Assembly (NCBI GenBank): GCA_043815815.1
Contig: JBDRIO010000006.1
Coordinates: forward strand, 24,583-88,582
Reading direction: 5' to 3'
Source: Candidatus Eiseniibacteriota bacterium
GTDB lineage: Bacteria > Joyebacterota > Joyebacteria > Joyebacterales > Joyebacteraceae
Length of the DNA: 64,000 nucleotides
Under the pieces are notes generated by a model. It saw only the letters and a program-made list of their open reading frames with translations, had not been told where the DNA came from and ran no database searches. Both the position numbers and the translations under genes were made by a program. This document shows positions 1 to 64,000 of this stretch, in pieces (positions within the stretch are counted from its first letter, which is position 1; each line of letters opens with the position of its first letter).

Positions 1-1071
1 TCAACCCGGCGGGTGGAGCCTCCGCCACTGACCATAGCAGCGGCCGATGAGTGCCAACTCAACCCGCGGTATACCTTCTCCACGTTCATCGTTGGAGCGA
101 GCAACCGCTTTGCACAGGCTGCGTCTATGGCGGTGGCGGAGGCCCCTGCCGAAACATATAATCCGTTCTTTATCTATGGCGGTGTGGGGCTCGGCAAGAC
201 GCACCTCATGCAGGCCATAGGCAACTACACACGTGAGAAGCGACCGGGTCTCTCTGTCTACTACGTGTCCTCAGAGACCTTCATGAACGAGCTGATCACG
301 TCGATTCAGCGTGGAACGACGCTCGAGTTCAGGGACAAGTACCGAAGCAAGGACATCCTCCTGATCGACGACGTCCAGTTCCTCGCGGGCAAGGAGAGCA
401 CGCAGGAGGAGTTCTTCCACACCTTCAACGCCCTCTACCTCGCCCACAAGCAGATCGTGCTGACGAGCGACAGGCCGCCCAAACAGATCTCCATGCTCGA
501 GGAGCGGCTCGTCTCTCGTTTTGAATCCGGGCTCGTGACGGACATACAGCCTCCTGACCTCGAGACCCGGATCGCTATCCTCCACGAGAAGGCGGAGCTG
601 GACGGGATTTCGATTCCCAACGACGTTATTCATTTGGTCGCTAATAGCGTAACGTCAAATATCCGCGAGCTGGAGGGGTCGCTCGTCCGGCTCCTTGCCT
701 TCTCAAGCCTCACCGGCAGTGAGATAACGGTCGACCTGGCCCGGGAGGTTCTCTCCGAGTTCCTCGGCAAGCCGCGAGGACCCGTCTCCGTCGCCCGCAT
801 ACAGCAGGCGGTAGCCGAGACCTACGGGGTCCCCGTGGAGAAGATGAAGGCCCGCGGCCGCGCGAGCCAGATCGCGCATGCGCGCCAGGTGGCCATGTAC
901 CTGGCCCGCGAGCTCACACACCTGTCGCTGGCGCAGGTAGGTGAACACTTCGGCGGCAGGGACCACACGACCGTTCTCCACGCGCACCGGAAGATATCGT
1001 CCGCGGTAGAGAACGCCGGACAGGTGCAGCGGGACGTTGAGAACCTGAGGCGCGTCCTCCGCACCGCCTGA
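1..1071 (+). CDS. dnaA: Chromosomal replication initiator DnaA, 5'-truncated by the window edge (AAA+ domain III and DNA-binding domain IV present)
   Basis: The frame is open from base 1 (track ORF 13..1071 is the same frame). Motifs: LNPRYTFSTFIVGASNRFA, Walker A GGVGLGKTHL, Walker B LLIDDVQF, C-terminal HTH GGRDHTTVLHAHRKI. Confidence 0.97.
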   Translation, partial: STRRVEPPPLTIAAADECQLNPRYTFSTFIVGASNRFAQAASMAVAEAPAETYNPFFIYGGVGLGKTHLMQAIGNYTREKRPGLSVYYVSSETFMNELITSIQRGTTLEFRDKYRSKDILLIDDVQFLAGKESTQEEFFHTFNALYLAHKQIVLTSDRPPKQISMLEERLVSRFESGLVTDIQPPDLETRIAILHEKAELDGISIPNDVIHLVANSVTSNIRELEGSLVRLLAFSSLTGSEITVDLAREVLSEFLGKPRGPVSVARIQQAVAETYGVPVEKMKARGRASQIAHARQVAMYLARELTHLSLAQVGEHFGGRDHTTVLHAHRKISSAVENAGQVQRDVENLRRVLRTA

Positions 1072-2050
1072 ACCTGCCCGACCCGGCCGCCCCGATACCC
1101 CTCTCTATATATAATAGGACGGACACAGCGGCCCGCGGGGCCCCTGTGTCACGCTTCCTGAAAGGCTCTCCTTCCCAGGCACAGGGGACCGGTGGCCCGC
1201 TCCGCCTGTGACGTGACGTCCCGCCCGGACGCGGCGTCCCGTACACATGCGCACGTTGACGGACAGTAGATACCCCAGGGAGAGCGGTGGACGAGGGTGC
1301 GCGCAGCCTCTCGAGCTGTGGACGAACCTTGGCACTCGACCGGCTCGTGAACGTCTCATCCACGGGCGCGGACCAGCTCTCGGGGGGCAGGAAGACCTGG
1401 AGCGCGGGCCTCATGTCGAGGTCCCGGCGGCGCTGTCAACATTCCCACAGCCCCTACTACTACTACTGGTTCTATATATGTGCAGAAGTAACAGCGTAGT
1501 ACCCCGGTCTCAGACCAACACATCAATACAGGGTGATATGTTCGTAGAGCGTGTTCCCTGTGAACTGGAGCACGGCCCGGCGCCCGGGACGTGGCCCGGG
1601 GGAGGAGTGCGGGTGAGTGCGGGGCCGGCCTCCGGGCGCAGGGACAAAGCCGCGCTCGCGAAGAGACGTGGACGTCGGACTCGGTCCCCCGGGGCGGCGT
1701 CTCCCCCGGGACCGCATGTGCGGACACGGCGGTCGTCGAGGCGGACGAGCGCGCCGTGTCTGAACGCGGTCGCCGTCCGGCGCGCGGCCCCTCAAGAGGA
1801 GTGCGTGGCGGGCGCGCCTCTGCGCGTTCTCAACAGGAGGTCTCGTGCGCGCCCTCGGAAGCGAAGTGGCGATCCCGCGTTCTCAAAGGAGACGAAGAGT
1901 CGGCGGAGTGGAGCGGGTGCGGCGCGGCTCCATTTGCCTTGCAGGCAAGAAGTGCCGCCCATATAATGAGCGCCGAAGGCGAGACGTCTTGCATCCGGTT
2001 CGGTATGCCCCGGACAGGCGCATCGTGACACTCTCCCGGGAGGTTCTCTC
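1072..2050. other. Long (979 bp) non-coding dnaA-dnaN spacer; candidate oriC and dnaN promoter region
   Basis: No credible ORF; only Arg-rich shadow frames. AT islands in GC-rich DNA at 1106-1116 (tatatataata), 1473-1479 and 1961-1967. Degenerate DnaA-box-like 9-mers with a GTGGA/TCCAC core at 1286, 1317, 1356 and 1667. A 13-bp-stem hairpin at 1122-1150. The box matches are weak and not statistically compelling. Confidence 0.35.
1939..1967 (+). promoter_or_regulatory. Candidate sigma70-type promoter for dnaN (TTGCAG-N17-TATAAT)
   Basis: Perfect TATAAT at 1962-1967, with TTGCAG 17 nt upstream, about 85 nt before the dnaN ATG. Confidence 0.3.
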
Positions 2051-3172
2051 ATGAAGTTCTCGATCGGCCGGCAGGATCTGGAGAAGGCGATCCAGAGGGT
2101 ACTGGCTGTCGTGTCGCCGAAGACGACGCTTCCTGTTCTCGCCAACTTCCTGCTGGAGGCGGAGCCCAAGTCTAAGTCGATCACGTTGACGGCGACCGAT
2201 CTCGACATGACCGTCACCACCGGTATAGAGGCCGAGGTGGACGCGGGCGGGAGCGTCACGCTGCCCGCGAAGCGATTCGCGGAGATCGTGAGAGAACTGG
2301 GGACGGACACCGTCGAGCTGTCGGCGGAGGGGGAGGAGATCTCGATTCAGTCGGGGAAGAGCAGATTCAAGATCATGGGCATCCCGACCGAGGAGTTCCC
2401 GACACTTCCGAAGAGCGACCCGGCGAGCGCCTTCTCGGTGGACGCCGGAATGCTCGGGCGGATGGTAGAGAAGGTCAGCTTCTGCACGTCGAAGGATGAG
2501 ACGAGGCCCTCGCTGAACGGCGCGTACTGGGAGTTCGGGGCCGACAGCATGGGCATGACCGCGACCGACGGCCACCGGCTTGCGACGTTCCGCGTGAAGG
2601 GTGAGTTCAAGCCCCTTGCGGGCAAGACGATGATCGTGCCGCCGAAGGCGCTCTCGCACGTGGTTCGCATCATATCGTCGGAAGACCAGGAGGCGGTGAA
2701 GGTCTCGGTCAAGGAGAATCACGTCGCGTTCTTCATCGGGAGCACGGTGATCAACTCGCGGCTCCTGGAAGGACCGTTCCCGAACTACAAGCAGGTCATT
2801 CCATCGGACAACGAGAAGGAACTCGTCGTGGGGCGGTCGGACCTCGTCGGCGCCGTGCGGAGAGTGGCCGTCCTGGCCGATGTCATGACGCACCAGGTCA
2901 GGTTGACCCTCACGAAGAAGAAGGTGCAGCTGGTCGTCTCCACGCCGGACGTGGGTGAGGCGAAGGAGGAGATCTCGGGTGCTTTCAGTTCGGACAAGCT
3001 CGAGGTCGGGTACAACGCTAACTACCTTCTCGAGGTCCTGAAGCACATCGAGGGCGATGACGTTCTCTTCCTCCTGGGTTCCCCGGTGGGCGCGGCCGTC
3101 GTGAAGGCGGCGGACGAGGCGGAGGACGAGGAGTACATGTGTCTCCTCATGCCGCTCAGACTCAACGCCTGA
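2051..3172 (+). CDS. dnaN: DNA polymerase III beta sliding clamp
   Basis: 373 aa. Typical N-terminus MKFSIGRQDLEKAIQRVLAVVSPKTTLPVLANFLLEA and C-terminal MPLRLN. Located directly downstream of dnaA. Confidence 0.97.
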   Translation: MKFSIGRQDLEKAIQRVLAVVSPKTTLPVLANFLLEAEPKSKSITLTATDLDMTVTTGIEAEVDAGGSVTLPAKRFAEIVRELGTDTVELSAEGEEISIQSGKSRFKIMGIPTEEFPTLPKSDPASAFSVDAGMLGRMVEKVSFCTSKDETRPSLNGAYWEFGADSMGMTATDGHRLATFRVKGEFKPLAGKTMIVPPKALSHVVRIISSEDQEAVKVSVKENHVAFFIGSTVINSRLLEGPFPNYKQVIPSDNEKELVVGRSDLVGAVRRVAVLADVMTHQVRLTLTKKKVQLVVSTPDVGEAKEEISGAFSSDKLEVGYNANYLLEVLKHIEGDDVLFLLGSPVGAAVVKAADEAEDEEYMCLLMPLRLNA

Positions 3173-3225
3173 GTCGCGCTGTGTCCGCTCGGTGAAGAGG
3201 TGTGCGAGGCGGGGGGAAGATCGCG

Positions 3226-4335
3226 GTGTGGCTCAGGACGGTTCGTCTCTCGAACTTCAGAAACTACGAGAGCATGGAGATCGAGTTCGAGCGCGGCTTG
3301 AACTTCCTCCACGGTCCGAACGGTTCAGGCAAGACGAGCGTGCTGGAGGCGGTCTCGTACCTGGCCGTCGCGAGGTCGCTCAGGAGCGCCGCGGACTCCG
3401 AGGTCGTTCGCTGGGGCGAGGACACGTTCGGCGTCGGCGGAGAGGTCGAAGACGACGGACGGACAGAGACGATCGTACTGCGCTTCAAGAAGGGGGGCTC
3501 CAAGGAGGTCACGGTCCACGGTGAGCCCGTGGGAAGACTGGCCGACCTTGTTGGACATCTCCGCGTCGCCTGGTTCAGTCCCGAGGACACATGGATCACG
3601 AAGGGCGCACCCGACGCACGGCGCAGACTCCTGGACATGACGCTCTGCCAGATCGACGCCGGGTACCTGGCGGCGCTCACCGGCTACAAGCGGGCACTCC
3701 GGCAGAGGAACGAAGCGCTGCTCAACTGGACGCCGGACGATGAGTCCGACCGGATAGTCGACACGTGGACCGAGAAGGTCCTGGACTACGGGAGCCGCGT
3801 CGTCGCGGGCAGGGCCTGCATGATCCCGAAGCTCGGTGACGCGGTCCGCGGCTTTCACGACGCGATCTCGGGGGAGGACAGCCTCGCGCTGGGCTACAGA
3901 AGCTCGGTCGCCCTCGGAGACGAGACGGACGAGAAGGCGGCGAGGGAGCGGTTCGCCAGCGCGCTCGAGTCGTGCCGCGAGGACGAGAGACGGCGGGGCT
4001 TCACCCTCGTCGGACCTCACAGGGACGATCTCGAGGTAAGGCTGGGAGGACGCCTCCTTCGCTCCTTCGGCTCCCAGGGGCAGCATCGCACCGCCGCCAT
4101 CGCTCTCAAGCTGGGAGAGGCGGCGATACTCGACAGCGACGAGAAGGGAGTCGTCGTTCTCCTGGACGACGTGCTCTCCGAACTGGACGAACGAAGAGGC
4201 GCGGCTCTGGTCTCGCACATAGGGAGTCACGGACAGGCGCTCGTCACGTCGACCATGAGGGCGCCCCGGGGCATCGCCCCTGACGACGGAGCGGCGTCCT
4301 TCCTCGTCGACGGCGGGGAGGTCGTGCGACAGTGA
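3226..4335 (+). CDS. recF: DNA replication/repair protein RecF
   Basis: LRTVRLSNFRNY N-terminus and Walker A GPNGSGKTS. GTG at 3226 lies 6 nt after GGGGGGAAG. The ORF opens at GTG 3202, which is an alternative start. Confidence 0.92.
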   Translation: MWLRTVRLSNFRNYESMEIEFERGLNFLHGPNGSGKTSVLEAVSYLAVARSLRSAADSEVVRWGEDTFGVGGEVEDDGRTETIVLRFKKGGSKEVTVHGEPVGRLADLVGHLRVAWFSPEDTWITKGAPDARRRLLDMTLCQIDAGYLAALTGYKRALRQRNEALLNWTPDDESDRIVDTWTEKVLDYGSRVVAGRACMIPKLGDAVRGFHDAISGEDSLALGYRSSVALGDETDEKAARERFASALESCREDERRRGFTLVGPHRDDLEVRLGGRLLRSFGSQGQHRTAAIALKLGEAAILDSDEKGVVVLLDDVLSELDERRGAALVSHIGSHGQALVTSTMRAPRGIAPDDGAASFLVDGGEVVRQ

Positions 4336-4632
4336 GCCGGGCAATGCCCATCGCGAAGGTGCTCGAGCAGGTCATCGCCAATCTGGGCCTCAAGAAGAAG
4401 CTCAGCGAGCAACGGGCGGTGGTGGACTGGGCGGACATAGTGGGGAAGAAGGTGGCGGAGCACTCGAGGGCACTCCGCGTCGACGGAGGACGGCTCTTCG
4501 TCGAGGTAGACAGCTCGGTGTGGGCGCAGGAGCTCACGCTCATGAAGCGGCGCATCCTCATCCAGATCAACAAGAGGACCGGCGACCGCGTTATCGACAA
4601 CGTGCACTTCGTACTTGGGGGAGCAGGAAGGC

Positions 4633-7047
<2,415 letters not shown>

Positions 7048-7067
7048 TTCGACCGGGTAGGGGGACG

Positions 7068-9494
7068 ATGCCACAGACCGAGAAGATTCTCCCGGTAGTA
7101 ATCGAAGACGAGATGAAGAGGTCCTACATCGATTACGCGATGAGCGTGATCGTGTCGAGGGCTCTTCCGGATGTGCGGGACGGCCTGAAGCCCGTCCAGC
7201 GGCGCATCCTCATGGCGATGGACGAGCTGGGACTCGCCCACAACAAGGGCTACAGGAAGTCGGCAAAGATCTCCGGCGACGTGACCGGCAACTACCATCC
7301 TCACGGCACATCGGCGGTCTACGACGCCATGGTCCGGATGGCGCAGGAGTTCTCTCTCCGCTATCCGCTCGTCGACGGCCAAGGGAACTTCGGGTCGATC
7401 GACGGCGACAGCGCGGCGGCCGAGAGGTACACCGAGGCGCGCATGACGCGCATAGCCGGCGACCTCATGGCCGACCTCAAGAAGGACACGGTCGACTTCG
7501 CTCCGAACTACGACGAGACCAGGCAGGAGCCGCTCGTTCTTCCGGCGACGCTTCCCAATCTGCTCATGAACGGAGCCACTGGGATCGCGGTCGGTATGGC
7601 GACGAACGTGCCGCCTCAGAACCTCCGCGAACTGGTCGAGGGCATCACCCGCATCATCGACGACCCCAACCTGCCGGATGAGGAGCTCCTGAAGATCGTC
7701 AAGGGCCCCGACTTCCCGACGGGCGGCATCATCTTCGGCCGCGCGGGCGTCAGGGACGCGTATCTCACGGGCAGGGGCCGCATCATCGTGCGCGCGAAGG
7801 CGAACATCGAGACGCACGCGAACGGCGCCGAGTGCATCATCATCACCGAAATCCCGTTCATGGTGAACAAGGCGAACCTCATCGAGGCCATAGCCGACCT
7901 CGTGAGGAGCGGGAAGATCGAAGGGATCAGGGACCTGCGCGACGAGTCCGACCGGGACGGCATCCGCGTGGTCATAGACCTGAAGCGCGACGCCAACGCC
8001 GCGGTCATCCTGAACCAGCTCTACAAGCGCACGCAGATGCAGACGACGTTCGGCGCCAACATGCTGTCGCTCGTCGACGGAGTTCCCCGGGTTCTCACCT
8101 TGCGGAAGATGATCGACCTCTTCATCGAGCACCGCGAAGAGGTCATCGTTCGCCGGACGAAGTTCGACCTGGCGAAGGCCGAGGCGCGCGCGCACATCCT
8201 GGAGGGCCTGAAGAAGGCCCTCGATCACATCGACGAGATCGTACAGCTCATCAAGAAGGCGAACGACGTCGACCAGGCGCGTACCCGCCTCATGAAGACG
8301 TTCTCGCTCTCCGAGATCCAGGCGCAGGCCATCCTCGACATGCGGCTCCAGCGCCTGACGGGCCTCCAGCGCAAGAAGATCGAGGACGAGTACAAAGAGA
8401 CCATCAAGCTCATCGCTTATCTCAAGAGCATCCTCGAGAGCCGCACGAAGGTCCGCGGGATCATCAAGGAAGACCTCGAGCAGGCGGCCGAGAAGTACGG
8501 AGACGAGCGGCGGACCGACATCGTCGACGCGACCACGGATTTCTCGATCGAGGACCTGATCGCCGAGGAGGACATGGCGATCTCGATCTCGCATTCGGGC
8601 TACATCAAGAGGCTCCCCGTCGGCACCTACCGGCGCCAGGCGCGCGGCGGCAAGGGCGTGACGGGTATGGGGACGAAGGACGACGATTTCGTCGAGCACA
8701 TGATGATCGCGTCGACCCACGACTACATCCTCTTCTTCACGCAGACGGGTCAGTGCCACTGGCTCAGGGTCCACGAGATCCCGCAGGTCGGGCGCGCCGC
8801 CAAGGGCAAGGCCATCGTCAACATTCTCCAGCTCAACAAGGGCGAGGGTCTGAAGGCGTTCGTGCCCGTGCGCGAGTTCGACGACGACCACAACATCGTC
8901 ATGGCCACGAAGAAGGGCATCGTCAAGAAGACCGTTCTCTCCGCGTTCTCCCACCCGCGCCGCGGCGGCATCAGGGCCATGTCCATCGATGACGGGGACG
9001 AGCTCATCGACGCCGCCATGACCGACGGGTCGTGCGACGTCCTTCTGGCAAGGAAGCACGGGAAGGCCATCCGCTTCCACGAGCAGGACGTCCGGGAGAT
9101 GGGGCGCACCGCGCGTGGGGTCAAGGGCACGTCGCTCGAGAAGGGCAACGAGGTCGTATCGATGGCCGTGATCGTGGGTGAGGGCGGGACGATACTCTCG
9201 GTCACCCAGAACGGGTACGGCAAGCGGACGAACATCCACGACTACCGCGTGACCCGCCGCGGCGGCAAGGGCGTCATCTCGATCAAGACGACCAAGAGGA
9301 ACGGGCCGGTCGTGGCCGTCAAGGTCGTGAACGAGAACGACGAGGTGATGATCATGACGACCGCGGGAGTCATGATCAGACTGCCGGTGTCCGGCATATC
9401 GGTCATCGGCCGAAACACGCAGGGCGTCCGGGTCATCAACCTGGGCGCCGGAGATCACGTCACCGACGTGGCGTGCGTAGTCTCCGAGGACTGA
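7068..9494 (+). CDS. gyrA: DNA gyrase subunit A
   Basis: [46 protein letters not shown] (active-site Tyr region) and C-terminal beta-pinwheel repeats. ATG 7068 lies within the longer track ORF 6882..9494. Confidence 0.97.
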
Positions 9495-9570
9495 TCCTCG
9501 GACCCTCGAGAGCCGGGCGGTCCCGGTCCAGGGCGCGTGAGAGAGCGCCATCCGGGACGCCGGGCAAGTC

Positions 9571-11307
9571 GTGAGTGAGGGTGGGCATTTGGACCGCGTC
9601 GAACGAACCGCGCTCGTGTCGGTCGTCATCAATGTCGGCCTCGTGGCGCTCAAGGTGTTTCTCGCCTTCCTGTCGGGCAGTCTGGCGCTCCTCGCCGACG
9701 CCTGGCACTCGGGCACCGACATCGTGGCCTCCGGCGTCGTCTGGGCCGGCGCGCGCATCTCGAGACGCGACGGAAGCCGGCACCTCGCCCTAATCGAGAA
9801 CCTCGCGGCGCTCGTGATCGCCGCCCTCATACTGTGGGCGGCGTTCGGCATCTTCCGCCGGGTCTCCGCCGCCGCAGGCGCTCCCATCATCAACCTTCCA
9901 ACGGCGATCGGCGGCAGCATCGTGGCCGCGCTCGTCTCGTACTACGCCGCACAGTACAAGCTCTTCGTCGGACGCGAGGAGAGCAGTCTCTCGCTCATCG
10001 CCGACGGACATCACTCCCGGATGGACACCTGGACGACGGGGGCCGTCGTCGTCGGCCTCATGGGCCACGCGATCGGCATCGAACTCGACCGCATCGCCGC
10101 GGTCGTCGTCGCGCTCTTCATCGTGGAGTCCGGACTCATGATCCTCTTCGCCTCGCTGAACGGTCTCCGCGAGGGGACGGCGACGTCCGCCGCTCCGCTC
10201 GTGGCGCTCTCGTCCTGGCCCCCGCTCCGCGCCGCCCTCGACGTGTTCCGCCGGACGGGCGCGGCGCGTCTGTCGGGCGCGGTTCGCTCCGCGGTCACGG
10301 AGCCGGCGAAGCGAAGAAGGCTGGCGGCAGGCGCCGCGCTCGTTCTCGTGGCGCTCTGGGCCTCGACCGGGGTCTACTTCGTCGGACCGGGGCGGGCCGG
10401 AGTCGTGCGCCGCTTCGGCAGGTCCGTGGGCGCCCCCGTGAAGCCCGGGGTGCACCTCAGGGCGCCGTGGCCGGTCGACCGCGTGACGCGCGTGGAGACC
10501 GGGCTGGTCCGGCGCGCCGAGATCGGGTTCGAGACGCGCTCCGACCCCAGGGCGGTGACCGGCGTCGCCGCGGAGTTCTACGCGTCCCTGTGGGAGAGCA
10601 GGCACGCGGCGGGCACGTACGAGAAGAGGCCGGAGGAGGCGCTCCGGCTCACCGGTGACGAGAACGTCGTCGACATGAACGCCGTCATCCTCTATCGCGT
10701 GTCCGACCCCCGGGACTATCTGTTCAACGTCTCGCGCTCGGAGCTCCTCGTGAAGCTCGCGGGCGAGTCGGTGATGGGGGAGGTCGTGGGGTCGCTCTCG
10801 ATAGAGGACGTGCTCACCGCGAAACGCGGCGCCCTGGAAGGGACGCTCGCCGCCCGGCTTCAGAGCGCGCTCGACGAGTCGCGGGCCGGCGTTGAGGTCC
10901 TGGGCGTCCGTCTCCAGGACATGCATCCGCCCCTCGAGGTCGTGCCGTCCTTCCGCGACGTCGCCAGCGCGCGGGAGGACAGGAACCGCATAGTGAACGA
11001 GGCCCTCTCGTACACGAACGAGACGGTGCCTCAGGCCCGCGGGGACGCGAAGAGGCTCCTTCTGGAGGCCGCCGCATACAGGACGGAGCGCGTCGAGCGC
11101 GCGCACGGAGAGTCCGAGAGGTTCCTGTCGCTGGCGGCGGAGTACCGCCGGGCCAAGAGCGTCACCGAGACGAGACTCTACATCGAAGCGATGGAGGAGC
11201 TTCTCGAGGGACTCGAGAAGTTCATCGTCAGTAGCGACGTCGATCTCAAGGGCTACGATATCCGGATGATCGACGAGACGCTCGGGACGGCCACGCGCGT
11301 CGACTAG
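9571..11307 (+). CDS. Fusion protein: cation diffusion facilitator (CDF) six-TM domain + TM linker + SPFH/band-7 HflK-like domain
   Basis: N-terminal ~200 aa carry the CDF signatures SLALLADAWHSGTD (TM2) and LIADGHHSRMD (TM5). No CDF cytoplasmic C-terminal domain is recognisable. Residues ~260-578 carry VYFVGPGRAGVVRRFGRSVG..GVHLRAPWPVDRV and the coiled HflK-like tail REDRNRIVNEA. It is a single uninterrupted ORF. Confidence 0.8.
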   Translation: MSEGGHLDRVERTALVSVVINVGLVALKVFLAFLSGSLALLADAWHSGTDIVASGVVWAGARISRRDGSRHLALIENLAALVIAALILWAAFGIFRRVSAAAGAPIINLPTAIGGSIVAALVSYYAAQYKLFVGREESSLSLIADGHHSRMDTWTTGAVVVGLMGHAIGIELDRIAAVVVALFIVESGLMILFASLNGLREGTATSAAPLVALSSWPPLRAALDVFRRTGAARLSGAVRSAVTEPAKRRRLAAGAALVLVALWASTGVYFVGPGRAGVVRRFGRSVGAPVKPGVHLRAPWPVDRVTRVETGLVRRAEIGFETRSDPRAVTGVAAEFYASLWESRHAAGTYEKRPEEALRLTGDENVVDMNAVILYRVSDPRDYLFNVSRSELLVKLAGESVMGEVVGSLSIEDVLTAKRGALEGTLAARLQSALDESRAGVEVLGVRLQDMHPPLEVVPSFRDVASAREDRNRIVNEALSYTNETVPQARGDAKRLLLEAAAYRTERVERAHGESERFLSLAAEYRRAKSVTETRLYIEAMEELLEGLEKFIVSSDVDLKGYDIRMIDETLGTATRVD

Positions 11308-11323
11308 CCGCGAGGAGATACCC

Positions 11324-12205
11324 ATGAAGAAGCGCAGGTACTACGTGATGGCCGCGCTCGTCGCAGCGGTCCTCGTCGCCCGAACCGGAGTGTTCGTGGT
11401 CGACGAGACGCAGACCGCGATCGTGACGCAGTTCGGCGATCCCATCAGCGTGATCGAGGAGGCGGGGCTCCACTGGAAGATCCCGCAGCCGGTGCAGGCC
11501 GTCAGGTTCTTCGATCGCCGGCTCCTGATCTACGATCCGAAGCCGACGGAGTTCCTCACGAGCGACAAGAAGAATGTCGTGGCGGACGCGTTCGTCGCGT
11601 GGCGGATCGAGGACCCGAGGCGCTTTCTCGAGACCGTGACCGACAGGGTGGGGGCGGAGGTGCGGATGGCGGACATCGTGGCGTCCGAGCTGGGGGCCGC
11701 CCTGGGCAGGTTCCCGATCCACGCGCTCATCTCGGTGGACCCCGGAGAGATGCGTGTGGCCGCGATCATGGACACGGTGACGAACGGGTGCCGCGAGACG
11801 GCGTCGACGAACTTCGGCATCGACATCGCCGAGGTACGCATGAAGCGGATAGCGTTCCCCGAGCAGAACAAGCAGAGCGTCTTCGACCGCATGAGGGCGG
11901 AGCGCAGCCGCATCGCAATGAGGTACAGGTCGGAGGGAGAGGAAGAGGCGATCAGGATCCGGGCCGAGGCGGACCGGGACCGGCAGGAGATCCTGGCCGT
12001 CGCGTACCGCGAGGCCGAGGTCATCCGCGGCGAGGGCGACGCGGAGGCCGCGAGCGTGTACGCACGCGCCTTCAACGCCGACCCGGAGTTCTACCGGTTC
12101 ACGCGCACGCTCGAATCGTACGGGAAGTTCCTGGACGAGAACACGACCGTCATCCTTTCGTCGGAGTCCGAGCTCCTGGACCTCCTGAACAGGAAGGGAC
12201 CGTAG
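11324..12205 (+). CDS. hflC: SPFH/band-7 protease-modulator subunit, HflC-like
   Basis: N-terminal TM, then VFVVDETQTAIVTQFGDPISVIEEAGLHWKIPQPVQ. 293 aa. RBS GAGGAG lies upstream. Confidence 0.85.
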   Translation: MKKRRYYVMAALVAAVLVARTGVFVVDETQTAIVTQFGDPISVIEEAGLHWKIPQPVQAVRFFDRRLLIYDPKPTEFLTSDKKNVVADAFVAWRIEDPRRFLETVTDRVGAEVRMADIVASELGAALGRFPIHALISVDPGEMRVAAIMDTVTNGCRETASTNFGIDIAEVRMKRIAFPEQNKQSVFDRMRAERSRIAMRYRSEGEEEAIRIRAEADRDRQEILAVAYREAEVIRGEGDAEAASVYARAFNADPEFYRFTRTLESYGKFLDENTTVILSSESELLDLLNRKGP

Positions 12206-12210
12206 CGCTC

Positions 12211-13230
12211 ATGTTCGACGGCGACGCGACAAGAGAGACGCGACCCGGGAGCGTCCCCGCAGGGCCCGGAGGAGGCGGCACGTCCGTCCGTTCGGACATG
12301 TCGGTCGGCCTCGCGCGTGTGAGGCGGGTCGGCCGGCTCGCGGTCCTCTTCGCCATCGCGCTGTACGCGCTCTCGGGCATCTACGTCGTCCAGCCCGACG
12401 AGAGAGGAGTCGTTCGCCGCTTCGGTCGCGTCGTGGCGCCGTCCGTCGCCCCGGGCATCCACTACCGGGTCCCGTGGCCCGTCGACGCTGTCGACAGGCC
12501 ACAGGTGACCTCCATCAAACGCATGAGCGTGGGCTACAAGATCGTGGACGAGCTCAGGGGCCTGACACCCGAGCCGCGCGAAGCTCAGTTCGTGACGGGC
12601 GACGAGAACATCATCGAGATGCAGCTTCTGATCCAGTACGTGGTCAAGTCCCCGAGGGACTTCCTGTTCGCCTGCGAGGAGCCGCACTGGCTCGTGAGGC
12701 GGGTCGGGGAATCCGTGCTGACCGAGAAGATGAGCGGCATGCCGGTCGACGAGGTCCTGACGACCGCCAGGGTGGAGATCGCCACGGCCGTCAAGGAGGG
12801 CGCACAGGACGTCCTCGACGAGTACGGCGCGGGCATCGAGATCGTCGCTGCCCATCTGCAGGAGGCGAATCCGCCGAGGGAGGTCGCGGACGCGTTCCGG
12901 GAGGTCGCGAGCGCCCGGGAGGACAGAGACAGGATCATCCAGGAGGCGGAGGGATACCAGAACCGCGTCGTCCCCACGGCGAGAGGCGAGGCAGCCGGGC
13001 TACTGGCAGCGGCGACCGGCTACAGCGCCGAGAAGGTGGCGCGGGCCGAGGGCGAGGCGTCGAGATTCACGGCAATCCTCACCGAATACCGCAAGGCACG
13101 CGCGGCCACGTCGGAACGCATGTATCTCGAGACCATGGAGAAAGTGCTCAAGAGGGTCAGGAAGTACGTGTTCGACGAGAAGGCCGGCGACGGGGAACTG
13201 GACCTCCGTTTCCTGACGCCGAGGAAGTAG
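12211..13230 (+). CDS. hflK: SPFH/band-7 protease-modulator subunit, HflK-like
   Basis: ATG 12211 lies within track ORF 11599..13230. TM, then IYVVQPDERGVVRRFGRVVAPSVAPGIHYRVPWPVDAV and REDRDRIIQEAEGY. Confidence 0.85.
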   Translation: MFDGDATRETRPGSVPAGPGGGGTSVRSDMSVGLARVRRVGRLAVLFAIALYALSGIYVVQPDERGVVRRFGRVVAPSVAPGIHYRVPWPVDAVDRPQVTSIKRMSVGYKIVDELRGLTPEPREAQFVTGDENIIEMQLLIQYVVKSPRDFLFACEEPHWLVRRVGESVLTEKMSGMPVDEVLTTARVEIATAVKEGAQDVLDEYGAGIEIVAAHLQEANPPREVADAFREVASAREDRDRIIQEAEGYQNRVVPTARGEAAGLLAAATGYSAEKVARAEGEASRFTAILTEYRKARAATSERMYLETMEKVLKRVRKYVFDEKAGDGELDLRFLTPRK

Positions 13231-13327
13231 TCTCGCGTCCCGTTTCGCGTACTTCGTCCGGCCAACACACGGGCGTTTACGCTTGACGCGAAGGCGGCCG
13301 ACCCGATACACTTTTTGAGACCATAAT

Positions 13328-13368
13328 CCCCGACCCGGTCCCATCTTCTGAGGGGTCGGGGCTTTGTT
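13328..13368 (+). terminator. Rho-independent terminator after hflK
   Basis: 9-bp GC stem ccccgaccc / gggtcgggg with a 16-nt loop, followed by ctttgtt. Confidence 0.6.
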
Positions 13369-13605
13369 CGACCCGCGAGCAGCATTCGGTTGAAAGGACT
13401 GTCTGTTACTTGCAGGCTTGGGCGGCATCACCCTCAGGGTCACGCGCGACGCTCTAAGGTAGCCCCGGGGTCGTTCCTCCGACGGGGAGCGGCGCCGGTT
13501 TTGCGCGCGCAGAGGGTCTGAGGGAGATCCCGGCACGATGGGGGAGCCGCCCCCGGAGGACAAAGGGACCAGTCGCGTCACCCCAACCCAAGAGGGCATG
13601 CCACG

Positions 13606-14673
13606 ATGAAAGAGGTCTTCATCGGAAGAGAGAATCTCGGGAAGCTCATAGGGAGGTGGGCCAAAGAGCACCGGGTCTACGTTCCTGTCACGTTCGAGAT
13701 AATGAACCACGAGGAGACGCCCGACTACGAACCCGTCGGCGACGTGGTTCCCGAGAACATGCATCTCGAGGGCGCGGCGCCCGCCCACGCCCCCAAGTCG
13801 TTCCTCTTCTACCCGCGTGAGGTCGTCGCGAAGTACCCGTCGAGCGACCCCGAGGCCGGGGTAGACGCGCCGCCCACGATCGTCGTGGGTCCGCGGGGCT
13901 GTGACGTGCGGGGGCTCCAGAAGTTCGACAAGGTCTACTGGAGCACGGAGCACTTCACCGAGGAGTACGACGACCCGTTCTACATCGAGAAGAGGAAGAA
14001 CACCTACATCGTCTCGGTCGACTGCACCGCCGCCAAGGAGACCTGCTTCTGCACGAAGGTCGGCGGCGGGCCTTATCCCGAGGACGGGTTCGACCTCAAC
14101 CTGGCTCCCATCGAGCCGGGTTTCGTTCTGACGGTCGGGTCCGAGAAGGGCGAGCGGCTCCTCGCCGGCAACGACGACCTCCTCATGGAGGTCCGGCAGG
14201 AGCACCAGCAGGAGCGGACGCGCAACCGCAATTCGGTCGCGGAAGCGGTGAACAGGCACAACGCCGAGTTCGAGGTCGACGCTGCGCACGACAAGTACGA
14301 CCTCGAGGGCACGCTCGAGGCGTGGATGGACGTAACGAAGAACTGCGTGGCCTGCTCGGCGTGCAACCGCACGTGCCCGACGTGCACGTGCTTCCTCCTG
14401 GTCGACCAGCGCGCGACGGGCGGCTACGAGCGGACGCGCAACTGGGACACGTGCCTGTCGATCGGCTTCGCCCGCACGGGAGGCGGCGGCAACTCGCGCG
14501 CGGCCCTCGCCGAAAGGCTCAGGAACAGGCTGCGCTGCAAGTTCGAGTACTCGCGAGACAGATACGGCCTCGTCACATGCACGGGCTGCGGCAGGTGCAT
14601 CGACGTCTGCATGGGCAGGATCGACATGAGGGAGGCCATCAAGCACGTCCTCACGGAGAATGCGAAGGCATGA
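13606..14673 (+). CDS. 4Fe-4S dicluster protein, sulfhydrogenase beta (HydB) / AsrA-like electron-transfer subunit
   Basis: 355 aa. Cys clusters NCVACSACNRTCPTCTCF and CTGCGRCIDVCMG. Confidence 0.75.
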   Translation: MKEVFIGRENLGKLIGRWAKEHRVYVPVTFEIMNHEETPDYEPVGDVVPENMHLEGAAPAHAPKSFLFYPREVVAKYPSSDPEAGVDAPPTIVVGPRGCDVRGLQKFDKVYWSTEHFTEEYDDPFYIEKRKNTYIVSVDCTAAKETCFCTKVGGGPYPEDGFDLNLAPIEPGFVLTVGSEKGERLLAGNDDLLMEVRQEHQQERTRNRNSVAEAVNRHNAEFEVDAAHDKYDLEGTLEAWMDVTKNCVACSACNRTCPTCTCFLLVDQRATGGYERTRNWDTCLSIGFARTGGGGNSRAALAERLRNRLRCKFEYSRDRYGLVTCTGCGRCIDVCMGRIDMREAIKHVLTENAKA

Positions 14674-15515
14674 AGAACCTTTACAGGCCAATCGAGAGCG
14701 TGATCGAGGACATCAAGCCCGAGACGCCGAACATCACCACCTACAGGTTCCGTCCGAAGGAGCCGGTGACGTTCGAGGCCGGGCAGTTCGTGGAGCTGAC
14801 GGTTCCCGGGGTAGGGGAGGCGCCGTTCACGCCGTCCTCGAACCCGAACGTGAAGGACACGCTCGAGATCACCATCATGCGGGTCGGGACCGTGACGGCC
14901 GCCCTCGAGAAGATGAAGGTGGGAGACACCGTGGGCCTGCGGGGCCCCTACGGAAACGGCTACAACATGGAGGACTTCTACGGCAAGGAGGTCCTCATCA
15001 TGGGCGGAGGCGTGGGACTGGCGCCTCTCCGTTCCCTCATCCTTGCGCTCTTCGACGAGATCGACAAGTTCGAGAGGATCTCGATCCGATACGGCGCCAG
15101 GACGCCCGCCGACATCGTGTACAGGGAGCTCATCCCTGAGTGGAAGAAGATGAAGAACACGGAGGTCCTCCTGACCATCGACGAGCCTCATCCGGAGTGG
15201 AGCGGAACCGTCGGCGTCGTCACCGTTCTGCTCGACGGCCTGCCGCTCCTGACGACGGTCGACGTCGAGGACCTGCCGTTCCACGCAGAGAGCGCGGTCG
15301 CCTGCGTCTGCGGGCCGCCCATCATGCTCAAGTTCGTCAACATGACGCTCCTGCAGAAGGGCTTCAAGCCGGAAAACATCTATCACTCGATGGAGCGCAA
15401 CATGAGCTGCGGTCTCGGCAAGTGCGGGCACTGCATGATGGGTGAGTACTACATCTGCAAGGACGGCCCGGTGATGACGGCGGCGCAGGTCGCGAAATTC
15501 GAAGATCCGTTCTAG
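14670..15515 (+). CDS. FAD/NAD(P)-binding oxidoreductase with C-terminal 2Fe-2S, sulfhydrogenase gamma (HydG) / AsrB / PyrK-like
   Basis: The ATG overlaps the upstream stop (ATGA). FAD-binding barrel YRFRPKEP..FEAGQFVEL, NAD(P) fold LIMGGGVGLAPL, and cluster motif SCGLGKCGHCMMG. Confidence 0.8.
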   Translation: MKNLYRPIESVIEDIKPETPNITTYRFRPKEPVTFEAGQFVELTVPGVGEAPFTPSSNPNVKDTLEITIMRVGTVTAALEKMKVGDTVGLRGPYGNGYNMEDFYGKEVLIMGGGVGLAPLRSLILALFDEIDKFERISIRYGARTPADIVYRELIPEWKKMKNTEVLLTIDEPHPEWSGTVGVVTVLLDGLPLLTTVDVEDLPFHAESAVACVCGPPIMLKFVNMTLLQKGFKPENIYHSMERNMSCGLGKCGHCMMGEYYICKDGPVMTAAQVAKFEDPF

Positions 15516-15542
15516 GGGTTCTCGCTCGAGGGGTTAGCCGAA

Positions 15543-17234
15543 ATGCCAGAGACTAAGAAGGCGTCGTGTCTCTTCTGTTCGCTCCAGTGCGGCTTCGCAA
15601 TGGAGATGGACGCGGGCGTACCTGTGCGGGTCGACTTCGACACCGAGGCGCGCCAGAACAAGGGCTCGCTGTGCGTCCGGGGACACTACAATCACGAGCT
15701 TCTGACTCATCCGAAAAGGTTCCTGGCCGCGACGGTCAACAGACGCAGGGTGCCGTGGACGAGCGGTGTGACCAAGGTCGCGGGCGGGCTCGCGGAGATC
15801 AAAGAGAGCCACGGTGGAGACGCGGTCGGCGTCATCGTCGGGACGGAGCTCTCCAACGAGGACTACGATGCGACGGCGGCGTTCGCCGCGGGCGTTCTGG
15901 GGACCGCGAACGTGGCGGTCGCCTACGACGGAAGCGACTTCCCGCTCCTGATGGGCGGGGGCGCCGGCGACGCTACGCCCGAAGACCTCGACTCGGCCGA
16001 CTGCTTCGTCCTGGTCGGCGACGTATTCTGGGGTCACCCGTGCGTGGCCAAGCGCGCGATCGCGGCGCGTCACGAGGCCAGGTCGAACCGCATCTTCACG
16101 ATCAACCCCTACCGCACGAACACAGACTGGTTCGCCGACCGCCAGATGACGGTGTCGCCCGGCGCGGAGCCCGTGGTGCTCGCCGGACTCCTGCGGGCGA
16201 TGAACGCTCAGGGCGCGCCCGACGTGTCTGTGGCGAAGGCCGCGGACGCGGCGGGGATGAGCGAGGCGGAGTTCCAGTCCATCGCCTCGAACATCCGCGA
16301 GCACCACAAGGTGGTGGTGCTCGTCTCGTCGAGGCTCGGCGACTCCGTCGCCGGCTACCTCACAGGCTCGCTGGCAGCCGCTCTCGCCCGGGCCACGGGC
16401 GGCAAGTACGGCCCGCTCTTCCGGGGCGGGAACGCCATCGGGGCCTCCGAGAGGATCGGTTCCCGGAAGACCGTCCCCGACATCCTGAAGGGCGTCGCGG
16501 GCGGCACCATCAAGGGTCTCATCGTCCTCGGTCCCGACATCCTCCAGCTCTACCCGGGCGCTCTGGGCGCGGACGACATCGAGGGGCTTTCGCTTCTCGC
16601 CGCGTCCTCAGTGTTCGAGAACGACGTCACGAAGCACAGCGACGTCGGGCTCCCTCAGACCGTGTGGACCGAGACGGAAGGGTCGTACTCGGCCTCCTTC
16701 GGCATCGCCACGTCGATGTCTCCGGTCGCCGCTCCGCAGGGCGACGCGACGTCGGTGGCCGAGATGCTCGCGAAGATCGCCTCCGGGATGGGCGCCTCTC
16801 TCGGGTCCGCGAAGGCGGTCGCCGAGCACCCGCCCGTCGAGATAGACGTTTCCGCCTCGCTCGCGAGGCTCGCAGCGCCGCCGTCAGAGGACGGCCTGCG
16901 CCTGATCGAGTGCATCAGTCCGCTTCACAGGTGGGACGGAACGATAACCGGACGCATGAGTTTCGCGCAGTCGATCTCGCCGTACTGCGACGTGTGGATC
17001 GGCGAGGAATCGGCGGCGGAGCGCGGAGTCGGACAGGGCGCGACGGTCGCGCTCTCCACCGACCGCGGAGAGACCCACATCATCGCGACCGTGACCGGCA
17101 GGATGCCGAACTCGCTCGTCGCGATACCCAGCTACGTGCCGGACGCACGCGGCCTCCTGACGTGGACCGCGAACGCCGGCACGAGGTGGTTCGATGTGTC
17201 CGCCTCCACGGCGAAGGTGACGCCGGAGGCGTAA
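15543..17234 (+). CDS. Molybdopterin-oxidoreductase family protein, FdhH/NuoG-like (short, 563 aa)
   Basis: N-terminal 4Fe-4S motif CLFCSLQCGF..SLCVRGH, an MGD-binding-like core, and a C-terminal beta-barrel domain GATVALSTDRGETHIIATVTGRMP. No Cys or in-frame TGA was seen where FdhH has Sec/Cys. Confidence 0.7.
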   Translation: MPETKKASCLFCSLQCGFAMEMDAGVPVRVDFDTEARQNKGSLCVRGHYNHELLTHPKRFLAATVNRRRVPWTSGVTKVAGGLAEIKESHGGDAVGVIVGTELSNEDYDATAAFAAGVLGTANVAVAYDGSDFPLLMGGGAGDATPEDLDSADCFVLVGDVFWGHPCVAKRAIAARHEARSNRIFTINPYRTNTDWFADRQMTVSPGAEPVVLAGLLRAMNAQGAPDVSVAKAADAAGMSEAEFQSIASNIREHHKVVVLVSSRLGDSVAGYLTGSLAAALARATGGKYGPLFRGGNAIGASERIGSRKTVPDILKGVAGGTIKGLIVLGPDILQLYPGALGADDIEGLSLLAASSVFENDVTKHSDVGLPQTVWTETEGSYSASFGIATSMSPVAAPQGDATSVAEMLAKIASGMGASLGSAKAVAEHPPVEIDVSASLARLAAPPSEDGLRLIECISPLHRWDGTITGRMSFAQSISPYCDVWIGEESAAERGVGQGATVALSTDRGETHIIATVTGRMPNSLVAIPSYVPDARGLLTWTANAGTRWFDVSASTAKVTPEA

Positions 17235-17285
17235 GGACCGGGCGGCAGCGAGAACGGGCCGCGCCGCTCATACCGGGAGATCTGG

Positions 17286-17768
17286 ATGAACAAGAGGAAC
17301 GTCCTGGACTACGGACGCTGCATCAGTTGTCGAAGCTGCATCGCGGCGTGCTTCTACTCCCACAACGACCAGGATCATCTCGAAGCCTCGTCGGTCCTGG
17401 TGAACACCGTGCTGCAGATGAACTGCAGGCACTGCGAGCAGCCGCTCTGTGAGGCGGCGTGCCCACAGGAGGCGATCAAGCGCAGGGACGACGGTCTGGT
17501 CATCCGCAGCAACGTGAAGTGCAGCGGGTGCACGTCGTGCTCGCAGGCGTGTCCGTTCGGGGCGATAGATCTCGTGAAGACGCGCCACAACATGCCGAAG
17601 TGCGACCTCTGCAGCTGGCGAACCCTCGAGGACAAGGACACGATGTGTGCGGGGACGTGTGTCTCGGGCGCCCGGACCTTCGAGGACATCGGTGACATCG
17701 ACGCTCAGAGAGGCAGACCGATGAGGGGCGGCCGCACCGTCGAGAAGACCGTGCGACGCGAGCGCTAG
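17286..17768 (+). CDS. 4Fe-4S ferredoxin-type electron-transfer subunit (HycB/DmsB-like)
   Basis: CISCRSCIAAC, CRHCEQPLCEAACP, CSGCTSCSQACP, CDLC..C..GTC. Confidence 0.85.
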   Translation: MNKRNVLDYGRCISCRSCIAACFYSHNDQDHLEASSVLVNTVLQMNCRHCEQPLCEAACPQEAIKRRDDGLVIRSNVKCSGCTSCSQACPFGAIDLVKTRHNMPKCDLCSWRTLEDKDTMCAGTCVSGARTFEDIGDIDAQRGRPMRGGRTVEKTVRRER

Positions 17769-17814
17769 ACCCTCTGTTCGTAGACTGTGCTGAGACCAAC
17801 GGAGAGGTAACAGG

Positions 17815-18753
17815 ATGGCTTCGACACTGAGCATGATTCTCTACTTCCTGATCTTCCCGGGCCTGCTCTTCACGGCGGCCGTCGGGCTACTGACGACGTG
17901 GGTGGACAGGAAGGTATCGGCGCGCGTCCAGTGGAGAGTTGGGCCGCCCTGGTATCAGCCCTTCGCTGACGTTCTGAAGCTCCTCGGGAAGGAGATCATG
18001 ATTCCCGAGGGTGCGAAGCGGACAGGGTTCCTGCTCGCCCCGCTGGCCGGCTTCGCTGCGGTGGGTGTGGTGTCGATGATGCTCTGGCTGACCAACATGA
18101 GGGGCACCGGCTTCGTGGGCGACCTGATCGGAGTCATCTACCTCCTCACGATCCCGTCCCTGGGCATGATCATCGGAGCGTCCGCCTCGTCGAATCCGCT
18201 CGCGAGCGTGGGTGCCTCCCGCGAGATGAAGCTCGTCCTGGCGTACGAACTCCCGTTCGTCATCGCCATCTTCACGGCGGTCTCCAAGATCTCGCCGATG
18301 TCGCTGAGACTCGAATCGATCCTAGCGTACCAGGACGTGAACGGCGTTCTCCTCGGCAACGCGTCCTGCATCATCGCGTTCATCGTCTGCCTCCTCTGCA
18401 TGCAAGCCAAGCTCACCTACCCTCCGTTCGACATCCCGGAGGCGGAGACCGAGCTCATGGACGGCACGCACATGGAGTACTCGGGCCCGGCTCTCGCGGT
18501 CGTCAAGGTGACGCAGGCGATGATGCTCTTCACACTTCCCGTCTTCTTCATCACCATCTTCTGGGGCGGGCTCCAGCTGACCGGTTGGGGCATCCTTTAC
18601 ACGATCGTGAAGTACGTCATCATCGTGACCGTCGCCGTGCTCATCAAGAACACGAATCCCAGGGTGAGGATCGACCAGGCCGTGCGTTTCTTCTGGGGGC
18701 CTGTGACCGTTCTCGCCATCATCGGCATGATCCTCGCGCTCGCGGGGTTCTAG
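17815..18753 (+). CDS. Membrane subunit of group-4 hydrogenase, NuoH/HycD/MbhM-like
   Basis: 312 aa polytopic protein. VDRKVSARVQWRVGPPWYQPFADVLKLLGKE is typical of the NuoH family. Confidence 0.88.
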   Translation: MASTLSMILYFLIFPGLLFTAAVGLLTTWVDRKVSARVQWRVGPPWYQPFADVLKLLGKEIMIPEGAKRTGFLLAPLAGFAAVGVVSMMLWLTNMRGTGFVGDLIGVIYLLTIPSLGMIIGASASSNPLASVGASREMKLVLAYELPFVIAIFTAVSKISPMSLRLESILAYQDVNGVLLGNASCIIAFIVCLLCMQAKLTYPPFDIPEAETELMDGTHMEYSGPALAVVKVTQAMMLFTLPVFFITIFWGGLQLTGWGILYTIVKYVIIVTVAVLIKNTNPRVRIDQAVRFFWGPVTVLAIIGMILALAGF

Positions 18754-18774
18754 GTCGAACGGAGCGAGGAACGA

Positions 18775-19188
18775 ATGGGCGCAACGAATTGGGGATTCAA
18801 GAAGTCCTTGTGGGTCTTCCACCTGAACGCGGGAGCCTGCAACAACTGCGACATTGAGGTCCTGGACTGCCTCTGTCCGAAGTACGACGTGGAGCGCTTC
18901 GGGATCAAGCTGGTGGGCAGCGTGAAGCACGCCGACGTGCTTCTCGTGTCGGGCAGCGTTCCGCGCAAGATCGTGCCGCAGGTCATAGAGACGTACGAGC
19001 AGGCGCCGAAGCCGGTCGCCGTCGTCGCTCTTGGCGCGTGCGGATGCACGGGCGGCATCTTCAAGGACGGCTACAACTTCGCGGGGCCGGTCGACAAGCA
19101 CATCCCCGTGGACGCCTACGTTCCGGGTTGTCCCCCGAGGCCCGAGGCGATCATAGACGGTATCGTCAAACTCATGGGGAAGCTCTAG
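18775..19188 (+). CDS. [NiFe]-hydrogenase small subunit, NuoB/HycG/MbhJ-like
   Basis: 137 aa. Proximal-cluster cysteines GACNNCDIE, GACGCTGG, GCPPRPEA. Confidence 0.92.
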   Translation: MGATNWGFKKSLWVFHLNAGACNNCDIEVLDCLCPKYDVERFGIKLVGSVKHADVLLVSGSVPRKIVPQVIETYEQAPKPVAVVALGACGCTGGIFKDGYNFAGPVDKHIPVDAYVPGCPPRPEAIIDGIVKLMGKL

Positions 19189-19252
19189 GAGCGAAGCCGC
19201 CCGCCCGAGAGGTCGAGGGGCGTTCGAATCCGGATACGGGAGTGACCAGACG

Positions 19253-19681
19253 ATGAGTAAGCAGGTTCTCGAGGCTCTGAAATCCAAGTTCGGCGACAGG
19301 GTCGACGTCCTGGAGCGGAACGAACGCCGGGCGTACGTCACCGTTTCGAACGAAGACTGGATCCCGGTGACCAGACACATGTACGAGGTGGCGAAGGGGA
19401 GACTGGCGACGGCGACGGGCAGCGACAGGACGACGGGAGTCGAACTCCTCTTCCACTTCGCGATCGACCGCGACGGGACGGTCGTCAACATAAGGACGAC
19501 GCTTCCGAAGCCGTTCCCCAGGATCGAGTCGCTGACCCAGTACTACCCGGCGGCCGACTTCATCGAGAGAGAGATCTACGACTTTCTAGGCGTCGAATTC
19601 ACAGGACATCCGGATCCGAGGAAGATCCTCTCCTCACACGATCGCCCCGCGGATTTCCACGCGATGAGGAGGGACGAGTAG
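19253..19681 (+). CDS. NuoC/MbhK-like hydrogenase subunit
   Basis: 142 aa. AADFIEREIYDFLGVEFTGHPD is the NuoC-family signature. Confidence 0.88.
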   Translation: MSKQVLEALKSKFGDRVDVLERNERRAYVTVSNEDWIPVTRHMYEVAKGRLATATGSDRTTGVELLFHFAIDRDGTVVNIRTTLPKPFPRIESLTQYYPAADFIEREIYDFLGVEFTGHPDPRKILSSHDRPADFHAMRRDE

Positions 19682-20854
19682 ATGAGCACGACGATTCCGA
19701 TCGGACCGTTCCATCCCGTCCTCGAGGAACCGGAGTACATCTCTCTGTACGTGGACGGCGAGACCGTGACGGGCGCCGACATAGACCTCGGGCGCGTTCA
19801 CAGAGGCATCGAGCTTCTGGCTCAGGAGAAGACGTACGACCAGGACACGTTCCTCGTCGAGAGGATCTGCGGGATCTGCTCGGCGTCTCACTGCTGGGCG
19901 TCCGTTCTGGCGATGGAGGACATCGCAGGCGTGGGTCCCTCCGACCGCGCGCGCTACCTCCGGACGATCGTCCACGAACTCGAGAGGCTGCACAGCCACA
20001 TGCTGTGGGTAGGACTCGGCGGGCACATCCTCGGGTACTGGACCGTTTTCATGTGGGGCTGGAAGTACCGCGAGCCCATCCTCGACGCGCTCGAAGCGAT
20101 CACGGGCAACCGGAACAACTACGCGTGGTACCGTCCGGGCGGCGTACGCAGGGACGTGGCCGACGAGATCTGGCCCGGGGTCCTCAAGATCCTCGACGAT
20201 TTCGACGGACAGGTCGACCTCCTGACCGGAGCCATCCTGGATGACCCCGTTATCCTGGGACGACTCAAGGGCGTGGGCATCCTGACGACGGAAGACGCCA
20301 TCAAGTACGGAGCGCTCGGCCCGACGGCGCGCGGCTCCGGTGTCGACATCGACGTCCGGCGCGACGAGCCCTACGGCGCCTACTCCGAGGTCGACTGGAA
20401 CGTCATCGTGCAGGACGGCTGCGACTGCCTCGCGGTCGCCGTGGTCCGGCTCCTCGAGATGAAGGAGTCAGTGAAGATAGTAAGGCAGTGCATCGAGAAG
20501 CTGCCGGGCGGCCCCATCGCCAACGAGATCCGCGAGATCCCCAGAGGCGAGGGCGTGGGCCACATCGAGGCGCCGAGAGGCGAGAGCTTCCACTTCATCC
20601 GCTCGAACGGCACGAACATGCCCGAGCGGCACAAGATAAGGGCGCCGACGTTCAACAACATCCCGACGTACCGGCCGCGTGTCGTGGGCGAGACGATCGC
20701 GGACGCGTGCCTCATCTTCGCCATTATCGACCCGTGCTACAGCTGCACGGAGCGAATGGCCGTTCTGGGGCCCGACGGCCGGCCGTACATGGGCGGCAAG
20801 GACCTGATCGCGCTCTCGCACGCGAAGACCGAAGCTCTCAGGAAGAGCTCCTAG
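19682..20854 (+). CDS. [NiFe]-hydrogenase large (catalytic) subunit, group 4, NuoD/HycE/MbhL-like
   Basis: N-terminal Ni-Fe motif ERICGICSASH and C-terminal motif DPCYSCTER. A 32-aa C-terminal extension follows. The start codon abuts the upstream stop. Confidence 0.93.
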   Translation: MSTTIPIGPFHPVLEEPEYISLYVDGETVTGADIDLGRVHRGIELLAQEKTYDQDTFLVERICGICSASHCWASVLAMEDIAGVGPSDRARYLRTIVHELERLHSHMLWVGLGGHILGYWTVFMWGWKYREPILDALEAITGNRNNYAWYRPGGVRRDVADEIWPGVLKILDDFDGQVDLLTGAILDDPVILGRLKGVGILTTEDAIKYGALGPTARGSGVDIDVRRDEPYGAYSEVDWNVIVQDGCDCLAVAVVRLLEMKESVKIVRQCIEKLPGGPIANEIREIPRGEGVGHIEAPRGESFHFIRSNGTNMPERHKIRAPTFNNIPTYRPRVVGETIADACLIFAIIDPCYSCTERMAVLGPDGRPYMGGKDLIALSHAKTEALRKSS

Positions 20855-20872
20855 TCCCCGGGGGTGCAAGAG

Positions 20873-22765
20873 ATGCCACAGTTGCTCGTACCGATCGTCG
20901 TACCGGCCATCGCAGGCGGCCTCTGCCTTCTCGTCCCGAGAAGGGTGAAGTTCCTGAGAGAGGCCCTGAGTTTGTTCGCGCTTACGTGGACGCTCGTGGC
21001 AACGCTCAGGCTCTTCGGGCAGTGGCCGATGTCATATGTGAAGGACTGGGTGTCGTTGGGTGGGCTGACAGTGCCGTTCGACCTCATGCTCAATCACTTC
21101 AGCGCGTTCATCATCGTGTTCGTGGCGCTGTTCGGATTGGGGATCGGTCTCTACTCGGTCTCGTGGCTCACGCGCGAGTACGACGGTCGCCGATACTACG
21201 CGTTCCTTCTCTGGACGGTCGCGGCGAGCTGCGGCGCGGTCCTCGCGAACAACCTCCTGGTGCTTCTGGTCTTCTGGGAGGCGCTGACTGCGATCCTCTT
21301 CGTCTACGTGAACACGGGGCTCAAGAAGATGGACGCCTCGGAGGGCGCATCGAAGAGCTTCATCCTGCTCGGCCTCTCGGACGCCGCGCTCTTCATCGCA
21401 GTCGCCATGATCTGGGCCAGGTTCGGCACGCTCAACATGGGCGAGCTCTCGATCTTCGTGGGCGACGGCATGACGACGACCATCTACGTCCTCATGATGA
21501 TCGGCGCCATCACGAAGGCCGGCGCGATGCCGTTCCACACGTGGATCCCAGCGGCGGCCAAGGGCGCGCCGACCCCCGTCATGGCGCTCCTGCCGGCGTC
21601 GATCGACAAGCTCCTGGGCATCTATCTCCTGGCTAGGATCAGCCTCGACATCTTCAGCGTCGGGCACGGAATGATGCTGCTGCTCATGATCATCGGCGCC
21701 GTCACGATCATCGGCGCCGTCTTGATGGCGCTCATCCAGCACGACCTGAAGGTGCTCCTCTCGTACCACGCCATCAGCCAGGTCGGGTACATGGTGCTGG
21801 GGATAGGGACCGGAGTCCCGATCGGCATCGCCGGCGGCATCTTCCACATGCTCAACCACGCGATCTACAAGGCTTGCCTCTTCCTCTGCGCGGGCTCCGT
21901 CGAGAAGCAGGCGGGAACGACGGAGATCGACAAGCTCGGCGGTCTGGCCAAGGTCATGCCGGTCACGTTCGTGACCTGCGCCATCGCGGCGTTCGCCATT
22001 TCAGGCGTTCCGCCGTTCAACGGCTTCGTCTCCAAGTGGATGGTCTACTCCGGGCTCGTCGAGCTGGGCGCCCGGGGGATGAACTACTACTGGATATTCC
22101 TGGTCGCCGCCCTCTTCGGGAGCGCCCTGACCCTCGCGTCGTTCGTCAAGGTGCTCTACTCTGCCTTCCTGGGACAGAAGCCGAGCAGGCTCGCTCAGGT
22201 CAAGGAGGCGCCCTGGGCCATGCAGGTCCCGATGATCGTCCTCGCGATCCTCTGTGTCGCCTTCGGCGTGTGGGCGAAGTTCCCGATCGAGCGGTTCATC
22301 AACCCCGTGGTGCACGGTGCTGTGACGACCGGCGCCCGCGGAGGGCTCGATCTCGGGCTGGCGGTCTGGAGCCCCGGCGCCGCCACGACGCTCATGGTGC
22401 TCGGGATCGTGTTCGGGTTCCTCGTCTTCCTGGCGAGCAGGATGTCGAAGATGCGGACCGGGCACATCTTCATCGGCGGAACGACGCCGCCTTCGAACCT
22501 CGACGCGATGCACGTGTCGGGCACGGGTTTTTACAACACGATCCGCGAGACGAAGGGCCTCTCGGGCATCTTCGCCAACGCGGAACAGCGGGTGTTCGAC
22601 GTCTACGAGCTGGGAGGACGGCTCGGGGGGGGCGTTGTCAACGGTCTCAAGATGCTGCACAACGGAGTGCTCTCGACCTATCTGGCCTGGGCGGTCATCG
22701 GACTGGGCGCCGTCGTCTTCGCGCTCCTGAGCACGCTCCTGAAGCAGCTGGTGCGGATGCAGTAG
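20873..22765 (+). CDS. Proton/sodium-translocating antiporter-like subunit, NuoL/MrpA/MbhH-family
   Basis: About 630 aa polytopic protein with the family pattern WEALTAILFVYV, PFHTWIPAAAKGAPTPVMALL, ISQVGYMVLGIG. GTG 20864 is an alternative start. Confidence 0.85.
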   Translation: MPQLLVPIVVPAIAGGLCLLVPRRVKFLREALSLFALTWTLVATLRLFGQWPMSYVKDWVSLGGLTVPFDLMLNHFSAFIIVFVALFGLGIGLYSVSWLTREYDGRRYYAFLLWTVAASCGAVLANNLLVLLVFWEALTAILFVYVNTGLKKMDASEGASKSFILLGLSDAALFIAVAMIWARFGTLNMGELSIFVGDGMTTTIYVLMMIGAITKAGAMPFHTWIPAAAKGAPTPVMALLPASIDKLLGIYLLARISLDIFSVGHGMMLLLMIIGAVTIIGAVLMALIQHDLKVLLSYHAISQVGYMVLGIGTGVPIGIAGGIFHMLNHAIYKACLFLCAGSVEKQAGTTEIDKLGGLAKVMPVTFVTCAIAAFAISGVPPFNGFVSKWMVYSGLVELGARGMNYYWIFLVAALFGSALTLASFVKVLYSAFLGQKPSRLAQVKEAPWAMQVPMIVLAILCVAFGVWAKFPIERFINPVVHGAVTTGARGGLDLGLAVWSPGAATTLMVLGIVFGFLVFLASRMSKMRTGHIFIGGTTPPSNLDAMHVSGTGFYNTIRETKGLSGIFANAEQRVFDVYELGGRLGGGVVNGLKMLHNGVLSTYLAWAVIGLGAVVFALLSTLLKQLVRMQ

Positions 22766-22889
22766 GAAGCGTTCGGGCGGGCCGCCCTGGGGCGGCCGGT
22801 CGGCGGAGCGTCGCCGGCGTTCGAACGACACGACCGACCGAAGGGTTATGCGGATTCCTTAAAGACCGGCTAGAGGCGGGAGACGCTAG

Positions 22890-23447
22890 ATGGAAAACAT
22901 CACTCCTCAACTGTACACGCTCCTGGTGTTCATGGTGATAGGTTCGATCGTCGCCATCGAGACCAGGAACCTCCTGTCGGCTGTGATCTCGGTGAGCGCC
23001 GTCGGGTTCGCGCTGTCGGTGGCCTTCCTGTTCCTGGGGGCTCCGGACATCGCGATCACGCAGCTCGTCGTGGAGATCCTGGTTCTCGTCATCCTCATCC
23101 GCGGGACGATCCTCCTCGACAACACCGCGGTCGAACTCCACCGGGACACGCTGGCGGTGATCGTCTCTCTGATCTTCTTCGGGCTGATCCTCGGGTTCGG
23201 CGCGATGATCTTCGGAAGCAAGGGCTTCCCGGAGTTCGGCGAGCCGCTCATGAGGGTGTCGAGGGTGTATGTGATGAGGGGACTCCCGGAGACTCACGCC
23301 GCGAACATCGTCACGGCGGTGATCCTCGACTTCAGGGCCTACGACACGCTGGGAGAGGCGACGGTTCTCTTCGGCTCCATCCTTGGGGCGCTTGCCATCC
23401 TCCGCAAGGACGGCAAGACGGCGAAGGGGGAGGTGGTGCCGGCATGA
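22890..23447 (+). CDS. Mrp/Mnh antiporter subunit, MrpA C-terminal / MnhB-related (DUF4040-like)
   Basis: 185 aa membrane protein with IAITQLVVEILVLVILI and NIVTAVILDFRAYDTLGEATVLF. Confidence 0.75.
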   Translation: MENITPQLYTLLVFMVIGSIVAIETRNLLSAVISVSAVGFALSVAFLFLGAPDIAITQLVVEILVLVILIRGTILLDNTAVELHRDTLAVIVSLIFFGLILGFGAMIFGSKGFPEFGEPLMRVSRVYVMRGLPETHAANIVTAVILDFRAYDTLGEATVLFGSILGALAILRKDGKTAKGEVVPA

Positions 23448-23899
23448 AGGGTCTGACTCTTATCGTAAAGACCATCACCGACTTCGTCGTCGCGTTCATC
23501 GTCATCTTCGGCGCGTACATCGTTCTCTACGGTCACCTGACGCCCGGTGGCGGGTTCGCGGGCGGCGTCATCGTCGCCTGCGCGTTCATCCTGCTCATGC
23601 TGGCCCAGGGTAAGGAGGTCGCGTTCTCGCGGCTGGGCGAGAGGACCGCACACGTGCTCGACTCGGCGGGTGCGCTCGCCTTCCTGGTGATCGGTTGGGT
23701 GGGGCTCACAGGCGGGTTCTTCTTCATGAACGTGTTCGGCAGGGGGGATCAGTTCAGACTCCTGAGTTCGGGGATGATCCTCCCCGCGAACATCGCGATA
23801 GCGTTCAAGGTGGGAACGTCGCTGTTCCTGGTGTTCTCGGCGCTCGCCGTATTCCGCAGGCGTTCCTTCAGGTCCATGATCGAGGATGAACTATCATGA
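23444..23899 (+). CDS. Mrp/Mnh antiporter subunit B-like
   Basis: ATGA overlap with the upstream gene. GHLTPGGGFAGGVIVACAFIL is typical of MnhB/MbhF. Confidence 0.8.
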   Translation: MKGLTLIVKTITDFVVAFIVIFGAYIVLYGHLTPGGGFAGGVIVACAFILLMLAQGKEVAFSRLGERTAHVLDSAGALAFLVIGWVGLTGGFFFMNVFGRGDQFRLLSSGMILPANIAIAFKVGTSLFLVFSALAVFRRRSFRSMIEDELS

Positions 23900-24243
23900 C
23901 GGTCTACTTTCTCTGCGTGGTTCTGCTCACGATGGGGCTCTACTGCCTCGTGGCGAAGAAGAACATCGTCAAGAAGATCATCGGCATAGTGATCATGGAC
24001 TACGCCGTGAACCTCTACCTCATTATCATCGGTTACAAGAACGGCGGGATCGCGCCGATCGTCGAGCCGGGGATGGGAGAGAGCACGCTGGCGCGGTTCG
24101 TCGACCCACTGCCCCAGGCGCTTGTCCTCACGTCGATCGTCATCGGGCTCGGCGTCCTGGCGCTCATGGTGTCCATGTGCATCCGGCTCTACGAGAAGCA
24201 CGGAACCTTCGACATGTCACAGATCAGCAAGCTGAGGGGATAG
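23896..24243 (+). CDS. Mrp/Mnh antiporter subunit C, NuoK-like
   Basis: 115 aa with three TM segments. ATGA overlap with the upstream gene. ALVLTSIVIGLGVLALMVSM. Confidence 0.8.
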   Translation: MTVYFLCVVLLTMGLYCLVAKKNIVKKIIGIVIMDYAVNLYLIIIGYKNGGIAPIVEPGMGESTLARFVDPLPQALVLTSIVIGLGVLALMVSMCIRLYEKHGTFDMSQISKLRG

Positions 24244-24246
24244 CCG

Positions 24247-25791
24247 ATGAACCTTGTTCCGCTGTTTGTAGCGATCCCGCTCGGTGCCGCGTTCCTCATC
24301 CCGATGCTCGGGATATGGTGGAAGAGGAGCGGCGAGGTCCTCTCGACCCTGAGCACGGCCGCGCTGGCCGTGATGGCCCTGGCGTCGATAGGGGCTCCCG
24401 CGGTCGTGCATCACATGGGCGGATGGACGGCTCCCGTTGGGATCGCGGTCGTGCAGGACGGACTGACCGTGCTCCTTCTGGTGGCCATCAACGTGATCGG
24501 ACTTCTGTGCATCATCTTCTCGCTCAAGTACATGACGGCCTACACGGGCCTCCCGAAGTACTACGGGCTCTTCATGCTCATGGTGGCGGGGATGAACGGT
24601 GTGGTCATCTCGGGAGACCTGTTCAACCTGTTCGTCTTCCTCGAGATCGCCTCGATCGCGTCGTACGCGCTCGTGGCGTTCGGTGTTGAGGCCGACGAGC
24701 TCGAGGCGGGCTTCAAGTACCTGATCCTGGGAAGCGTCGCGTCCGTCATGATCCTTTTCGCGATCGGCACCGTGTACGCGGTGACCGGGTCCCTGAACAT
24801 GGCCGACGTGGCCAGAGAGATCAGCACGAAGTGGTCGGGCGCAGAGATGAACCCGGCCCTGCTCCTCGCGGCCGCGCTCTTCCTGATGGGGTTCGCGTTG
24901 AAGGCCGCGGTCGTGCCGTTCCACGCGTGGCTTCCCGACGCGCATCCGTCGGCGCCGGCTCCCGTCTCCGCGATGCTCTCGGGCGTCGTCATCAAGAGCC
25001 TCGGCGTCTACGCCATGTGCCGCGTGTTCTTCAACGTCTTCGGGTTCTCAACCGCTTCGCCGGAGTCGGTGATCATCGCGAACTCGATGATCGCGTTCTC
25101 GGTCCTCTCGATCGTCCTTGGCGGGTTCCTGGCGATCGGACAGTGGGACTTCAAGCGCCTTCTGGCGTACAGCTCGATCGGTCAGATAGGCTACGTGACT
25201 CTCGGCCTCGGCGTCGGCGCCCGGCTCCTGGCCACCGGAGAGTCGCAGGCCCTGGCGGGTCTGGCCATCCTGGGCGGGCTCTTCCACCTCGTGAACCACG
25301 CTGCGTTCAAGTCTCTCCTCTTCCTGTCGTCGGGCGCGATACAGCACGCGACGGGGACGCGCGACATGAAGCGTCTTGGAGGGTTGAGGGAACGCATGCC
25401 CATCACGGCGGCGACGACCAATCTGGCCGCGCTCTCGATAGCCGGTGTGCCGCCGTTCAGTGGGTTCTGGAGCAAGCTCCTGATCCTCGTGGCCGTCGTC
25501 AAGGCGGGGCTCTTCGCGGTGGCCGGTGTCGCCATCGCGATGGCGTTCGTCACGCTCGTCTACTATGTGAAGGTGCAGCGCGAGATCCTGTTCGGAGAGG
25601 TCGGGAAGAGCGTGGAGCAGGCGCGGGAGGTCCCCGCGGTCATGTACATCCCGCTCATCCTCCTGGCCATTGTCTGCATCGGCTTCGGATTCGTTGCCGT
25701 CACGCAGCCCGCGATCGGTGAGCGGATGCTCGGGCCGGCCAGAGACGCTCTTCTGAACGGCGCGGAGTATGTGAAGCTGGTCCTCGGTTAG
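24247..25791 (+). CDS. Mrp/Mnh antiporter subunit D, NuoM/NuoN-like
   Basis: 514 aa. FLEIASIASYALVAF, PFHAWLPDAHPSAPAPVSAMLSGV, SSIGQIGYVTLGLG. Confidence 0.88.
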   Translation: MNLVPLFVAIPLGAAFLIPMLGIWWKRSGEVLSTLSTAALAVMALASIGAPAVVHHMGGWTAPVGIAVVQDGLTVLLLVAINVIGLLCIIFSLKYMTAYTGLPKYYGLFMLMVAGMNGVVISGDLFNLFVFLEIASIASYALVAFGVEADELEAGFKYLILGSVASVMILFAIGTVYAVTGSLNMADVAREISTKWSGAEMNPALLLAAALFLMGFALKAAVVPFHAWLPDAHPSAPAPVSAMLSGVVIKSLGVYAMCRVFFNVFGFSTASPESVIIANSMIAFSVLSIVLGGFLAIGQWDFKRLLAYSSIGQIGYVTLGLGVGARLLATGESQALAGLAILGGLFHLVNHAAFKSLLFLSSGAIQHATGTRDMKRLGGLRERMPITAATTNLAALSIAGVPPFSGFWSKLLILVAVVKAGLFAVAGVAIAMAFVTLVYYVKVQREILFGEVGKSVEQAREVPAVMYIPLILLAIVCIGFGFVAVTQPAIGERMLGPARDALLNGAEYVKLVLG

Positions 25792-25808
25792 GGAGTGGAG
25801 ACCATAAG

Positions 25809-26312
25809 ATGGAACGATTGAAACGAAGACTCCTGGATCTCGTTATCATCTTCGCCCTGTGGATGCTCCTCACGTGGTCGCTCGACGTGCAGAGCGTCAT
25901 CGCCGGGGCGGTCATCGCGATCCTCTTCGCGTTCCTGCTGTCGGGACTTCTGCCGCAGCGGGTCGAGCGGCTCTTGAGTCCGGTGCGATGGTTCTGGGCG
26001 ATCATGCACCTGATCTCCCTCTCGTTCTGGATCGTCGTGGCGAACTTCGACGTTCTCTACAGGGTGGTTCATCCGAACATGCCCATTCGTCCAGGCATCG
26101 TGAAGATCAAGACGACGCTCAAGAGCGACGAGGGCAAGGCGTTCCTCGCTAACTCGATCACGCTGACCCCGGGAACGCTGACGGTCGACATCATCGACGA
26201 CTGGCTCTACGTGCACTGGATCAACGTTCACGAGAGCCTCGAGGACACCGAGGCAATGACTCGGGATATCGCCGGACGGTTCGAAGTCACCTTGAGGAGG
26301 GTTTTCGACTGA
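25809..26312 (+). CDS. Mrp/Mnh antiporter subunit E
   Basis: 167 aa. ANSITLTPGTLTVDI is the MnhE signature. Confidence 0.8.
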   Translation: MERLKRRLLDLVIIFALWMLLTWSLDVQSVIAGAVIAILFAFLLSGLLPQRVERLLSPVRWFWAIMHLISLSFWIVVANFDVLYRVVHPNMPIRPGIVKIKTTLKSDEGKAFLANSITLTPGTLTVDIIDDWLYVHWINVHESLEDTEAMTRDIAGRFEVTLRRVFD

Positions 26313-26566
26313 TGCAGACGTTCCTGATGCTTCTGATCATAGGGACCTTCATCTGCCTCTACCGGGTGGCGAGGGGGCCGACGGCGCCCGACCGGGCAGT
26401 GGCGATCGACACGATCGGTGTGATGGTGGTGGGTATATGCGGCGTGTTCGGGGTCATCACCGGTAAGGACTACTACCTGAACGTGGCGATCGCGTGGGCG
26501 CTCCTGTCCTTCATTGGTACGCTGGCGCTTGCGAAGTACCTGGAGGGGAGGGGATTCGATGAATAG
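26312..26566 (+). CDS. Mrp/Mnh antiporter subunit F
   Basis: 84 aa. RGPTAPDRAVAIDTIG is the MnhF signature. The start overlaps the mnhE stop by 1 nt. Confidence 0.8.
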   Translation: MQTFLMLLIIGTFICLYRVARGPTAPDRAVAIDTIGVMVVGICGVFGVITGKDYYLNVAIAWALLSFIGTLALAKYLEGRGFDE

Positions 26567-26891
26567 CGGGATCGCACCGTACATCCTGATCTCGATAGGC
26601 GTGGTGTTCGACATCGTCGGCGCCATCGGTCTCATCCGGCTCCCCGACGTCTACAACAGGCTGCAGGCGGCCACCAAGTGCGTCACCCTGGGAACGTGCC
26701 TCATCCTCATCGGCGTTCTCGTTCACAGCGGGTGGAACGCGATGGGCGTCAAGGCGCTCCTGGCCGCGGTCTTCGTTCTCTGGACGTCGCCCACGGGCAG
26801 CCACGCCCTGGCGAGAGGCGCGCACATCTCCGGCGTGCCGCTCTGGCGCGGCAGCGTCGTCGACAGGTACAGGGAAGACACCGGACACTAG
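26559..26891 (+). CDS. Mrp/Mnh antiporter subunit G
   Basis: ATG 26559 lies within track ORF 26514..26891. GAIGLIRLPDVYNRLQAATK is the MnhG signature. 8-nt overlap with mnhF. Confidence 0.8.
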   Translation: MNSGIAPYILISIGVVFDIVGAIGLIRLPDVYNRLQAATKCVTLGTCLILIGVLVHSGWNAMGVKALLAAVFVLWTSPTGSHALARGAHISGVPLWRGSVVDRYREDTGH

Positions 26892-26978
26892 AGACACCGG
26901 ACACCGGATACAACGGACACCGGGTACAACGGACACCGGGTACAACGGACATCGGAGACATCGGCCACCAGAGACGGC
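26883..26978. repeat. About six tandem copies of a 16-bp unit (ggacaccgggtacaac; 8-bp sub-period nACAnCGG), spanning the mnhG stop and the following intergenic space
   Basis: Exact copies at 26915-26930 and 26931-26946, a one-mismatch copy at 26899-26914, and degenerate copies on both sides. An 8-bp-stem hairpin follows at 26972-26990. Confidence 0.85.
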
Positions 26979-27047
26979 GGGACGCCGTCTTCGAGCCCGC
27001 TCTGCAGGCGGGCGCACACGACGCATCCCCGAAGGAGAAGAGTCGCG

Positions 27048-27653
27048 ATGAAGAAACCGAAGCTTCGGGAGCTCAAGGAAGCACTCACGGCGGTCGTGAA
27101 GGGTCCGTACACGAGTACGTTCCCGTTCACCCCGCTCGAGCCAGCCGAGGCCTTCCGCGGGCAGCCCCTCTACAGCGAAGAGGACTGCATCGGCTGCGGC
27201 GCGTGCGCCGAAGTGTGTCCGGCGCGGACGATCGACGTGATAGACGAGGGGAACACCCGGACGCTCATACACCACTTCGACAACTGCATCTACTGCGGGC
27301 AGTGCGAGGCGCTCTGCACGACGAAGAAGGGGATCCAGCTCTCCCACAACTACGCGCTTGCCGTGTTCGACCGCGCGCAGGCCGTCACCACCGTGGAGAA
27401 GGAGCTGGTCCGCTGCGAGCACTGCGGGGACATCATCACGGCTCGCGAGCACCTCGAGTGGATCGCCAGAAAGACAGGCTCGCTCGCAGTCGCTAACCCT
27501 ACGCTCATGGTGACGCTCCACCAGCGGTTCGGGGCGACGCAGGACCCGACGGCGCGTCCCGAGGAGAAACCCATCGGTCGCCACGACTCCTATCTCGTGA
27601 TGTGTCCGGCCTGCAGGCGCGAGGTCTACCTGACGGAGGACTGGCTGGGCTAG
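27048..27653 (+). CDS. 2x[4Fe-4S] ferredoxin subunit of group-4 hydrogenase, NuoI/HycF/MbhN-like
   Basis: CIGCGACAEVCP and CIYCGQCEALC. RBS GAAGGAG. Last gene of the cluster. Confidence 0.85.
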   Translation: MKKPKLRELKEALTAVVKGPYTSTFPFTPLEPAEAFRGQPLYSEEDCIGCGACAEVCPARTIDVIDEGNTRTLIHHFDNCIYCGQCEALCTTKKGIQLSHNYALAVFDRAQAVTTVEKELVRCEHCGDIITAREHLEWIARKTGSLAVANPTLMVTLHQRFGATQDPTARPEEKPIGRHDSYLVMCPACRREVYLTEDWLG

Positions 27654-27724
27654 GCGGGAGCGCCGCGGGCGTGTGGTCGGCCACAAGCCCTCCATTCGCG
27701 GATTCGGCGCCGGCATTCGGACTG

Positions 27725-27757
27725 GAACGGGCCCCCCGAGGGCCCGTTCTCCTTTTG
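27725..27757 (+). terminator. Rho-independent terminator closing the hydrogenase/Mrp cluster
   Basis: 10-bp stem gaacgggccc / gggcccgttc with a 5-nt loop, followed by tccttttg. Confidence 0.75.
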
Positions 27758-28003
27758 AGGGGGCCTCACACAAGCTGTTGCGTTTGGCATACGCGCCGTG
27801 GCACTCTCCGGAGCGTCCGATTCGAGCGGGGCTCGGGCGCTGCGACGAGCCCCTTGTCCGGCCACACGCGACATCGAGACACGAAAGGACGACGGCCCCT
27901 GGGAGGAGGTGACGCTGCAGGGGTTACGCTCGCGTTCCGGCCCGCTGGTCACGGGCCGCCCGCTGCCGACATGGAGGCTGGCTTCTACACAAGGAGCGAA
28001 GTG

Positions 28004-29143
28004 ATGCGCACACTGACTGCTATCGTTCTCATCTTCCTCGTTGCTACCTTCGCGGTCGCCGACGAGAAGGGCAAGTTGGCCGTGGCGCCCGTGCCCGTAT
28101 CGAGGGCGCTCGACTGCACGAACGCAATTCCGATCAACTGCGGTGACGTCGTCACCGGCAACACCTACACGAACCCGAACGTCGTCGAGTACTACTCCTG
28201 CGTAGGATGGCAGGAGACCGGCGGCGAGGTCGTCTACGAACTCACACTCGCCGGCCCGGAGTGCCACACGGTCACGGCAACGATGACCGTTCTGTCCGGC
28301 GACCCCGACGTCTACCTCCTCGGTAGCTGCGACGAGAACGACTGCCTGGCCTACGGCAACACGTTCGCGTCCAGCAGCTGTCTCGAGCCCGGCACCTATT
28401 ACATCGTGGTAGACGCATACTACTCGTCTCCCAACGCCGACTACACGCTCACCGTCGAGTGCGTCGAGTGCGACTGCCCGGTCGAGCCGTGCTGCCCGTC
28501 GGTCTACGTCTGCTACGTCGCCGACTTCAACCTCGACCCCTTCAACTTCTACACAGAGGCTTGCGGCGGCGTCGCCTCGTGCTTCTGGGAGTGGGGACAG
28601 CCGGTGTTCGATCCGGGTTCGTCCTACGGTCCTGTCCCGGACATAGCCTGCGACAACGTCCCGGTCACGCACCTCCTCGCGACCGATCTGGACGCGTTCT
28701 ACGGGAACTGCGGCGAGCGCGCGATCATCGGTCCGTTCGACATCACCGAGTCCTGCTACTGCATGGAGCTCTGCCACTACTACGACACCGAGTTCAGCTA
28801 CGACGGCGGTAACGTCAAGGTGTCGGGTGACGGCGGCGCGACCTGGACGATCGTCCATCCGGCCCGCGGTTACGACGACGAGGCGGCCTACACGGGCACG
28901 CCATGCGTCGCCCTCGAGCCGATCTTCAGCGGCCACGCCCTCGCGACGGCAGGCAACTTCGTGAGGGATTGCTTCGACCTCAGGCAGTACACGGGTCAGA
29001 GCGTCCTCGTCGCCTTCGACTTCGGTGCGGACTCGTCGATCTTCTATCCCGGCTGGTACATCAAGTGGGTCAAGATCGGCAGCGACGAGTACTCGCCGGT
29101 CGAGGACACGAGCTGGGGCAGCATCAAGGGCATGTACCGCTAG
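28004..29143 (+). CDS. Secreted Cys-rich protein: signal peptide, PPC-like (pre-peptidase C-terminal-like) domain, MAM/immune-inhibitor-A-like beta-sandwich
   Basis: ATG 28004 lies within track ORF 27602..29143. Signal MRTLTAIVLIFLVATFAVA. The domain GGNVKVSGDGGATWTIV..GQSVLVAFDFGADSSIFYPGWYIKWVKI resembles the distal domain of the C25 peptidase at 57613. The protein ends in SWGSIKGMYR. Confidence 0.6.
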   Translation: MRTLTAIVLIFLVATFAVADEKGKLAVAPVPVSRALDCTNAIPINCGDVVTGNTYTNPNVVEYYSCVGWQETGGEVVYELTLAGPECHTVTATMTVLSGDPDVYLLGSCDENDCLAYGNTFASSSCLEPGTYYIVVDAYYSSPNADYTLTVECVECDCPVEPCCPSVYVCYVADFNLDPFNFYTEACGGVASCFWEWGQPVFDPGSSYGPVPDIACDNVPVTHLLATDLDAFYGNCGERAIIGPFDITESCYCMELCHYYDTEFSYDGGNVKVSGDGGATWTIVHPARGYDDEAAYTGTPCVALEPIFSGHALATAGNFVRDCFDLRQYTGQSVLVAFDFGADSSIFYPGWYIKWVKIGSDEYSPVEDTSWGSIKGMYR

Positions 29144-29177
29144 TCCTTCCGAGCGCGTACTGGACCCCAGAGTGAGA

Positions 29178-29211
29178 GCCGGGGCGGGAGTCTTCCCGCC
29201 CCGGCTTCTTT
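29178..29211. terminator. Bidirectional hairpin terminator between convergent genes
   Basis: 12-bp stem gccggggcggga / tcccgccccggc with a 4-nt loop, followed by ttctttg. Confidence 0.75.
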
Positions 29212-29274
29212 GCGGAGGTGGTCCGGCGGGACCCCGCCGGACTCGCACGTGTGAAGTGGAGTGAGTGCCGGAGA

Positions 29275-30315
29275 TCAACCGAACAGGGGTTTGAGGACGC
29301 GCTCCGTCAGGAGCTCGAGGATCGCGGTGCGGTCGGCGTTGACGGCGACGCGCACGGGCCGTCGGGCGTCCGCGGCCTCGACGGAGCGTCCGCGCTCCGG
29401 GCCGTCGGTCGTGACGCGCAGAGGCGTCTCGACTGTCCCCAGGAGGCCGGGGGCTATCGCGGACGCGAGGGCGACGGGGTCGTGCATGTACCCGGCGTCG
29501 AGCCCGGACTCGACGAACTGGAACCGGATGTAGTGGTCGAGCGCGCGTGCGACGGCGACGCGGAGAAGGTCGTCGGGAGAGACGTGCACCCCGGGCGCCG
29601 ACCCGCGTTCGCCGTCGGACTCGCCGCCGGCACGAGGCTCGGCGGTGAGATCCAGGGCGAGAGCGAGGGCGTCGCGCCACCCCGGCATCTCCTCCAGCCG
29701 CTCGCGCGACAGTTCCACCGCCGTGGTGGCGTCCAGGGGCACGACGGTCACGTCGAGCCCCGCACGGAGCACGATGTCGGCCGCCTCTGGGTCTACGTAG
29801 AAGTTGAACTCGGCGTGCGGGCCGGTGTTGCCGGCGACGCGAAGCGCTCCGCCCATCACGACGATGCGCCGGAAGCGGGCGAGAGATCCAGGGTCACGGG
29901 CGAGCGCCATCGCGAGGTTCGTGAGCGGTCCCGTTGCCATGAGCGTGACGTTCCCGGGATCCGCTCTCGCCGTCTCGATGAGCACATCGTGCGCCGGCGT
30001 GTCGGTCGGGATCAGCGCAGGCTGGGGCAGGCTTCCCGGAGCTCCGCCCAGTCCGTCCTCTCCGTGCACTTCCGGAGCCGTCGTGAGCGGCCTGCGGAGC
30101 GGAGCGGCGGCGCCCGCGGCCACGGGGGGAGGAGAGCCGGGCCACGCCAGCTCGGCCAGGAGCAGGACGTTCCTCGTGCATTCGGCGACGCCCGCGTTGC
30201 CGGCCACCGTCGTCATCGCCGCGACGTCCAGCTCCGGCGAGCGCGCCGCCAGCAGGACGGCGAGGGCGTCGTCCACCCCCGTGTCGGTGTCGATGACGGT
30301 ACGCACGGGGATCAT
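29275..30315 (-). CDS. Nucleoside hydrolase (inosine-uridine preferring, IUNH family)
   Basis: ATG at 30315 lies within track ORF 29275..30621. N-terminal VIDTDTGVDDALAVLLA aspartate cluster. Confidence 0.88.
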   Translation of the reverse strand: MIPVRTVIDTDTGVDDALAVLLAARSPELDVAAMTTVAGNAGVAECTRNVLLLAELAWPGSPPPVAAGAAAPLRRPLTTAPEVHGEDGLGGAPGSLPQPALIPTDTPAHDVLIETARADPGNVTLMATGPLTNLAMALARDPGSLARFRRIVVMGGALRVAGNTGPHAEFNFYVDPEAADIVLRAGLDVTVVPLDATTAVELSRERLEEMPGWRDALALALDLTAEPRAGGESDGERGSAPGVHVSPDDLLRVAVARALDHYIRFQFVESGLDAGYMHDPVALASAIAPGLLGTVETPLRVTTDGPERGRSVEAADARRPVRVAVNADRTAILELLTERVLKPLFG

Positions 30316-31148
30316 TCGAGGAATCCGCGCCACCGGAGCGTCGGGGCGAACCCGAGGATCCTCGACGCCTCTCTGGTGGAGATGAGGCTGCCGTATTCGG
30401 AGATGCCGGACCTCACGGTCACCTGCGGATAGAACTTCTCGACGAGCTTCCGCGTCGCGAAGATGGTGCCGTTGTCCTCGGCGGCCACGAAGACCGGGTA
30501 GTGCGCGGGCGCGAGATCGCGCTCGACGGCCAGCTTGACGGCGGCGGCCAGGTCGTCGCCGTGGATGTAGGCCCACAGGCCGCCCGCCCAACCCTCGGGA
30601 TCGTGTGTCAGGCGGCGACACTGAGCGTACTCCTCGGGAACCCAGACCCAGGGCGGTCTCAGGCTCACCACGACCGAATCGGGCGGGCGATCCTCCGAGA
30701 GAGACTGCTCCGCGACGAGCTTGCTGCGGCCGTAGGCGTCCGTCGGGGTGAGCTTGTGGTCCTCATCGACGGGGAAGTACCTCGGCTTGACGCCTCCCTG
30801 TCCGAACACGAAGCCGAGCACCGCTTCGCTCGACACGTTGACGAACCGCCTGATCCCCGCGGCGAACGCCGCCGCGGCCACCCTGCGCGTCCCCTCGGTG
30901 TTCGTCATGTAGATGTCGTCGAGGCTCCCGAACATCGGTCCCGGGATGGCGGCCGTGTGGACGACGGCGTCGACACTGCGCATCGCCGCCCTGACCGATT
31001 CCGCGTCCAGGATGTCGCCCGACACGTGCCCGGACGGGCCCTCGGGGGGCTCCCTGAGGTCCAGGTTGAGAACATCGTGATCCGATGAGAGGAGCGCGAC
31101 CACTCTCCGCCCGACGTGCCCGCTGCCACCCGTGATCAGAATCCGCAT
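30312..31148 (-). CDS. NAD-dependent epimerase/dehydratase family protein (SDR)
   Basis: MRILITGGSGHVGRRV Rossmann motif and YGRSK catalytic motif. The stop overlaps the downstream start (ATGA). Confidence 0.85.
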   Translation of the reverse strand: MRILITGGSGHVGRRVVALLSSDHDVLNLDLREPPEGPSGHVSGDILDAESVRAAMRSVDAVVHTAAIPGPMFGSLDDIYMTNTEGTRRVAAAAFAAGIRRFVNVSSEAVLGFVFGQGGVKPRYFPVDEDHKLTPTDAYGRSKLVAEQSLSEDRPPDSVVVSLRPPWVWVPEEYAQCRRLTHDPEGWAGGLWAYIHGDDLAAAVKLAVERDLAPAHYPVFVAAEDNGTIFATRKLVEKFYPQVTVRSGISEYGSLISTREASRILGFAPTLRWRGFLE

Positions 31149-31166
31149 CGCGTCTCCGGCTCCCGG

Positions 31167-31577
31167 CTACTCACCGATCATCTGCACGACGATCTCTCTC
31201 GTCCTTCCCCTCTCGTCGAAGTCGACGAGGACCACCTGCTGCCACGTACCGAGCGTCAGCTCCCGGTCCACGAACGGGACCGAGAGACTCGGCCCGAGCA
31301 GGGCCGCCCTCACGTGGCTGTGCCCGTTGTGGTCTCCCCACCTCAGGTGGTGCTTCCAGTCGCGGCCCCGGGGGGCCATCTCCTCGAAGACGTCCTGAAG
31401 ATCGCTCACCGCCCCGGGCTCGAACTCTATCGTAGTGATGCCGGCCGTCGAGCCGCCGATGAACAGCGTGGCGACGCCGTCCAGAAGACCGCTCTCTCTG
31501 ACGGCCATGGCGAGGTCCGCCGTCACGTCGACGGTGTCGCCGTTCCCTTTGGTCCCGCATGTCAGGGTCGCAGTCAT
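31167..31577 (-). CDS. YjbQ/UPF0047 family protein (secondary thiamine-phosphate synthase-like)
   Basis: HHLRWGDHNGHSHVRAALLGPSLSVPF and LGTWQQVVLVDFD. ATG 31577 lies within track ORF 31167..31742. Confidence 0.8.
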   Translation of the reverse strand: MTATLTCGTKGNGDTVDVTADLAMAVRESGLLDGVATLFIGGSTAGITTIEFEPGAVSDLQDVFEEMAPRGRDWKHHLRWGDHNGHSHVRAALLGPSLSVPFVDRELTLGTWQQVVLVDFDERGRTREIVVQMIGE

Positions 31578-31740
31578 CACCGGCAAGACGCAATCTCCCG
31601 GGCAGTTCCCGTTTCTCCACGTGGAGGATAGAGCGTACAATCCCCCGGCGGGCCTGTCGAGGGCGACGCGCCGGCGAAGATGCTGAATCTCCTTCGGGAA
31701 AATGCTATTCTCGTGGTAACCCGGTGAGGAGCCTCGCGCC

Positions 31741-32493
31741 ATGAGTTATGAAGACACCGCTCAGTACTACGACAGCTTCGACACGAAGGGGAATCTGCCC
31801 TTCTACATGGACCTCGCCGCGCGGACCGGGGGCAACGTCCTCGAGCTCGGCGTGGGTACCGGGCGCGTCCTGCTCGAGATCGCCAATCTGGGGCGCGAGG
31901 TCGTCGGGGTGGACAACTCCGTCGCCATGCTCCGGGAGGCGAAGAGGAAGCGGCGGGAACTCTACCACGGTGTGAGCGGCCGCTGCCGGCTCCTGCTCGC
32001 GGACATGCTGTCGCTCGACCTCGCTGAGACGTTCGGGCTCGTGTACGCGGCGTCCGGCGGCGTGCAGAGCGGGAGCGTGGACGACCTCCGGGGCATCTTC
32101 CACTCGGCCGCCCGCCATCTCGACGGATCCGGCGTGTTCGCGTTCGACGTGGCGTCGCCCTCATCTCTGCGTCAGACGAAGGCCTTTCCGCCTGAACGCA
32201 GAGAGCTTCCGGGAGGACGGGTCGTCATCCGGTTCGTGGCGCAGACCTACGACGAGGCGACGGACACGGTGTCCTACGACCTCATCTTCAAGGAACACAT
32301 CCCCGGCAGGACCTCAACGGTGACGGTCACCGCTGGCGACGAAGGCGCCGTCGTGACCATGGAGGCCATCGAGGACGCTCTCGACTACGCGCGGCTCGAG
32401 GCCAGAGAGATCTACGGCGACTTCGAGCGAAGCCCGTACGACGACGCGAGCAAGCACATAGTCGTCGTTGCGGGACTCCTGAACGCTCCCTGA
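31741..32493 (+). CDS. Class I SAM-dependent methyltransferase
   Basis: Motif I VLELGVGTGRV and post-I VVGVDNS. Confidence 0.8.
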   Translation: MSYEDTAQYYDSFDTKGNLPFYMDLAARTGGNVLELGVGTGRVLLEIANLGREVVGVDNSVAMLREAKRKRRELYHGVSGRCRLLLADMLSLDLAETFGLVYAASGGVQSGSVDDLRGIFHSAARHLDGSGVFAFDVASPSSLRQTKAFPPERRELPGGRVVIRFVAQTYDEATDTVSYDLIFKEHIPGRTSTVTVTAGDEGAVVTMEAIEDALDYARLEAREIYGDFERSPYDDASKHIVVVAGLLNAP

Positions 32494-32540
32494 TCCCCCC
32501 TCCCGGTCCTCGAGCGAAGCGGCACGGACGGAGGCTGGCA

Positions 32541-35500
32541 ATGAGACAGATCGGGTTCGGCCTGATCCACGTTACGTTCGCGCTCTTCCTGATCTTGTTC
32601 GTCCCGCCGGCGGTCGCATTCGCGCAGGCGCCTGATGCTCTTCTGACGCGCGCGGAGCTCAACGACAGGATAGAAGCGCAGAGGATCGAGGGCGACTACG
32701 CCGCGTCCGCGTCCACCGCGCTCGAGCTTCTCGAACTCACGAGGGGTGACACGCTCGCGCAGCGGTTCGAGATCGAGGACGCCGAGCGCCTGAGCGAGAC
32801 GCTCCACCTGGCCGCCGGCCTTCCCGATGGCGAGAGAGCGAGGCTCGCCACGGCCGACAGTCTCGCTCACGAGGGGGAGCTCATGTGGGAGGCGGGCCGG
32901 TTCTCGGACGGGATCGGGATCCTCAAGAGAGAACTCGAGCTGCGCAGGGGCGTCCTCGGGGACGAGCACTCGGAGGTGGCGACCAGCCTCAACAACCTCG
33001 CCGCGCTCATGGCGAGGCAGGGAGACCTGGCGGGCGCGGAGGTGCTCTATCTGGAGGCGCTCGAGCTCAAGCGGAAGGTGCTCGGCGAGGCGCACCCGGA
33101 GGTCGCCCTGTCGCTCAACAACGCCGCGTCGCTCAGACACGCAGAGGGCGACTACGAGACGGCGGAGGCGCTCCTCCGGGAGGCCGTGGAGCTTCTCACC
33201 GCAGCGTTCGGGGAGGAGGATCCGCTCGCAGCGGCCACCCTGCTGAATCTCGCCGGAGTCATGAGGTCTCGGGGGAACTACGCGGATGCGGAGCCGCTCT
33301 ACCGGAAGGTGCTCGCGGTTCGCAGGAGAGTCCTCGGCGGCGACCACCCTCAGGTGGCCGAGGCCATGAACGCCCTCGCGAGCGTCCTCAAGGCGCGGGG
33401 CGACTACAGCGGAGCGGAGCCCCTCTACCGGGAGGCGTTCGCCATCCGCCGCAGGCACCTCGGGGAGTCGCATCCCGCGACGGCTCAGAGCCTCAACAAC
33501 CTCGCCGCCTTCCTGTACGCGCAGGGGAGCTACGGCGAGTCGGAGCCGCTCTTCCGCGAGGCGCTCGAAATCCGGAAGCGTTCGCTCGGGGCCAACCATC
33601 CGGAGGTCGCCCAGAGTCTCAACAACCTCGCCGCGGCGCTGTACGCCCAGGACAACTACGCCGCCGCGGAGCCCCTGTACGAGCAGGCGCTCGAGATGCG
33701 GCGCGAGCTCCTCGGGGCCGGACACCCGAGCTATGCGTCGAGCCTGTACAACCTCGGCGTCCTTCAGAAGGCGAAGGGCGACTACGAGGCGGCGCGCGGG
33801 ACGCTCCGCGAGTCGCTCGAACGGAGGCGCGTCCTCCTCGGCGACGAGCATCCGGAGACGGCAACGAGCCTCTACAATCTGGGCGAGGTGAACTACTTCA
33901 TGGGCAGGTACGCCCGGGCGGACTCCATGTACCGCGAATCGCTGGCCGTGAGGCGGCTCGCGCTCGGCAACGAGCACCCGCACGTTGCGGTCACGCTTCA
34001 CCGGATGGGCGTCTCTCTCAAGGTCGGCGGAGACTACGCGGCGGCCGAACCGGTGCTCGAGGAGGCGTGTCTCGCCTACGACGCGGCCAGACTTCGCGCG
34101 GGAGCGGGCGTGTCGAAGGCCACGTTCCTGAAGAGCCCCTACGCCGACCTCGCGGAGACGAAGCTCGCCCTCGGTAAGATGGAGGAGGCCTGGCCACCCG
34201 CCGAGAGGTTCCTGGCGCGGACGCTCACGGACCTCCTTATCACGGCGTCGGTTCGGGACCTCACGGACGCCGAACTCGCGCGCGAGGACTCGCTGGAGAC
34301 GCGGCTCGCCGGCCGCGAGCGCGACCTGTCGGGGTATCGCATGGCGGCGCGGTCGGACGAAACGGGAGAGGCCGCGGCGCTCGTCGTCGGGGCGCGGACC
34401 GCGTTGCTCGAAGCCGAGGCCGATTGGAGCGCGTTCCAGCGCGAGATGTCGGACAGGTATCCGGTGTCAGAGGGGCGGGAGGCCACGCTCGCCGACGTTC
34501 AGAGAACGCTCGGCGAGAGCGCCGCCATCATCGGGTGGCTCGACGCCGAGGCAGGCGCCGAAGCGTACGAGTCGTGGGGCTACGTGATCCGCCGGGAGGG
34601 ACCGGTCTTCTGGGCGCATCTGGGTCGGTCGGGGGTCGGCCCGGTCGCGTCGGTCTACGAGTCGTTCCGGGCGCTCGGCGAGGCCCTGTCCGACCCCGAG
34701 TCGACGGAGTTGGGCGTCAGGATCGACGCGGCAGGTCTGTGGAGTGCGCGGATGGCCCCCCTTGTTCCCGCGCTCGAAGGCGTGCGGGATCTCATCGTAG
34801 TGCCTTCGGGGGCCACGCTCGGGGTCCCCGTCGAGACGCTGGTGGCGGGGGACGGGGCGCTCCTCGGGGAGCGTTTCGCCGTGTCCTACGTGCCGTCGTC
34901 TACGCTCTATGCGTGGTTGACCACACGCGCGGCGAGGGCCGGGTCGGGCAAGGGGTCCCTCCTCCTCGGGGACCCGCCGTTCTGCGCCTCCCACCTTGCC
35001 GAGATGCCGCCGGCCGATGCGGCGGTGAGCGCGGAGAACTCCCCCGATGGCGACAGCGGGAGCATCGACGCCGACGGTCTCGTGTCGGACGCCGAGGCGC
35101 GTGATGAGAAGGCGGTCGCGCCGGAGGCGATCGGACCGCTGGCCGTCCTTCCGCGGCTACCCGGCACGCGCGACGAGGTGCTGGCGCTTCAGGGTGTCAT
35201 CGACGGCCCCGTCGTGCTCCTTGGGCCGGACGCATCGGAGGAGGCCCTCGTGGAGTTCGCGGAGTCCGGCCGCATGTCGGACTTCGATATCCTCCACCTC
35301 GCCACACACGCGCACGTCGACGACCGCGTCCCCGGACGCTCCGCCCTCGTTCTCTCGCAGGTCGGTCTTCCGGATCCGATCGCGGCCGTCACCTCCGGCG
35401 ACCGCGTGTTCGACGGGATCCTGACGGCGCGCGAGATCGTGAGTGAGTGGGACCTCGGGGCCGACCTCGTCACTCTGTCGGCGTGCGAGACCGCCCTCGG

Positions 35501-35861
35501 ACGCGAGGTCGGCGGGGAGGGCTACATCGGGCTCGCGCATGCCTTCCTGCAGGCCGGGGCCCGGAGCCTCCTGGTCAGTCTCTGGAAGGTCGAGGACCGC
35601 GCGACGTCCCTTCTCATGACACGCTTCTACGAGAACCTCACGGGCAGAGGGAGCGGCGCCGGCGCTGCCGGCGACGCCGGCACTGTGGGAGGCGTCGCCC
35701 TGGACGGCGCCACCGCGGACGGCGCGGCGCCGATGCCCAAGGCCGAGGCGCTCAGGGAGGCGAAGCTCTGGCTTCGCGAGTACACCGACGAGGCGGGCGC
35801 CAGACCGTATCACCATCCGTTCTTCTGGTCGGCGTTCGTGCTGATGGGAGACAGGTCGTAG
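32541..35861 (+). CDS. Secreted TPR-repeat + CHAT (caspase-like protease) domain protein, paralog 1
   Basis: 1106 aa. Hydrophobic N-terminus LIHVTFALFLILFVPPAVAFAQA. About 10 kinesin-light-chain-type TPR units (AEPLYREAL.IRRR.LG..HP.VA.SLNNLA). C-terminal CHAT domain with ILHLATHAHVD (His) and LVTLSACETALG (Cys). Confidence 0.85.
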   Translation: MRQIGFGLIHVTFALFLILFVPPAVAFAQAPDALLTRAELNDRIEAQRIEGDYAASASTALELLELTRGDTLAQRFEIEDAERLSETLHLAAGLPDGERARLATADSLAHEGELMWEAGRFSDGIGILKRELELRRGVLGDEHSEVATSLNNLAALMARQGDLAGAEVLYLEALELKRKVLGEAHPEVALSLNNAASLRHAEGDYETAEALLREAVELLTAAFGEEDPLAAATLLNLAGVMRSRGNYADAEPLYRKVLAVRRRVLGGDHPQVAEAMNALASVLKARGDYSGAEPLYREAFAIRRRHLGESHPATAQSLNNLAAFLYAQGSYGESEPLFREALEIRKRSLGANHPEVAQSLNNLAAALYAQDNYAAAEPLYEQALEMRRELLGAGHPSYASSLYNLGVLQKAKGDYEAARGTLRESLERRRVLLGDEHPETATSLYNLGEVNYFMGRYARADSMYRESLAVRRLALGNEHPHVAVTLHRMGVSLKVGGDYAAAEPVLEEACLAYDAARLRAGAGVSKATFLKSPYADLAETKLALGKMEEAWPPAERFLARTLTDLLITASVRDLTDAELAREDSLETRLAGRERDLSGYRMAARSDETGEAAALVVGARTALLEAEADWSAFQREMSDRYPVSEGREATLADVQRTLGESAAIIGWLDAEAGAEAYESWGYVIRREGPVFWAHLGRSGVGPVASVYESFRALGEALSDPESTELGVRIDAAGLWSARMAPLVPALEGVRDLIVVPSGATLGVPVETLVAGDGALLGERFAVSYVPSSTLYAWLTTRAARAGSGKGSLLLGDPPFCASHLAEMPPADAAVSAENSPDGDSGSIDADGLVSDAEARDEKAVAPEAIGPLAVLPRLPGTRDEVLALQGVIDGPVVLLGPDASEEALVEFAESGRMSDFDILHLATHAHVDDRVPGRSALVLSQVGLPDPIAAVTSGDRVFDGILTAREIVSEWDLGADLVTLSACETALGREVGGEGYIGLAHAFLQAGARSLLVSLWKVEDRATSLLMTRFYENLTGRGSGAGAAGDAGTVGGVALDGATADGAAPMPKAEALREAKLWLREYTDEAGARPYHHPFFWSAFVLMGDRS

Positions 35862-35907
35862 CGCGTCCCATCGGGTCACCGCCGCACATCGAAAGAGGGC
35901 CAGCCAC

Positions 35908-38900
35908 ATGAGATCACTGAGACTCGGGACGGTCGTCGTCGTTGCTGCGCTTTCGTTGTGCGCGTTCGGGGCGACTCACTGCCGCGCGCAGGACGACGAT
36001 CCGACCGCGGCGCTCTACGACCGGATACTCGAGCTGCGTCTGTCCGGCAACTACATCGAGGCGGCCGCGGCGGCGGGGGAGCTGCTCGAGCTGATGCGGC
36101 AGGACACGAACGCGCCGGCGCTGGACGTGGAGGACGCCTCGCTCCTGACCGATGCTCTGCAGTTCGCGGCCGGGCTCCCCGAGGAGGCGCGCCTGGAACT
36201 TGCCCGGGCCGACAGCCTCGGTCTCGCCATGGAGGAGTTCTGGGGCCAGGGGCTCTACGCCGAGGGCGCCGAGGCCGCCGCGGGGCGCCTCGCGATCTAC
36301 CGCAGGCACTTCGGCGACCGGCACCTCTCGACGGCGACCGCCACGGACGAGCTCGCGTCGCTTCTCCAGTACCAGGGCGAGTACGAACGGGCCGAGCCGC
36401 TCTTCCTCGAGGCGCTGGACGTCAGACGGGAGACGCTCGGAGAGAGACACACGTACGTAGGGGCGAGTCTCAACAACCTCGGGATGCTCTATCAGTCGAC
36501 GGGCGACCTCGAGTCCGCCCGCACGCACATCACGGACGCGCGTTCCATCCTGGAGGAGTCCCTGGGCGAGAACGACCTGAACGTGGCCGCGATCACCGCC
36601 AACCTTGGCATGCTTCTCCAGTATCTGGGCGACTTCGACGGCGCCGAACGGCATCTGCGAAAGGCGCTGACGGTGAGGCGAGACGTTCTCGGCGACGAGA
36701 CCCCCGAGGTCGCGTCAAGTCTGAACAGCCTGGCCAGCCTCTATTACGCGCAGACCGACTACGCCGCGGCCGAGCCGTTCCTCCGGCGTTCGACGGCCAT
36801 ATGGCAGGAGATACTGGGTGACGCGCACCCGCACGTTGCCCTGTCCCTGAGCAACACCGGCGCGCTTCTGAACGCGCGGGGGGAGTACGCGGAGGCGGAG
36901 GCCTTCCACCGTCAGGCGGTCGCGATCTACCGCGCCACGCTGGGCGATGAGCATCCGGACCTCGCGCACGCGCTTCACAACCTCGCGCACGCCCTGGAGA
37001 GCGAGGGCGACTACGCTTCCGCGGAGCCTCTCTTCCGCGAAGCGCTGACGATCCGCCGGGCGGCCCTCGGAGAGTCTCATCCAGACGTGGCGGTCAGCCT
37101 GAACGCGCTGGCGCACGCGCTCCAGGCGGCCGGCAGGTACGACGAGGCCGAGCCGCTCTACCGGGAGGCGCTCGCGATGCACCGGGAGCTCCTGGGCGAG
37201 GAGCACCTGGAGTCCTCGACCGACCTGTCGAACCTCGCGTCTCTCCTGGAGGACTCCGGGCGGCTGGACGAGGCGCTCGAGCTGTACGAGGAGGCCCTCG
37301 ACATACGAACGCGGTCCCTGGGCTCTCAGAGCGGAGCTGTGGCCCACAACCTGAGCAGCATCGGCCACATTCAGCTGCGGGCGGGGGACACGGCCCAGGC
37401 GGAGCGGACCCTCGAGCGTGCCGCGGCGACGTTCGACGCGGCGCGTCTGCGGGCGGGCGCGGGACTGAGCAGGGCCACCACCGCCCTGAGACTCCGGCCG
37501 CCTCTCGTGGCGCTCGCGGCGTGCCGGCTCCAGCTCGGCAAGGTCGACGACGCGTGGCCCGCCGCCGAGCGGGCGCTCGGTCGGGCGCTCGCCGACCTCC
37601 TGATGGCGAGTGAGGAGCGAGCGCTGACCCCGGCCGAGGCGGCCACCGAGGACTCGCTCGAGGGCTCGCTGGCCGCGCTCGAGCAGGAACTCACGGCCTA
37701 CCTGTCCGCCGTGGCGTCCGACACCACAGGCGACACGAGAGCGCTCGTCGACGAGACCCGCGGGCGGCTTCTGCGCGCGGAGGCCGCGTGGAGCGACTTT
37801 CAGAGCCGGATGTCCGACAAGTACCCTCTCACCGAGGGACACATGTTTCCCTTGGGCCGCGTGCAGGCCGCGCTCGAGGACGGCACGGCCGTCGTCGGGT
37901 GGATCGATGTGTCCATTGCTGACGACGACAACGAGTCATGGGGATACGTCATCAGGAAGTCGGGGCCGGTGGCGTGGGCACGCTGCGAGGCCGGTTCCGG
38001 CGGCGACCGGTCGAACCAGCGTAAGTACAAGAGGTACAGAGACCAGCTCGCGTCCCCGTCGTCCTCGGGGACGGGTGTCGGCAGGGACGCCCGCGGCCTG
38101 TGGGCCGAGCGCGTCGAGCCGCTCGCGTTCGCGCTCGAAGACGTCGACGAGCTCGTCGTCCTTCCCTCCGGCATGATGCTCGGGGTTCCGGTCGAGACGT
38201 TCGTCGCGTCCGACGGCGTCCTCCTCGGTGACCGCTTCGCCGTCTCCTACGCGCCGTCCGCGACGGTCTACGCGTGGCTCGAGGAGCGGGGTGGAGGAGC
38301 CGGACGTACGACGAACATGCTGCTCCTGGGCGATCCTCCGTTCACCGACGCCGACCTCGCGGCCATGGAGGCCGAGGTCGACCGCCCGGCCGGCGGCGCC
38401 ACGAGAAGCGCCGGAACGGAGAGGGCCTCGGTCGACGGCCTCCCCAGGCTCCCGGGATCGAGGGACGAGGTCGCCTCGCTGTCGACGCTCTCGCAGAACG
38501 CGACCGTGCTACTCGGGCCGGACGCCACTGAGCAGGAGCTCGTGAGGCTCGGCGCCGAGGGCTCCCTCGGCGAGTTCGGCATCATCCATCTAGCGACGCA
38601 CGCGATGGTCGACGACGAGCGCCCGGACCGGTCGGCGCTCGTGCTGTCGCAGGTCGGTCTCCCGGATCCTCTTGAGTCGGCGCTAGCCGGGGAGCGCATC
38701 TACGACGGCCTGTTGACGGCGGGCGAGATCGTTCGCGAGTGGGACCTGGAGTGCGACCTGGTGACGCTCTCAGCCTGTGAAACGGGGCTCGGACGGGAGG
38801 TCGTGGGGGAGGGATACATCGGATTCGCCCACGCGTTCTTCCAGGCGGGAGCCCGCAGTCTCCTGGTGAGCCTGTGGAAGGTCGAGGACACGGCCACGTC

Positions 38901-39105
38901 GCTCCTGATGCGCCGCTTCTACGAGAACGTCTTCGGAAGCTACGAGGGGGCGCGCGCGGGACGGTCCGGCTCGCCGATGAGCAAGGCGGAAGCGCTTCGC
39001 GAGGCGAAGGCGTGGCTCCGGAGCTACAGCGAGGAGGACGGCTACGAGCCCTACGCTCATCCGTACTACTGGTCCGCCTTCGTTCTCATCGGGGACAGGG
39101 GTTAG
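35908..39105 (+). CDS. Secreted TPR-repeat + CHAT (caspase-like protease) domain protein, paralog 2
   Basis: 1065 aa. Signal-like VVVVAALSLCAFGATHCRAQ. TPR units as in paralog 1. IIHLATHAMVDD and LVTLSACETGLG. The C-terminus YWSAFVLIGDRG matches paralog 1. Confidence 0.85.
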   Translation: MRSLRLGTVVVVAALSLCAFGATHCRAQDDDPTAALYDRILELRLSGNYIEAAAAAGELLELMRQDTNAPALDVEDASLLTDALQFAAGLPEEARLELARADSLGLAMEEFWGQGLYAEGAEAAAGRLAIYRRHFGDRHLSTATATDELASLLQYQGEYERAEPLFLEALDVRRETLGERHTYVGASLNNLGMLYQSTGDLESARTHITDARSILEESLGENDLNVAAITANLGMLLQYLGDFDGAERHLRKALTVRRDVLGDETPEVASSLNSLASLYYAQTDYAAAEPFLRRSTAIWQEILGDAHPHVALSLSNTGALLNARGEYAEAEAFHRQAVAIYRATLGDEHPDLAHALHNLAHALESEGDYASAEPLFREALTIRRAALGESHPDVAVSLNALAHALQAAGRYDEAEPLYREALAMHRELLGEEHLESSTDLSNLASLLEDSGRLDEALELYEEALDIRTRSLGSQSGAVAHNLSSIGHIQLRAGDTAQAERTLERAAATFDAARLRAGAGLSRATTALRLRPPLVALAACRLQLGKVDDAWPAAERALGRALADLLMASEERALTPAEAATEDSLEGSLAALEQELTAYLSAVASDTTGDTRALVDETRGRLLRAEAAWSDFQSRMSDKYPLTEGHMFPLGRVQAALEDGTAVVGWIDVSIADDDNESWGYVIRKSGPVAWARCEAGSGGDRSNQRKYKRYRDQLASPSSSGTGVGRDARGLWAERVEPLAFALEDVDELVVLPSGMMLGVPVETFVASDGVLLGDRFAVSYAPSATVYAWLEERGGGAGRTTNMLLLGDPPFTDADLAAMEAEVDRPAGGATRSAGTERASVDGLPRLPGSRDEVASLSTLSQNATVLLGPDATEQELVRLGAEGSLGEFGIIHLATHAMVDDERPDRSALVLSQVGLPDPLESALAGERIYDGLLTAGEIVREWDLECDLVTLSACETGLGREVVGEGYIGFAHAFFQAGARSLLVSLWKVEDTATSLLMRRFYENVFGSYEGARAGRSGSPMSKAEALREAKAWLRSYSEEDGYEPYAHPYYWSAFVLIGDRG

Positions 39106-39160
39106 CGTGTTCGTGAGGCGGCCTTCAGACGGGCGAGAACGCGAGGGCGCGAGAAGGCGC

Positions 39161-39188
39161 GAACCTCCCCCCCTCGTTGATTGTAGTT
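39161..39188 (+). promoter_or_regulatory. GAACC-N17-GTAGTT motif upstream of FecR-like paralog 1 (ECF-sigma-like promoter candidate)
   Basis: gaacc at 39161-39165 and gtagtt at 39183-39188. The same arrangement occurs at 40255-40282. Confidence 0.35.
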
Positions 39189-39285
39189 CATTCGGTTGGG
39201 GATCCCGCCGTCTTGCGGTAGTATCAGGCTCGAGCGCCACGCACATCTTGCGGAGAACCGTGCGTGCGCGGGGGAGGTAAGTCCG

Positions 39286-40209
39286 TTGAGACATACGCCG
39301 CTTTTGGTTCTGGCCGTCGCGATCTCCATGGTCATGGCCCAGTCACCGCTCAGGGCCGAGCCGGCCGATAGCGTCTCCACCGGCGTCTGCGCGGGTGTGG
39401 TCGTGTCGGTGCGTGGCGACGTGAAGGTGGAGCGGGACGGGTCGAGCGAACCGGTGACCGAGGGGCTTGTTCTGCAGGACGGCGACATCGTGTCGGCGCC
39501 CGACGGAGCGAGGTGCACCGGCTTCACGCCGTCCGGTGAGCCTTTCGACCTTCCCGGTCCCGGCGAGCTGCGTCTGGCCATCACGCAGGCGGAGGGCGTC
39601 ATCGACCGGGTGTCTCTCTGGGTCCGAAGGCAGCTCACGCAGTGGATCGGGGAGAGCAGGCGTCAGCCCATCGTGACCAGGACCCTCATGCGCGACTGGG
39701 AGGTCGAGACGCTGACCCCGGCGCCGATAATCCCGGCACCAGGGGGACACGTGAGACCCGGGGCCTCGGTCTTCTATTGGGGATCCGTGCCGGGGATCGA
39801 CAGCTACACGGTCACCCTCGTCGCCGACGACGGCAAGGAGTCCAGCAAGATCGTGCGGAGCCACAGGCTCGTCATCGACGACCTCGTTCCCGGCCAGGAG
39901 TACGTCTGGAAGGTCCAGCCCTCCGTGGACGGCTGGACGGGCCGGTCGAAGTGGCGGAGCTTCCGGGTCATGCTCTCCGAGGAGGAGAACAGCCTGGACG
40001 GCGCGCTCCGGGAGATGGACGATCTGGAGGCGGGCGTCCTTCTCCTGTCCGCCGGCCTGCACGACGAGGCCGTGTACCGTCTGGACGCCGCCGTGGGCTC
40101 GGGGTCCCAGGCCCAGTCCGCCCGCCGGTGGCGGGCCCAGACGATGGCCGAGATAGGGCTCTATCAGGAGGCGTACGAGGACCTCGTGAGGAGCTGGGGC
40201 GAGTCCTGA
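39286..40209 (+). CDS. Secreted FecR-like domain + Fn3-like + TPR-like tail protein, paralog 1
   Basis: TTG 39286 lies 8 nt after GGGGAGG, within track ORF 39196..40209. Signal LLVLAVAISMVMAQSPLRA. FecR-like pattern VVVSVRGDVKVERDGSSEPVTEGLVLQDGDIVSAPDGARC. Fn3-like YWGSVPGIDSYTVTL..LVPGQEYVWKVQP. Confidence 0.65.
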   Translation: MRHTPLLVLAVAISMVMAQSPLRAEPADSVSTGVCAGVVVSVRGDVKVERDGSSEPVTEGLVLQDGDIVSAPDGARCTGFTPSGEPFDLPGPGELRLAITQAEGVIDRVSLWVRRQLTQWIGESRRQPIVTRTLMRDWEVETLTPAPIIPAPGGHVRPGASVFYWGSVPGIDSYTVTLVADDGKESSKIVRSHRLVIDDLVPGQEYVWKVQPSVDGWTGRSKWRSFRVMLSEEENSLDGALREMDDLEAGVLLLSAGLHDEAVYRLDAAVGSGSQAQSARRWRAQTMAEIGLYQEAYEDLVRSWGES

Positions 40210-40254
40210 GGCAGGTGGCTCTGCCGGCGGCCCGGAGATTCCTGAGGTTCGCCC

Positions 40255-40282
40255 GAACCTGGGCGGCCTCCCGTCTGTAGTT
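40255..40282 (+). promoter_or_regulatory. GAACC-N17-GTAGTT motif upstream of FecR-like paralog 2
   Basis: gaacc at 40255-40259 and gtagtt at 40277-40282, about 70 nt before the ATG at 40354. Confidence 0.35.
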
Positions 40283-40353
40283 ATTCATGGAGGCGCCGGA
40301 ACGGCGCCAGGATCGGTTCGGCTCACTTGAGACGATGGAACAGGGAGGTTCAC

Positions 40354-41256
40354 ATGCGCATATTCTCCTCCAAGAGAGCCCGCATGGGGCTCATGCTCTT
40401 CTGCCTCTGCCTCTTCCTGCCTGTCGCCGCCGGCGCCGACTGGTCCGGCGGCCTCATGGTGTCGGTGAACGGAGAGGTGGTCGTGCGGCGCGGAGAGGTC
40501 GACGAGCTTGCGAAGGAGGGATATGTCCTTCGCGAGGGCGACACGATCGTCGTGCGGATGGGGGGCGAATGCAGCGGGTTCACTCCCGTGGGAGAGGCGT
40601 TCGACCTCAAGGGTCCCGCGGAGATGCAGCTCGCTGCGGCGAGCGGTCTCGGCGGGGACCTCGCCGCGTGGGTGCGTCTGCAGCTCGCCGACTGGATCGG
40701 GGAGAGCCGCAGGCAGCCTCTCCGTACGCGCACCGTGCGCGACTGGTCGCTCCCGACGGAGGCCCCGACCCAGATCATACCAGCGTCCGGCGGGAGGGTC
40801 CGTCCGGCCGACGCGCGCCTCTACTGGAGCGAGGTGCCGGGCGTCGGCAGCTACACGTTGACGATCGCGCCGTCCGCGGGTGAAGAGGTCCAGCGCGTTG
40901 TCCGTGACAACGGCGCGGTGCTCGAGGAGCTCGTTCCGGGCGAGGAGTACGTCTGGAAGGTGCAGCCCGAGGCCGAGGGCTGGGACGGCGAGAGCGGCTG
41001 GCGCGACTTCGTGGTCATGACGCCCGAGGAGGAGGTGCGACTCGACCAGGCGATGGAGGGTCTTGGCGATCTCGAGGCGGGAGTCCTCCTTCTGTCGTCC
41101 GGACTTCACGAGGAGGCGATCTACCGGTTCGACGTCGCGGTCGCCTCGGCCAGCCAGGTTCGCTCGGCCCGGATGTGGAGGGCGAGGGCCTTCGCGGACA
41201 TCGGGCTCTACAAGCAGGCATACGAGGACCTGATCGAAGCCAGAGGTAACGAGTGA
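40354..41256 (+). CDS. Secreted FecR-like domain + Fn3-like + TPR-like tail protein, paralog 2
   Basis: ATG 40354 follows GGGAGG, within track ORF 40327..41256. Signal MGLMLFCLCLFLPVAAGA. Collinear with paralog 1 throughout: WIGESRRQP, LVPGEEYVWKVQP, LEAGVLLLSSGLHEEAIYR. Confidence 0.65.
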   Translation: MRIFSSKRARMGLMLFCLCLFLPVAAGADWSGGLMVSVNGEVVVRRGEVDELAKEGYVLREGDTIVVRMGGECSGFTPVGEAFDLKGPAEMQLAAASGLGGDLAAWVRLQLADWIGESRRQPLRTRTVRDWSLPTEAPTQIIPASGGRVRPADARLYWSEVPGVGSYTLTIAPSAGEEVQRVVRDNGAVLEELVPGEEYVWKVQPEAEGWDGESGWRDFVVMTPEEEVRLDQAMEGLGDLEAGVLLLSSGLHEEAIYRFDVAVASASQVRSARMWRARAFADIGLYKQAYEDLIEARGNE

Positions 41257-43139
41257 CATCACGCGGAAGACGATTGGGGAGCTGGCTTCGACGCCTGCTC
41301 CCCCTCGTTTATCTGATCCCGATCGCGTACCTGGCGCGCCCCATCTTCTGGGCGCCGCTCGACGCGCGGTTCTTCAACTACTTCCACTCGAAGCGTCCCG
41401 TGGCTCCGTGGACGGAGGTCGCCGTGGTCGGCATCGACCGACCGACCCGCGACGAGCTCCTCGAGCAACCCGTGTTCCCCCTCTCCAGGCACACCGAGAA
41501 GCACGCGCACATCGTGCGGGTCCTGGACGCCGCCGGTGCCAGGGCCATCGTCTTCGACCTGTCGCTCGGAGCCGACACCTTCGACGACCCGCCCGTCGAA
41601 TTCGCGGAGGCCCTCCGCGCGTCCGGCAAGGGGTTCATGGTCATGTCGCTTCGGGAGGAGCGCCGGACAGCCAGGTCCGGGGACACGTCCGTGCTGCTGA
41701 CCGCGAGTCTTCCCGACTCGATCCTCGTGAACGCCGCGCAGGGCGCCTTCGTCGCGGACGTCCGGACCGACTCCGACGGCACCGTGCGCCGGTTCGACCG
41801 CGACGAACGACTGACCCGCCTCGGGCTCGAGTCGCTCCCCGAGCGGCTCGCCGGGGTTCAGGCCGAGGGAAGTATCCCGATCGAGTTCCCGTCCATGAAC
41901 GTGACGATACCGGTCGTCTCGTACAAGGACGTCTACAACGAGGACGCCGATGCCCTGTCGGTCATTCCAGGTCGCATCGCCCTCGTCGGACTCGTCGACG
42001 ACCCATCGACCGACTTCGTCACGGTGCCGAGGCTCCAGGACATCGGCGGTGGCGTGGAGGCCTTCGGGCTCCCCGGCGTCGTGGTCCTAGGGGCCATCAC
42101 CGAGACGCTTATCCGTGGCGCGCCCATACGAGACGCGTCGTGGCAGGTGACGCTCCTGTGGATACTCCTCTGGTGCATCGCGTGCGTGTCAGTCATGTCG
42201 AGGCGTCGTCCGACGCTCGCGGCGTTCATAGCGCTCGGCGTCATCGCCGCCTGTCTCGTGGCGACGGGGTTCCTCCACGCCAGGGCGGACGTGGTGTTGC
42301 CCGGCGGGATGGTGCTCGGGAGCCTGCTGCTCGTGGGCGCGTTCACGCTCGTCAGCAATCACGTCGAGACGACGAAGGAACTCCACCTGGAGGCCGTCGA
42401 GAACGAGCGGGTCCGGAAGGAGCTCGAGACGGCGCGGCAGACGCAGGAGAGGTTCCTTCCCGACAACATCCCACAGGTTGAGGGTTTGGACGTCTGGGGC
42501 ATCAACGTAAGCTCTCTGGCGGTGTCCGGCGACTACTTCGACGTGATAGACCTGAACGACGGCAAGCCCCTGGTCTTCACGATAGCTGACGTGTCGGGCA
42601 AGGGCCTCCCCGCGTCGCTTCTCATGTCGAACGTTCAGGCCGGCCTGCACTGCCACGCGTTCCTGCCGGAGTTCGACCTCAAGGTCACCACAGAGAACCT
42701 CAACCGGCTCGTCCATCAGAACACGGACCCCGGCAAGTTCGTGACCCTGTTCCTGGGTGCGATCGACAAGGACACACAGCTCCTCCGATACGTCCGTGCT
42801 GGGCACGACAACCCGATACTCGTCTCGAAGGGGGGGGACGTCCGCCAGCTGGAGGAGGGTAGCTTCGTACTGGGGTTCGTTCCGGACGCCGAGTACGACG
42901 TCGCCGAGGTCCAGCTCATCGAGGGCGACGTGCTCTGTCTGTACACCGACGGAGTGACCGAAGCGCGGAACCCAGGCGACGAGGAGTTCGAGCTGGACCG
43001 CGTCATTCAGATCGTCACGGCGCACCGCCGGGAGTCGGCCGAGGAGATAGGGAAGGTGCTCCTCCAGTCGGTGCGGGACTTCTCGCAGCTCGCTCAGCAG
43101 GCCGACGACGTGACGCTCATCGTCCTCAAGGTCGGCTGA
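41253..43139 (+). CDS. CHASE2 extracytoplasmic sensor + 3 TM + PP2C/SpoIIE-type serine phosphatase
   Basis: The GTG start overlaps the upstream stop (GTGA). CHASE2 pattern VAVVGIDRPTRDEL...ARAIVFDLSLGADTFDDPPVEFAEAL, then three TM helices. SpoIIE pattern SGDYFDVIDL, FTIADVSGKGLPASLLM, RAGHDNP, LCLYTDGVTEA, DDVTLIVLKV. Confidence 0.85.
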   Translation: MTSRGRRLGSWLRRLLPLVYLIPIAYLARPIFWAPLDARFFNYFHSKRPVAPWTEVAVVGIDRPTRDELLEQPVFPLSRHTEKHAHIVRVLDAAGARAIVFDLSLGADTFDDPPVEFAEALRASGKGFMVMSLREERRTARSGDTSVLLTASLPDSILVNAAQGAFVADVRTDSDGTVRRFDRDERLTRLGLESLPERLAGVQAEGSIPIEFPSMNVTIPVVSYKDVYNEDADALSVIPGRIALVGLVDDPSTDFVTVPRLQDIGGGVEAFGLPGVVVLGAITETLIRGAPIRDASWQVTLLWILLWCIACVSVMSRRRPTLAAFIALGVIAACLVATGFLHARADVVLPGGMVLGSLLLVGAFTLVSNHVETTKELHLEAVENERVRKELETARQTQERFLPDNIPQVEGLDVWGINVSSLAVSGDYFDVIDLNDGKPLVFTIADVSGKGLPASLLMSNVQAGLHCHAFLPEFDLKVTTENLNRLVHQNTDPGKFVTLFLGAIDKDTQLLRYVRAGHDNPILVSKGGDVRQLEEGSFVLGFVPDAEYDVAEVQLIEGDVLCLYTDGVTEARNPGDEEFELDRVIQIVTAHRRESAEEIGKVLLQSVRDFSQLAQQADDVTLIVLKVG

Positions 43140-43181
43140 GGCGCGACCCACACGGGCCGGAGCCACCCACGCGTGAACGAG

Positions 43182-43217
43182 AGAGGCGCGACCCACACGG
43201 GCCGCGCCTCTTCTTCT
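43182..43217 (+). terminator. Rho-independent terminator after the CHASE2-PP2C gene
   Basis: 9-bp stem agaggcgcg / cgcgcctct with a 12-nt loop and a tcttct tail. Confidence 0.6.
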
Positions 43218-43259
43218 GGAGCCTCATCGCGGCCAGGTCACTCGAGCCGCGCTTCCGCC

Positions 43260-45074
43260 CTATCCATCCAGCTCGCAGTATCTGTCCACCTGCTTCGCCA
43301 GCACGCCGATGCTCCCCTTCCAGAAGTCGCGGGAGCGGATGTCGATCCCGTACTTCGCGGCGAGGTCGGCGGCCTTCCCCTCTCCGGTGCTCCGGAGGAG
43401 CTCCTTGTAGCGCGGGATGAACGCCTCGCCCTCCTTCTTATAGAGGGCGTAGACGCCGAGCCCGAACAGCAGCCCGAACGCGTAGGGGAAGTTGTAGAAG
43501 TTGTAGTCATACATGTAGTAGTGGGGCTTCAGGAGCCACATGTACGGGTGGAGATGGTCCATGTCCAGCCCGTCACCGTAGGTCTGCTTCTGCGCGTCGA
43601 TCATGATGTCGCAGAAGTCGTCGGCCGAGAGCTCCGCGTCGGCGCGGCGTCTGACGACCTCGCCCTCGAAAATGAATCGGGAGTAGATGTCCACGATGAC
43701 CTGCGACGCGTTGCTGAGCTGATTCTCGAGTATCCCCAGCTGAGCCTCGGGCGCAGCCGTCTCGAGCGCCGCGTTCGTGACGAGCGTCTCACAGAAGATC
43801 GACGCGGTCTCGGCGAGCGTCATGGGCGAGCCGGCTCGGATCATGGGGAGACCGATCTGGCAGTAGTTGTGGAACCCGTGGCCGAGCTCGTGGGAGACGG
43901 TCGAGAGCTGGTCGAAGCTCCCGTCGAAGTTGCACATGATCCTCGACTCGTCGACCTTGGGCACGCGCATGCAGAACGCGCCCCCGATCTTACCCTCGCG
44001 CGGCTCTGCGTCGATCCAGTCGTTCTCGAACGCGTTCTTCGCGTAGTCGGCGAGTTCGCCGCTGAACGTCCCGAACTGTTCGATGACGAACGCGACCAGC
44101 TCGTCCCACGAGTACTTGAGCTCGACCTTGCCCACCGGAGCGAACATGTCCCACCACGGGAGCTTCCCCTTCCCGAGTTTCCCTGCCTTGCTCTGGAGGT
44201 ACCGCCTGAACGTGGGGAACGAGTCCTTCATTGAGCCAGTGAGCGCGTCGAGCGTGCCCCGGTCCATCTTGTTGAGCTCGAGCGAACCGTGCAGTACGTC
44301 GTCGTAGCCTCTCCGCTTGGCCAGCGTGACGGCGGTCCCCTTGACCCCGTTCAACGCGAAGGCGACCGGCTCACGGATAGACGTCCATCCCTCGATCTCG
44401 ACGTCGTACGCCCGCTTCCGGACGTCGGGGTCCGCGTCGTTCGCGAGATTGCGGAGCACCGGCATCGGCAGCTCCTCGGTCTTCCCGTCCCGCTCGAACG
44501 GCATCTTGAGTTGGCTCGTGACCCGCTCCTGCAGCTTGTCCATGATGCCGCCGCCGGACACCACGAGCTCCGAGGCGAGTGCCTCCATCTCCGCGCTCAT
44601 GCGGAACCTGCTGTCGTCGGCGATGTCCTTGAGGGCGCCGTGATGCTCCTTCGCTCTGGGCGCCGACTCCACGATCTTGTCGAGCATCGGGGCGAGCGAC
44701 CCCACCCAGGCTTCGAACGGCACGTAGACCTTCTGGAAGCGGACACGGAGCTGCTCGAGTTCGCTCTGCCTCTTGGCGGCCAGCGTGTTGCGCGAATCGG
44801 TCGACACGAAGCTGTAGATGTAGGCGTTCAGGGTGGACATCGTGCGCAGCGTGCCGTTCAGGAGGTCGATGACGCCGTCCAGGGCCTTGCCCGTGGCCGC
44901 GGCATCGGGCGGGAGGGCGTCGAGCTTGCCGATCCCGTGCTCCTTCAGGTAGGTCTCCAGCTTGTCAAGGTCGCGCTTGAACTTGTCGACGTCGGCCCTG
45001 AAGTCGGCCGCGTCGAGCCCTCCGTACACGTTCGAGAGGTCCCAGTGGGGCAGTGCCACCTTCACATCGGCCAT
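43260..45074 (-). CDS. pepF: Oligoendopeptidase F family metallopeptidase (M3B)
   Basis: ATG 45074 follows AAGGAGG, within track ORF 43260..45542. Zinc motif HELGHGFH. Confidence 0.9.
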   Translation of the reverse strand: MADVKVALPHWDLSNVYGGLDAADFRADVDKFKRDLDKLETYLKEHGIGKLDALPPDAAATGKALDGVIDLLNGTLRTMSTLNAYIYSFVSTDSRNTLAAKRQSELEQLRVRFQKVYVPFEAWVGSLAPMLDKIVESAPRAKEHHGALKDIADDSRFRMSAEMEALASELVVSGGGIMDKLQERVTSQLKMPFERDGKTEELPMPVLRNLANDADPDVRKRAYDVEIEGWTSIREPVAFALNGVKGTAVTLAKRRGYDDVLHGSLELNKMDRGTLDALTGSMKDSFPTFRRYLQSKAGKLGKGKLPWWDMFAPVGKVELKYSWDELVAFVIEQFGTFSGELADYAKNAFENDWIDAEPREGKIGGAFCMRVPKVDESRIMCNFDGSFDQLSTVSHELGHGFHNYCQIGLPMIRAGSPMTLAETASIFCETLVTNAALETAAPEAQLGILENQLSNASQVIVDIYSRFIFEGEVVRRRADAELSADDFCDIMIDAQKQTYGDGLDMDHLHPYMWLLKPHYYMYDYNFYNFPYAFGLLFGLGVYALYKKEGEAFIPRYKELLRSTGEGKAADLAAKYGIDIRSRDFWKGSIGVLAKQVDRYCELDG

Positions 45075-45246
45075 TGCGCTCCTCCTTAACTCTCTGGTTT
45101 GATGGCGGAACCACCATGCTATCACGCGGCGGGGCCCCGGTGAAGGGGCACTTGGGTGCCGCCTGGCGGGGCTTCGCCGGCACGCTGCAGTGCGAGCTCG
45201 GTGGTCGACAGACAGACGCAGGCATCCGGCTGAGGGAGGAGTTGAG

Positions 45247-46242
45247 ATGAAGAGAGCATCGGTGTTTCTCGCGATCGCGGTGGTCCTGAGCGCCCTGTCA
45301 GGCCCCGCGTGGGCCGTCAAGGTCGACCGCGACTTCCACGAGAGCTTCGAGGTCAGGGGCGGCTTCCGCCTCGATCTGCACCACGGCGACGGTGACGTGA
45401 CCATCACGCCCTGGGACAAGGACGTCATCGACATCACTGTGCGATACCGCTCCGACGTGACGCGAGTCGGACTCGGCGGCCCGCCAGACTTCGAGGTCGA
45501 GTTCAAGGAGGGCGAGGACTTCGTGAGGGTTATCGGACGCATGACCCCGGCCGGCCCCGCCTTCTTTCAGTCCCTGCGCGTGCACGAGTACGCCTACACG
45601 ATACAGGCGCCGTCCTACGTCGTGCTCAAGCTGGACGGAGACGACGGCGATATCGAGATCACCGGGTGGCGCGCCGACGTCGACTGCTCGCTGGACGACG
45701 GCGACCTGCTGTTCGATGACGTGGCGAACTCGCGCACCAGACTCTCCTTCGACGACGGCGACTTCACCGCCCTCGGCATGAAGGGCGAGCTTCGCCTGTC
45801 GTGTGACGACGGGGACGTACGGCTGTCGAGTTGTGAGTTCACGAAGGTGAGGATGGACCTGGAGGACGGCGACGTCACCGCGACCGATTGCACGGGCGAG
45901 TTCTCCGTGTCGGTCGATGACGGCGACGTGTCGCTCGCTCTCTCGTCGTGTCGCGAGGCGCGCGTGCGCAGCGCTGACGGCGACGTCGAGATCGCCGTCG
46001 GGGGCGGGGAGGTCGACGAGATAGACGTGGCGACCGACGACGGCGACGTCTTCGTGTCGATGCCCGTGGGCAGCTCCTACTCGTTCCTCATCACGATGGA
46101 CGACGGTCGCGTACGGGTGAACGTTCCGGAGCGCGAGGCGTTCGAGAAGGACGAGAACGCGGTCTCCGGCAAGGTGCGTGGCGGCCGGGGCCGCGTCCGC
46201 GTGAGGACGAACGACGGGAACGTTCTGTTGCAGGAGGGCTAG
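45247..46242 (+). CDS. Secreted DUF4097-like beta-repeat protein (putative adhesin family)
   Basis: Signal MKRASVFLAIAVVLSALSGPAWA. Repeated DDGD(V/L) beta-strand units. Confidence 0.65.
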   Translation: MKRASVFLAIAVVLSALSGPAWAVKVDRDFHESFEVRGGFRLDLHHGDGDVTITPWDKDVIDITVRYRSDVTRVGLGGPPDFEVEFKEGEDFVRVIGRMTPAGPAFFQSLRVHEYAYTIQAPSYVVLKLDGDDGDIEITGWRADVDCSLDDGDLLFDDVANSRTRLSFDDGDFTALGMKGELRLSCDDGDVRLSSCEFTKVRMDLEDGDVTATDCTGEFSVSVDDGDVSLALSSCREARVRSADGDVEIAVGGGEVDEIDVATDDGDVFVSMPVGSSYSFLITMDDGRVRVNVPEREAFEKDENAVSGKVRGGRGRVRVRTNDGNVLLQEG

Positions 46243-46254
46243 GCTCGGCCTGCG

Positions 46255-46806
46255 TCAGGGCTTCGGGAGCCTGAATCTCGTCAGGATCCCGAGCGAGAAC
46301 CACCCTGTGACCGCGACGAACACGACGAGGACGATGAGGAAGTCGCGGGTGAGCGCGGGCGGTCCCGGAGTCAGGTTCGAGCGGAACACGATCTCCGCCA
46401 CGGCTATGAGAAAGGCCAGCGTGGCGGCCATCATCCAGAGGACCCGACTCCAGACGAAGTGCAGGCTCTCGGAACGGCGCTCGGGCTCGAGCCAGTAGTC
46501 CCTGTTTGGGATGTTGAGCGCGCCCGTTGGTATCCTCATGGCGAAGCGGGCGATCAGGAAGGCACCCACGACCATCGCGCCCTCTATGACCCCGTAGATC
46601 AGCATGAAGCTCCTGGTTCCGCTCCACCCGTCGGCCTGACCGGACGCGCCGAAGTGCGTGGCTATCGTCTCCGGCAGGTTCGGGTAGTGGTGGACGAGCT
46701 GGAACGCGGCCACCGCCGCCAGCAAGACCATGACCGTGAGAGGCGACCTGTCGACCTCAGCGTACCGGTCGCCCGGCCTGCCGCCGTCGTATCTATCCGA
46801 GTCCAT
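46255..46806 (-). CDS. DUF1648/SdpI-like integral membrane protein
   Basis: HHYPNLPETIATHFGASGQADGWSG followed by four TM segments. Confidence 0.6.
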   Translation of the reverse strand: MDSDRYDGGRPGDRYAEVDRSPLTVMVLLAAVAAFQLVHHYPNLPETIATHFGASGQADGWSGTRSFMLIYGVIEGAMVVGAFLIARFAMRIPTGALNIPNRDYWLEPERRSESLHFVWSRVLWMMAATLAFLIAVAEIVFRSNLTPGPPALTRDFLIVLVVFVAVTGWFSLGILTRFRLPKP

Positions 46807-47446
46807 TCAGGGTCCTCCACTCATCTTCCAGGATCGCGTAGAGGTAGGAGTCTCTCCACTCTCCGCGTATGGCCGAGTCGGCCCGGAAGTGGGCCTCTCT
46901 CCTCATTCCGGTCTTCTCGAGAACGCGCGCGGACGCCAGGTTCTCGACGTCGCAGGTGGCGACGATCCTGTGCAGCCCGAGCCGCTCGAACCCGAAGCGT
47001 ACGATCCGGCGGGACGCCTCGGTCCCGTAGCCCAGCCCCCAGGCGTCGCGCCTCAGGCAGTAGCCCATGTCCGCGCCCCTGTCGGACGGCGCCGACACCC
47101 TGATGCCGCAGCCGCCTATCGCGCGTCCGTTGTCGGCGAGCGTGACCGCCAGCTCGAACTTGTCGCGAGGCTCTTCGCGCTGCGATGCGAGGGAGCGCTC
47201 GATGAACTCGTGCGTGGCCGTCTCGGTGTTCGGTCCCCAGGGCATGAAGCGCACGACCTCGGGGTCGGACCCGTACTCGTGCACGGCGCTCCAGTCGCTC
47301 TCCACGAAGTCGCGGAGGACGAGGCGTTCTGTCCAGAGGGGAAGTACTACGTCTCCCACTTCGTTCCTCTTCTGCAGGGGCTGCGGGTCGGCTTCGCTCA
47401 CGGAGGTTCCATGCCGCCCGCCGGACGGCGACGTCGCGTCAGGCAC
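46793..47446 (-). CDS. GNAT family N-acetyltransferase (RimJ/RimL-like)
   Basis: TERLVLRDFVESDWSAVHEYGSDPEVVRFMPWGPN and GYGTEASRRIVRFGFERLGLHRI. The start is not certain. Confidence 0.8.
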   Translation of the reverse strand: MPDATSPSGGRHGTSVSEADPQPLQKRNEVGDVVLPLWTERLVLRDFVESDWSAVHEYGSDPEVVRFMPWGPNTETATHEFIERSLASQREEPRDKFELAVTLADNGRAIGGCGIRVSAPSDRGADMGYCLRRDAWGLGYGTEASRRIVRFGFERLGLHRIVATCDVENLASARVLEKTGMRREAHFRADSAIRGEWRDSYLYAILEDEWRTLNGLG

Positions 47447-47447
47447 G

Positions 47448-48218
47448 CTAGAGCCTGAGGCACGCCTCCGCGGCGAGCCACAGGAGTTCTTCGCGGACGG
47501 CGCCGCGCTTCTGCCAGTCGCGCTGGTCCCACTCCTCGCCGCTCACGTCGTCTCCGCCGTAGAGTATCTGTCCGAACGGGACGCCCCGGAACCTGGCGAC
47601 CGCGAAGAACGCCGCGGCCTCCATCTCGACGGCGATGCACCCTTCGTTGCGTCGGCGCTCGACCTTCTCACGCGTCTCCCTGTAGATGGCGTCGGTCGTC
47701 CACGTCTTGCCCTCGAGGTAGGTGACACCTCGCTCCTCGAGCACGGCCACGATGGCGGCGAGCGCCTCGGGCGCCGGTTCGACCTCGCGGCCGGGCGGAA
47801 GGTAGTGGTACGAGGTCCCCTCGTCACGGACGGCGGAGGTGGGCACGATGACGTGACCTACGTGTATGTCGGGGAGGAGGACACCCGCGCCCCCGCAAGC
47901 CACGAACTTCCGCGCGCCCAGGCAGATGACCTCCTCGAGCATGGCGGCTCCGAACGGCGCCGTCAGACCGGGCTGAAATACGGCGAGCCTACGCCCGTCG
48001 ACGTCCAGCTCATAGAGCGGATGGCGCCCCATCTCGGACCCCATCGCCGCGATCTCAGTGAGCCTGCCCTGCTTCACGAGCCCGTCGATCACGTCCTGAA
48101 AGAAGCAGAGCACGCAGTGCTCCGGAGTGTCGACCGGCCGGATGTGGTCGGAAGGCTCGATGACCGCCCTGGGGGACGGGTCGTATTCGAGGATGGGGAG
48201 GGTGGGCTCGCGCTTCAT
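47448..48218 (-). CDS. Nucleoside phosphorylase (PNP/UDP family 1, uridine phosphorylase-like)
   Basis: ATG 48218 lies within track ORF 47448..48248. FVACGGAGVL, VRDEGTSYHY, AVEMEAAAFFAVA. Confidence 0.85.
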   Translation of the reverse strand: MKREPTLPILEYDPSPRAVIEPSDHIRPVDTPEHCVLCFFQDVIDGLVKQGRLTEIAAMGSEMGRHPLYELDVDGRRLAVFQPGLTAPFGAAMLEEVICLGARKFVACGGAGVLLPDIHVGHVIVPTSAVRDEGTSYHYLPPGREVEPAPEALAAIVAVLEERGVTYLEGKTWTTDAIYRETREKVERRRNEGCIAVEMEAAAFFAVARFRGVPFGQILYGGDDVSGEEWDQRDWQKRGAVREELLWLAAEACLRL

Positions 48219-48350
48219 GGCTGCTCCCGCCGGCGAGTTCCCGCGCAACGGTCGAGTGAACGTAGACTATACTGGACGGTAGCACGACTGAGTCACGGCC
48301 GCAACCGCGGCAGGTGTTCTGGAGTCTCACGTGTGCATGTGGTTAACTCG

Positions 48351-48905
48351 ATGCGGGCGCGAAGGCCGCCGGGGTCCGGCGGCCGGACGCTGTTCCGGCC
48401 CCGCACGTGTCATGACGGAGGACGAGCCATCGCCGATCTGCACGACATATCCCGTGGCCGCGTCGTCGTGCTGGGCGTCGGTAACGCGCTCAGGGCGGAC
48501 GACGGCGCAGGGCCTGCCGTCGCTGAGCTCCTGCGGCCGAGGTTCCCCGACCGCGTGTTCGACGGGGGGCAGGCTCCCGAGAACTTCACGGGGCCCATGA
48601 GGCGGGCCGATCCGGACACGGTGCTCATAGTCGACGCGGCCGACTTCGGCGGCGAGGCGGGGGAGATTCGAGTGGCCGACGCGGACGACGTGGGCGGGCT
48701 CATGACGGGCACGCACGCGCCCCCGCTCTCGATGTTCATGCGGCTCCTGTCAGAGGACACCGGCGCGAACGTGTACCTCTTGGCGATACAGGTCGAATCG
48801 ATGGAACTCGGCGGCGCGATGAGCCCTCGGGTCAGAGAGGCCGTGGAGGGCCTGTCGTCTGAGATGGCATCACTTCTGGAGGGCGGTGACCCCAGGGTGG
48901 AGTGA
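48351..48905 (+). CDS. [NiFe]-hydrogenase maturation endopeptidase (HycI/HybD family)
   Basis: This is the 3' part of track ORF 47067..48905. VVVLGVGNALRADDGAG, VLIVDAADFGGEAGEI, GTHAPPL. The start is uncertain: ATG 48351 gives an unusually long N-terminus, and GTG 48468 gives a HycI-like MLGVGN. Confidence 0.8.
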   Translation: MRARRPPGSGGRTLFRPRTCHDGGRAIADLHDISRGRVVVLGVGNALRADDGAGPAVAELLRPRFPDRVFDGGQAPENFTGPMRRADPDTVLIVDAADFGGEAGEIRVADADDVGGLMTGTHAPPLSMFMRLLSEDTGANVYLLAIQVESMELGGAMSPRVREAVEGLSSEMASLLEGGDPRVE

Positions 48906-48939
48906 CCCCGGAGGGAAGCGGCCCTGGAGGAACCAGCAC

Positions 48940-49449
48940 ATGAACACGCTCGAGATGCGCACGCCCGCGACCACGTTCAGGAGCGGCATGCTTGTATCGG
49001 CGCTCCTCGTTCTCGTCGTCCTCACGACCTCCTGCGCCACGGTCGCGCCCCCGAAGGTCGTCCTCAACTCGGTTGACATCGACGGCATCTCGACGGACGG
49101 GATAGAGCTCCGGCTGTTCGTCGACGTGACGAACCCGAACGGCTTCGGCGCCGACATCGGGAGGCTCGCGTATCGTGTGGAGGTCGACGACACCGAGATA
49201 GCCAACGGCGTGCGCACGAGCGAGATCCACATCCCGTCCGGAGAGACGGTAGAGGTCGAGGTCCCGTTCACGGTGACCTGGATGGGGCTCGGCAAGGGCA
49301 TCGAGGAGTATCTCGACGGGCGCGAGCACCTCTGGAAGCTGTCCGGGAGCGTACAGGTGAGCAAGGGCGCCCTGTCGAAGACGTTCGACTTCTCCGAGTC
49401 GGGCGAGTTCCAGGGCCCGGACGCCAAGCGGGTGGAGATGGACTTCTAG
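48940..49449 (+). CDS. LEA_2 (LEA14/NDR1-like) domain lipoprotein
   Basis: ATG 48940 follows GGAGG. Lipobox-like VLTTSC. PKVVLNSVDIDGISTDGIELRLFVDVTNPNGFGADIGRLAYRVEVDD. Confidence 0.7.
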   Translation: MNTLEMRTPATTFRSGMLVSALLVLVVLTTSCATVAPPKVVLNSVDIDGISTDGIELRLFVDVTNPNGFGADIGRLAYRVEVDDTEIANGVRTSEIHIPSGETVEVEVPFTVTWMGLGKGIEEYLDGREHLWKLSGSVQVSKGALSKTFDFSESGEFQGPDAKRVEMDF

Positions 49450-49522
49450 CCGATCTCCGCGACGCGCCGGGAACGATCGAGGGCTCAACGCGGGCACGGC
49501 CGCGCGCCGCGACACCGCACCG

Positions 49523-50806
49523 CTGGAGGACATCATCAAGAAGACGCACACACCCAAGGATGAACGCGCGATCCTGGTCGGGGTCAGTCTGCCCGACTCA
49601 ACGGTCGAGGACGAGCACGAGTCTCTGGACGAGCTGGCGCAGCTCGCCAGGACGGCGGGCGCCGTGGTTCTCGACCGCTTCGTTCAGAACAGGACCCGCA
49701 TCGACGGGAAGACGTACGTCGGCAGCGGGATGATCGAGCGCATCACGAACGCGTCGTCCATACACGACGCCAACCTCCTTGTGTTCGACGACGACCTGAG
49801 GCCGGCGCAGGCTCGCGAGATCGAGGACGCGACGGGCATCAAGGTCATCGACCGCACCGAGCTCATCCTCGACATCTTCGCGCGACGGGCCCAGACGAAG
49901 GTCGCGCGCGCCCAGGTCGAGCTGGCGCAGTGCGAGTACGAGCTGCCCAGGCTGCGACGGCTGTGGAACCACCTCGAGCGGCTGGGAGGCGGGATCGGAA
50001 CGCGAGGGCCGGGCGAAACGCAGCTCGAGAGCGACCGCCGGGCGGTCCGGGAGCGCATCCGCATCCTCAAGAAAGTGTTGAAGGGGGTGGAGGTGGACCG
50101 GGCGGAACAGCGGAAGCGCCGGAGCGGAGCGACGCGCGTGGCGCTCGTGGGGTACACGAACGCCGGGAAGTCGACGCTCATGAACGCGCTGACCGACGCG
50201 GGCGTCCTCACGGAGGACCTGCTCTTCGCCACGCTCGATGCGACCACGCGCCGCGTCGAGCTGCCCGAAGGACACGAGGCGCTCCTGACGGACACGGTGG
50301 GGCTCATCAAGAAGCTTCCCCATCATCTCGTCGTGAGCTTCCACGCCACGCTCGACGAGGTGGCGGAGGCGGACCTCCTGCTGCACGTGGTGGACTCGTC
50401 GCGCCAGCACTGCGAGCGCTATCTGGGGCTGGCGAACGGCGTGCTGGACGAGATAGGAGCAGGCGACATCGCGACGAGGATCATCTTCAACAAGATCGAC
50501 CGCGTCTCGGACGGGGCCGAACTGGACCATCTGGACAGAGGCTATCCGGGCGCCATATTCACGAGCGCCACGGACGGTCGGGGGCTCGACGAGATCAGGC
50601 GCGCGATGTGCGCCTTCATCGAGAGTGGGGAAGAGGTCGTGGATCTGGCCGTTCCCGTCGCCGACGGTAGGACGATCTCGCTCGTCCACGCGCGCGGGGA
50701 GGTCCTGTCCCAGACGAACGGCGACGAGTTCATCGAGATGAAGGTGCGGATGCCGAAGGCCGAGGCGGCCAGGCTTCGCAAGCTCGGATTCGGCGCCGAG
50801 TCGTGA
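49523..50806 (+). CDS. hflX: GTPase HflX; the 5' end is unresolved (the conserved N-terminal domain extends upstream of the first canonical start, GTG 49664)
   Basis: G1 GYTNAGKST, G3 DTVG, NKID. In-frame upstream codons encode ERAILVGV...ESLDELAQLARTAGA, which belongs to the HflX N-domain. Only CTG 49523 or ATC 49532/49535 (next to GGAGGA 49525-49530) are available as starts. Confidence 0.85.
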   Translation: MEDIIKKTHTPKDERAILVGVSLPDSTVEDEHESLDELAQLARTAGAVVLDRFVQNRTRIDGKTYVGSGMIERITNASSIHDANLLVFDDDLRPAQAREIEDATGIKVIDRTELILDIFARRAQTKVARAQVELAQCEYELPRLRRLWNHLERLGGGIGTRGPGETQLESDRRAVRERIRILKKVLKGVEVDRAEQRKRRSGATRVALVGYTNAGKSTLMNALTDAGVLTEDLLFATLDATTRRVELPEGHEALLTDTVGLIKKLPHHLVVSFHATLDEVAEADLLLHVVDSSRQHCERYLGLANGVLDEIGAGDIATRIIFNKIDRVSDGAELDHLDRGYPGAIFTSATDGRGLDEIRRAMCAFIESGEEVVDLAVPVADGRTISLVHARGEVLSQTNGDEFIEMKVRMPKAEAARLRKLGFGAES

Positions 50807-50879
50807 TCGACCCGGCGCCTCCTCCGTCCGTCGTCCTCACGCTGCCGTCGCGCCGCTCGCGGCCCAGGCTCCCACGCTG

Positions 50880-52436
50880 CTAGCGCATCACCATGAACTT
50901 GGCCGTTGCAGTCCCGCCGGCCGTTGTCAGTCGTACGAAGTACACGCCGGTCGGTAGTGACTCGAGTCCATCGTTCCAGTCGACGTGGTGCTCGCCGGCC
51001 GCCAGCTCCCGGTCCAGAACGACGGAAGCGAGGCGGCCCGTGACATCGTACACGTGCACCGTGGCGCGTCCCGGCTCCGCCATGTGGAATGAGACCCTGG
51101 TCGCGATCGACGCGGGGTTCGGAGCGAGCGAGAGGACGACTACTCCCTCCTCGGTCGCGTCGCCGGACGCCGTCCTGGGGAGCGCCGGGCCGGGCCGCTT
51201 CGGAAGTGGCCCCGCTACTCCACTCCAGAGCCTGCTCCGGTGGCGAACCACGGCGCGGGCGGCGCTGTCCACGAGGCCATCGAGCTTGTCCCCGCACACG
51301 AACGCGACCTCGAAGAAGAGCGTCTCACCCGGCGACAGGCTGCCGAACGGTCCCAAGGAAACGGAGTACCGCCAATCGCTCGGTTCCAGACCGTCGCCCT
51401 GGATCAGCGGCTGGGACAGAAGACGGTATCGGTCGCGGTCGTGGACGGGGTCGTCGGGCCCGCCGGCCCAACGGCGGAACGCCCGAGGCGACGGAGACGG
51501 CCCTCCGGTGTCACTGTGGTCCAGGAGAACGACACCGAACCAACCGTTCCAGTCGCCGTCTTCGCCCCCGAGCGCGTCGTGGGCGTAGGCCATGATGACC
51601 CTGACGGGCTCGGTGGTGGGAAGCGTCGAGACGGTGGTGTCCGTGAACCCGACAAGGTCGTCCATGAAGTAGTACACGTCTCCCGCTGTGGCGCCGACGT
51701 CTGGGTCCACGAGCAGTCCGACGTATGTGTCGTCCATTGCCGACGGACCGATGTTCGTCACCTCGTAGCGTGTCCCGACGAAGTCCCCGGCGCTGTCGTC
51801 GCCCCACGCAAACGACTGAACGTAGAGCTCGACTCCCATCGGCGTGTGGGGGTCCATCGGATTGGGGTTGGGATTGGGGACCGTGTCCAGAGACACGTAG
51901 GCGAACATCTCGTCGGAGATGGCAGCGAAGTCCTCGTCCGTGAGGAGGTCGCCGTCGTTGTCGAATCCGTCGAGCCGGTCCTCATCCACGTAGCCGTCGC
52001 CGTCGTCATCGACGTTCCTGGCACCCCCGGGCGCCCCGACGGAGGCCTCGTAGATCATGAAGATCGGGTCGTCGGTGCGCGGGTAGAATTCCATATTGTA
52101 GACCGAGGTCGAGACGAGGGTGTCACCCCCGGAGACGGCTCCGACCCAGATCCCCGCGACGTAGAGATGCTCGTGCCCGCTGTCGCCGGGCCACGACGCC
52201 GAGGCTTCGCTCGCGATGCCGAAGGTACCGAAGAACCCGAGATTGGACGTGTGCAACCAGAGCCGTCCTGCGTCGTGCCACCATCCGTAGAAGTCGATGT
52301 CCCTCTGAACGCGCGGCGGCGCGGCTCCCTGGTCTGCCGCCTGGGCGGGGAGCGCGAGCGCGAACGCCAGCGCGAACGCCAGCGCTAACGCGATGCCTGC
52401 CAGGCACGGCCGTCCATTGAGGCTTGCGGTCAGCAT
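50880..52436 (-). CDS. Secreted protein with an Asp-rich calcium-binding-like segment and a T9SS C-terminal sorting domain
   Basis: ATG 52436 lies within track ORF 50880..52538. Signal LAGIALALAFALAFALALPAQA. DDDGDGYVDEDRLDGFDNDGD. C-terminal domain HVYDVTGRLASVV..GVYFVRLTTAGGTATAKFMVMR. Confidence 0.65.
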   Translation of the reverse strand: MLTASLNGRPCLAGIALALAFALAFALALPAQAADQGAAPPRVQRDIDFYGWWHDAGRLWLHTSNLGFFGTFGIASEASASWPGDSGHEHLYVAGIWVGAVSGGDTLVSTSVYNMEFYPRTDDPIFMIYEASVGAPGGARNVDDDGDGYVDEDRLDGFDNDGDLLTDEDFAAISDEMFAYVSLDTVPNPNPNPMDPHTPMGVELYVQSFAWGDDSAGDFVGTRYEVTNIGPSAMDDTYVGLLVDPDVGATAGDVYYFMDDLVGFTDTTVSTLPTTEPVRVIMAYAHDALGGEDGDWNGWFGVVLLDHSDTGGPSPSPRAFRRWAGGPDDPVHDRDRYRLLSQPLIQGDGLEPSDWRYSVSLGPFGSLSPGETLFFEVAFVCGDKLDGLVDSAARAVVRHRSRLWSGVAGPLPKRPGPALPRTASGDATEEGVVVLSLAPNPASIATRVSFHMAEPGRATVHVYDVTGRLASVVLDRELAAGEHHVDWNDGLESLPTGVYFVRLTTAGGTATAKFMVMR

Positions 52437-52736
52437 GACCTGTCCTTTCAGGGGGGTGTGGGCCCGGGGGGCCGTCTCTTGTGATGGGAGGTCGGGGCGC
52501 GGATGGCGGCGTTTGCCCCACGACCCTATTATGGGCACTGATTGCTTTAGGTAGTCAAGTCGTTTTTAGTGGACGCTCCGCCGTCGCCTCGCCCTCGGCG
52601 GCTCACCGCTCGTGAGCTTTACACAGGTCGCCGCCGGTGTTATCCTTCAGTGCTCGAATGGCCCTGTAAATGGGCCTTTTTGATGTGTTCCCGGCAAGAG
52701 ACAGAGGGTCCCCAGGCGAACGGAGGGGAGTGGCAG

Positions 52737-54980
52737 ATGGCGATACTGAACTCGAAGACCCGCGAGGTCCGGAGGGCGTACACGGTCGAGCAGCTCAAGG
52801 AAGCCGCGAACCAGATGCGCGGGTACGACATGATCGCGCTGAACGCGGCGGGATCCGGTCACTCCGGCGGAACGCTGTCCATCATGGACATCACGGCCGC
52901 TCTCTACCTTCACGTCGCCGACCACGACCCGAAGGACCCGGAGTGGAAGGACCGCGACCGCATCATCTGGTCGGTGGGACACAAGGCGCCCTCGCTCTAC
53001 ATCGGCCTCGGCATGGCCGGATACTTCAACGTCGAAGATACGGTTCGCCTCCGCAAGCTCTACGCGCCGTACCAGGGCCACCCGCACTGGGAGAAGCTCC
53101 CCGGCGTCGAGGCGTCGACCGGGTCCCTGGGTCAGGGGCTCTCCATCGCAGTGGGCATGGCGCTGGCGGCTCATCTCAACAAGCAGGACCACCGCATCTA
53201 CTGCCTGATGGGCGACGGCGAGCAGCAGGAGGGGCAGGTCTGGGAGGCCGTGATGGAGGCGGGCCACTTCGGTCTCGACAACATCTGCGCCGTCATCGAC
53301 CGCAACCGACTGCAGATCGACGGGTGGTGCTGCGAGGTGATGAACGTGGAGCCGCTCGAGGAGAAGTACCGCTCGTTCCACTGGCACGTCATCGAGTGCG
53401 ACGGCCACGACATGAACGAGCTCCTGGCCGCGTTCGAGGAAGCGAAGACGGTCAAGGGCAAGCCGACCGTCATCCTGGCCGCGACGATCAAGGGCAAGGG
53501 CGTCGACTTCATGGAGGACGTCGCCGGGTGGCATGGGAAGACGCCGAACACCGAGCAGATGTGGGACGCATTGAAGCAGTTCGGTCTCGACAAGGAGCTT
53601 CCCGTCAAGCGGATGCAGAAGATCGCAGACGACTGGCAGAAGAAGGCCACGAAGGAACTGGAGGCCAAACAGCCGAAGTTCTCGAAGAACTACTTCTGGA
53701 ACGAGACGAAGAACATGAAGGTCGACATGGACCCGACGAGGAAGGGGTTCGGCCGCGCGCTCGCACAGAGGGGAGGCGACAAGCGCGTCGTCTGCCTGGG
53801 CGCCGACATCTCAGGGTCCATCACCATCAGCCAGTTCTACGACGGCCATCCCGAGCGGGAGGATCGCTGGTTCTCCATAGGCATCGCGGAGCAGTCGGCC
53901 ACGGGCGTCTGCGCGGGGCTGGCGAGGGAGGGCAAACTCCCGGTCTTCGGGACGTACGGCGTGTTCGCGTCTGGCAGGAACCTGGACCAGATACGGACGA
54001 CCGTGTGCTACGGCGATTTCAACGTGTTCATCGCGGGCGCGCACGGCGGCGTCTCGGTCGGCCCCGACGGCGCCACGCACCAGGCGCTCGAAGAGCTGTT
54101 CCAGATGTGCGGACTTCCCAACATGCATGTGGAGGTCCCCTGTGATGCCGTCGAGACGAAGCGGGCGTCGGAACATCTCCTCTTCAAGGTGAAGGGTCCG
54201 AAGTACGTGCGCTTCGCGCGCGAAGCGACGCCGGTCATCACCGACGAGAAGACGCCGTACGTCTACGGCAAGGCGAACGTCATCCGGTTCCGGGGCGCCG
54301 GGCCCAGGTTCAAGGACGCGTTCGAGCACACGCTCGCCTCGAAGTACAAGAACGAGAATGAGGACATCGCCATCATCGCGTGCGGTCCCTCGGTCCCCGA
54401 GGCCATGCGCGCGGCCTGGATCCTGAAGGCCGAGTACGGCATCGAGTCGCGGGTCCTGAACGTGCACAGCGTGAAGCCCCTTGACCGCGCGGCCATCGTG
54501 AGGGCGGCGGCGGAGACGGGTCTCGTCGTAACGGCGGAGGAGCATCAGACGGGCGGGTTCGGCAACCAGGTGGCCGGAGCCATCACGCGCTCGGAGAAGA
54601 TCGTCGGTCGTCCGGTCTCGGTCGGCATGGTCGGGGTGCACGACCGCTTCGGCGAGTCGGGGGCGCCCTGGGAGCTCGTGAAGGAGTTCGAGGTCTCCGC
54701 GGAGCACATCGCCGCCGAGGCGAAGCGGCTGTACGACCTGAAGGTCGCCAGGACCCCCAAGGCGAGGGCGGCGAAGCCCGCGCCCGCCAAGAAGGCCAGG
54801 AAGAAGGCGGCCAGGAAGACCGTGAAGAAGGCGACACGGAAGACGGGCCGGAAGACGACGCCCAGGAAGAAGGCCGCGAAGAAGGTCACCGGAAAGAAGC
54901 CGAAGAAGGCCGTCCGGAAGACCGCCAAGCGAAAGACCGTGAAGAAGGCGGCGCGCAAGAAGACGGCGAAGAAGCGCTAG
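52737..54980 (+). CDS. tkt: Transketolase (N- and C-terminal halves fused) with a Lys/Ala-rich C-terminal tail of about 80 aa
   Basis: ATG 52737 follows GGAGGGGA. GSGHSGGTLSIMDITAALY, GSLGQGLSIAVGMA, CLMGDGEQQEG, and the pyrimidine-binding half GIAEQSATGVCAGLA. The tail runs KVARTPKARAAKPAPAKKARKKAARK...KKTAKKR. Confidence 0.92.
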   Translation: MAILNSKTREVRRAYTVEQLKEAANQMRGYDMIALNAAGSGHSGGTLSIMDITAALYLHVADHDPKDPEWKDRDRIIWSVGHKAPSLYIGLGMAGYFNVEDTVRLRKLYAPYQGHPHWEKLPGVEASTGSLGQGLSIAVGMALAAHLNKQDHRIYCLMGDGEQQEGQVWEAVMEAGHFGLDNICAVIDRNRLQIDGWCCEVMNVEPLEEKYRSFHWHVIECDGHDMNELLAAFEEAKTVKGKPTVILAATIKGKGVDFMEDVAGWHGKTPNTEQMWDALKQFGLDKELPVKRMQKIADDWQKKATKELEAKQPKFSKNYFWNETKNMKVDMDPTRKGFGRALAQRGGDKRVVCLGADISGSITISQFYDGHPEREDRWFSIGIAEQSATGVCAGLAREGKLPVFGTYGVFASGRNLDQIRTTVCYGDFNVFIAGAHGGVSVGPDGATHQALEELFQMCGLPNMHVEVPCDAVETKRASEHLLFKVKGPKYVRFAREATPVITDEKTPYVYGKANVIRFRGAGPRFKDAFEHTLASKYKNENEDIAIIACGPSVPEAMRAAWILKAEYGIESRVLNVHSVKPLDRAAIVRAAAETGLVVTAEEHQTGGFGNQVAGAITRSEKIVGRPVSVGMVGVHDRFGESGAPWELVKEFEVSAEHIAAEAKRLYDLKVARTPKARAAKPAPAKKARKKAARKTVKKATRKTGRKTTPRKKAAKKVTGKKPKKAVRKTAKRKTVKKAARKKTAKKR

Positions 54981-55050
54981 CCCGCACCGCCATCACGTGA
55001 AGAAGAGGGGCCGTCCGAACGGACGACCCCTCTTTCCGCTGTGCCCCTCG

Positions 55051-56565
55051 CTATCGCCCCCGGCGGGACGTCCTGCGGCGCGCCGGCCCGAGGGCGCTCT
55101 TCATCATGACGTCGATCGCGCGCGTGGCTTCCCGGACCTGTCGCTCCTTGCTGAGCTTCAGGGTGATGGCTCCGTAGCGGCCCGCCTTCTCGTCGAACGA
55201 GCTCTCAGGCAGCCTGACGGCGTCCACGTCGAGCTTCGCCTTCCCGTCGAAGATGGGTCCGAACCCGGGTCCGAGCGACAGCGTCAGCGATCTCCGGGCG
55301 AGCCGAACGACGGCGAGGCGCTTGTCACCGAGCCAGAACGACACGGTGTTCTTCGTTGTCCTGACCGAGTCGCCCGCGACGCCGTACCGGTCCATGAAGT
55401 GCATCGCGATGCCGCGAAGGACGCCGCGAAGCGACCACCCCTCGAGCCGGTACTGAACGTTCTCGATGAGGGCGTACGTTTCTCTCGCCGCGTCCGGGAT
55501 GAGGTGGCGCGTCACGAAGTCCCGCACGTTCTCCCTGGACAGGTCCAGCGGGGCACGCTCGGTCAGAAGCTCCGCCAGTCGGTCGGCGGCATCGTCGCTG
55601 TTCGACAGGAGCGTCCTCCAGAGGAGGGAGTCCAGCGTCTCGTCGCCGTCTCCCAAGCCCCTCGCGCCCAGTTCGTACACGACCGCCTCCGCCGCGATCA
55701 CGAGGCCGTATCCGGCTTCGGCGGCCGCGTCGGCGATGGCGCCCTTGGGGAGCATCGCGCTCGAGTCCTTCTGACCGAGGGAGCCCGCTACGCGCAGAAC
55801 GTCTCGCGCGAGCTCCGACCTGGCGTCGTCGTCTCCGTCCAGGAACCCGAGGCAGACCTCTCCGTCGATGTTGCCGATGTCGTAGACGGCGACGCCGCGG
55901 AGCGCCCGGCGGGATCCCGCGACCAGCACGCGGCCCTTTCTCAGGAGAGAGCGGAGGGCCCTCCGGTCGAGCGCGGGGAACTTCCACCCCTTCGCGTAGA
56001 GACCGCCCGTGGCCGCGTAGCAGTCGGACGCTTCGACGTAGCGCAGGACGTCGTCGAGTTCCGATTCGAGGGCGACGCGCCCCGCCTGCTCGCCGGTCTT
56101 CAAGGCAGTCCCCCACATCCACTGCGTGCGCGCGACCATCCAGAATCCGCGTATCTCGCCCAGGTGCCGCGACGCCGCGTTCCCCGCGCCGGTGGAGTAT
56201 CTGATCGTCCTGGGGTTGAGCTTCAAGGCCTCGCGGAAGCTCACGCGGTTGATCTGCTTGACGAGACCCTTGCCGTGGAGGTCGGGGTGGAGCCTCAGAC
56301 CCTCGAGCCACACCTCGCCCGGAGCGAGCACCGAGACCTTGGAGAGCCCGACGGGAGCGCCGTCCAGCGTGGCCGTCAGGAGCACCCCCTCGCTGTCGGC
56401 GAGCCACCGGTCCCACACGAGCGGAAGATAGTCGCTCCCTCCCCATATGCCCTCCGACATCGCGAGGAGAGGCTCGCGGTCGGAGGCGCGCGCTCTTCGG
56501 ACCCCCAGCTTGAGCTGCCGGGCGTTCTCTCCGGTCTTGTGTGACGGCACGTCTCGGGAGGACAT
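55051..56565 (-). CDS. GNAT acetyltransferase-domain protein with a large uncharacterised C-terminal region
   Basis: N-terminal VRRARASDREPLLAMSEGIWGGSDYLPLVWDRW..GLRLHPDLHGKGL. Chosen over the overlapping shadow ORFs on amino-acid composition. Confidence 0.55.
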   Translation of the reverse strand: MSSRDVPSHKTGENARQLKLGVRRARASDREPLLAMSEGIWGGSDYLPLVWDRWLADSEGVLLTATLDGAPVGLSKVSVLAPGEVWLEGLRLHPDLHGKGLVKQINRVSFREALKLNPRTIRYSTGAGNAASRHLGEIRGFWMVARTQWMWGTALKTGEQAGRVALESELDDVLRYVEASDCYAATGGLYAKGWKFPALDRRALRSLLRKGRVLVAGSRRALRGVAVYDIGNIDGEVCLGFLDGDDDARSELARDVLRVAGSLGQKDSSAMLPKGAIADAAAEAGYGLVIAAEAVVYELGARGLGDGDETLDSLLWRTLLSNSDDAADRLAELLTERAPLDLSRENVRDFVTRHLIPDAARETYALIENVQYRLEGWSLRGVLRGIAMHFMDRYGVAGDSVRTTKNTVSFWLGDKRLAVVRLARRSLTLSLGPGFGPIFDGKAKLDVDAVRLPESSFDEKAGRYGAITLKLSKERQVREATRAIDVMMKSALGPARRRTSRRGR

Positions 56566-56649
56566 GTTGCGGGAGAACTCCTGTGGTGTGCCCGGCGAAC
56601 CGCGAGCCCGGCTGCACTCCGTCGCCGGACCGGGACCCGGGCTCCGGCG

Positions 56650-57111
56650 CTAGAGTTCGAGCTCGTCGATGGCCGACACGATCTCGTCGGTGTGCCCGGT
56701 GATGCTCACCTTGGGCCACACGCGGCGGATCTTCCCCTTCTTGTCGATGAGGAAGGTGGCTCGTTCGGCCGTCTTCCCGTTCCCCTTGAGGACCCCGTAC
56801 GCGGTCGACACCTTCTTCTCGGCGTCGGACAGAAGGGGGAAGGGGAGCTCGTTGTTGGCCGCGAACCTCTTGTGCGAATCGACGCTCTGCGTGCTCACGC
56901 CCACGACCGCGGTCCCGTGGTCGTTGAGACGCTTCGCCGCGTCGCGGAACGCGCGAGCCTCGCGCGTGCAGCCCGGCGTGTTGTCCATCGGGTAGAAGTA
57001 GAGCACGAGGTTCTTCTTGCCCTTGTAGTCCTTGAGCGAGACGGTCGAGCCGTCCGTGACCTGGCCCTTGAACGATGGTGCGACGTCTCCGGGCTTGAGG
57101 GTCGTGGGCAT
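56650..57111 (-). CDS. bcp: Thiol peroxidase / peroxiredoxin Bcp
   Basis: ATG 57111 follows AAGGAGG. APSFKGQ..KNLVLYFYPMDNTPGCTREA. Confidence 0.92.
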   Translation of the reverse strand: MPTTLKPGDVAPSFKGQVTDGSTVSLKDYKGKKNLVLYFYPMDNTPGCTREARAFRDAAKRLNDHGTAVVGVSTQSVDSHKRFAANNELPFPLLSDAEKKVSTAYGVLKGNGKTAERATFLIDKKGKIRRVWPKVSITGHTDEIVSAIDELEL

Positions 57112-57612
57112 TCCTGCTCCTCCTTGAGTCCTGCTCCTGGATACAGTACGGCCTCGCCGGACACGGGTGTCCCTCTTCACGACCAAACACAGGGGACGCG
57201 TCTGATCACGACGGTGCCGACGAGGCTGCTATGAACGGGGTTAGGAAAATTATACAGGAGGAGGACCGGCCCCGGCAAGGCCGGACGGGCGGGGAGCGGC
57301 CGGAGGACCGCCCCCGGCGAGGCTGGAGCGGCCGGAGGCCCGCCTGCGGGCCCGCCCTGAGGAGCGTCTCAGGACCCTGACCTCGCGTCATTAATATCCC
57401 GGGCCTCACTGATTGAGTTTTCAACACAAGAGGTTATAGGTGTATCCTATTGGATAGAGGACAAAAAGACGGAGGCACACAGGGCCTCCGCGGTCTCGCC
57501 CCCGAGACCGGGAGCCGACGACCCGCCTTCTCGCCTGCGCCAGCGGGGCGATCGCCTCCCACGAGCGCGCGTCTTCGTGACGCGGCCACATCCCCTCGAG
57601 GAGAGCGTCGTA

Positions 57613-60600
57613 ATGAGCACGACTTCGCGGAGCTTCCGGGTTCTTGCGTTCTTCCTGCTTGTCTCCCTGGCGGCCACGACTGCGACATGGGCCGACGTCA
57701 TCACGCGGCACTACGAGTTCCCGGAGCCGACCGTCGAAAGCGCCGGAGACTACGTCCGCGTGACGATGGACGGCGCGTGGAGTTACGGTATGCCTGGCGA
57801 GCCTGTCCTGCCCATGGCGCCGGCGCGCATTCTGCTGCCCCCGGGAGAGGTCGCGGTAGACGTGCAGGTCGTCCCGGGCGAGATGGTGGAACTCGGATCG
57901 GGGTTCACGGTCGAGCCGGGCCAGCCCCAGTACCCGCTTTCGTACGACGGCCCCGTGGCTCGCGTCGAGCCCAACTACGCGGGACGCGCGTCGTTCCCCG
58001 CGAGGCTCAGGGACGAACCGAAGACGGGCTTCTTCCGTGGGCACTCCATCGCCAGCTTCGCGCTGCACCCCGTCAGGTTCGAGCCGGAGACGGGCATCGT
58101 CTCATACTACAGGAGCATGGACGTCGTCGTGACGACCGCGCCGGATGAGGCGGCGCGGGAGTCGGCGCGCACGATGCTGCGCGGCGGCGGGGCGTCCGAC
58201 GCCACACTCTCGAGGATGGTCGACAACCCGGAAGGGACCGTCCGGTATCACGGCGCTACCGAGATCGTGGACGCGCAGGGGCTTCTCGAGCCCGATCCGG
58301 CGTACCGGTACGTCATCATCACGACCGACGCGTGGGACGACTACCTCGGTGAGTTCGTGGACTTCCAGACGAAGAGGGGGCTCCAGGCGGGCGTGTTCCT
58401 GAAGTCGTGGATCCTCTCGAGGTACGAGGGCGTCGACGAACCTCAACGGATCCGCAAGTTCATCATCGACGCGTACCGCACGTGGGGCACCGAGTACGTG
58501 CTCCTGGTCGGTGACGCCATGGACCCTGACGGCATCCCGCACCGGGGTCTCTTCGCGAGCAACCTCGACGGCGGGAACACTTCGGAAGGCACCAGGTACG
58601 CAGACAGCGACATCCCGGGTGACATCTACTACGCGGCCCTGGATGGCAACTGGAACAGCGACGGGGACGGCTTCTGGGGCGAGGTGGGTGAGGCCGACCT
58701 CTATCCGGACGTCGCCGTCGGACGCGTCTGCGCGAACGAGTACTGGGAGATCGAGAACTTCACAGACAAGTGCCGGTACTACCAGGAGGACCCCGTCGTG
58801 TCCGAGTGCGACGAGGCGCTCTTCGTCGGGGAGTATCTGTGGCCCGCCACCTACGGCGGCGACTACAAGGACGAGATCCTTCACGGGTCGAGCATGCACG
58901 GATACACGACCGCCGGTTTCCCCGACCGCGTGAACGTCGAGACGCTGTACGAGAAGGACGTCGGGGACTGGCTGCCCAGCACACTCATCACGCTCATGGA
59001 GAACGGCGTCAACATCGTGAACCACCTGGGGCACTGCAACGAGCATCACGTGATGAAGCTCACGCCTCTGGACATCTCGATCTTCCAGAACGACGGCACG
59101 GAGCACACGTTCAACTTCTTCTACAGCCAGGGTTGCTACGGGGGCTCGTTCGACAACAAGGCCGTCGGCGGCTACTACACGTACGACTGCTTCACCGAGC
59201 TGATGGCGGTCGCGAGGGTGGGCGCCGCGGCGGCGATCGCGAACTCGCGGTACGGGTGGGGTGAGCAGGGGGGCACCAACGGCTCGTCGCAGTACTTCGA
59301 CCGCGAGTTCTTCGACGCGATGTTCGGAGAGGGCATTTGGGCCTTGGGCGACGCCAACAACGATTCCAAGGCCGACGTCGTGTGGGCGATCGACTACGCG
59401 GCCAACAGATGGTGCGCGTATCAGCTCAACCTGTTCGGCGACCCCGCGATGCACCTCTGGACCGGTGAGCCCGAGAATCTCACAGTCGAACACCCGATCC
59501 TCATCCTTACCGAGCAGGAACAGATGGACGTGACCGTCAGGCGCCCGTCCGGCGAGCCCGTCGAGGACGCCCGCGTCGCGGTGTACACCGACGACGGCCG
59601 CGTCTACGACAGCGGGGACACCGACGGCCTGGGCGTGAGCTCCTTGAGGGCCTCGACGCCCGTCTCCGGGACGCTCCGCATCAAGGTGACCGCTCACGAC
59701 TTTCTGCCGTACGACTCCACGATCCCCGTGATCTCGGCGACGGAACCCTACCTGAACTTCGTCGGTGAGTTCGTGGACGACGACCAGACGGGTGCGAGCG
59801 ACGGGAACGGTGACGGAATCACGAACGCCGGGGAGACCCTCGAGATCTCCGTCTCCATCGAGAACCTCGGAGGCGGCATCGGGGCGTCCGCCGTCGCCGA
59901 GCTGACGTGCGCGAGCCCGCACGCGACCGTCGTCTCCGCGTCGACGAACTTCGGGGACGTGCCCGCGTCGGCCACTGTGCAGTGCCAGACTCCGTTCGTG
60001 GTGGAACTTGCCTCCGACACACCCGACGGCGAAGAGCTCGAGTTCTCTCTCGTCGTGTCGTCCACCGACAGGCCGGACTGGAACCACGGGTTCGGGTTCG
60101 CGGTGTCGGCGCCTGCGGTCGAGTACGCCGCCCACCACCTGGACGACGACCCCGAGGGAGGCAACGGAAACGGATGCGCGGAAGCGGGCGAGACCGTGAG
60201 TCTCGAACTCATGCTCACGAACGCGGGCAGCGCGGACGCGACAGGCCTCACCGCTTCGCTCTCCACCTCCGACCCGTTCGTGACGGTGAACGACGGGACG
60301 CTCACCGGGACCACCCTGGACTCCGGCGAGACGCTGCTCCTGGAGGGCGCGTACTCGCTGACGCTCCTTCCCGGATGTCCGCAGTCGCACGAGCTTCACC
60401 TGAACGTCGACATCGATGCCGACTGGGGTTACGGCGCCACGGTTCAGGTCGTCGTTCTGACGGGCGGACCGGAGTACGCGGACGACATCGAAGGTGAAGT
60501 GGCGAGCTGGTTCCACGACGTGGTCACGCCGGGCGCGACGGACGCGTGGCACGTCGAGTCATACCGGACTCACTCAGGCAGCCACAGCTGGAAGTTCGGA

Positions 60601-61329
60601 GGCGACGGTTATCAGATCTATCCGCAGTCGTCCGACGGGTACCTGTCGCTCTATCCGATGTGCATCGGCGCGAACGGCGAGCTCCGCTTCTGGGACTGGC
60701 TCCAGGCCGAGGAGGAGAGCGGGACCACGGGATGGGACTGCGCTCTGGTCGAGGTGTCCGCCGACTTCGGAGGAACGTGGGAACTGATAGAGCCCGTGGG
60801 CGGCTACACACACACCAAGGCGTGGACGTCGGGGAATCCGCTTCCTAACGACACGCCCTGCTGGTCGGGGATCCACAACTGGCGCGAGGAGGTTTTTGAT
60901 CTCTCGTCGCTGGCGGGCCAGACCCTCATGTTCAGGTTCAGGTTCACGTCGGACGAGTACGTCGGCTACGAGGGGTGGTACGTCGACGACGTATCGGTCA
61001 CGTTCGACGCCGCGGCGGCGCCGGCGCCCGAAGGCGACAGGGGGATCCCCGGGGACTTCGCGCTCCTGCAGAACGTCCCCAACCCGTTCAATCCCGTGAC
61101 GGCCATCCGCTATGAGCTTCCGGTCGAGGCTCACCTCAGGATAGAGGTGTACAACGTGGCCGGGAGGCTTGTCAGGACGGTCGCCGACGCCCCGGCCGAC
61201 GCCGGATACGGCGAGGTCGTCTGGGACGGCCGCGACGCAACGGGGCACCGCGTCGCGAGCGGCGTCTACCTGTACCGGATGATGGCGGGCGACTTCGAAG
61301 CGAAGAGGATGATGGTCCTCCTCAAGTAG
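57613..61329 (+). CDS. Peptidase C25 (gingipain-like cysteine peptidase) with Ig-like/MAM-like domains and a T9SS C-terminal sorting domain
   Basis: ATG 57613 lies within track ORF 57577..61329. Signal FRVLAFFLLVSLAATTATWA. Propeptide and catalytic region YVLLVGD, VNHLGHCN (His), FFYSQGCYGG (Cys). C-terminal FALLQNVPNPFNPVTAIRYELP...GVYLYRM. Confidence 0.8.
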   Translation: MSTTSRSFRVLAFFLLVSLAATTATWADVITRHYEFPEPTVESAGDYVRVTMDGAWSYGMPGEPVLPMAPARILLPPGEVAVDVQVVPGEMVELGSGFTVEPGQPQYPLSYDGPVARVEPNYAGRASFPARLRDEPKTGFFRGHSIASFALHPVRFEPETGIVSYYRSMDVVVTTAPDEAARESARTMLRGGGASDATLSRMVDNPEGTVRYHGATEIVDAQGLLEPDPAYRYVIITTDAWDDYLGEFVDFQTKRGLQAGVFLKSWILSRYEGVDEPQRIRKFIIDAYRTWGTEYVLLVGDAMDPDGIPHRGLFASNLDGGNTSEGTRYADSDIPGDIYYAALDGNWNSDGDGFWGEVGEADLYPDVAVGRVCANEYWEIENFTDKCRYYQEDPVVSECDEALFVGEYLWPATYGGDYKDEILHGSSMHGYTTAGFPDRVNVETLYEKDVGDWLPSTLITLMENGVNIVNHLGHCNEHHVMKLTPLDISIFQNDGTEHTFNFFYSQGCYGGSFDNKAVGGYYTYDCFTELMAVARVGAAAAIANSRYGWGEQGGTNGSSQYFDREFFDAMFGEGIWALGDANNDSKADVVWAIDYAANRWCAYQLNLFGDPAMHLWTGEPENLTVEHPILILTEQEQMDVTVRRPSGEPVEDARVAVYTDDGRVYDSGDTDGLGVSSLRASTPVSGTLRIKVTAHDFLPYDSTIPVISATEPYLNFVGEFVDDDQTGASDGNGDGITNAGETLEISVSIENLGGGIGASAVAELTCASPHATVVSASTNFGDVPASATVQCQTPFVVELASDTPDGEELEFSLVVSSTDRPDWNHGFGFAVSAPAVEYAAHHLDDDPEGGNGNGCAEAGETVSLELMLTNAGSADATGLTASLSTSDPFVTVNDGTLTGTTLDSGETLLLEGAYSLTLLPGCPQSHELHLNVDIDADWGYGATVQVVVLTGGPEYADDIEGEVASWFHDVVTPGATDAWHVESYRTHSGSHSWKFGGDGYQIYPQSSDGYLSLYPMCIGANGELRFWDWLQAEEESGTTGWDCALVEVSADFGGTWELIEPVGGYTHTKAWTSGNPLPNDTPCWSGIHNWREEVFDLSSLAGQTLMFRFRFTSDEYVGYEGWYVDDVSVTFDAAAAPAPEGDRGIPGDFALLQNVPNPFNPVTAIRYELPVEAHLRIEVYNVAGRLVRTVADAPADAGYGEVVWDGRDATGHRVASGVYLYRMMAGDFEAKRMMVLLK

Positions 61330-61360
61330 GGACTCGAGGCAATCTGTTCGCTCAGGCGCC

Positions 61361-62215
61361 TCAGGCGGTCCGCCTGAGGCGCTTCTCCATGCGGCGCATG
61401 GACGCGAGCCTCTTCCTGTCGAACTCCTGTGTTTCGCCTGGGATCTCGAACACGAACGGCAGTTCCGCAAGCTCCGGGGCTCCGACCAGGTTCCGGAGCG
61501 CGCGCTTGCCCATCCGGCCCTCAGTCCAGAGAGCGTGCTTGTCACGGTGAGAGCCGAGTTCGGCTCCGGAGTCGTTCCCGTGAATGCCGAGGAGGCGCGG
61601 AAGTCCCGGGCCTTCGTCGAACTCCCGCAGCAGGGCGGCGAGCGCGTCGGCGCTCTGCATGTCGTATCCGAGGGCCCAGAGATGCGCAGTGTCCAGGAGC
61701 ACGCCAACGCGCTCCCGGGGGAAGGGCGCGACGAGCGCTGCCAGCTCCCCGAACGTGACGCCGATCTCGGTCCCCTTGCCCGCCCCGCCCTCGACCGCGA
61801 GCACCGCGTCGCCCGGCGCGTCGGCCAGGGCCTTCCCGATCACAGCTATGGCCCGCGCGACGCCGGTCGCGCTCCCGTCGCCCTTGTGGTTGCCGGCGTG
61901 GACGACGACCGGACCGGCCTCGAGTTCGGAGGCCCGCGTCAGGGCGTCGACGAGACCTCGCGTGGAGCGAGCGCGCAGGGCGCGGTCGCCGGAGGCCATG
62001 TTGATGAGATAGGGAGCGTGGACGAGGACGGGCCTGATGCCCGCGGCCGCCACGACCTCGACGAAGCCGTCACGGTCTCTCGGGTCGAGCCGGCCGATGG
62101 TCCAGCCGACGGGGTTCCCGGAGAAGATCTGGCACGCGCTGCAGCCGATGTCGCGGGCGTACTCCGCGGTGGCCGTGAGGCTGCGCTGTCTGGGAACATG
62201 AATGCCGAATCGCAA
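61361..62215 (-). CDS. nfo: Deoxyribonuclease IV / AP endonuclease family 2
   Basis: TTG start. MRFGIHVP, ACQIFSGNPVGW, VVHAGN, LLDTAHLWALGYD, LLGIHGNDS. Confidence 0.88.
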   Translation of the reverse strand: MRFGIHVPRQRSLTATAEYARDIGCSACQIFSGNPVGWTIGRLDPRDRDGFVEVVAAAGIRPVLVHAPYLINMASGDRALRARSTRGLVDALTRASELEAGPVVVHAGNHKGDGSATGVARAIAVIGKALADAPGDAVLAVEGGAGKGTEIGVTFGELAALVAPFPRERVGVLLDTAHLWALGYDMQSADALAALLREFDEGPGLPRLLGIHGNDSGAELGSHRDKHALWTEGRMGKRALRNLVGAPELAELPFVFEIPGETQEFDRKRLASMRRMEKRLRRTA

Positions 62216-62290
62216 GTGCGTCTCCCGTGGCCCGCGGGGCCTCGCAACCGCTTATCCGACGGTCGATTGTATCATGGTAGCGGAAATCCT

Positions 62291-62319
62291 TTGCCTCGCA
62301 ACTTGCTAAGTGGTATAAT
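62291..62319 (+). promoter_or_regulatory. Candidate sigma70-type promoter (TTGCCT-N17-TATAAT) upstream of the second C25 gene
   Basis: Perfect -10 at 62314-62319 and a 17-nt spacer. It would give a leader of about 200 nt before the ATG at 62530. Confidence 0.35.
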
Positions 62320-62529
62320 CTATCGTAGTTTACGGTGATTGTGCCCACGCCGGGCGTACACGCGTGGGCGCGCCCTGTAGTTACGCCTCCGACGCAGACG
62401 TGGCGCCGGAGCGCAGAGACCGGTATGTTCGCGCATGCGCGGGCACGGTACGTGTCCGCGATGAGTAGGGAGTCGGCGCCCGGAGGGCGGGCGCGGACGG
62501 GCTTCCCCCAGAGAGGGAGAGAGGCAGGC

Positions 62530-64000
62530 ATGAGACAGACGTCGTTCGGCTTCGTGAACCTGACGGCCGTTGCGGTCCTGGTTCTGCTGTTCGCAGGAAG
62601 CGCTTCGGCTGACGTGATCTCGCAGCGCTACGACTTCCCGGAGCCCCTGCTTGTCCAGAGCGGCGACCAGGTACGCGTCGAGATGGAAGGCGCCATGACG
62701 TACGGCGACCCGGGCATGCCTGCGCTGCCGATCGCGGGCGCAAGCATCCTCCTGCCGCCGGGCGAAGAGCTCGTGAGCGTCAGGGTCATCCCTGGAGACA
62801 GGGTCGTGCTCGCGGGCGCACACATCGTCGCGCCAGGCCAGCGTCAGTATCCGCTCTCCTTCGTGGGGCCCGTCGCCAGGGACGAAGCCGACTACCAGGG
62901 ACTCGGCCTCTTCCCGGAGGACAGGATGGGCGAGCCGAGCTTCGGTTACTTCCGGGGACACGGCATCGCGAGCGTTGCGCTTCACCCCGTGGAGTACGAT
63001 CCCGCGACCGGCGAGCTCTCGTACTACCGGAGCATGGACGTGGAGGTCACGAGCGCGCCGTCGAGCGAGGCCAGGCTCACGGCGGAGCGCATGCTCAGGA
63101 CGGACGCCGGCACGAGATCGCGCCTCGAGCGTCTGGTCGACAACCCCGCGAAGCGCGCCCAGTACTCGCTCGTCCACGAGGCGCGGCCGGTGAGCAGGGC
63201 CCTCGATCCCTCGCTCGAGTACAAGTACCTCATCGTCACGACCGACTCGTGGGACGACTACCTTGGAACGTACGCCGACTTCCAGACCCAGCGCGGCTAC
63301 AAGGCGGGCATCTATCTCAAGTCGTGGATCGTCTCGAACTACCCCGGCGACGATGACCAGATGAAGATCAGGAACTTCATCATCGACGCGTACAACACGT
63401 GGGACATCGACTACGTGCTCCTAGTCGGAGACGCGCGCGACGCGAACGGCATACCGCACCGGGGCATGTGGAACAACGCCTACGGGGAGACGGAGAACGA
63501 CATCCCCTGCGACCTGTACTACGCGGGTCTGGACGGGAACTGGAACACGGACGGCGACGCTCAGTGGGGCGAGTACAACCCCGAAGAGGCCGACCTCTAC
63601 CCCGAGCTCACGATAGGCCGCGCGTGCGTCGACGACGTCGCCGGAGTCCAGAACTTCGTCAACAAGACGTTCCTCTACGTCGACTCCCCGATCGTCGGCG
63701 AGTGCGACGAGGCGCTCATGGCGGGCGAGCTTCTCTGGTCGAGCCCTCTCACGTACGGTGGGACGTACAAGAACCAGGTGAAGAACGGGTCGTCGGCCGA
63801 CGGGTACACGACGGTCGGCTTCCCCGGCACGATGAACGTCGGCACGCTCTACGACATGGACGCCACGTGGAGCAAGACGACGCTCATCAACATGATGGAG
63901 AGCGGCCTCAACATCGTGAACCACCTCGGCCACTGCAACACGCAGTACTCCATGAAGATGGACAACTCCGACATCCCGTCGTTCGACAACGACGGCACGA
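62530..64000 (+). CDS. Peptidase C25 (gingipain-like) paralog, 3'-truncated by the window edge; not present in the supplied ORF track
   Basis: Hand translation from ATG 62530 gives MRQTSFGFVNLTAVAVLVLLFAGSASADVISQRYDFPEP...YVLLVGD...VNHLGHCN. It is collinear with the 57613 protein and has no stop before base 64000. Confidence 0.8.
   Translation, partial: MRQTSFGFVNLTAVAVLVLLFAGSASADVISQRYDFPEPLLVQSGDQVRVEMEGAMTYGDPGMPALPIAGASILLPPGEELVSVRVIPGDRVVLAGAHIVAPGQRQYPLSFVGPVARDEADYQGLGLFPEDRMGEPSFGYFRGHGIASVALHPVEYDPATGELSYYRSMDVEVTSAPSSEARLTAERMLRTDAGTRSRLERLVDNPAKRAQYSLVHEARPVSRALDPSLEYKYLIVTTDSWDDYLGTYADFQTQRGYKAGIYLKSWIVSNYPGDDDQMKIRNFIIDAYNTWDIDYVLLVGDARDANGIPHRGMWNNAYGETENDIPCDLYYAGLDGNWNTDGDAQWGEYNPEEADLYPELTIGRACVDDVAGVQNFVNKTFLYVDSPIVGECDEALMAGELLWSSPLTYGGTYKNQVKNGSSADGYTTVGFPGTMNVGTLYDMDATWSKTTLINMMESGLNIVNHLGHCNTQYSMKMDNSDIPSFDNDGT

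Follow-up and report, generated by a model that had tools for sequence, protein, structure and literature searches.

A 16-subunit operon named "Hun" (hunA-P) was described from metagenomes in Atribacteria and other lineages, Omnitrophica and Bacteroidetes among them, with an optional molybdopterin protein placed between HunB and HunC (Glass et al. 2021, bioRxiv 10.1101/536078; Environ Microbiol). Kosmotoga is, according to those authors, another carrier. The same cluster type was termed an "enigmatic group 4 hydrogenase" in a second study, which reported the closest relatives in Zixibacteria and Omnitrophica (Matheus Carnevali et al. 2019, PMC6349859).

Gene Content and Identity of the Cluster

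The window analyzed here, i.e., the whole stretch of 64,000 nucleotides, contains 17 tightly packed genes at positions 13606-27653, all on the + strand (Table 1); these are the genes and coordinates given by a previous sequence-only reading, and all 17 proteins have Pfam assignments, those of the molybdopterin-like subunit being individually weak. The cluster encodes a sulfhydrogenase I (SHI) beta/AsrA-like and an SHI gamma/AsrB-like protein, a molybdopterin-oxidoreductase-like subunit, a HycB-like protein, NuoH/B/C-like subunits, a group-4 [NiFe] large subunit, eight Mrp-like proteins and a HycF/NuoI-like ferredoxin. Because hunA-P follow the order given by Glass et al., down to the optional molybdopterin gene inserted between hunB and hunC, the cluster is, as judged from its genes, a Hun-type membrane hydrogenase operon, real, widespread and already named, with a predicted function. 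The sequence-only reading had regarded this combination as undescribed; it equals instead both Hun (bioRxiv 10.1101/536078) and the "enigmatic group 4 hydrogenase" (PMC6349859), each including the optional molybdopterin protein. The subgroup sharing the gene complement is, however, not well characterised.

The host is probably a relative of Candidatus Eisenbacteria, which is the label of the closest relatives found by sequence comparison; this finding, together with a T9SS-type sorting domain and C25 peptidases encoded in the window, makes the FCB-like host proposed earlier reasonable.

Table 1. Features of the Hun-type cluster and related elements (window coordinates).
Feature	Description	Coordinates	Strand	Evidence
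Upstream hairpin	Follows the Band-7 genes that precede the cluster; possible terminator at its 5' boundary	13328..13362	+	Folding
hunA	AsrA/sulfhydrogenase-beta-like iron-sulfur protein, 355 aa	13606..14673	+	Pfam Fer4_22 1e-23
hunB	AsrB/sulfhydrogenase-gamma-like flavoprotein, 281 aa	14670..15515	+	Pfam FAD_binding_6, NAD_binding_1, DHODB_Fe-S_bind
Molybdopterin-like gene	Molybdopterin-oxidoreductase-like subunit (optional), 563 aa	15543..17234	+	Pfam Molybdop_Fe4S4, Molybdopterin, Molydop_binding, 1e-11 to 3e-7
hunC	HycB/CooF-like polyferredoxin, 160 aa	17286..17768	+	Pfam Fer4_11 1e-17
hunD	NuoH/HycD/MbhM-like membrane anchor subunit, 312 aa	17815..18753	+	Pfam NADHdh 6.8e-64
hunE	NuoB-like hydrogenase small subunit, 137 aa	18775..19188	+	Pfam Oxidored_q6 1.2e-30
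hunF	NuoC-like subunit, 142 aa	19253..19681	+	Pfam Complex1_30kDa 7.9e-22
hunG	Group-4 [NiFe] large subunit, 390 aa	19682..20854	+	Pfam Complex1_49kDa 4e-70, NiFeSe_Hases 7e-16
hunH	MrpA-N/NuoL-like antiporter subunit, 633 aa	20864..22765	+	Pfam Proton_antipo_M 1e-58
hunI	MbhD+MbhE-like (MrpA C-terminal part), 185 aa	22890..23447	+	Pfam MbhD 6e-17, MbhE 6e-9
hunJ	MrpB/MnhB-like subunit, 151 aa	23444..23899	+	Pfam MnhB 1e-23
hunK	MrpC/NuoK-like subunit, 115 aa	23896..24243	+	Pfam Oxidored_q2 2e-25
hunL	MrpD/NuoM/N-like second antiporter subunit, 514 aa	24247..25791	+	Pfam Proton_antipo_M 9e-65
hunM	MrpE-like subunit, 167 aa	25809..26312	+	Pfam MNHE 1e-37
hunN	MrpF-like subunit, 84 aa	26312..26566	+	Pfam MrpF_PhaF 3e-20
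hunO	MrpG-like subunit, 110 aa from ATG 26559	26559..26891	+	Pfam PhaG_MnhG_YufB 2e-27
hunP	HycF/NuoI-like 2x[4Fe-4S] subunit, 201 aa	27048..27653	+	Pfam Fer4 families
Downstream hairpin	Hairpin (about 27724-27748) and U-rich tail; plausible intrinsic terminator, operon end	27724..27758	+	Folding
HycI-type protease	Hydrogenase maturation endopeptidase, unlinked, ~20 kb downstream	48351..48905	+	Pfam HycI 5.9e-16

Start and stop codons overlap at 14670 (hunA/hunB, ATGA), 23444, 23896 and 26312, as previously noticed, and a fifth overlap lies at 26559-26566; for hunO, ATG 26559 fits better as a start than TTG 26514, and its orthologues are called at 108-113 aa. No terminator-like site was detected by scan and folding in the two longer intergenic gaps of the cluster, and gene spacing suggests that the genes are co-transcribed. 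The hairpins formerly read as bounding terminators (at 13328 and 27725) are present: the upstream one has a 9-bp stem (CCCCGACCC/GGGTCGGGG) and a folding energy of -20.1 kcal/mol, while the downstream one has an 11-bp G+C stem followed by UCUCCUUUUG and an energy of -24.5 to -26.7 kcal/mol. Since a generic terminator scan flagged neither of them (13328-13362, 27724-27748) and folding gave z-scores of just -1.5 and -1.8, respectively, their role as terminators is no more than plausible.

Hydrogenase Core and Maturation

The HunG translation contains both CxxC ligand pairs, in L1 (RICGICSASH) and L2 (DPCYSCTER), with no variation at the ligand positions in alignment A1; the cluster cysteines of HunE are found in GACNNC, GACGC and GCPPRP. 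These are the motifs reported by the sequence-only reading and, on their basis, HunG and HunE are predicted to form a genuine group-4 [NiFe] hydrogenase. The PDB search matched HunG to MbhL (6cfw_L, 4e-74) and HycE (7z0s_E, 1e-70). The L2 form of the window, CYSC, is common to 29 of 86 relatives.

The translation of HunC displays 16 Cys in four cluster motifs, and its best PDB matches are HDCR HycB3 (8.8e-17) and E. coli FHL HycB (6.4e-12), confirming a HycB-like polyferredoxin; those of HunP are FHL HycF (7z0s_F, 6.6e-18) and MbhN (1.2e-13). The Mrp set proved complete, two antiporter-like subunits included. After DPCYSCTER, HunG carries a 32-residue C-terminal extension, for which the HycI protease encoded in the window is a candidate processor; the HycI match covers the C-terminal part of an over-long ORF, whose start codon is uncertain. 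In two related loci (L004 and L006), HycI is located directly 3' of hunP.

Distribution and Conservation

HunG relatives occur in at least 595 species genomes. Among the related loci with enough flanking sequence, which span at least 10 phylum-level groups, AsrA-, AsrB- and HycB-like genes are found upstream of the hydrogenase in all 65, and the complete set of eight Mrp genes occurs in 53 of 57; the outer flanks vary (gyrase, Band-7, kinases, hypothetical genes). The same gene order was found in Omnitrophota, Planctomycetota, Margulisiibacteriota, Bacteroidales and other lineages, and its recurrence in dozens of unrelated genomes indicates that the arrangement is not due to chance. The window represents a deep sister clade, with a HunG identity of 55-61% to the rest. 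Of the first three genes, which the earlier reading joined to the hydrogenase, hunA and hunB are indeed co-conserved with it in 65/65 loci, whereas the third, the molybdopterin-like gene, is present in 13/65 and missing from 52/65.

HunA, HunB and the Electron Donor

The best solved relatives of HunA and HunB are the beta (PDB 9nez_B, 1e-39, residues 4-348) and gamma (PDB 9nez_C, 6.5e-51) subunits of Pyrococcus sulfhydrogenase I, the latter NADPH-binding; the sulfhydrogenase-like pair of the sequence-only reading was thus recovered. Every match of HunA to NCBIfam ShyB/HydB/AsrA was under its cut-off. In HunB, the motifs GEAPFTPSS, GGGVGLAP, CGPPIM and SCGxGKCGHC...CKDGPV are at least 90% conserved among 68 orthologues from many phyla. 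HunB is proposed as the NAD(P)H site, with predicted FAD, NAD(P) and 2Fe-2S sites; since these motifs are kept across phyla and the nearest solved relative binds NADPH, coupling to NAD(P)H appears plausible, contrary to the published ferredoxin proposal.

The reading that we favor, with moderate confidence, is that of a group-4 [NiFe] hydrogenase, membrane-bound and connected to Mrp, in which HunA and HunB would lengthen the peripheral arm and link it to NAD(P)H. The two proteins would constitute a flavo-iron-sulfur module homologous to beta/gamma of the NADP(H)-dependent sulfhydrogenase I. Electrons would pass from NAD(P)H to FAD and 2Fe-2S in HunB and to HunA with its 4Fe-4S clusters; in this clade, they would next cross the single 4Fe-4S of the molybdopterin-like subunit before reaching the four clusters of HunC and, via HunP and HunE, the NiFe site of HunG, where protons would be reduced to H2. 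HunD, together with the eight Mrp-like subunits, may couple this turnover to H+/Na+ movement.

Thermodynamics speaks against this reading: the E0' values of NAD(P)H and H2 are about -320 and -414 mV, respectively, and H2 formation from NAD(P)H is endergonic under standard conditions. A hydrogenase that pumps ions at the expense of NAD(P)H can do so only when H2 is low, or else has to run backwards. As the NAD(P)H/H2 couple is close to equilibrium, three options can be envisaged: H2 evolution from NAD(P)H may be driven by the ion gradient, a little energy may be conserved at very low H2, or the reaction may proceed in the opposite direction, the complex then acting as an energy-conserving H2:NAD(P)+ oxidoreductase.

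The sole published functional proposal has ferredoxin as the donor (Glass et al. 2021, bioRxiv 10.1101/536078): reduced ferredoxin would feed HunA/B/C and the NiFe site, H2 would be released and Mrp would build a Na+ gradient as in Pyrococcus MBH, with the NAD(P) site of HunB having a regulatory role, being vestigial or forming a side branch that might let the enzyme use both NAD(P)H and ferredoxin. HydDB assigns HunG to group 4g, a "ferredoxin-coupled (putative)" class; electron flow from ferredoxin to H2 is exergonic and would naturally drive ion pumping, HunC and HunP are polyferredoxin types that accept from ferredoxin in MBH/FHL relatives, and carriers such as Omnitrophota also encode Rnf. 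However, MBH takes ferredoxin electrons without any flavoprotein, whereas a complete FAD/NAD(P)/2Fe-2S subunit with conserved nucleotide-binding motifs, having an NADPH-binding protein as its nearest characterised relative, occurs in every one of the 65 operons; moreover, the premise that ferredoxin transfers electrons to AsrAB is itself not established. Salmonella Asr is described as NADH-linked. A ferredoxin-driven Hun is considered possible, although clearly less probable than the NAD(P)H-linked enzyme.

The Molybdopterin-Like Subunit

The sequence-only reading had connected the cluster with formate respiration. In a model of this kind, which would resemble E. coli FHL or Thermococcus Fdh-Mfh-Mnh, an FdhH-like subunit would oxidise formate, HunC would relay the electrons to the hydrogenase and HunAB would be an extra NAD(P) outlet. 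Indeed, the best matches of this subunit are formate dehydrogenases, both in the profile search against PDB (HDCR FdhF, 2.7e-37) and in Foldseek (E. coli FdhH 1fdi, 1e-22, TM 0.59, with the FHL-complex chain also included; the AF2 model is of moderate quality, pLDDT 64). Its gene lies directly 5' of the HycB-like gene, as for FdhF partners, and the 4Fe-4S cysteines (C9/C12/C16/C44) and the FDH-type Arg (R294, in RGGN) are invariant, as are many positions in the usual pterin-binding domains. However, the catalytic Cys/Sec position is a variable S/N/C and the adjacent His is replaced by Asp; the NCBIfam Fdh-alpha model gives 119 bits, against a cut-off of 666, and identity to real FDH or nitrate reductases is 22-26%. 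At 563 aa, the protein is shorter than the matched formate dehydrogenases (674-743 aa; E. coli FdhH, 715 aa), and, within the clade, it ranks last of the 17 in conservation (61-79%, vs. 71-98% for the others). The gene is absent from most of the otherwise identical operons, and in other clades its product is truncated (379-498 aa), without the C-terminal domain; Matheus Carnevali et al. (PMC6349859) could not classify their own version as an FDH. The absence of the Cys/Sec-His pair and the low conservation leave formate coupling unsupported, and a formate-respiring complex is very unlikely.

NuoG (8e9g_G) is also among the fold matches, and NCBIfam NuoG and QrcB are among the family matches. 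The subunit most likely descends from an FdhF/FdhH-type protein and serves, much like NuoG or QrcB, as a cofactor-poor electron wire or scaffold; it is probably not a working formate dehydrogenase. In some Mo enzymes, e.g., arsenite oxidase, Mo is not coordinated by the protein and, for this reason, the subunit may bind a cofactor and have some catalytic activity.

That the cluster encodes two adjacent enzymes, with genes 1-3 or 1-4 forming a soluble AsrAB-like/molybdopterin oxidoreductase and genes 5-17 an ordinary ferredoxin-dependent Mrp-Mbh hydrogenase, is hardly credible: a physical complex is predicted from the genes and several genes are separated by 28-66 nt gaps, but genes 1, 2 and 4 precede the hydrogenase in all the loci despite differing outer flanks, a catalytic partner for AsrAB (AsrC or group-3 hydrogenase subunits) is missing from the cluster, and hunP, which the hydrogenase needs, comes last on the 3' side, so that the unit behaves as one block.

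Comparison with Known Systems

The cluster shares with the Hun of Glass et al. (bioRxiv 10.1101/536078) its 16 subunit types and their order, HunAB first and HunP last, and the L1 motif CGIC; it differs in the L2 motif, CYSC in the window and CYCC as highlighted by those authors, and in the donor, read here as NAD(P)H and there as ferredoxin. The Saganbacteria RX5A cluster (PMC6349859), from a different phylum, likewise combines a hydrogenase and Mrp-like genes with an unclassifiable molybdopterin oxidoreductase and cooF-, asrA- and asrB-like genes; Margulisiibacteriota molybdopterin-like proteins are shorter than that of the window (379-498 aa), with 24-29% identity.

Pyrococcus furiosus MBH (group 4d; PDB 6CFW) provides the best solved match of HunG and has a similar NuoB/C/D/H/I-like core and Mrp-derived membrane arm; unlike the window, it has one antiporter-like subunit, lacks the flavoprotein, HycB-like and molybdopterin-like subunits, and uses ferredoxin as its electron source. 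In E. coli FHL (group 4a; PDB 7Z0S/7Z0T), HycE is the second-best match of HunG, HycF the best of HunP, HycB a good match of HunC and FdhH the best fold match of the molybdopterin-like subunit; however, its FdhH has the catalytic Sec-His, and it lacks both the Mrp E/F/G set and an NAD(P) flavoprotein. The beta/gamma subunits of P. furiosus sulfhydrogenase I (group 3b; PDB 9NEZ/9NF0), the gamma one carrying FAD and an NADP(H) site, are the closest to HunA/HunB, but that enzyme is soluble and built on a group-3 alpha/delta dimer, whereas the equivalent module of the window is predicted on a membrane-bound group-4 enzyme.

NuoG of complex I and QrcB similarly keep the molybdopterin-oxidoreductase fold without a catalytic ligand and, as for NuoG, the molybdopterin-like gene is found between a nucleotide-binding flavoprotein and a ferredoxin chain. 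Compared with NuoG, the subunit is much closer to FdhF/FdhH; unlike NuoG and QrcB, it stands alone as a protein and has one 4Fe-4S domain, at the N-terminus; its cofactor loss is putative.

Organization and setting of the hun operon

Pfam assignments were obtained for the products of all 17 co-directional genes of the operon (see the table); the sequence-only reading had dissected it correctly, and the motifs quoted there were found in the translations. Start and stop codons overlap at the four junctions first noticed (14670, 23444, 23896 and 26312) and at a fifth, 26559. G+C-rich hairpins do lie just beyond both operon ends, where terminators had been placed; however, their folding z-scores are modest and neither was flagged by a generic promoter/terminator scan, whose numbers were no better than those of shuffles, so that the support for these terminators consists of direct reading and folding. 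In the longer internal gaps (22766-22889 and 26892-27047), no terminator-like site was found by scan or folding. A tandem repeat, made of about 6 copies of a ~16-nt unit (AGACACCGGACACCAG; 85% matches), spans the hunO stop codon and reaches into the 156-nt gap located 5' of hunP.

Features of the window, with positions and assignments
Feature	Position	Strand	Assignment	Source
dnaA-gyrA block	13-9494		dnaA, dnaN, recF, DciA-family gene, gyrB, gyrA	
Band-7 block	9571-13286		cation-efflux/Band-7 fusion protein, then Band-7 (SPFH) genes	
Upstream hairpin	~13328-13362		G+C-rich hairpin	
hun operon	13606-27653	+	17 genes	Pfam
Gene 1 (hunA)		+	Fer4_22 iron-sulfur protein	Pfam
Gene 2 (hunB)		+	FAD_binding_6 / NAD_binding_1 / DHODB_Fe-S_bind flavoprotein	Pfam
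Gene 3	15543-17234	+	molybdopterin-oxidoreductase-like, 563 aa	Pfam
Gene 4 (hunC)		+	Fer4_11 polyferredoxin, four Cys motifs	Pfam
Genes 5-7		+	NuoH-, NuoB- and NuoC-like	Pfam
Gene 8 (hunG)		+	large subunit, Complex1_49kDa/NiFeSe_Hases	Pfam
Genes 9-16 (hunH-O)		+	eight Mrp-type: two Proton_antipo_M, MbhD+E, MnhB, NuoK/MrpC, MrpE, MrpF, MrpG	Pfam
Gene 17 (hunP)		+	HycF/NuoI-like, 2x[4Fe-4S]	Pfam
Tandem repeat	26876-26975			
Downstream hairpin	~27724-27748		G+C-rich hairpin	
Neighbouring paralogues	32541-35861; 35908-39105		~1100 aa each, many TPR repeats, C-terminal CHAT (caspase-like) domain	
HycI domain	about 48351-48905	+	at the C-terminus of an over-long ORF of 612 aa (47067-48905)	
Overlapping ORF	47448-48248	-		
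Sorting-domain and peptidase genes	50880-52538; 57577-61329; 62335-63999	-; +; +	one T9SS-type sorting-domain protein (Por_Secre_tail), two large C25 (gingipain-family) peptidases	

The dnaA-gyrA block at the window start places the hun operon ~13 kb from a probable replication origin region. The Band-7 block directly upstream of the operon recurs 5' of it at two related contig loci, L002 (1-3535) and L003, while gyrB/gyrA are directly upstream in a third, L001; in the window both blocks are present, in series. Downstream, two neighbouring CHAT-domain paralogues were observed.

Identity and distribution of the Hun unit

The operon follows the 16-gene order (AsrA-like, AsrB-like, ferredoxin, NuoH-, NuoB-, NuoC- and NuoD(NiFe)-like, eight Mrp-like, NuoI-like) that was named "Hun" by Glass et al. 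(2021, bioRxiv 10.1101/536078), and also contains, between HunB and HunC, the optional 4Fe-4S molybdopterin-domain protein. Matheus Carnevali et al. (2019, PMC6349859) had reported from Saganbacteria a version with the molybdopterin protein, which they were unable to classify as a formate dehydrogenase, and called this group 4 hydrogenase "enigmatic". The combination had initially been taken for an undescribed complex, a view rejected on the basis of these two publications. The cluster is a real operon of the known, named and biochemically uncharacterised Hun kind, from a deep clade; literature searches on Hun, Kosmotoga and Eisenbacteria hydrogenases turned up neither later nor biochemical studies of Hun.

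Glass et al. (2021) reported Hun in Atribacteria, Firmicutes, Omnitrophica, Elusimicrobia, Bacteroidetes and Kosmotoga, and found HunG to be group 4g by HydDB, yet separate from other 4g sequences; Mrp-linked Omnitrophota hydrogenases have likewise been assigned to 4g, which would lend indirect support to a 4g placement of the window's HunG beside reference HunG sequences such as RXG63129, as would the CYCC motif of its Omnitrophota and Bacteroidales relatives (below). Relatives of the large subunit numbered 7889 at E<=1e-30, one clade having 77-94% identity and the remainder about 55-62%, and a scan using one genome per species found a relative encoded in at least 595 genomes, among them Omnitrophota, Planctomycetota, Bacteroidales, Margulisiibacteriota and other lineages. 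Among 86 contig loci carrying such relatives (L001-L086), the Hun order is identical in the first six and in most of the others. In the close relatives L001-L003 all 17 genes recur between different flanks; the unit lacks the molybdopterin-like gene in L004 (Omnitrophota) and L005 (Planctomycetota), and has a shorter one in L006 (Margulisiibacteriota). AsrA-, AsrB- and HycB-like genes lie ahead of the hydrogenase in all 65 loci with enough upstream sequence, and it is followed by all eight Mrp genes in 53 of 57 loci. Only 13 of the 65 have the molybdopterin-like gene, so that the expected co-conservation of the first three genes with the hydrogenase holds for the AsrA- and AsrB-like genes but not for the third.

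Several variants were also observed. L006 has a 225-aa protein with no Pfam match (7507-8184) between hunC and hunD, and L004 a PhoU-domain gene (16994-17596) between hunO and hunP. One large-subunit homologue of the window's clade (P0042, 474 aa) is a fusion of the NuoC-like and large subunits (Complex1_30kDa + Complex1_49kDa), comparable to E. coli NuoCD/HycE. Hun-like operons in L040 (Spirochaetota, 5593-11800) and L047 (2334-8400) comprise AsrA-, AsrB-, HycB- and NuoH/B/C-like genes, the large subunit and a HunP-like gene, with no Mrp-like genes; in L047 no Mrp match was found within 10 kb downstream of the large subunit. These operons would be an Mrp-less variant of the NAD(P)-module hydrogenase.

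The closest solved relatives bear out the labels "HydB/HydG-like", "HycB-like" and "group 4" of the sequence-only reading. Indeed, the large subunit matched Pyrococcus furiosus MbhL (6cfw_L, 4e-74) and E. coli HycE (7z0s_E, 1e-70), HunP matched HycF (7z0s_F, 6.6e-18) and also MbhN, HunC matched HycB3 of HDCR and E. coli HycB, while HunA and HunB matched the beta (9nez_B, 1e-39) and gamma (9nez_C, 6.5e-51) subunits of P. furiosus sulfhydrogenase I. In NCBIfam, none of the ten proteins scanned had an equivalog-level match, hence there is no curated family name for the complex; the one cut-off that was exceeded is that of the generic model of the NuoB subfamily, matched by the small subunit, and the HydB/HydG/ShyB/ShyC matches were all below their equivalog cut-offs.

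Phylogenetic position, host and maturation

In a midpoint-rooted neighbour-joining tree of Hun-type large subunits, restricted to Hun relatives, the window's large subunit groups tightly with L001, L002 and L007-L012, in a clade that branches deeply as the sister of every other Hun sequence sampled. Named members of this clade, and of the matching molybdopterin-like family, are Candidatus Eisenbacteria, and the window's clade is probably of Eisenbacteria type. Candidatus Eisenbacteria is listed among the candidate phyla at NCBI and we take it to belong to the FCB group. The window also encodes a T9SS-type sorting-domain protein and two C25 peptidases, which are consistent with an FCB-group host, as had been suspected from the sequence.

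HunG has the L1 motif CGIC described by Glass et al.; however, its L2 motif is CYSC instead of CYCC, with both Ni-ligand cysteines kept. Among the 86 operons of the same architecture, 57 have CYCC, including the Omnitrophota and Bacteroidales relatives at 55-61% identity, and 29 have CYSC; since CYSC clades are nested among CYCC clades, CYCC is common in the Hun architecture and not universal to it.

The large subunit extends 32 residues beyond DPCYSCTER, and by analogy this extension would be of the kind that HycI-type proteases cleave off. The window encodes a HycI domain at the end of an over-long ORF, the upstream part of which is probably non-coding and overlaps a better ORF on the minus strand. 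In L004 and L006, HycI is directly 3' of hunP. No hyp genes were found beside the cluster or among the window proteins scanned, this distant HycI being the only maturation gene found.

Electron entry

The HunB flavin motif GEAPFTPSS, the nucleotide motifs GGGVGLAP and CGPPIM, and the 2Fe-2S cysteines are at least 90% kept across 68 orthologues from many phyla, and among characterised proteins HunB is closest to the gamma subunit of sulfhydrogenase I, which binds NADP(H). MBH-type enzymes need no flavoprotein to accept ferredoxin; the retention of HunAB throughout the Hun loci thus favours a pyridine-nucleotide site, and an NAD(P)H link of Hun is plausible from these conserved motifs. The same retention argues against direct entry of electrons from ferredoxin, which is the proposal found in the literature (Glass et al., 2021).

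The molybdopterin-like subunit

A link to formate had been suggested by the molybdopterin-like subunit, the best sequence and fold matches of which are indeed formate dehydrogenases (HDCR FdhF, 2.7e-37; E. coli FdhH, top in Foldseek), with NuoG also among the matches. Invariant residues of the family include the FDH-type Arg (R294) and all four cysteines that hold the N-terminal 4Fe-4S cluster. However, alignment with formate dehydrogenase and nitrate reductase references and PDB profiles led to rejection of the formate-coupled reading: the position of the Cys/Sec Mo-ligand is variable (S/N/C), the adjacent catalytic His is an invariant Asp, and only the Arg is retained of the three residues (Sec/Cys ligand, adjacent His, Arg) of the competent formate dehydrogenase subunits in groups 4a/4b. 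The protein scores 119 bits against an NCBIfam Fdh-alpha cut-off of 666 bits, and identity drops from 55% or more within the family to 22-26% with real formate dehydrogenases and nitrate reductases. Each of the other 16 proteins is better conserved within the clade than this one, which is truncated in other clades, where the C-terminal domain is missing, and absent from most Hun operons. The AF2 model, of mediocre quality (pLDDT 64, N-terminal FeS domain unmodelled) allows assignment at the level of fold, not of cofactor pockets.

Judged from its sequence, a canonical formate dehydrogenase is unlikely. The subunit is best read as a scaffold or wire that carries FeS, comparable to NuoG or QrcB; alternatively, the cofactor may be retained, with some other chemistry.

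Proposed coupling and significance

The NAD(P)H/H2 couple is thermodynamically near equilibrium. The Mrp module could therefore spend the ion gradient on forming H2; alternatively, it might allow a small gain of energy when H2 is very low, or assist the reduction of NAD(P)+ with H2. We tentatively propose, with doubt slightly outweighing confidence, that Hun may be a true ion-translocating NAD(P)H:proton oxidoreductase, a "hydrogenase version of complex I" with a sulfhydrogenase beta/gamma-like head unrelated to NuoEF, to which the Eisenbacteria-type clade would have added an independently recruited, degenerate FDH-like subunit at the position of NuoG. If so, an N-module would have been reached along a second, parallel route, and Hun would give anaerobes in sediments a widespread, ferredoxin-independent way of converting NAD(P)H, H2 and ion gradients into one another.

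Hun-type operons abound among uncultured anaerobes, and metabolic reconstructions routinely enter these hydrogenases under group 4g, as producers of H2 that depend on ferredoxin. Those models would need to change if the conserved SHI-gamma-like subunit does couple NAD(P)H to the membrane hydrogenase, with consequences for H2 thresholds, for the energy that fermenters gain and for the direction in which H2 flows in sediments. The present locus adds a deep-branching, probably Eisenbacteria-type member with a full-length molybdopterin-like subunit, which may be catalytic or a NuoG-like relic.

Comparison with known systems

With formate hydrogenlyase and the formate-respiring Mrp-linked enzymes (4a, 4b), the hun operon shares a HycB-, HycF-, HycG- and HycE-like peripheral arm, as seen in the PDB matches to 7z0s B, E and F. 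Ferredoxin-coupled MBH (4d) has 14 subunits (MbhA-N), only one of them antiporter-like, and lacks a flavoprotein module for electron input, whereas the hun operon encodes two Proton_antipo_M subunits together with HunA/B, HunC and the molybdopterin-like subunit. The beta/gamma diaphorase pair (FeS and FAD/NAD(P)/2Fe-2S subunits) is shared with group 3b sulfhydrogenase; however, the latter is a soluble enzyme with alpha/delta hydrogenase subunits, while the hun operon has ten membrane subunits and a large subunit of the Complex1_49kDa/group-4 type, similar to group 3 only weakly and at the N-terminus. Finally, complex I has an NADH module (NuoE/F/G), and its NuoD reduces quinone and lacks the NiFe ligands, whereas the hun operon has no NuoE or NuoF genes and its large subunit carries both CxxC NiFe motifs.

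What the first reader, a model, noticed from the sequence alone, without database searches (positions are those of the whole stretch)
32541..43139. Stand-alone extracytoplasmic TPR-CHAT x2 / FecR-like x2 / CHASE2-PP2C phosphatase module: candidate protease-triggered signalling or envelope-defence system
Five co-directional genes lie here, with gaps of 46, 180 and 144 nt and a final 4-nt GTGA overlap. The module ends at a terminator (43182) and a convergent pepF.

- Genes 1-2 are tandem paralogs of about 1,100 aa. Each has a signal-like N-terminus, about 10 KLC-type TPR repeats and a C-terminal CHAT caspase-like domain. The His (HLATHA) and Cys (LSACET) dyad is intact in both.
- Genes 3-4 are tandem paralogs of about 300 aa. 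Each has a signal peptide, a FecR-like beta domain, an Fn3-like domain and a helical tail.
- Gene 5 is a CHASE2 periplasmic sensor with three TM helices and a cytoplasmic SpoIIE-type PP2C phosphatase. It is translationally coupled to gene 4.

Established parallels exist. The TPR-CHAT protease Csx29 of type III-E CRISPR systems cleaves Csx30 to control a sigma factor. FecR domains are anti-sigma or signal-relay modules. SpoIIE-family phosphatases drive partner-switching sigma control. Here there are no cas genes, and every sensing or proteolytic part is predicted to be outside the cytoplasm.

My inference is that a periplasmic caspase-like protease acts on, or is regulated by, the FecR-like proteins. 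The signal would then be read by CHASE2 and passed to a cytoplasmic phosphatase. I do not know of a characterised system with this composition.
Basis: partly seen in the sequence, partly recalled or inferred. Interest (0 to 1): 0.85.

Follow-up and report, generated by a model that had tools for sequence, protein, structure and literature searches.

The report
Periplasmic CHAT / MtxA-like / CHASE2-phosphatase signalling module
Five real, co-directional genes of an uncultured Eisenbacteria chromosome form a conserved cell-envelope signalling module: two exported caspase-like TPR-CHAT proteins, two periplasmic MtxA-like (not FecR) proteins and a membrane CHASE2 sensor fused to a PP2C phosphatase. 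No paper in the searched library holds both CHASE2 and CHAT.

Summary
The five genes exist at the stated coordinates and with the stated spacing. Pfam supports TPR_12/TPR_10 plus CHAT for genes 1 and 2 (E about 1e-61) and CHASE2 plus SpoIIE-PP2C for gene 5. The "FecR-like" label for genes 3 and 4 failed: none of 52 family members hits Pfam FecR.

A confident AlphaFold model shows a signal peptide, a small beta-sandwich, a helix, a conserved disordered basic linker, an Fn3 domain and a short TPR tail. The Fn3+TPR part best matches MtxA of magnetotactic bacteria. mtxA is likewise followed by a CHASE2 sensor gene. The N-domain best matches the LapA/MpIBP retention module.

In every one of about 20 related loci, an MtxA-like gene sits directly upstream of CHASE2-PP2C. 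Almost all of these loci are Candidatus Eisenbacteria. One to three TPR-CHAT genes are usually adjacent, in varying order and with varying flanks. In three loci they are only fragments. The pair is therefore the core and the protease is an accessory.

My best reading is an envelope signalling module in which the MtxA-like protein is the CHASE2 co-sensor. The exported CHAT proteases may act on it, possibly at the conserved linker. Nothing marks it as a defence system, and the window holds no partner-switching genes. I rate it a new variant of the known but unexplained triad of CHASE2 sensor, periplasmic partner and TPR protein.

The parts
32541..35861 (+). g1: exported TPR-CHAT protein (1106 aa). 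It has a signal-peptide-like N-terminus, about 9-10 KLC-type TPR repeats, a helical middle region and a C-terminal CHAT caspase-fold domain with the His/Cys dyad.
   Evidence: Pfam TPR_12 5e-100, TPR_10 3e-94, CHAT 1e-61. N-terminus MRQIGFGLIHVTFALFLILFVPPAVAFA/QA. HLATHA and LSACE motifs. GGAGG lies before the ATG.
35908..39105 (+). g2: paralogous exported TPR-CHAT protein (1065 aa), 47% identical to g1.
   Evidence: Pfam TPR_12 2e-117, CHAT 3.6e-61. BLASTP against g1 gives 47% identity over the full length. N-terminus MRSLRLGTVVVVAALSLCAFGATHCRA/QD. The dyad motifs are present.
39161..39188 (+). Conserved bipartite motif GAACC-N16-TGTAGTT, 98 nt upstream of the g3 start. It is a candidate promoter for an alternative (ECF-like) sigma factor.
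   Evidence: The motif has exactly two perfect matches in the window, here and before g4, against 0.11 expected. The same two positions are matched in L006, L007 and L009. The promoter role is an inference.
39286..40209 (+). g3: periplasmic MtxA-like protein (307 aa). It has a signal peptide, a retention-module-like beta-sandwich, a helix, a conserved basic linker, an Fn3 domain and a short TPR tail.
   Evidence: TTG start after GGGGGAGG. 53% identical to g4. Weak fn3 hit and weak retention_LapA hit.
40255..40282 (+). Second copy of the GAACC-N16-TGTAGTT motif, 72 nt upstream of the g4 start.
40354..41256 (+). g4: second periplasmic MtxA-like protein (300 aa), translationally coupled to g5.
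   Evidence: AlphaFold2 model with pLDDT 85. The top PDB fold match is 4z29, the MtxA C-terminal domain (E 4.8e-8, TM 0.66). The N-domain's top match is 5ix9, a retention module. 24 of 52 relatives weakly hit NF033682 retention_LapA. There is no FecR hit.
41253..43139 (+). g5: membrane sensor phosphatase. It has an N-terminal anchor, a periplasmic CHASE2 domain, three TM helices, a coiled linker and a cytoplasmic SpoIIE-type PP2C.
   Evidence: Pfam CHASE2 3.4e-21, SpoIIE 6.5e-48. Hydrophobic helices and the metal-binding motifs GDYFD, DVSGKG, YTDGV and DDVT. GTGA overlap with g4.
43182..43218 (+). GC-rich hairpin followed by TTCTTCT. It is the likely transcription terminator of the module.
   Evidence: RNA fold centroid hairpin at 43182-43211 and the sequence. 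The simple consensus scan did not call it.

Best explanation
This is a chromosomal, lineage-specific cell-envelope signalling module.

**Core pair.** The core is the MtxA-like periplasmic protein (g3/g4) and the CHASE2-PP2C membrane phosphatase (g5). The gene for the partner lies directly upstream of the sensor gene and is translationally coupled to it. I infer that the MtxA-like protein binds the periplasmic CHASE2 domain as its co-sensor or ligand-presenting partner and sets the activity of the cytoplasmic PP2C. The PP2C then dephosphorylates a Ser/Thr-phosphorylated regulator encoded elsewhere in the genome.

**Accessory input layer.** The exported TPR-CHAT proteins (g1/g2) form an accessory layer. 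Their TPR arrays would recognise a protein or peptide cue in the envelope. Their caspase-fold His/Cys domain would then process a periplasmic target. The most likely target is the MtxA-like protein, cut at its conserved, disordered, Arg-rich linker (ESRRQPLRTRTVRDW). That linker lies between the retention-module-like N-domain and the Fn3-TPR body. This resembles the way the periplasmic Cys protease LapG cuts LapA just after its retention module.

**Shown.** Domain identities, predicted export signals and membrane topology, paralogy and conserved gene linkage.

**Inferred.** The binding of the MtxA-like protein to CHASE2, any proteolysis, its target and the downstream substrate.
For: 1. Domain calls come from Pfam.
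2. In all related loci examined, an MtxA-like gene lies immediately upstream of CHASE2-SpoIIE. The spacing ranges from a 4-nt overlap to 43 nt in the loci where both gene boundaries were called.
3. One to three full-length TPR-CHAT genes are adjacent in 14 of about 17 informative loci. They lie upstream (window, L001, L009, L031), downstream (L003, L014) or on both sides (L004). In L003, L004 and L014 the flanking genes are unrelated to those of the window, so the linkage is not inherited synteny alone.
4. Signal-peptide-like N-termini and the His/Cys dyad are conserved in most orthologous TPR-CHAT proteins.
5. The g4 family model (pLDDT 85) matches MtxA Big+TPR (4z29, E 4.8e-8). MtxA is a periplasmic protein whose gene is followed by a CHASE2 cyclase gene. 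A Sel1/TPR gene lies in the same cluster (PMC4439547, PMC5088516).
6. The N-domain matches the LapA/MpIBP retention module (5ix9, TM 0.63/0.76). 24 of 52 relatives weakly hit NF033682.
7. The linker 121-133 is predicted to be disordered (pLDDT below 50), yet it is as conserved (0.68) as the folded domains (0.62-0.72). R126 and R129 are invariant, and R119 and W131 are conserved in at least 90% of members.
8. Homologous TPR-CHAT proteins elsewhere sit in signalling operons. One follows an ECF sigma and a zf-HC2/TPR anti-sigma (L025). Another is followed by a Ser/Thr kinase (L027).
9. CHASE2 sensors with a FecR-domain and a TPR partner have been reported as conserved clusters (PMC9239204). S. 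meliloti CHASE2 cyclases sense a protein signal through an envelope partner (PMC13001267). Fusions of a caspase p20 domain with CHASE2 have been reported in cyanobacteria (PMC7475262).
10. g3 and g4 share a dedicated, conserved bipartite upstream motif.
Against: - There is no experimental or structural evidence for any of the proposed contacts or for proteolysis.
- In three loci (L005, L015, L030) only CHAT fragments remain beside an intact MtxA-like/CHASE2-PP2C pair. The protease is therefore dispensable locally, or is supplied in trans.
- TPR-CHAT and MtxA-like copy numbers do not track each other (1:1, 3:1, 1:2, 2:2). This argues against strict cognate protease-substrate pairs.
- No STAS, RsbW-like kinase or sigma gene lies in the 64-kb window, so the output is unknown.
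- Signal peptides were judged by eye and by hydropathy, not with SignalP.
- An mtxA deletion in Magnetospirillum had no phenotype (PMC4439547).
- Sequence-level homology to MtxA was not detected.
Confidence: 0.5

Rival explanations
1. The module is the same, but the CHAT proteases do not act on the MtxA-like proteins. They process or scaffold other envelope or surface proteins, for example secreted adhesins or T9SS-type cargo. The MtxA-like/CHASE2-PP2C pair independently senses an envelope cue, possibly the cleavage products, or merely co-regulates with the proteases.
For: - The pair persists where CHAT genes have decayed (L005, L015, L030).
- Copy numbers are uncoupled.
- g1 and g2 lack the GAACC-N16-TGTAGTT motif that precedes g3 and g4, so they may be transcribed separately.
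- A giant adhesin-like gene of more than 6000 aa lies directly upstream of the module in L031 and L032.
- Cyanobacterial CHAT genes sit with two-partner-secretion genes.
Against: - The conserved disordered basic linker in the MtxA-like proteins needs an explanation.
- TPR-CHAT stays adjacent through several rearrangements.
- No other conserved candidate substrate gene lies in the module.
Confidence: 0.25
2. This is a FecR-type trans-envelope relay, the parallel that the first reader drew. Under this reading g3 and g4 are divergent FecR homologues. They would receive a signal from an outer-membrane receptor and pass it to the CHASE2 sensor, as FecR-domain proteins next to CHASE2 sensors are assumed to do.
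For: - FecR-domain genes commonly precede CHASE2 sensor genes. Examples are the Bosea plasmid locus L018 (FecR 6.7e-11 next to CHASE2-PAS-GGDEF-EAL, with a ShlB-type barrel), the Burkholderia LysM-FecR plus CHASE2 kinase (PMC5192318) and Campylobacterota (PMC9239204).
- One of 52 relatives weakly hits LipL45. From memory, LipL45 is a FecR-domain lipoprotein.
- The N-domain shows a G-x-V-x-V...GD...G sequence pattern reminiscent of such beta-domains.
Against: - None of 52 members hits PF04773 at E <= 1.
- hhalign against a genuine FecR protein gave a probability of 0.6%.
- No FecR-family structure is among the top fold matches.
- No TonB-dependent receptor, ShlB-type barrel or sigma factor gene lies next to the module.
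Confidence: 0.1
3. This is an anti-phage or abortive-infection defence system that uses a caspase-like effector protease, by analogy with Csx29/Craspase and other CHAT-containing defence systems.
For: - CHAT proteases occur in defence systems. This rests on general knowledge and on the Csx29 model in NCBIfam.
- Paralogue expansion (1-3 CHAT copies) and variable gene order are seen in conflict systems.
Against: - PADLOC models give no system-specific hit, only generic TPR hits and one weak CARF-type hit on g1 within the TPR region.
- Csx29 similarity is 14 bits against a cut-off of 300.
- The proteases carry export signals, so they would not meet cytoplasmic phage components.
- The locus lies about 30-40 kb from dnaA among housekeeping genes. 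It is syntenic across relatives at about 60% identity and is not in a mobile or defence island.
- No nuclease, NTPase or cas genes are adjacent.
Confidence: 0.05
4. The genes are neighbours by descent only and do not work together.
For: - Close relatives share even the flanking housekeeping genes: methyltransferase, YjbQ and epimerase upstream and pepF downstream. Part of the conservation is therefore plain synteny.
Against: - In L003, L004 and L014 the trio recurs with different flanks and a different order.
- The g4-g5 translational coupling is conserved.
- MtxA and CHASE2 pair independently in Alphaproteobacteria (PMC4439547).
Confidence: 0.05

Closest known systems
mtx cluster of magnetotactic bacteria: a Sel1/TPR protein, MtxA and a CHASE2 adenylate/guanylate cyclase (PMC4439547, PMC5088516; PDB 4z29)
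   Same: MtxA and g3/g4 are both periplasmic proteins of about 300 aa. Each has a signal peptide, an N-terminal beta region, an Ig/Fn3-like domain and a two-repeat TPR tail (fold match E 4.8e-8). In both cases the gene lies directly upstream of a CHASE2 membrane sensor gene, and a TPR-class repeat protein lies in the same cluster.
   Different: The output here is a SpoIIE-type PP2C phosphatase rather than a cyclase. The repeat protein here is a 1100-aa exported TPR array fused to a CHAT protease domain. The MtxA-like gene is duplicated. No sequence-level match to MtxA was detected. The function of MtxA is itself unknown, and its deletion gave no phenotype.
Clusters of a CHASE2 sensor, a FecR-domain protein and a TPR protein. 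Examples are the Campylobacterota CHASE2 cyclase clusters (PMC9239204), the Burkholderia LysM-FecR plus CHASE2 histidine kinase (PMC5192318), the Bosea plasmid locus L018, and S. meliloti, where the Clr-target protein SMc02177 has a FecR domain and the CHASE2 cyclases CyaD1, CyaD2 and CyaK drive Clr (PMC5498481).
   Same: In the clusters named above, a secreted beta-rich protein is encoded immediately before a CHASE2 sensor. Often there is a TPR protein as well. The output domain is interchangeable between lineages.
   Different: The partner here is not a Pfam FecR protein. The TPR protein carries a protease domain. The output is PP2C.
LapA-LapG-LapD adhesin release system
   Same: A periplasmic cysteine protease is present together with a protein whose N-terminal small beta-sandwich resembles the LapA/MpIBP retention module (5ix9; NF033682 weak hits in 24 of 52). 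That domain is followed by a flexible segment. The protease is coupled to an inner-membrane signalling protein.
   Different: LapG is a transglutaminase-like protease, not a CHAT protease. LapD is a c-di-GMP receptor, not a CHASE2-PP2C. g3 and g4 are 300-aa soluble proteins, not giant RTX adhesins. No LapE/TolC-type pore gene is adjacent. The retention-module similarity is below the family cut-off.
Type III-E CRISPR Craspase (gRAMP with Csx29 TPR-CHAT, cleaving Csx30 to free a sigma factor)
   Same: Both have a TPR plus CHAT architecture with an intact His/Cys dyad. In both, a protease is linked to transcription-factor-type signalling. A homologous, signal-peptide-less TPR-CHAT lies in an ECF sigma/anti-sigma operon (L025).
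   Different: There are no cas genes. The Csx29 model scores 14 bits against a cut-off of 300. The proteins here are predicted to be exported. No sigma or anti-sigma gene lies in the window.
RsbU/SpoIIE partner-switching phosphatases
   Same: g5 has a SpoIIE-family PP2C catalytic domain with all metal-binding Asp motifs.
   Different: The input is a transmembrane CHASE2 domain. No STAS (RsbV/SpoIIAA) or RsbW/SpoIIAB gene lies in the window.

Membership tests
CHAT (PF12770) caspase-fold proteases | Match to the family HMM above the curated cut-off | tested here: met
   g1 scores 209 bits and g2 scores 208 bits against a cut-off of 24.
CHAT (PF12770) caspase-fold proteases | Catalytic His and Cys dyad | tested here: met
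   HLATHA and LSACE are present in g1 and g2 and in 8 of 9 CHAT-type proteins scanned in related loci. One L013 copy keeps the His motif but lacks the Cys pattern. The assignment is by motif position, not by a structural superposition.
CHAT (PF12770) caspase-fold proteases | Proteolytic activity | not testable with these tools
   This needs an in vitro assay.
Csx29 / type III-E Craspase | Match to the NF041237 Csx29 model, and adjacency to gRAMP/cas genes | tested here: not met
   The model scores 14 and 10 bits against a cut-off of 300. The flanking genes are a methyltransferase, YjbQ and Peptidase_M3.
FecR (PF04773) | Match to the FecR domain HMM | tested here: not met
   None of 52 family members matches at E <= 1. 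hhalign against the Bosea FecR-family protein gave a probability of 0.6%. No FecR-family structure is in the top 50 fold hits.
MtxA-like periplasmic proteins | Ig/Fn3-like domain packed on a two-repeat TPR domain (4z29 fold) | tested here: met
   Foldseek top hit is 4z29_A, with E 4.8e-8, TM 0.66 normalised to the target and 180 aligned columns. The model has pLDDT 85.
MtxA-like periplasmic proteins | About 300 aa with a signal peptide, and a gene directly upstream of a CHASE2 sensor gene | tested here: met
   g3 is 307 aa and g4 is 300 aa, both with signal-like N-termini. Adjacency holds in all loci. The MtxA context is from PMC4439547.
MtxA-like periplasmic proteins | Detectable sequence homology to MtxA | tested here: inconclusive
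   A profile search of PDB sequences returned only Fn3 and TPR proteins and not 4z29. The structural alignment shows 16-19% identity.
LapA-type retention module (NF033682) | Match to the family model, and the retention-module fold | tested here: inconclusive
   24 of 52 relatives hit the model, with a best E of 1.4e-4, but all are below the 50-bit cut-off. The N-domain model's top PDB hit is 5ix9, with E 7.6e-3 and TM 0.63/0.76.
CHASE2 (PF05226) sensors | HMM match, and the topology TM1, periplasmic domain, three TM helices, cytoplasmic output | tested here: met
   76 bits against a cut-off of 26. Helices lie at 298-316, 322-340 and 347-371. The N-terminal segment is hydrophobic (my hand-computed Kyte-Doolittle mean, about 1.6) and follows a basic stretch.
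SpoIIE/RsbU-type PP2C phosphatases | HMM match and metal-binding Asp motifs | tested here: met
   164 bits against a cut-off of 25. GDYFD, DVSGKG, YTDGV and DDVT are present.
Partner-switching module (PP2C with a STAS anti-anti-sigma and an anti-sigma kinase) | STAS and RsbW-type genes nearby | tested here: not met
   About 45 window ORFs were scanned and none carries a STAS, HATPase_c_2 or sigma domain. The rest of the genome was not available.
Known anti-phage defence systems (PADLOC-DB 2.0) | Match of any component to a defence-system model | tested here: not met
   g1 and g2 hit only a generic TPR model, and g1 also gives one weak CARF-type hit inside its TPR region. g3, g4 and g5 have no hits.

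The most novel reading that the evidence does not exclude
A periplasmic caspase-fold (CHAT) protease cleaves a dedicated MtxA-like adaptor at its conserved Arg-rich linker. The cleaved or uncleaved adaptor is the true ligand of the CHASE2 domain. Regulated proteolysis in the periplasm would thus be converted into cytoplasmic Ser/Thr dephosphorylation. This would be a proteolytic trans-membrane signalling cascade of a kind not described before. It would also give the first mechanistic answer to what CHASE2 domains sense: a partner protein rather than a small molecule.
Probability: 0.22. Interest if true: 0.8.

Novelty: new variant of a known kind. Interest (0 to 1): 0.6.

Why it matters
CHASE2 is a widespread bacterial sensor domain with no known direct ligand. 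Several genome papers have noted that CHASE2 sensors travel with a secreted beta-rich protein and a TPR protein, but none explains why. This module replaces the plain TPR partner with an exported TPR-CHAT protease and the usual cyclase or kinase output with a PP2C. That suggests a concrete and testable logic: protease, then adaptor, then CHASE2, then phosphatase.

If the logic holds, three things would follow.
- MtxA, a protein with a solved structure and no known function, would gain a function.
- Caspase-fold proteases would be shown to signal in the bacterial periplasm.
- CHASE2 systems in rhizobia, Burkholderia and Campylobacterota would become easier to interpret.

If it does not hold, the locus is still a well-delimited, lineage-specific signalling operon of an uncultured phylum.

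Tried and rejected
- **Exhaustive HMM search with the g3/g4 family profile.** It was swamped by giant multi-Fn3 proteins. The roughly 300-aa hits that I scanned had no FecR domain, so the search did not extend the family usefully.
- **Genome scan of 185,579 species representatives.** It found only 12 loci, the named ones being Eisenbacteria/Effluviviaceae MAGs. The subfamily is therefore narrow, and broad co-occurrence statistics could not be drawn from it.
- **Sequence search of the CHAT domain against PDB.** It returned only chance hits to ISG15.
- **tblastn of the CHASE2 and CHAT regions against PLSDB plasmids, plus seven annotated neighbourhoods.**
  - The one CHASE2 hit I inspected (Bosea) has a FecR neighbour. 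The other CHASE2 hits were not examined.
  - The CHAT proteins inspected on plasmids are not next to CHASE2 or FecR. They sit with caspase-family genes, with two-partner-secretion genes or with TPR-kinases.
  - A universal CHAT-CHASE2 link is therefore rejected.
- **hhalign of the g3/g4 profile against the anti-sigma-like protein of L025 and the unknown neighbour in L027.** No relationship was found.
- **Literature searches for CHASE2 with CHAT and FecR, and for CHASE2 with "CHAT domain".** Both returned zero papers.
- **Sigma-70 promoter and terminator scan.** It was uninformative in this 68% GC region. It also mis-scored part of the g4 upstream motif as a terminator-like stem.

Full report

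Yes, with one correction. Five co-directional ORFs occupy 32541-43139. They are g1 32541-35861 (1106 aa), g2 35908-39105 (1065 aa), g3 39286-40209 (307 aa), g4 40354-41256 (300 aa) and g5 41253-43139 (628 aa).

- The starts of g1, g3 and g4 are each preceded by a GGAGG-type ribosome-binding site.
- Third-position GC is 0.86-0.89, as in the window's other coding-like ORFs.
- Pfam gives very strong TPR_12/TPR_10 and CHAT matches for g1 and g2 (CHAT 1e-61 and 4e-61). It gives CHASE2 (3e-21) and SpoIIE (6.5e-48) for g5.
- g1 and g2 are 47% identical over their full length. g3 and g4 are 53% identical.
- The HLATHA and LSACE motifs are present in both CHAT domains.
- A GC-rich hairpin at 43182-43211 followed by TTCTTCT closes the module.
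- A Peptidase_M3 gene converges on the module.

The correction concerns g3 and g4. They have no FecR domain. None of 52 family members hits PF04773 even at E <= 1.

**2. What are genes 3 and 4?**

A word-indexed search of 5.8 billion proteins found only 111 relatives. All are at least 45% identical and none has a significant Pfam annotation apart from a TPR_16 hit in one. The only names given by sources point to Candidatus Eisenbacteria MAGs.

An AlphaFold2 model built on 52 of these relatives is confident (pLDDT 85, pTM 0.79). It shows:
- a signal peptide;
- a seven-strand beta-sandwich (residues 33-92);
- a helix (102-120);
- a disordered segment (121-133);
- an Fn3 domain (140-221);
- a five-helix TPR-like tail (224-296).

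Its best PDB match is 4z29, the Big+TPR C-terminal domain of MtxA from Magnetospirillum (E 4.8e-8).

MtxA is a 313-aa periplasmic protein with a signal peptide. [quoted passage not shown] The mtx cluster also holds a Sel1 (TPR-class) protein (PMC5088516).

I modelled the N-terminal sandwich separately. Its single clear PDB match is 5ix9, annotated as a cell surface anchoring domain (TM 0.63/0.76). From memory, 5ix9 is the retention module of a LapA-like adhesin, MpIBP. Independently, 24 of 52 relatives give sub-threshold hits to NCBIfam retention_LapA.

So g3 and g4 are MtxA-like proteins with a retention-module-like N-domain. A relation to FecR is not excluded at great distance, but no test here supports it.

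**3. Is the gene linkage meaningful?**

Every relative I could place on a contig has the MtxA-like gene directly upstream of a CHASE2-SpoIIE gene. The spacing ranges from a 4-nt overlap to 43 nt in the loci where both gene boundaries were called.

Full-length TPR-CHAT genes are adjacent in 14 of about 17 informative loci. Both their number and their position vary:
- two upstream (window, L001, L009, L013);
- one upstream (L007, L008, L010, L012, L031);
- one downstream (L003, L014);
- one upstream and two downstream (L004).

L003, L004 and L014 lie in a different genomic neighbourhood (AAA ATPase, PFK, methionine synthase) from the window (methyltransferase, YjbQ, pepF). The trio therefore stays together through rearrangement.

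In L005, L015 and L030 only CHAT fragments remain next to an intact pair. I conclude that the MtxA-like/CHASE2-PP2C pair is the core and TPR-CHAT is an accessory.

The subfamily is narrow. There are 12 loci among 185,579 species representatives, and the named ones are Eisenbacteria/Effluviviaceae MAGs. One further MAG is labelled Latescibacterota.

**4. Localisation**

- g1 to g4 begin with a basic n-region, a hydrophobic core and an Ala-X-Ala-like site.
- Most orthologous TPR-CHAT proteins in other loci also start with hydrophobic signal-like segments, and 10 of the 11 CHAT-type proteins scanned (window plus related loci) keep the dyad.
- g5 has a basic N-terminus followed by a hydrophobic segment, then CHASE2, then three strong hydrophobic helices, then a PP2C with all four Asp-containing motifs.

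These are sequence-based judgements. SignalP and DeepTMHMM were not available.

**5. Other features**

A bipartite motif, GAACC-N16-TGTAGTT, occurs exactly twice in the 64-kb window. One copy lies 98 nt before g3 and the other 72 nt before g4. Only 0.11 matches are expected by chance. The motif is conserved at both positions in L006, L007 and L009. An AAC-containing -35-like box with a 16-nt spacer is typical of ECF-type promoters; this rests on general knowledge and was not tested here. It suggests that g3 and g4-g5 have their own regulated promoters, separate from g1-g2.

The disordered linker of the MtxA-like proteins (ESRRQPLRTRTVRDW) is as conserved as the folded domains. R126 and R129 are invariant, and R119 and W131 are conserved in at least 90% of members. 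Such a segment is a natural candidate for a protease site or a binding motif.

**6. Wider context of the parts**

- The middle-plus-CHAT region of g2 has more than 1600 relatives.
- One signal-peptide-less homologue is the third gene of an operon: ECF sigma, then a zf-HC2/TPR anti-sigma, then TPR-CHAT (L025).
- Another homologue is followed by a Ser/Thr kinase (L027). This TPR-CHAT family is therefore repeatedly wired to signalling proteins.
- CHAT genes on plasmids are not next to CHASE2 or FecR, so the link seen here is lineage-specific.
- CHASE2 sensors with FecR-domain and TPR neighbours are documented (PMC9239204, PMC5192318; L018). In S. meliloti the Clr target SMc02177 carries a FecR domain (PMC5498481).
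- S. meliloti CHASE2 cyclases sense a protein signal through an outer-membrane partner (PMC13001267).
- Caspase-CHASE2 fusions have been reported in cyanobacteria (PMC7475262).
- No paper in the searched library combines CHASE2 with CHAT.

**7. Mechanism**

My best-supported reading (confidence about 0.5) is as follows. The MtxA-like protein is the periplasmic co-sensor of CHASE2 and sets the activity of the cytoplasmic PP2C. The exported TPR-CHAT proteins add a proteolytic or scaffolding input.

The specific step "CHAT cleaves the MtxA-like linker" is inference only (about 0.2). It is motivated by three things: the conserved disordered basic linker, the retention-module-like N-domain (compare LapA and LapG) and the conserved adjacency.

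The PP2C substrate is unknown. No STAS, RsbW-like or sigma gene is among the roughly 45 window ORFs scanned.

I considered four rivals:
- CHAT acting on other envelope targets (0.25);
- a true FecR-type relay (0.1);
- a defence system (0.05). PADLOC gives no system-specific hit (generic TPR plus one weak CARF-type hit inside g1's TPR region), the proteins are exported and the locus is a core one near dnaA;
- mere synteny (0.05).

**8. Verdict**

The finding is real and well delimited. Its functional linkage is supported by comparative genomics. The FecR label and the Csx29 and partner-switching analogies are not supported as family memberships.

It is best filed as a new variant of the recurrent but mechanistically unexplained triad of a CHASE2 sensor, a periplasmic partner and a TPR protein. 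It is distinguished by a protease-bearing TPR partner and a PP2C output. I score its interest at 0.6. It is a good experimental handle on what CHASE2 domains sense, but it is confined to an uncultured lineage and every mechanistic step is still inferred.

Noticed in passing
window 13-9494: The window opens with dnaA (5' end cut off), dnaN, recF, gyrB and gyrA. This is the replication-origin region of the chromosome, so the module lies about 30-40 kb from dnaA.
   Followed up: partly
window 13606-27653: A long + strand cluster holds Fe-S/FAD oxidoreductase subunits and a molybdopterin (formate-dehydrogenase-like) oxidoreductase. It also holds NADH-dehydrogenase/NiFe-hydrogenase-like subunits and Mrp/Mbh antiporter-like subunits (MbhD/E, MnhB, MnhE, MnhG). 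It looks like a formate-hydrogenlyase or Mbh-type energy-converting complex.
   Followed up: no
window 39161-39188 and 40255-40282; also L006, L007 and L009: The conserved bipartite motif GAACC-N16-TGTAGTT lies upstream of both MtxA-like genes and nowhere else in the window as a perfect match (0.11 matches expected by chance). It may be an ECF-type promoter. No sigma factor gene was seen in the window.
   Followed up: partly
window 43140-43159 and 43186-43205: A 20-nt direct repeat, GGCGCGACCCACACGGGCCG, occurs twice just after the g5 stop codon. The second copy forms the 5' arm of the terminator-like hairpin.
   Followed up: no
L025 8620-12772: In a 6.45-Mb genome, a homologue of the TPR-CHAT proteins without a signal peptide (43% identity over the middle and CHAT region) is the third gene of an overlapping operon: ECF sigma (Sigma70_r2), then a zf-HC2/TPR anti-sigma-like protein, then TPR-CHAT. 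This is a possible cytoplasmic protease-controlled sigma switch.
   Followed up: partly
window 57577-61329 and 50880-52538: One gene encodes a 1250-aa Peptidase_C25 (gingipain-like) protein with an InhA-like MAM domain and a C-terminal FlgD_ig domain. Another encodes a 552-aa protein with a Por_Secre_tail (T9SS sorting) domain. FlgD_ig C-termini recur on large secreted proteins in the related loci.
   Followed up: no
L031 and L032 1-3537: In two relatives, the 3' end of a gene for a giant protein of more than 6000 aa (Beta_helix, Cadherin, Big_9, Laminin_G_3 domains), which looks like an adhesin, lies immediately upstream of the TPR-CHAT gene of the module.
   Followed up: no
window 55051-56565 (- strand): A 504-aa ORF has coding-like composition (GC3 0.89) but no Pfam match at E <= 1e-4.
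   Followed up: no
window 31741-32493: A class I SAM-methyltransferase gene ends 47 nt before g1, on the same strand. It is syntenic in L001, L007 and L009 but absent beside the module in L003, L004 and L014. It is probably a neighbour rather than a component.
   Followed up: partly
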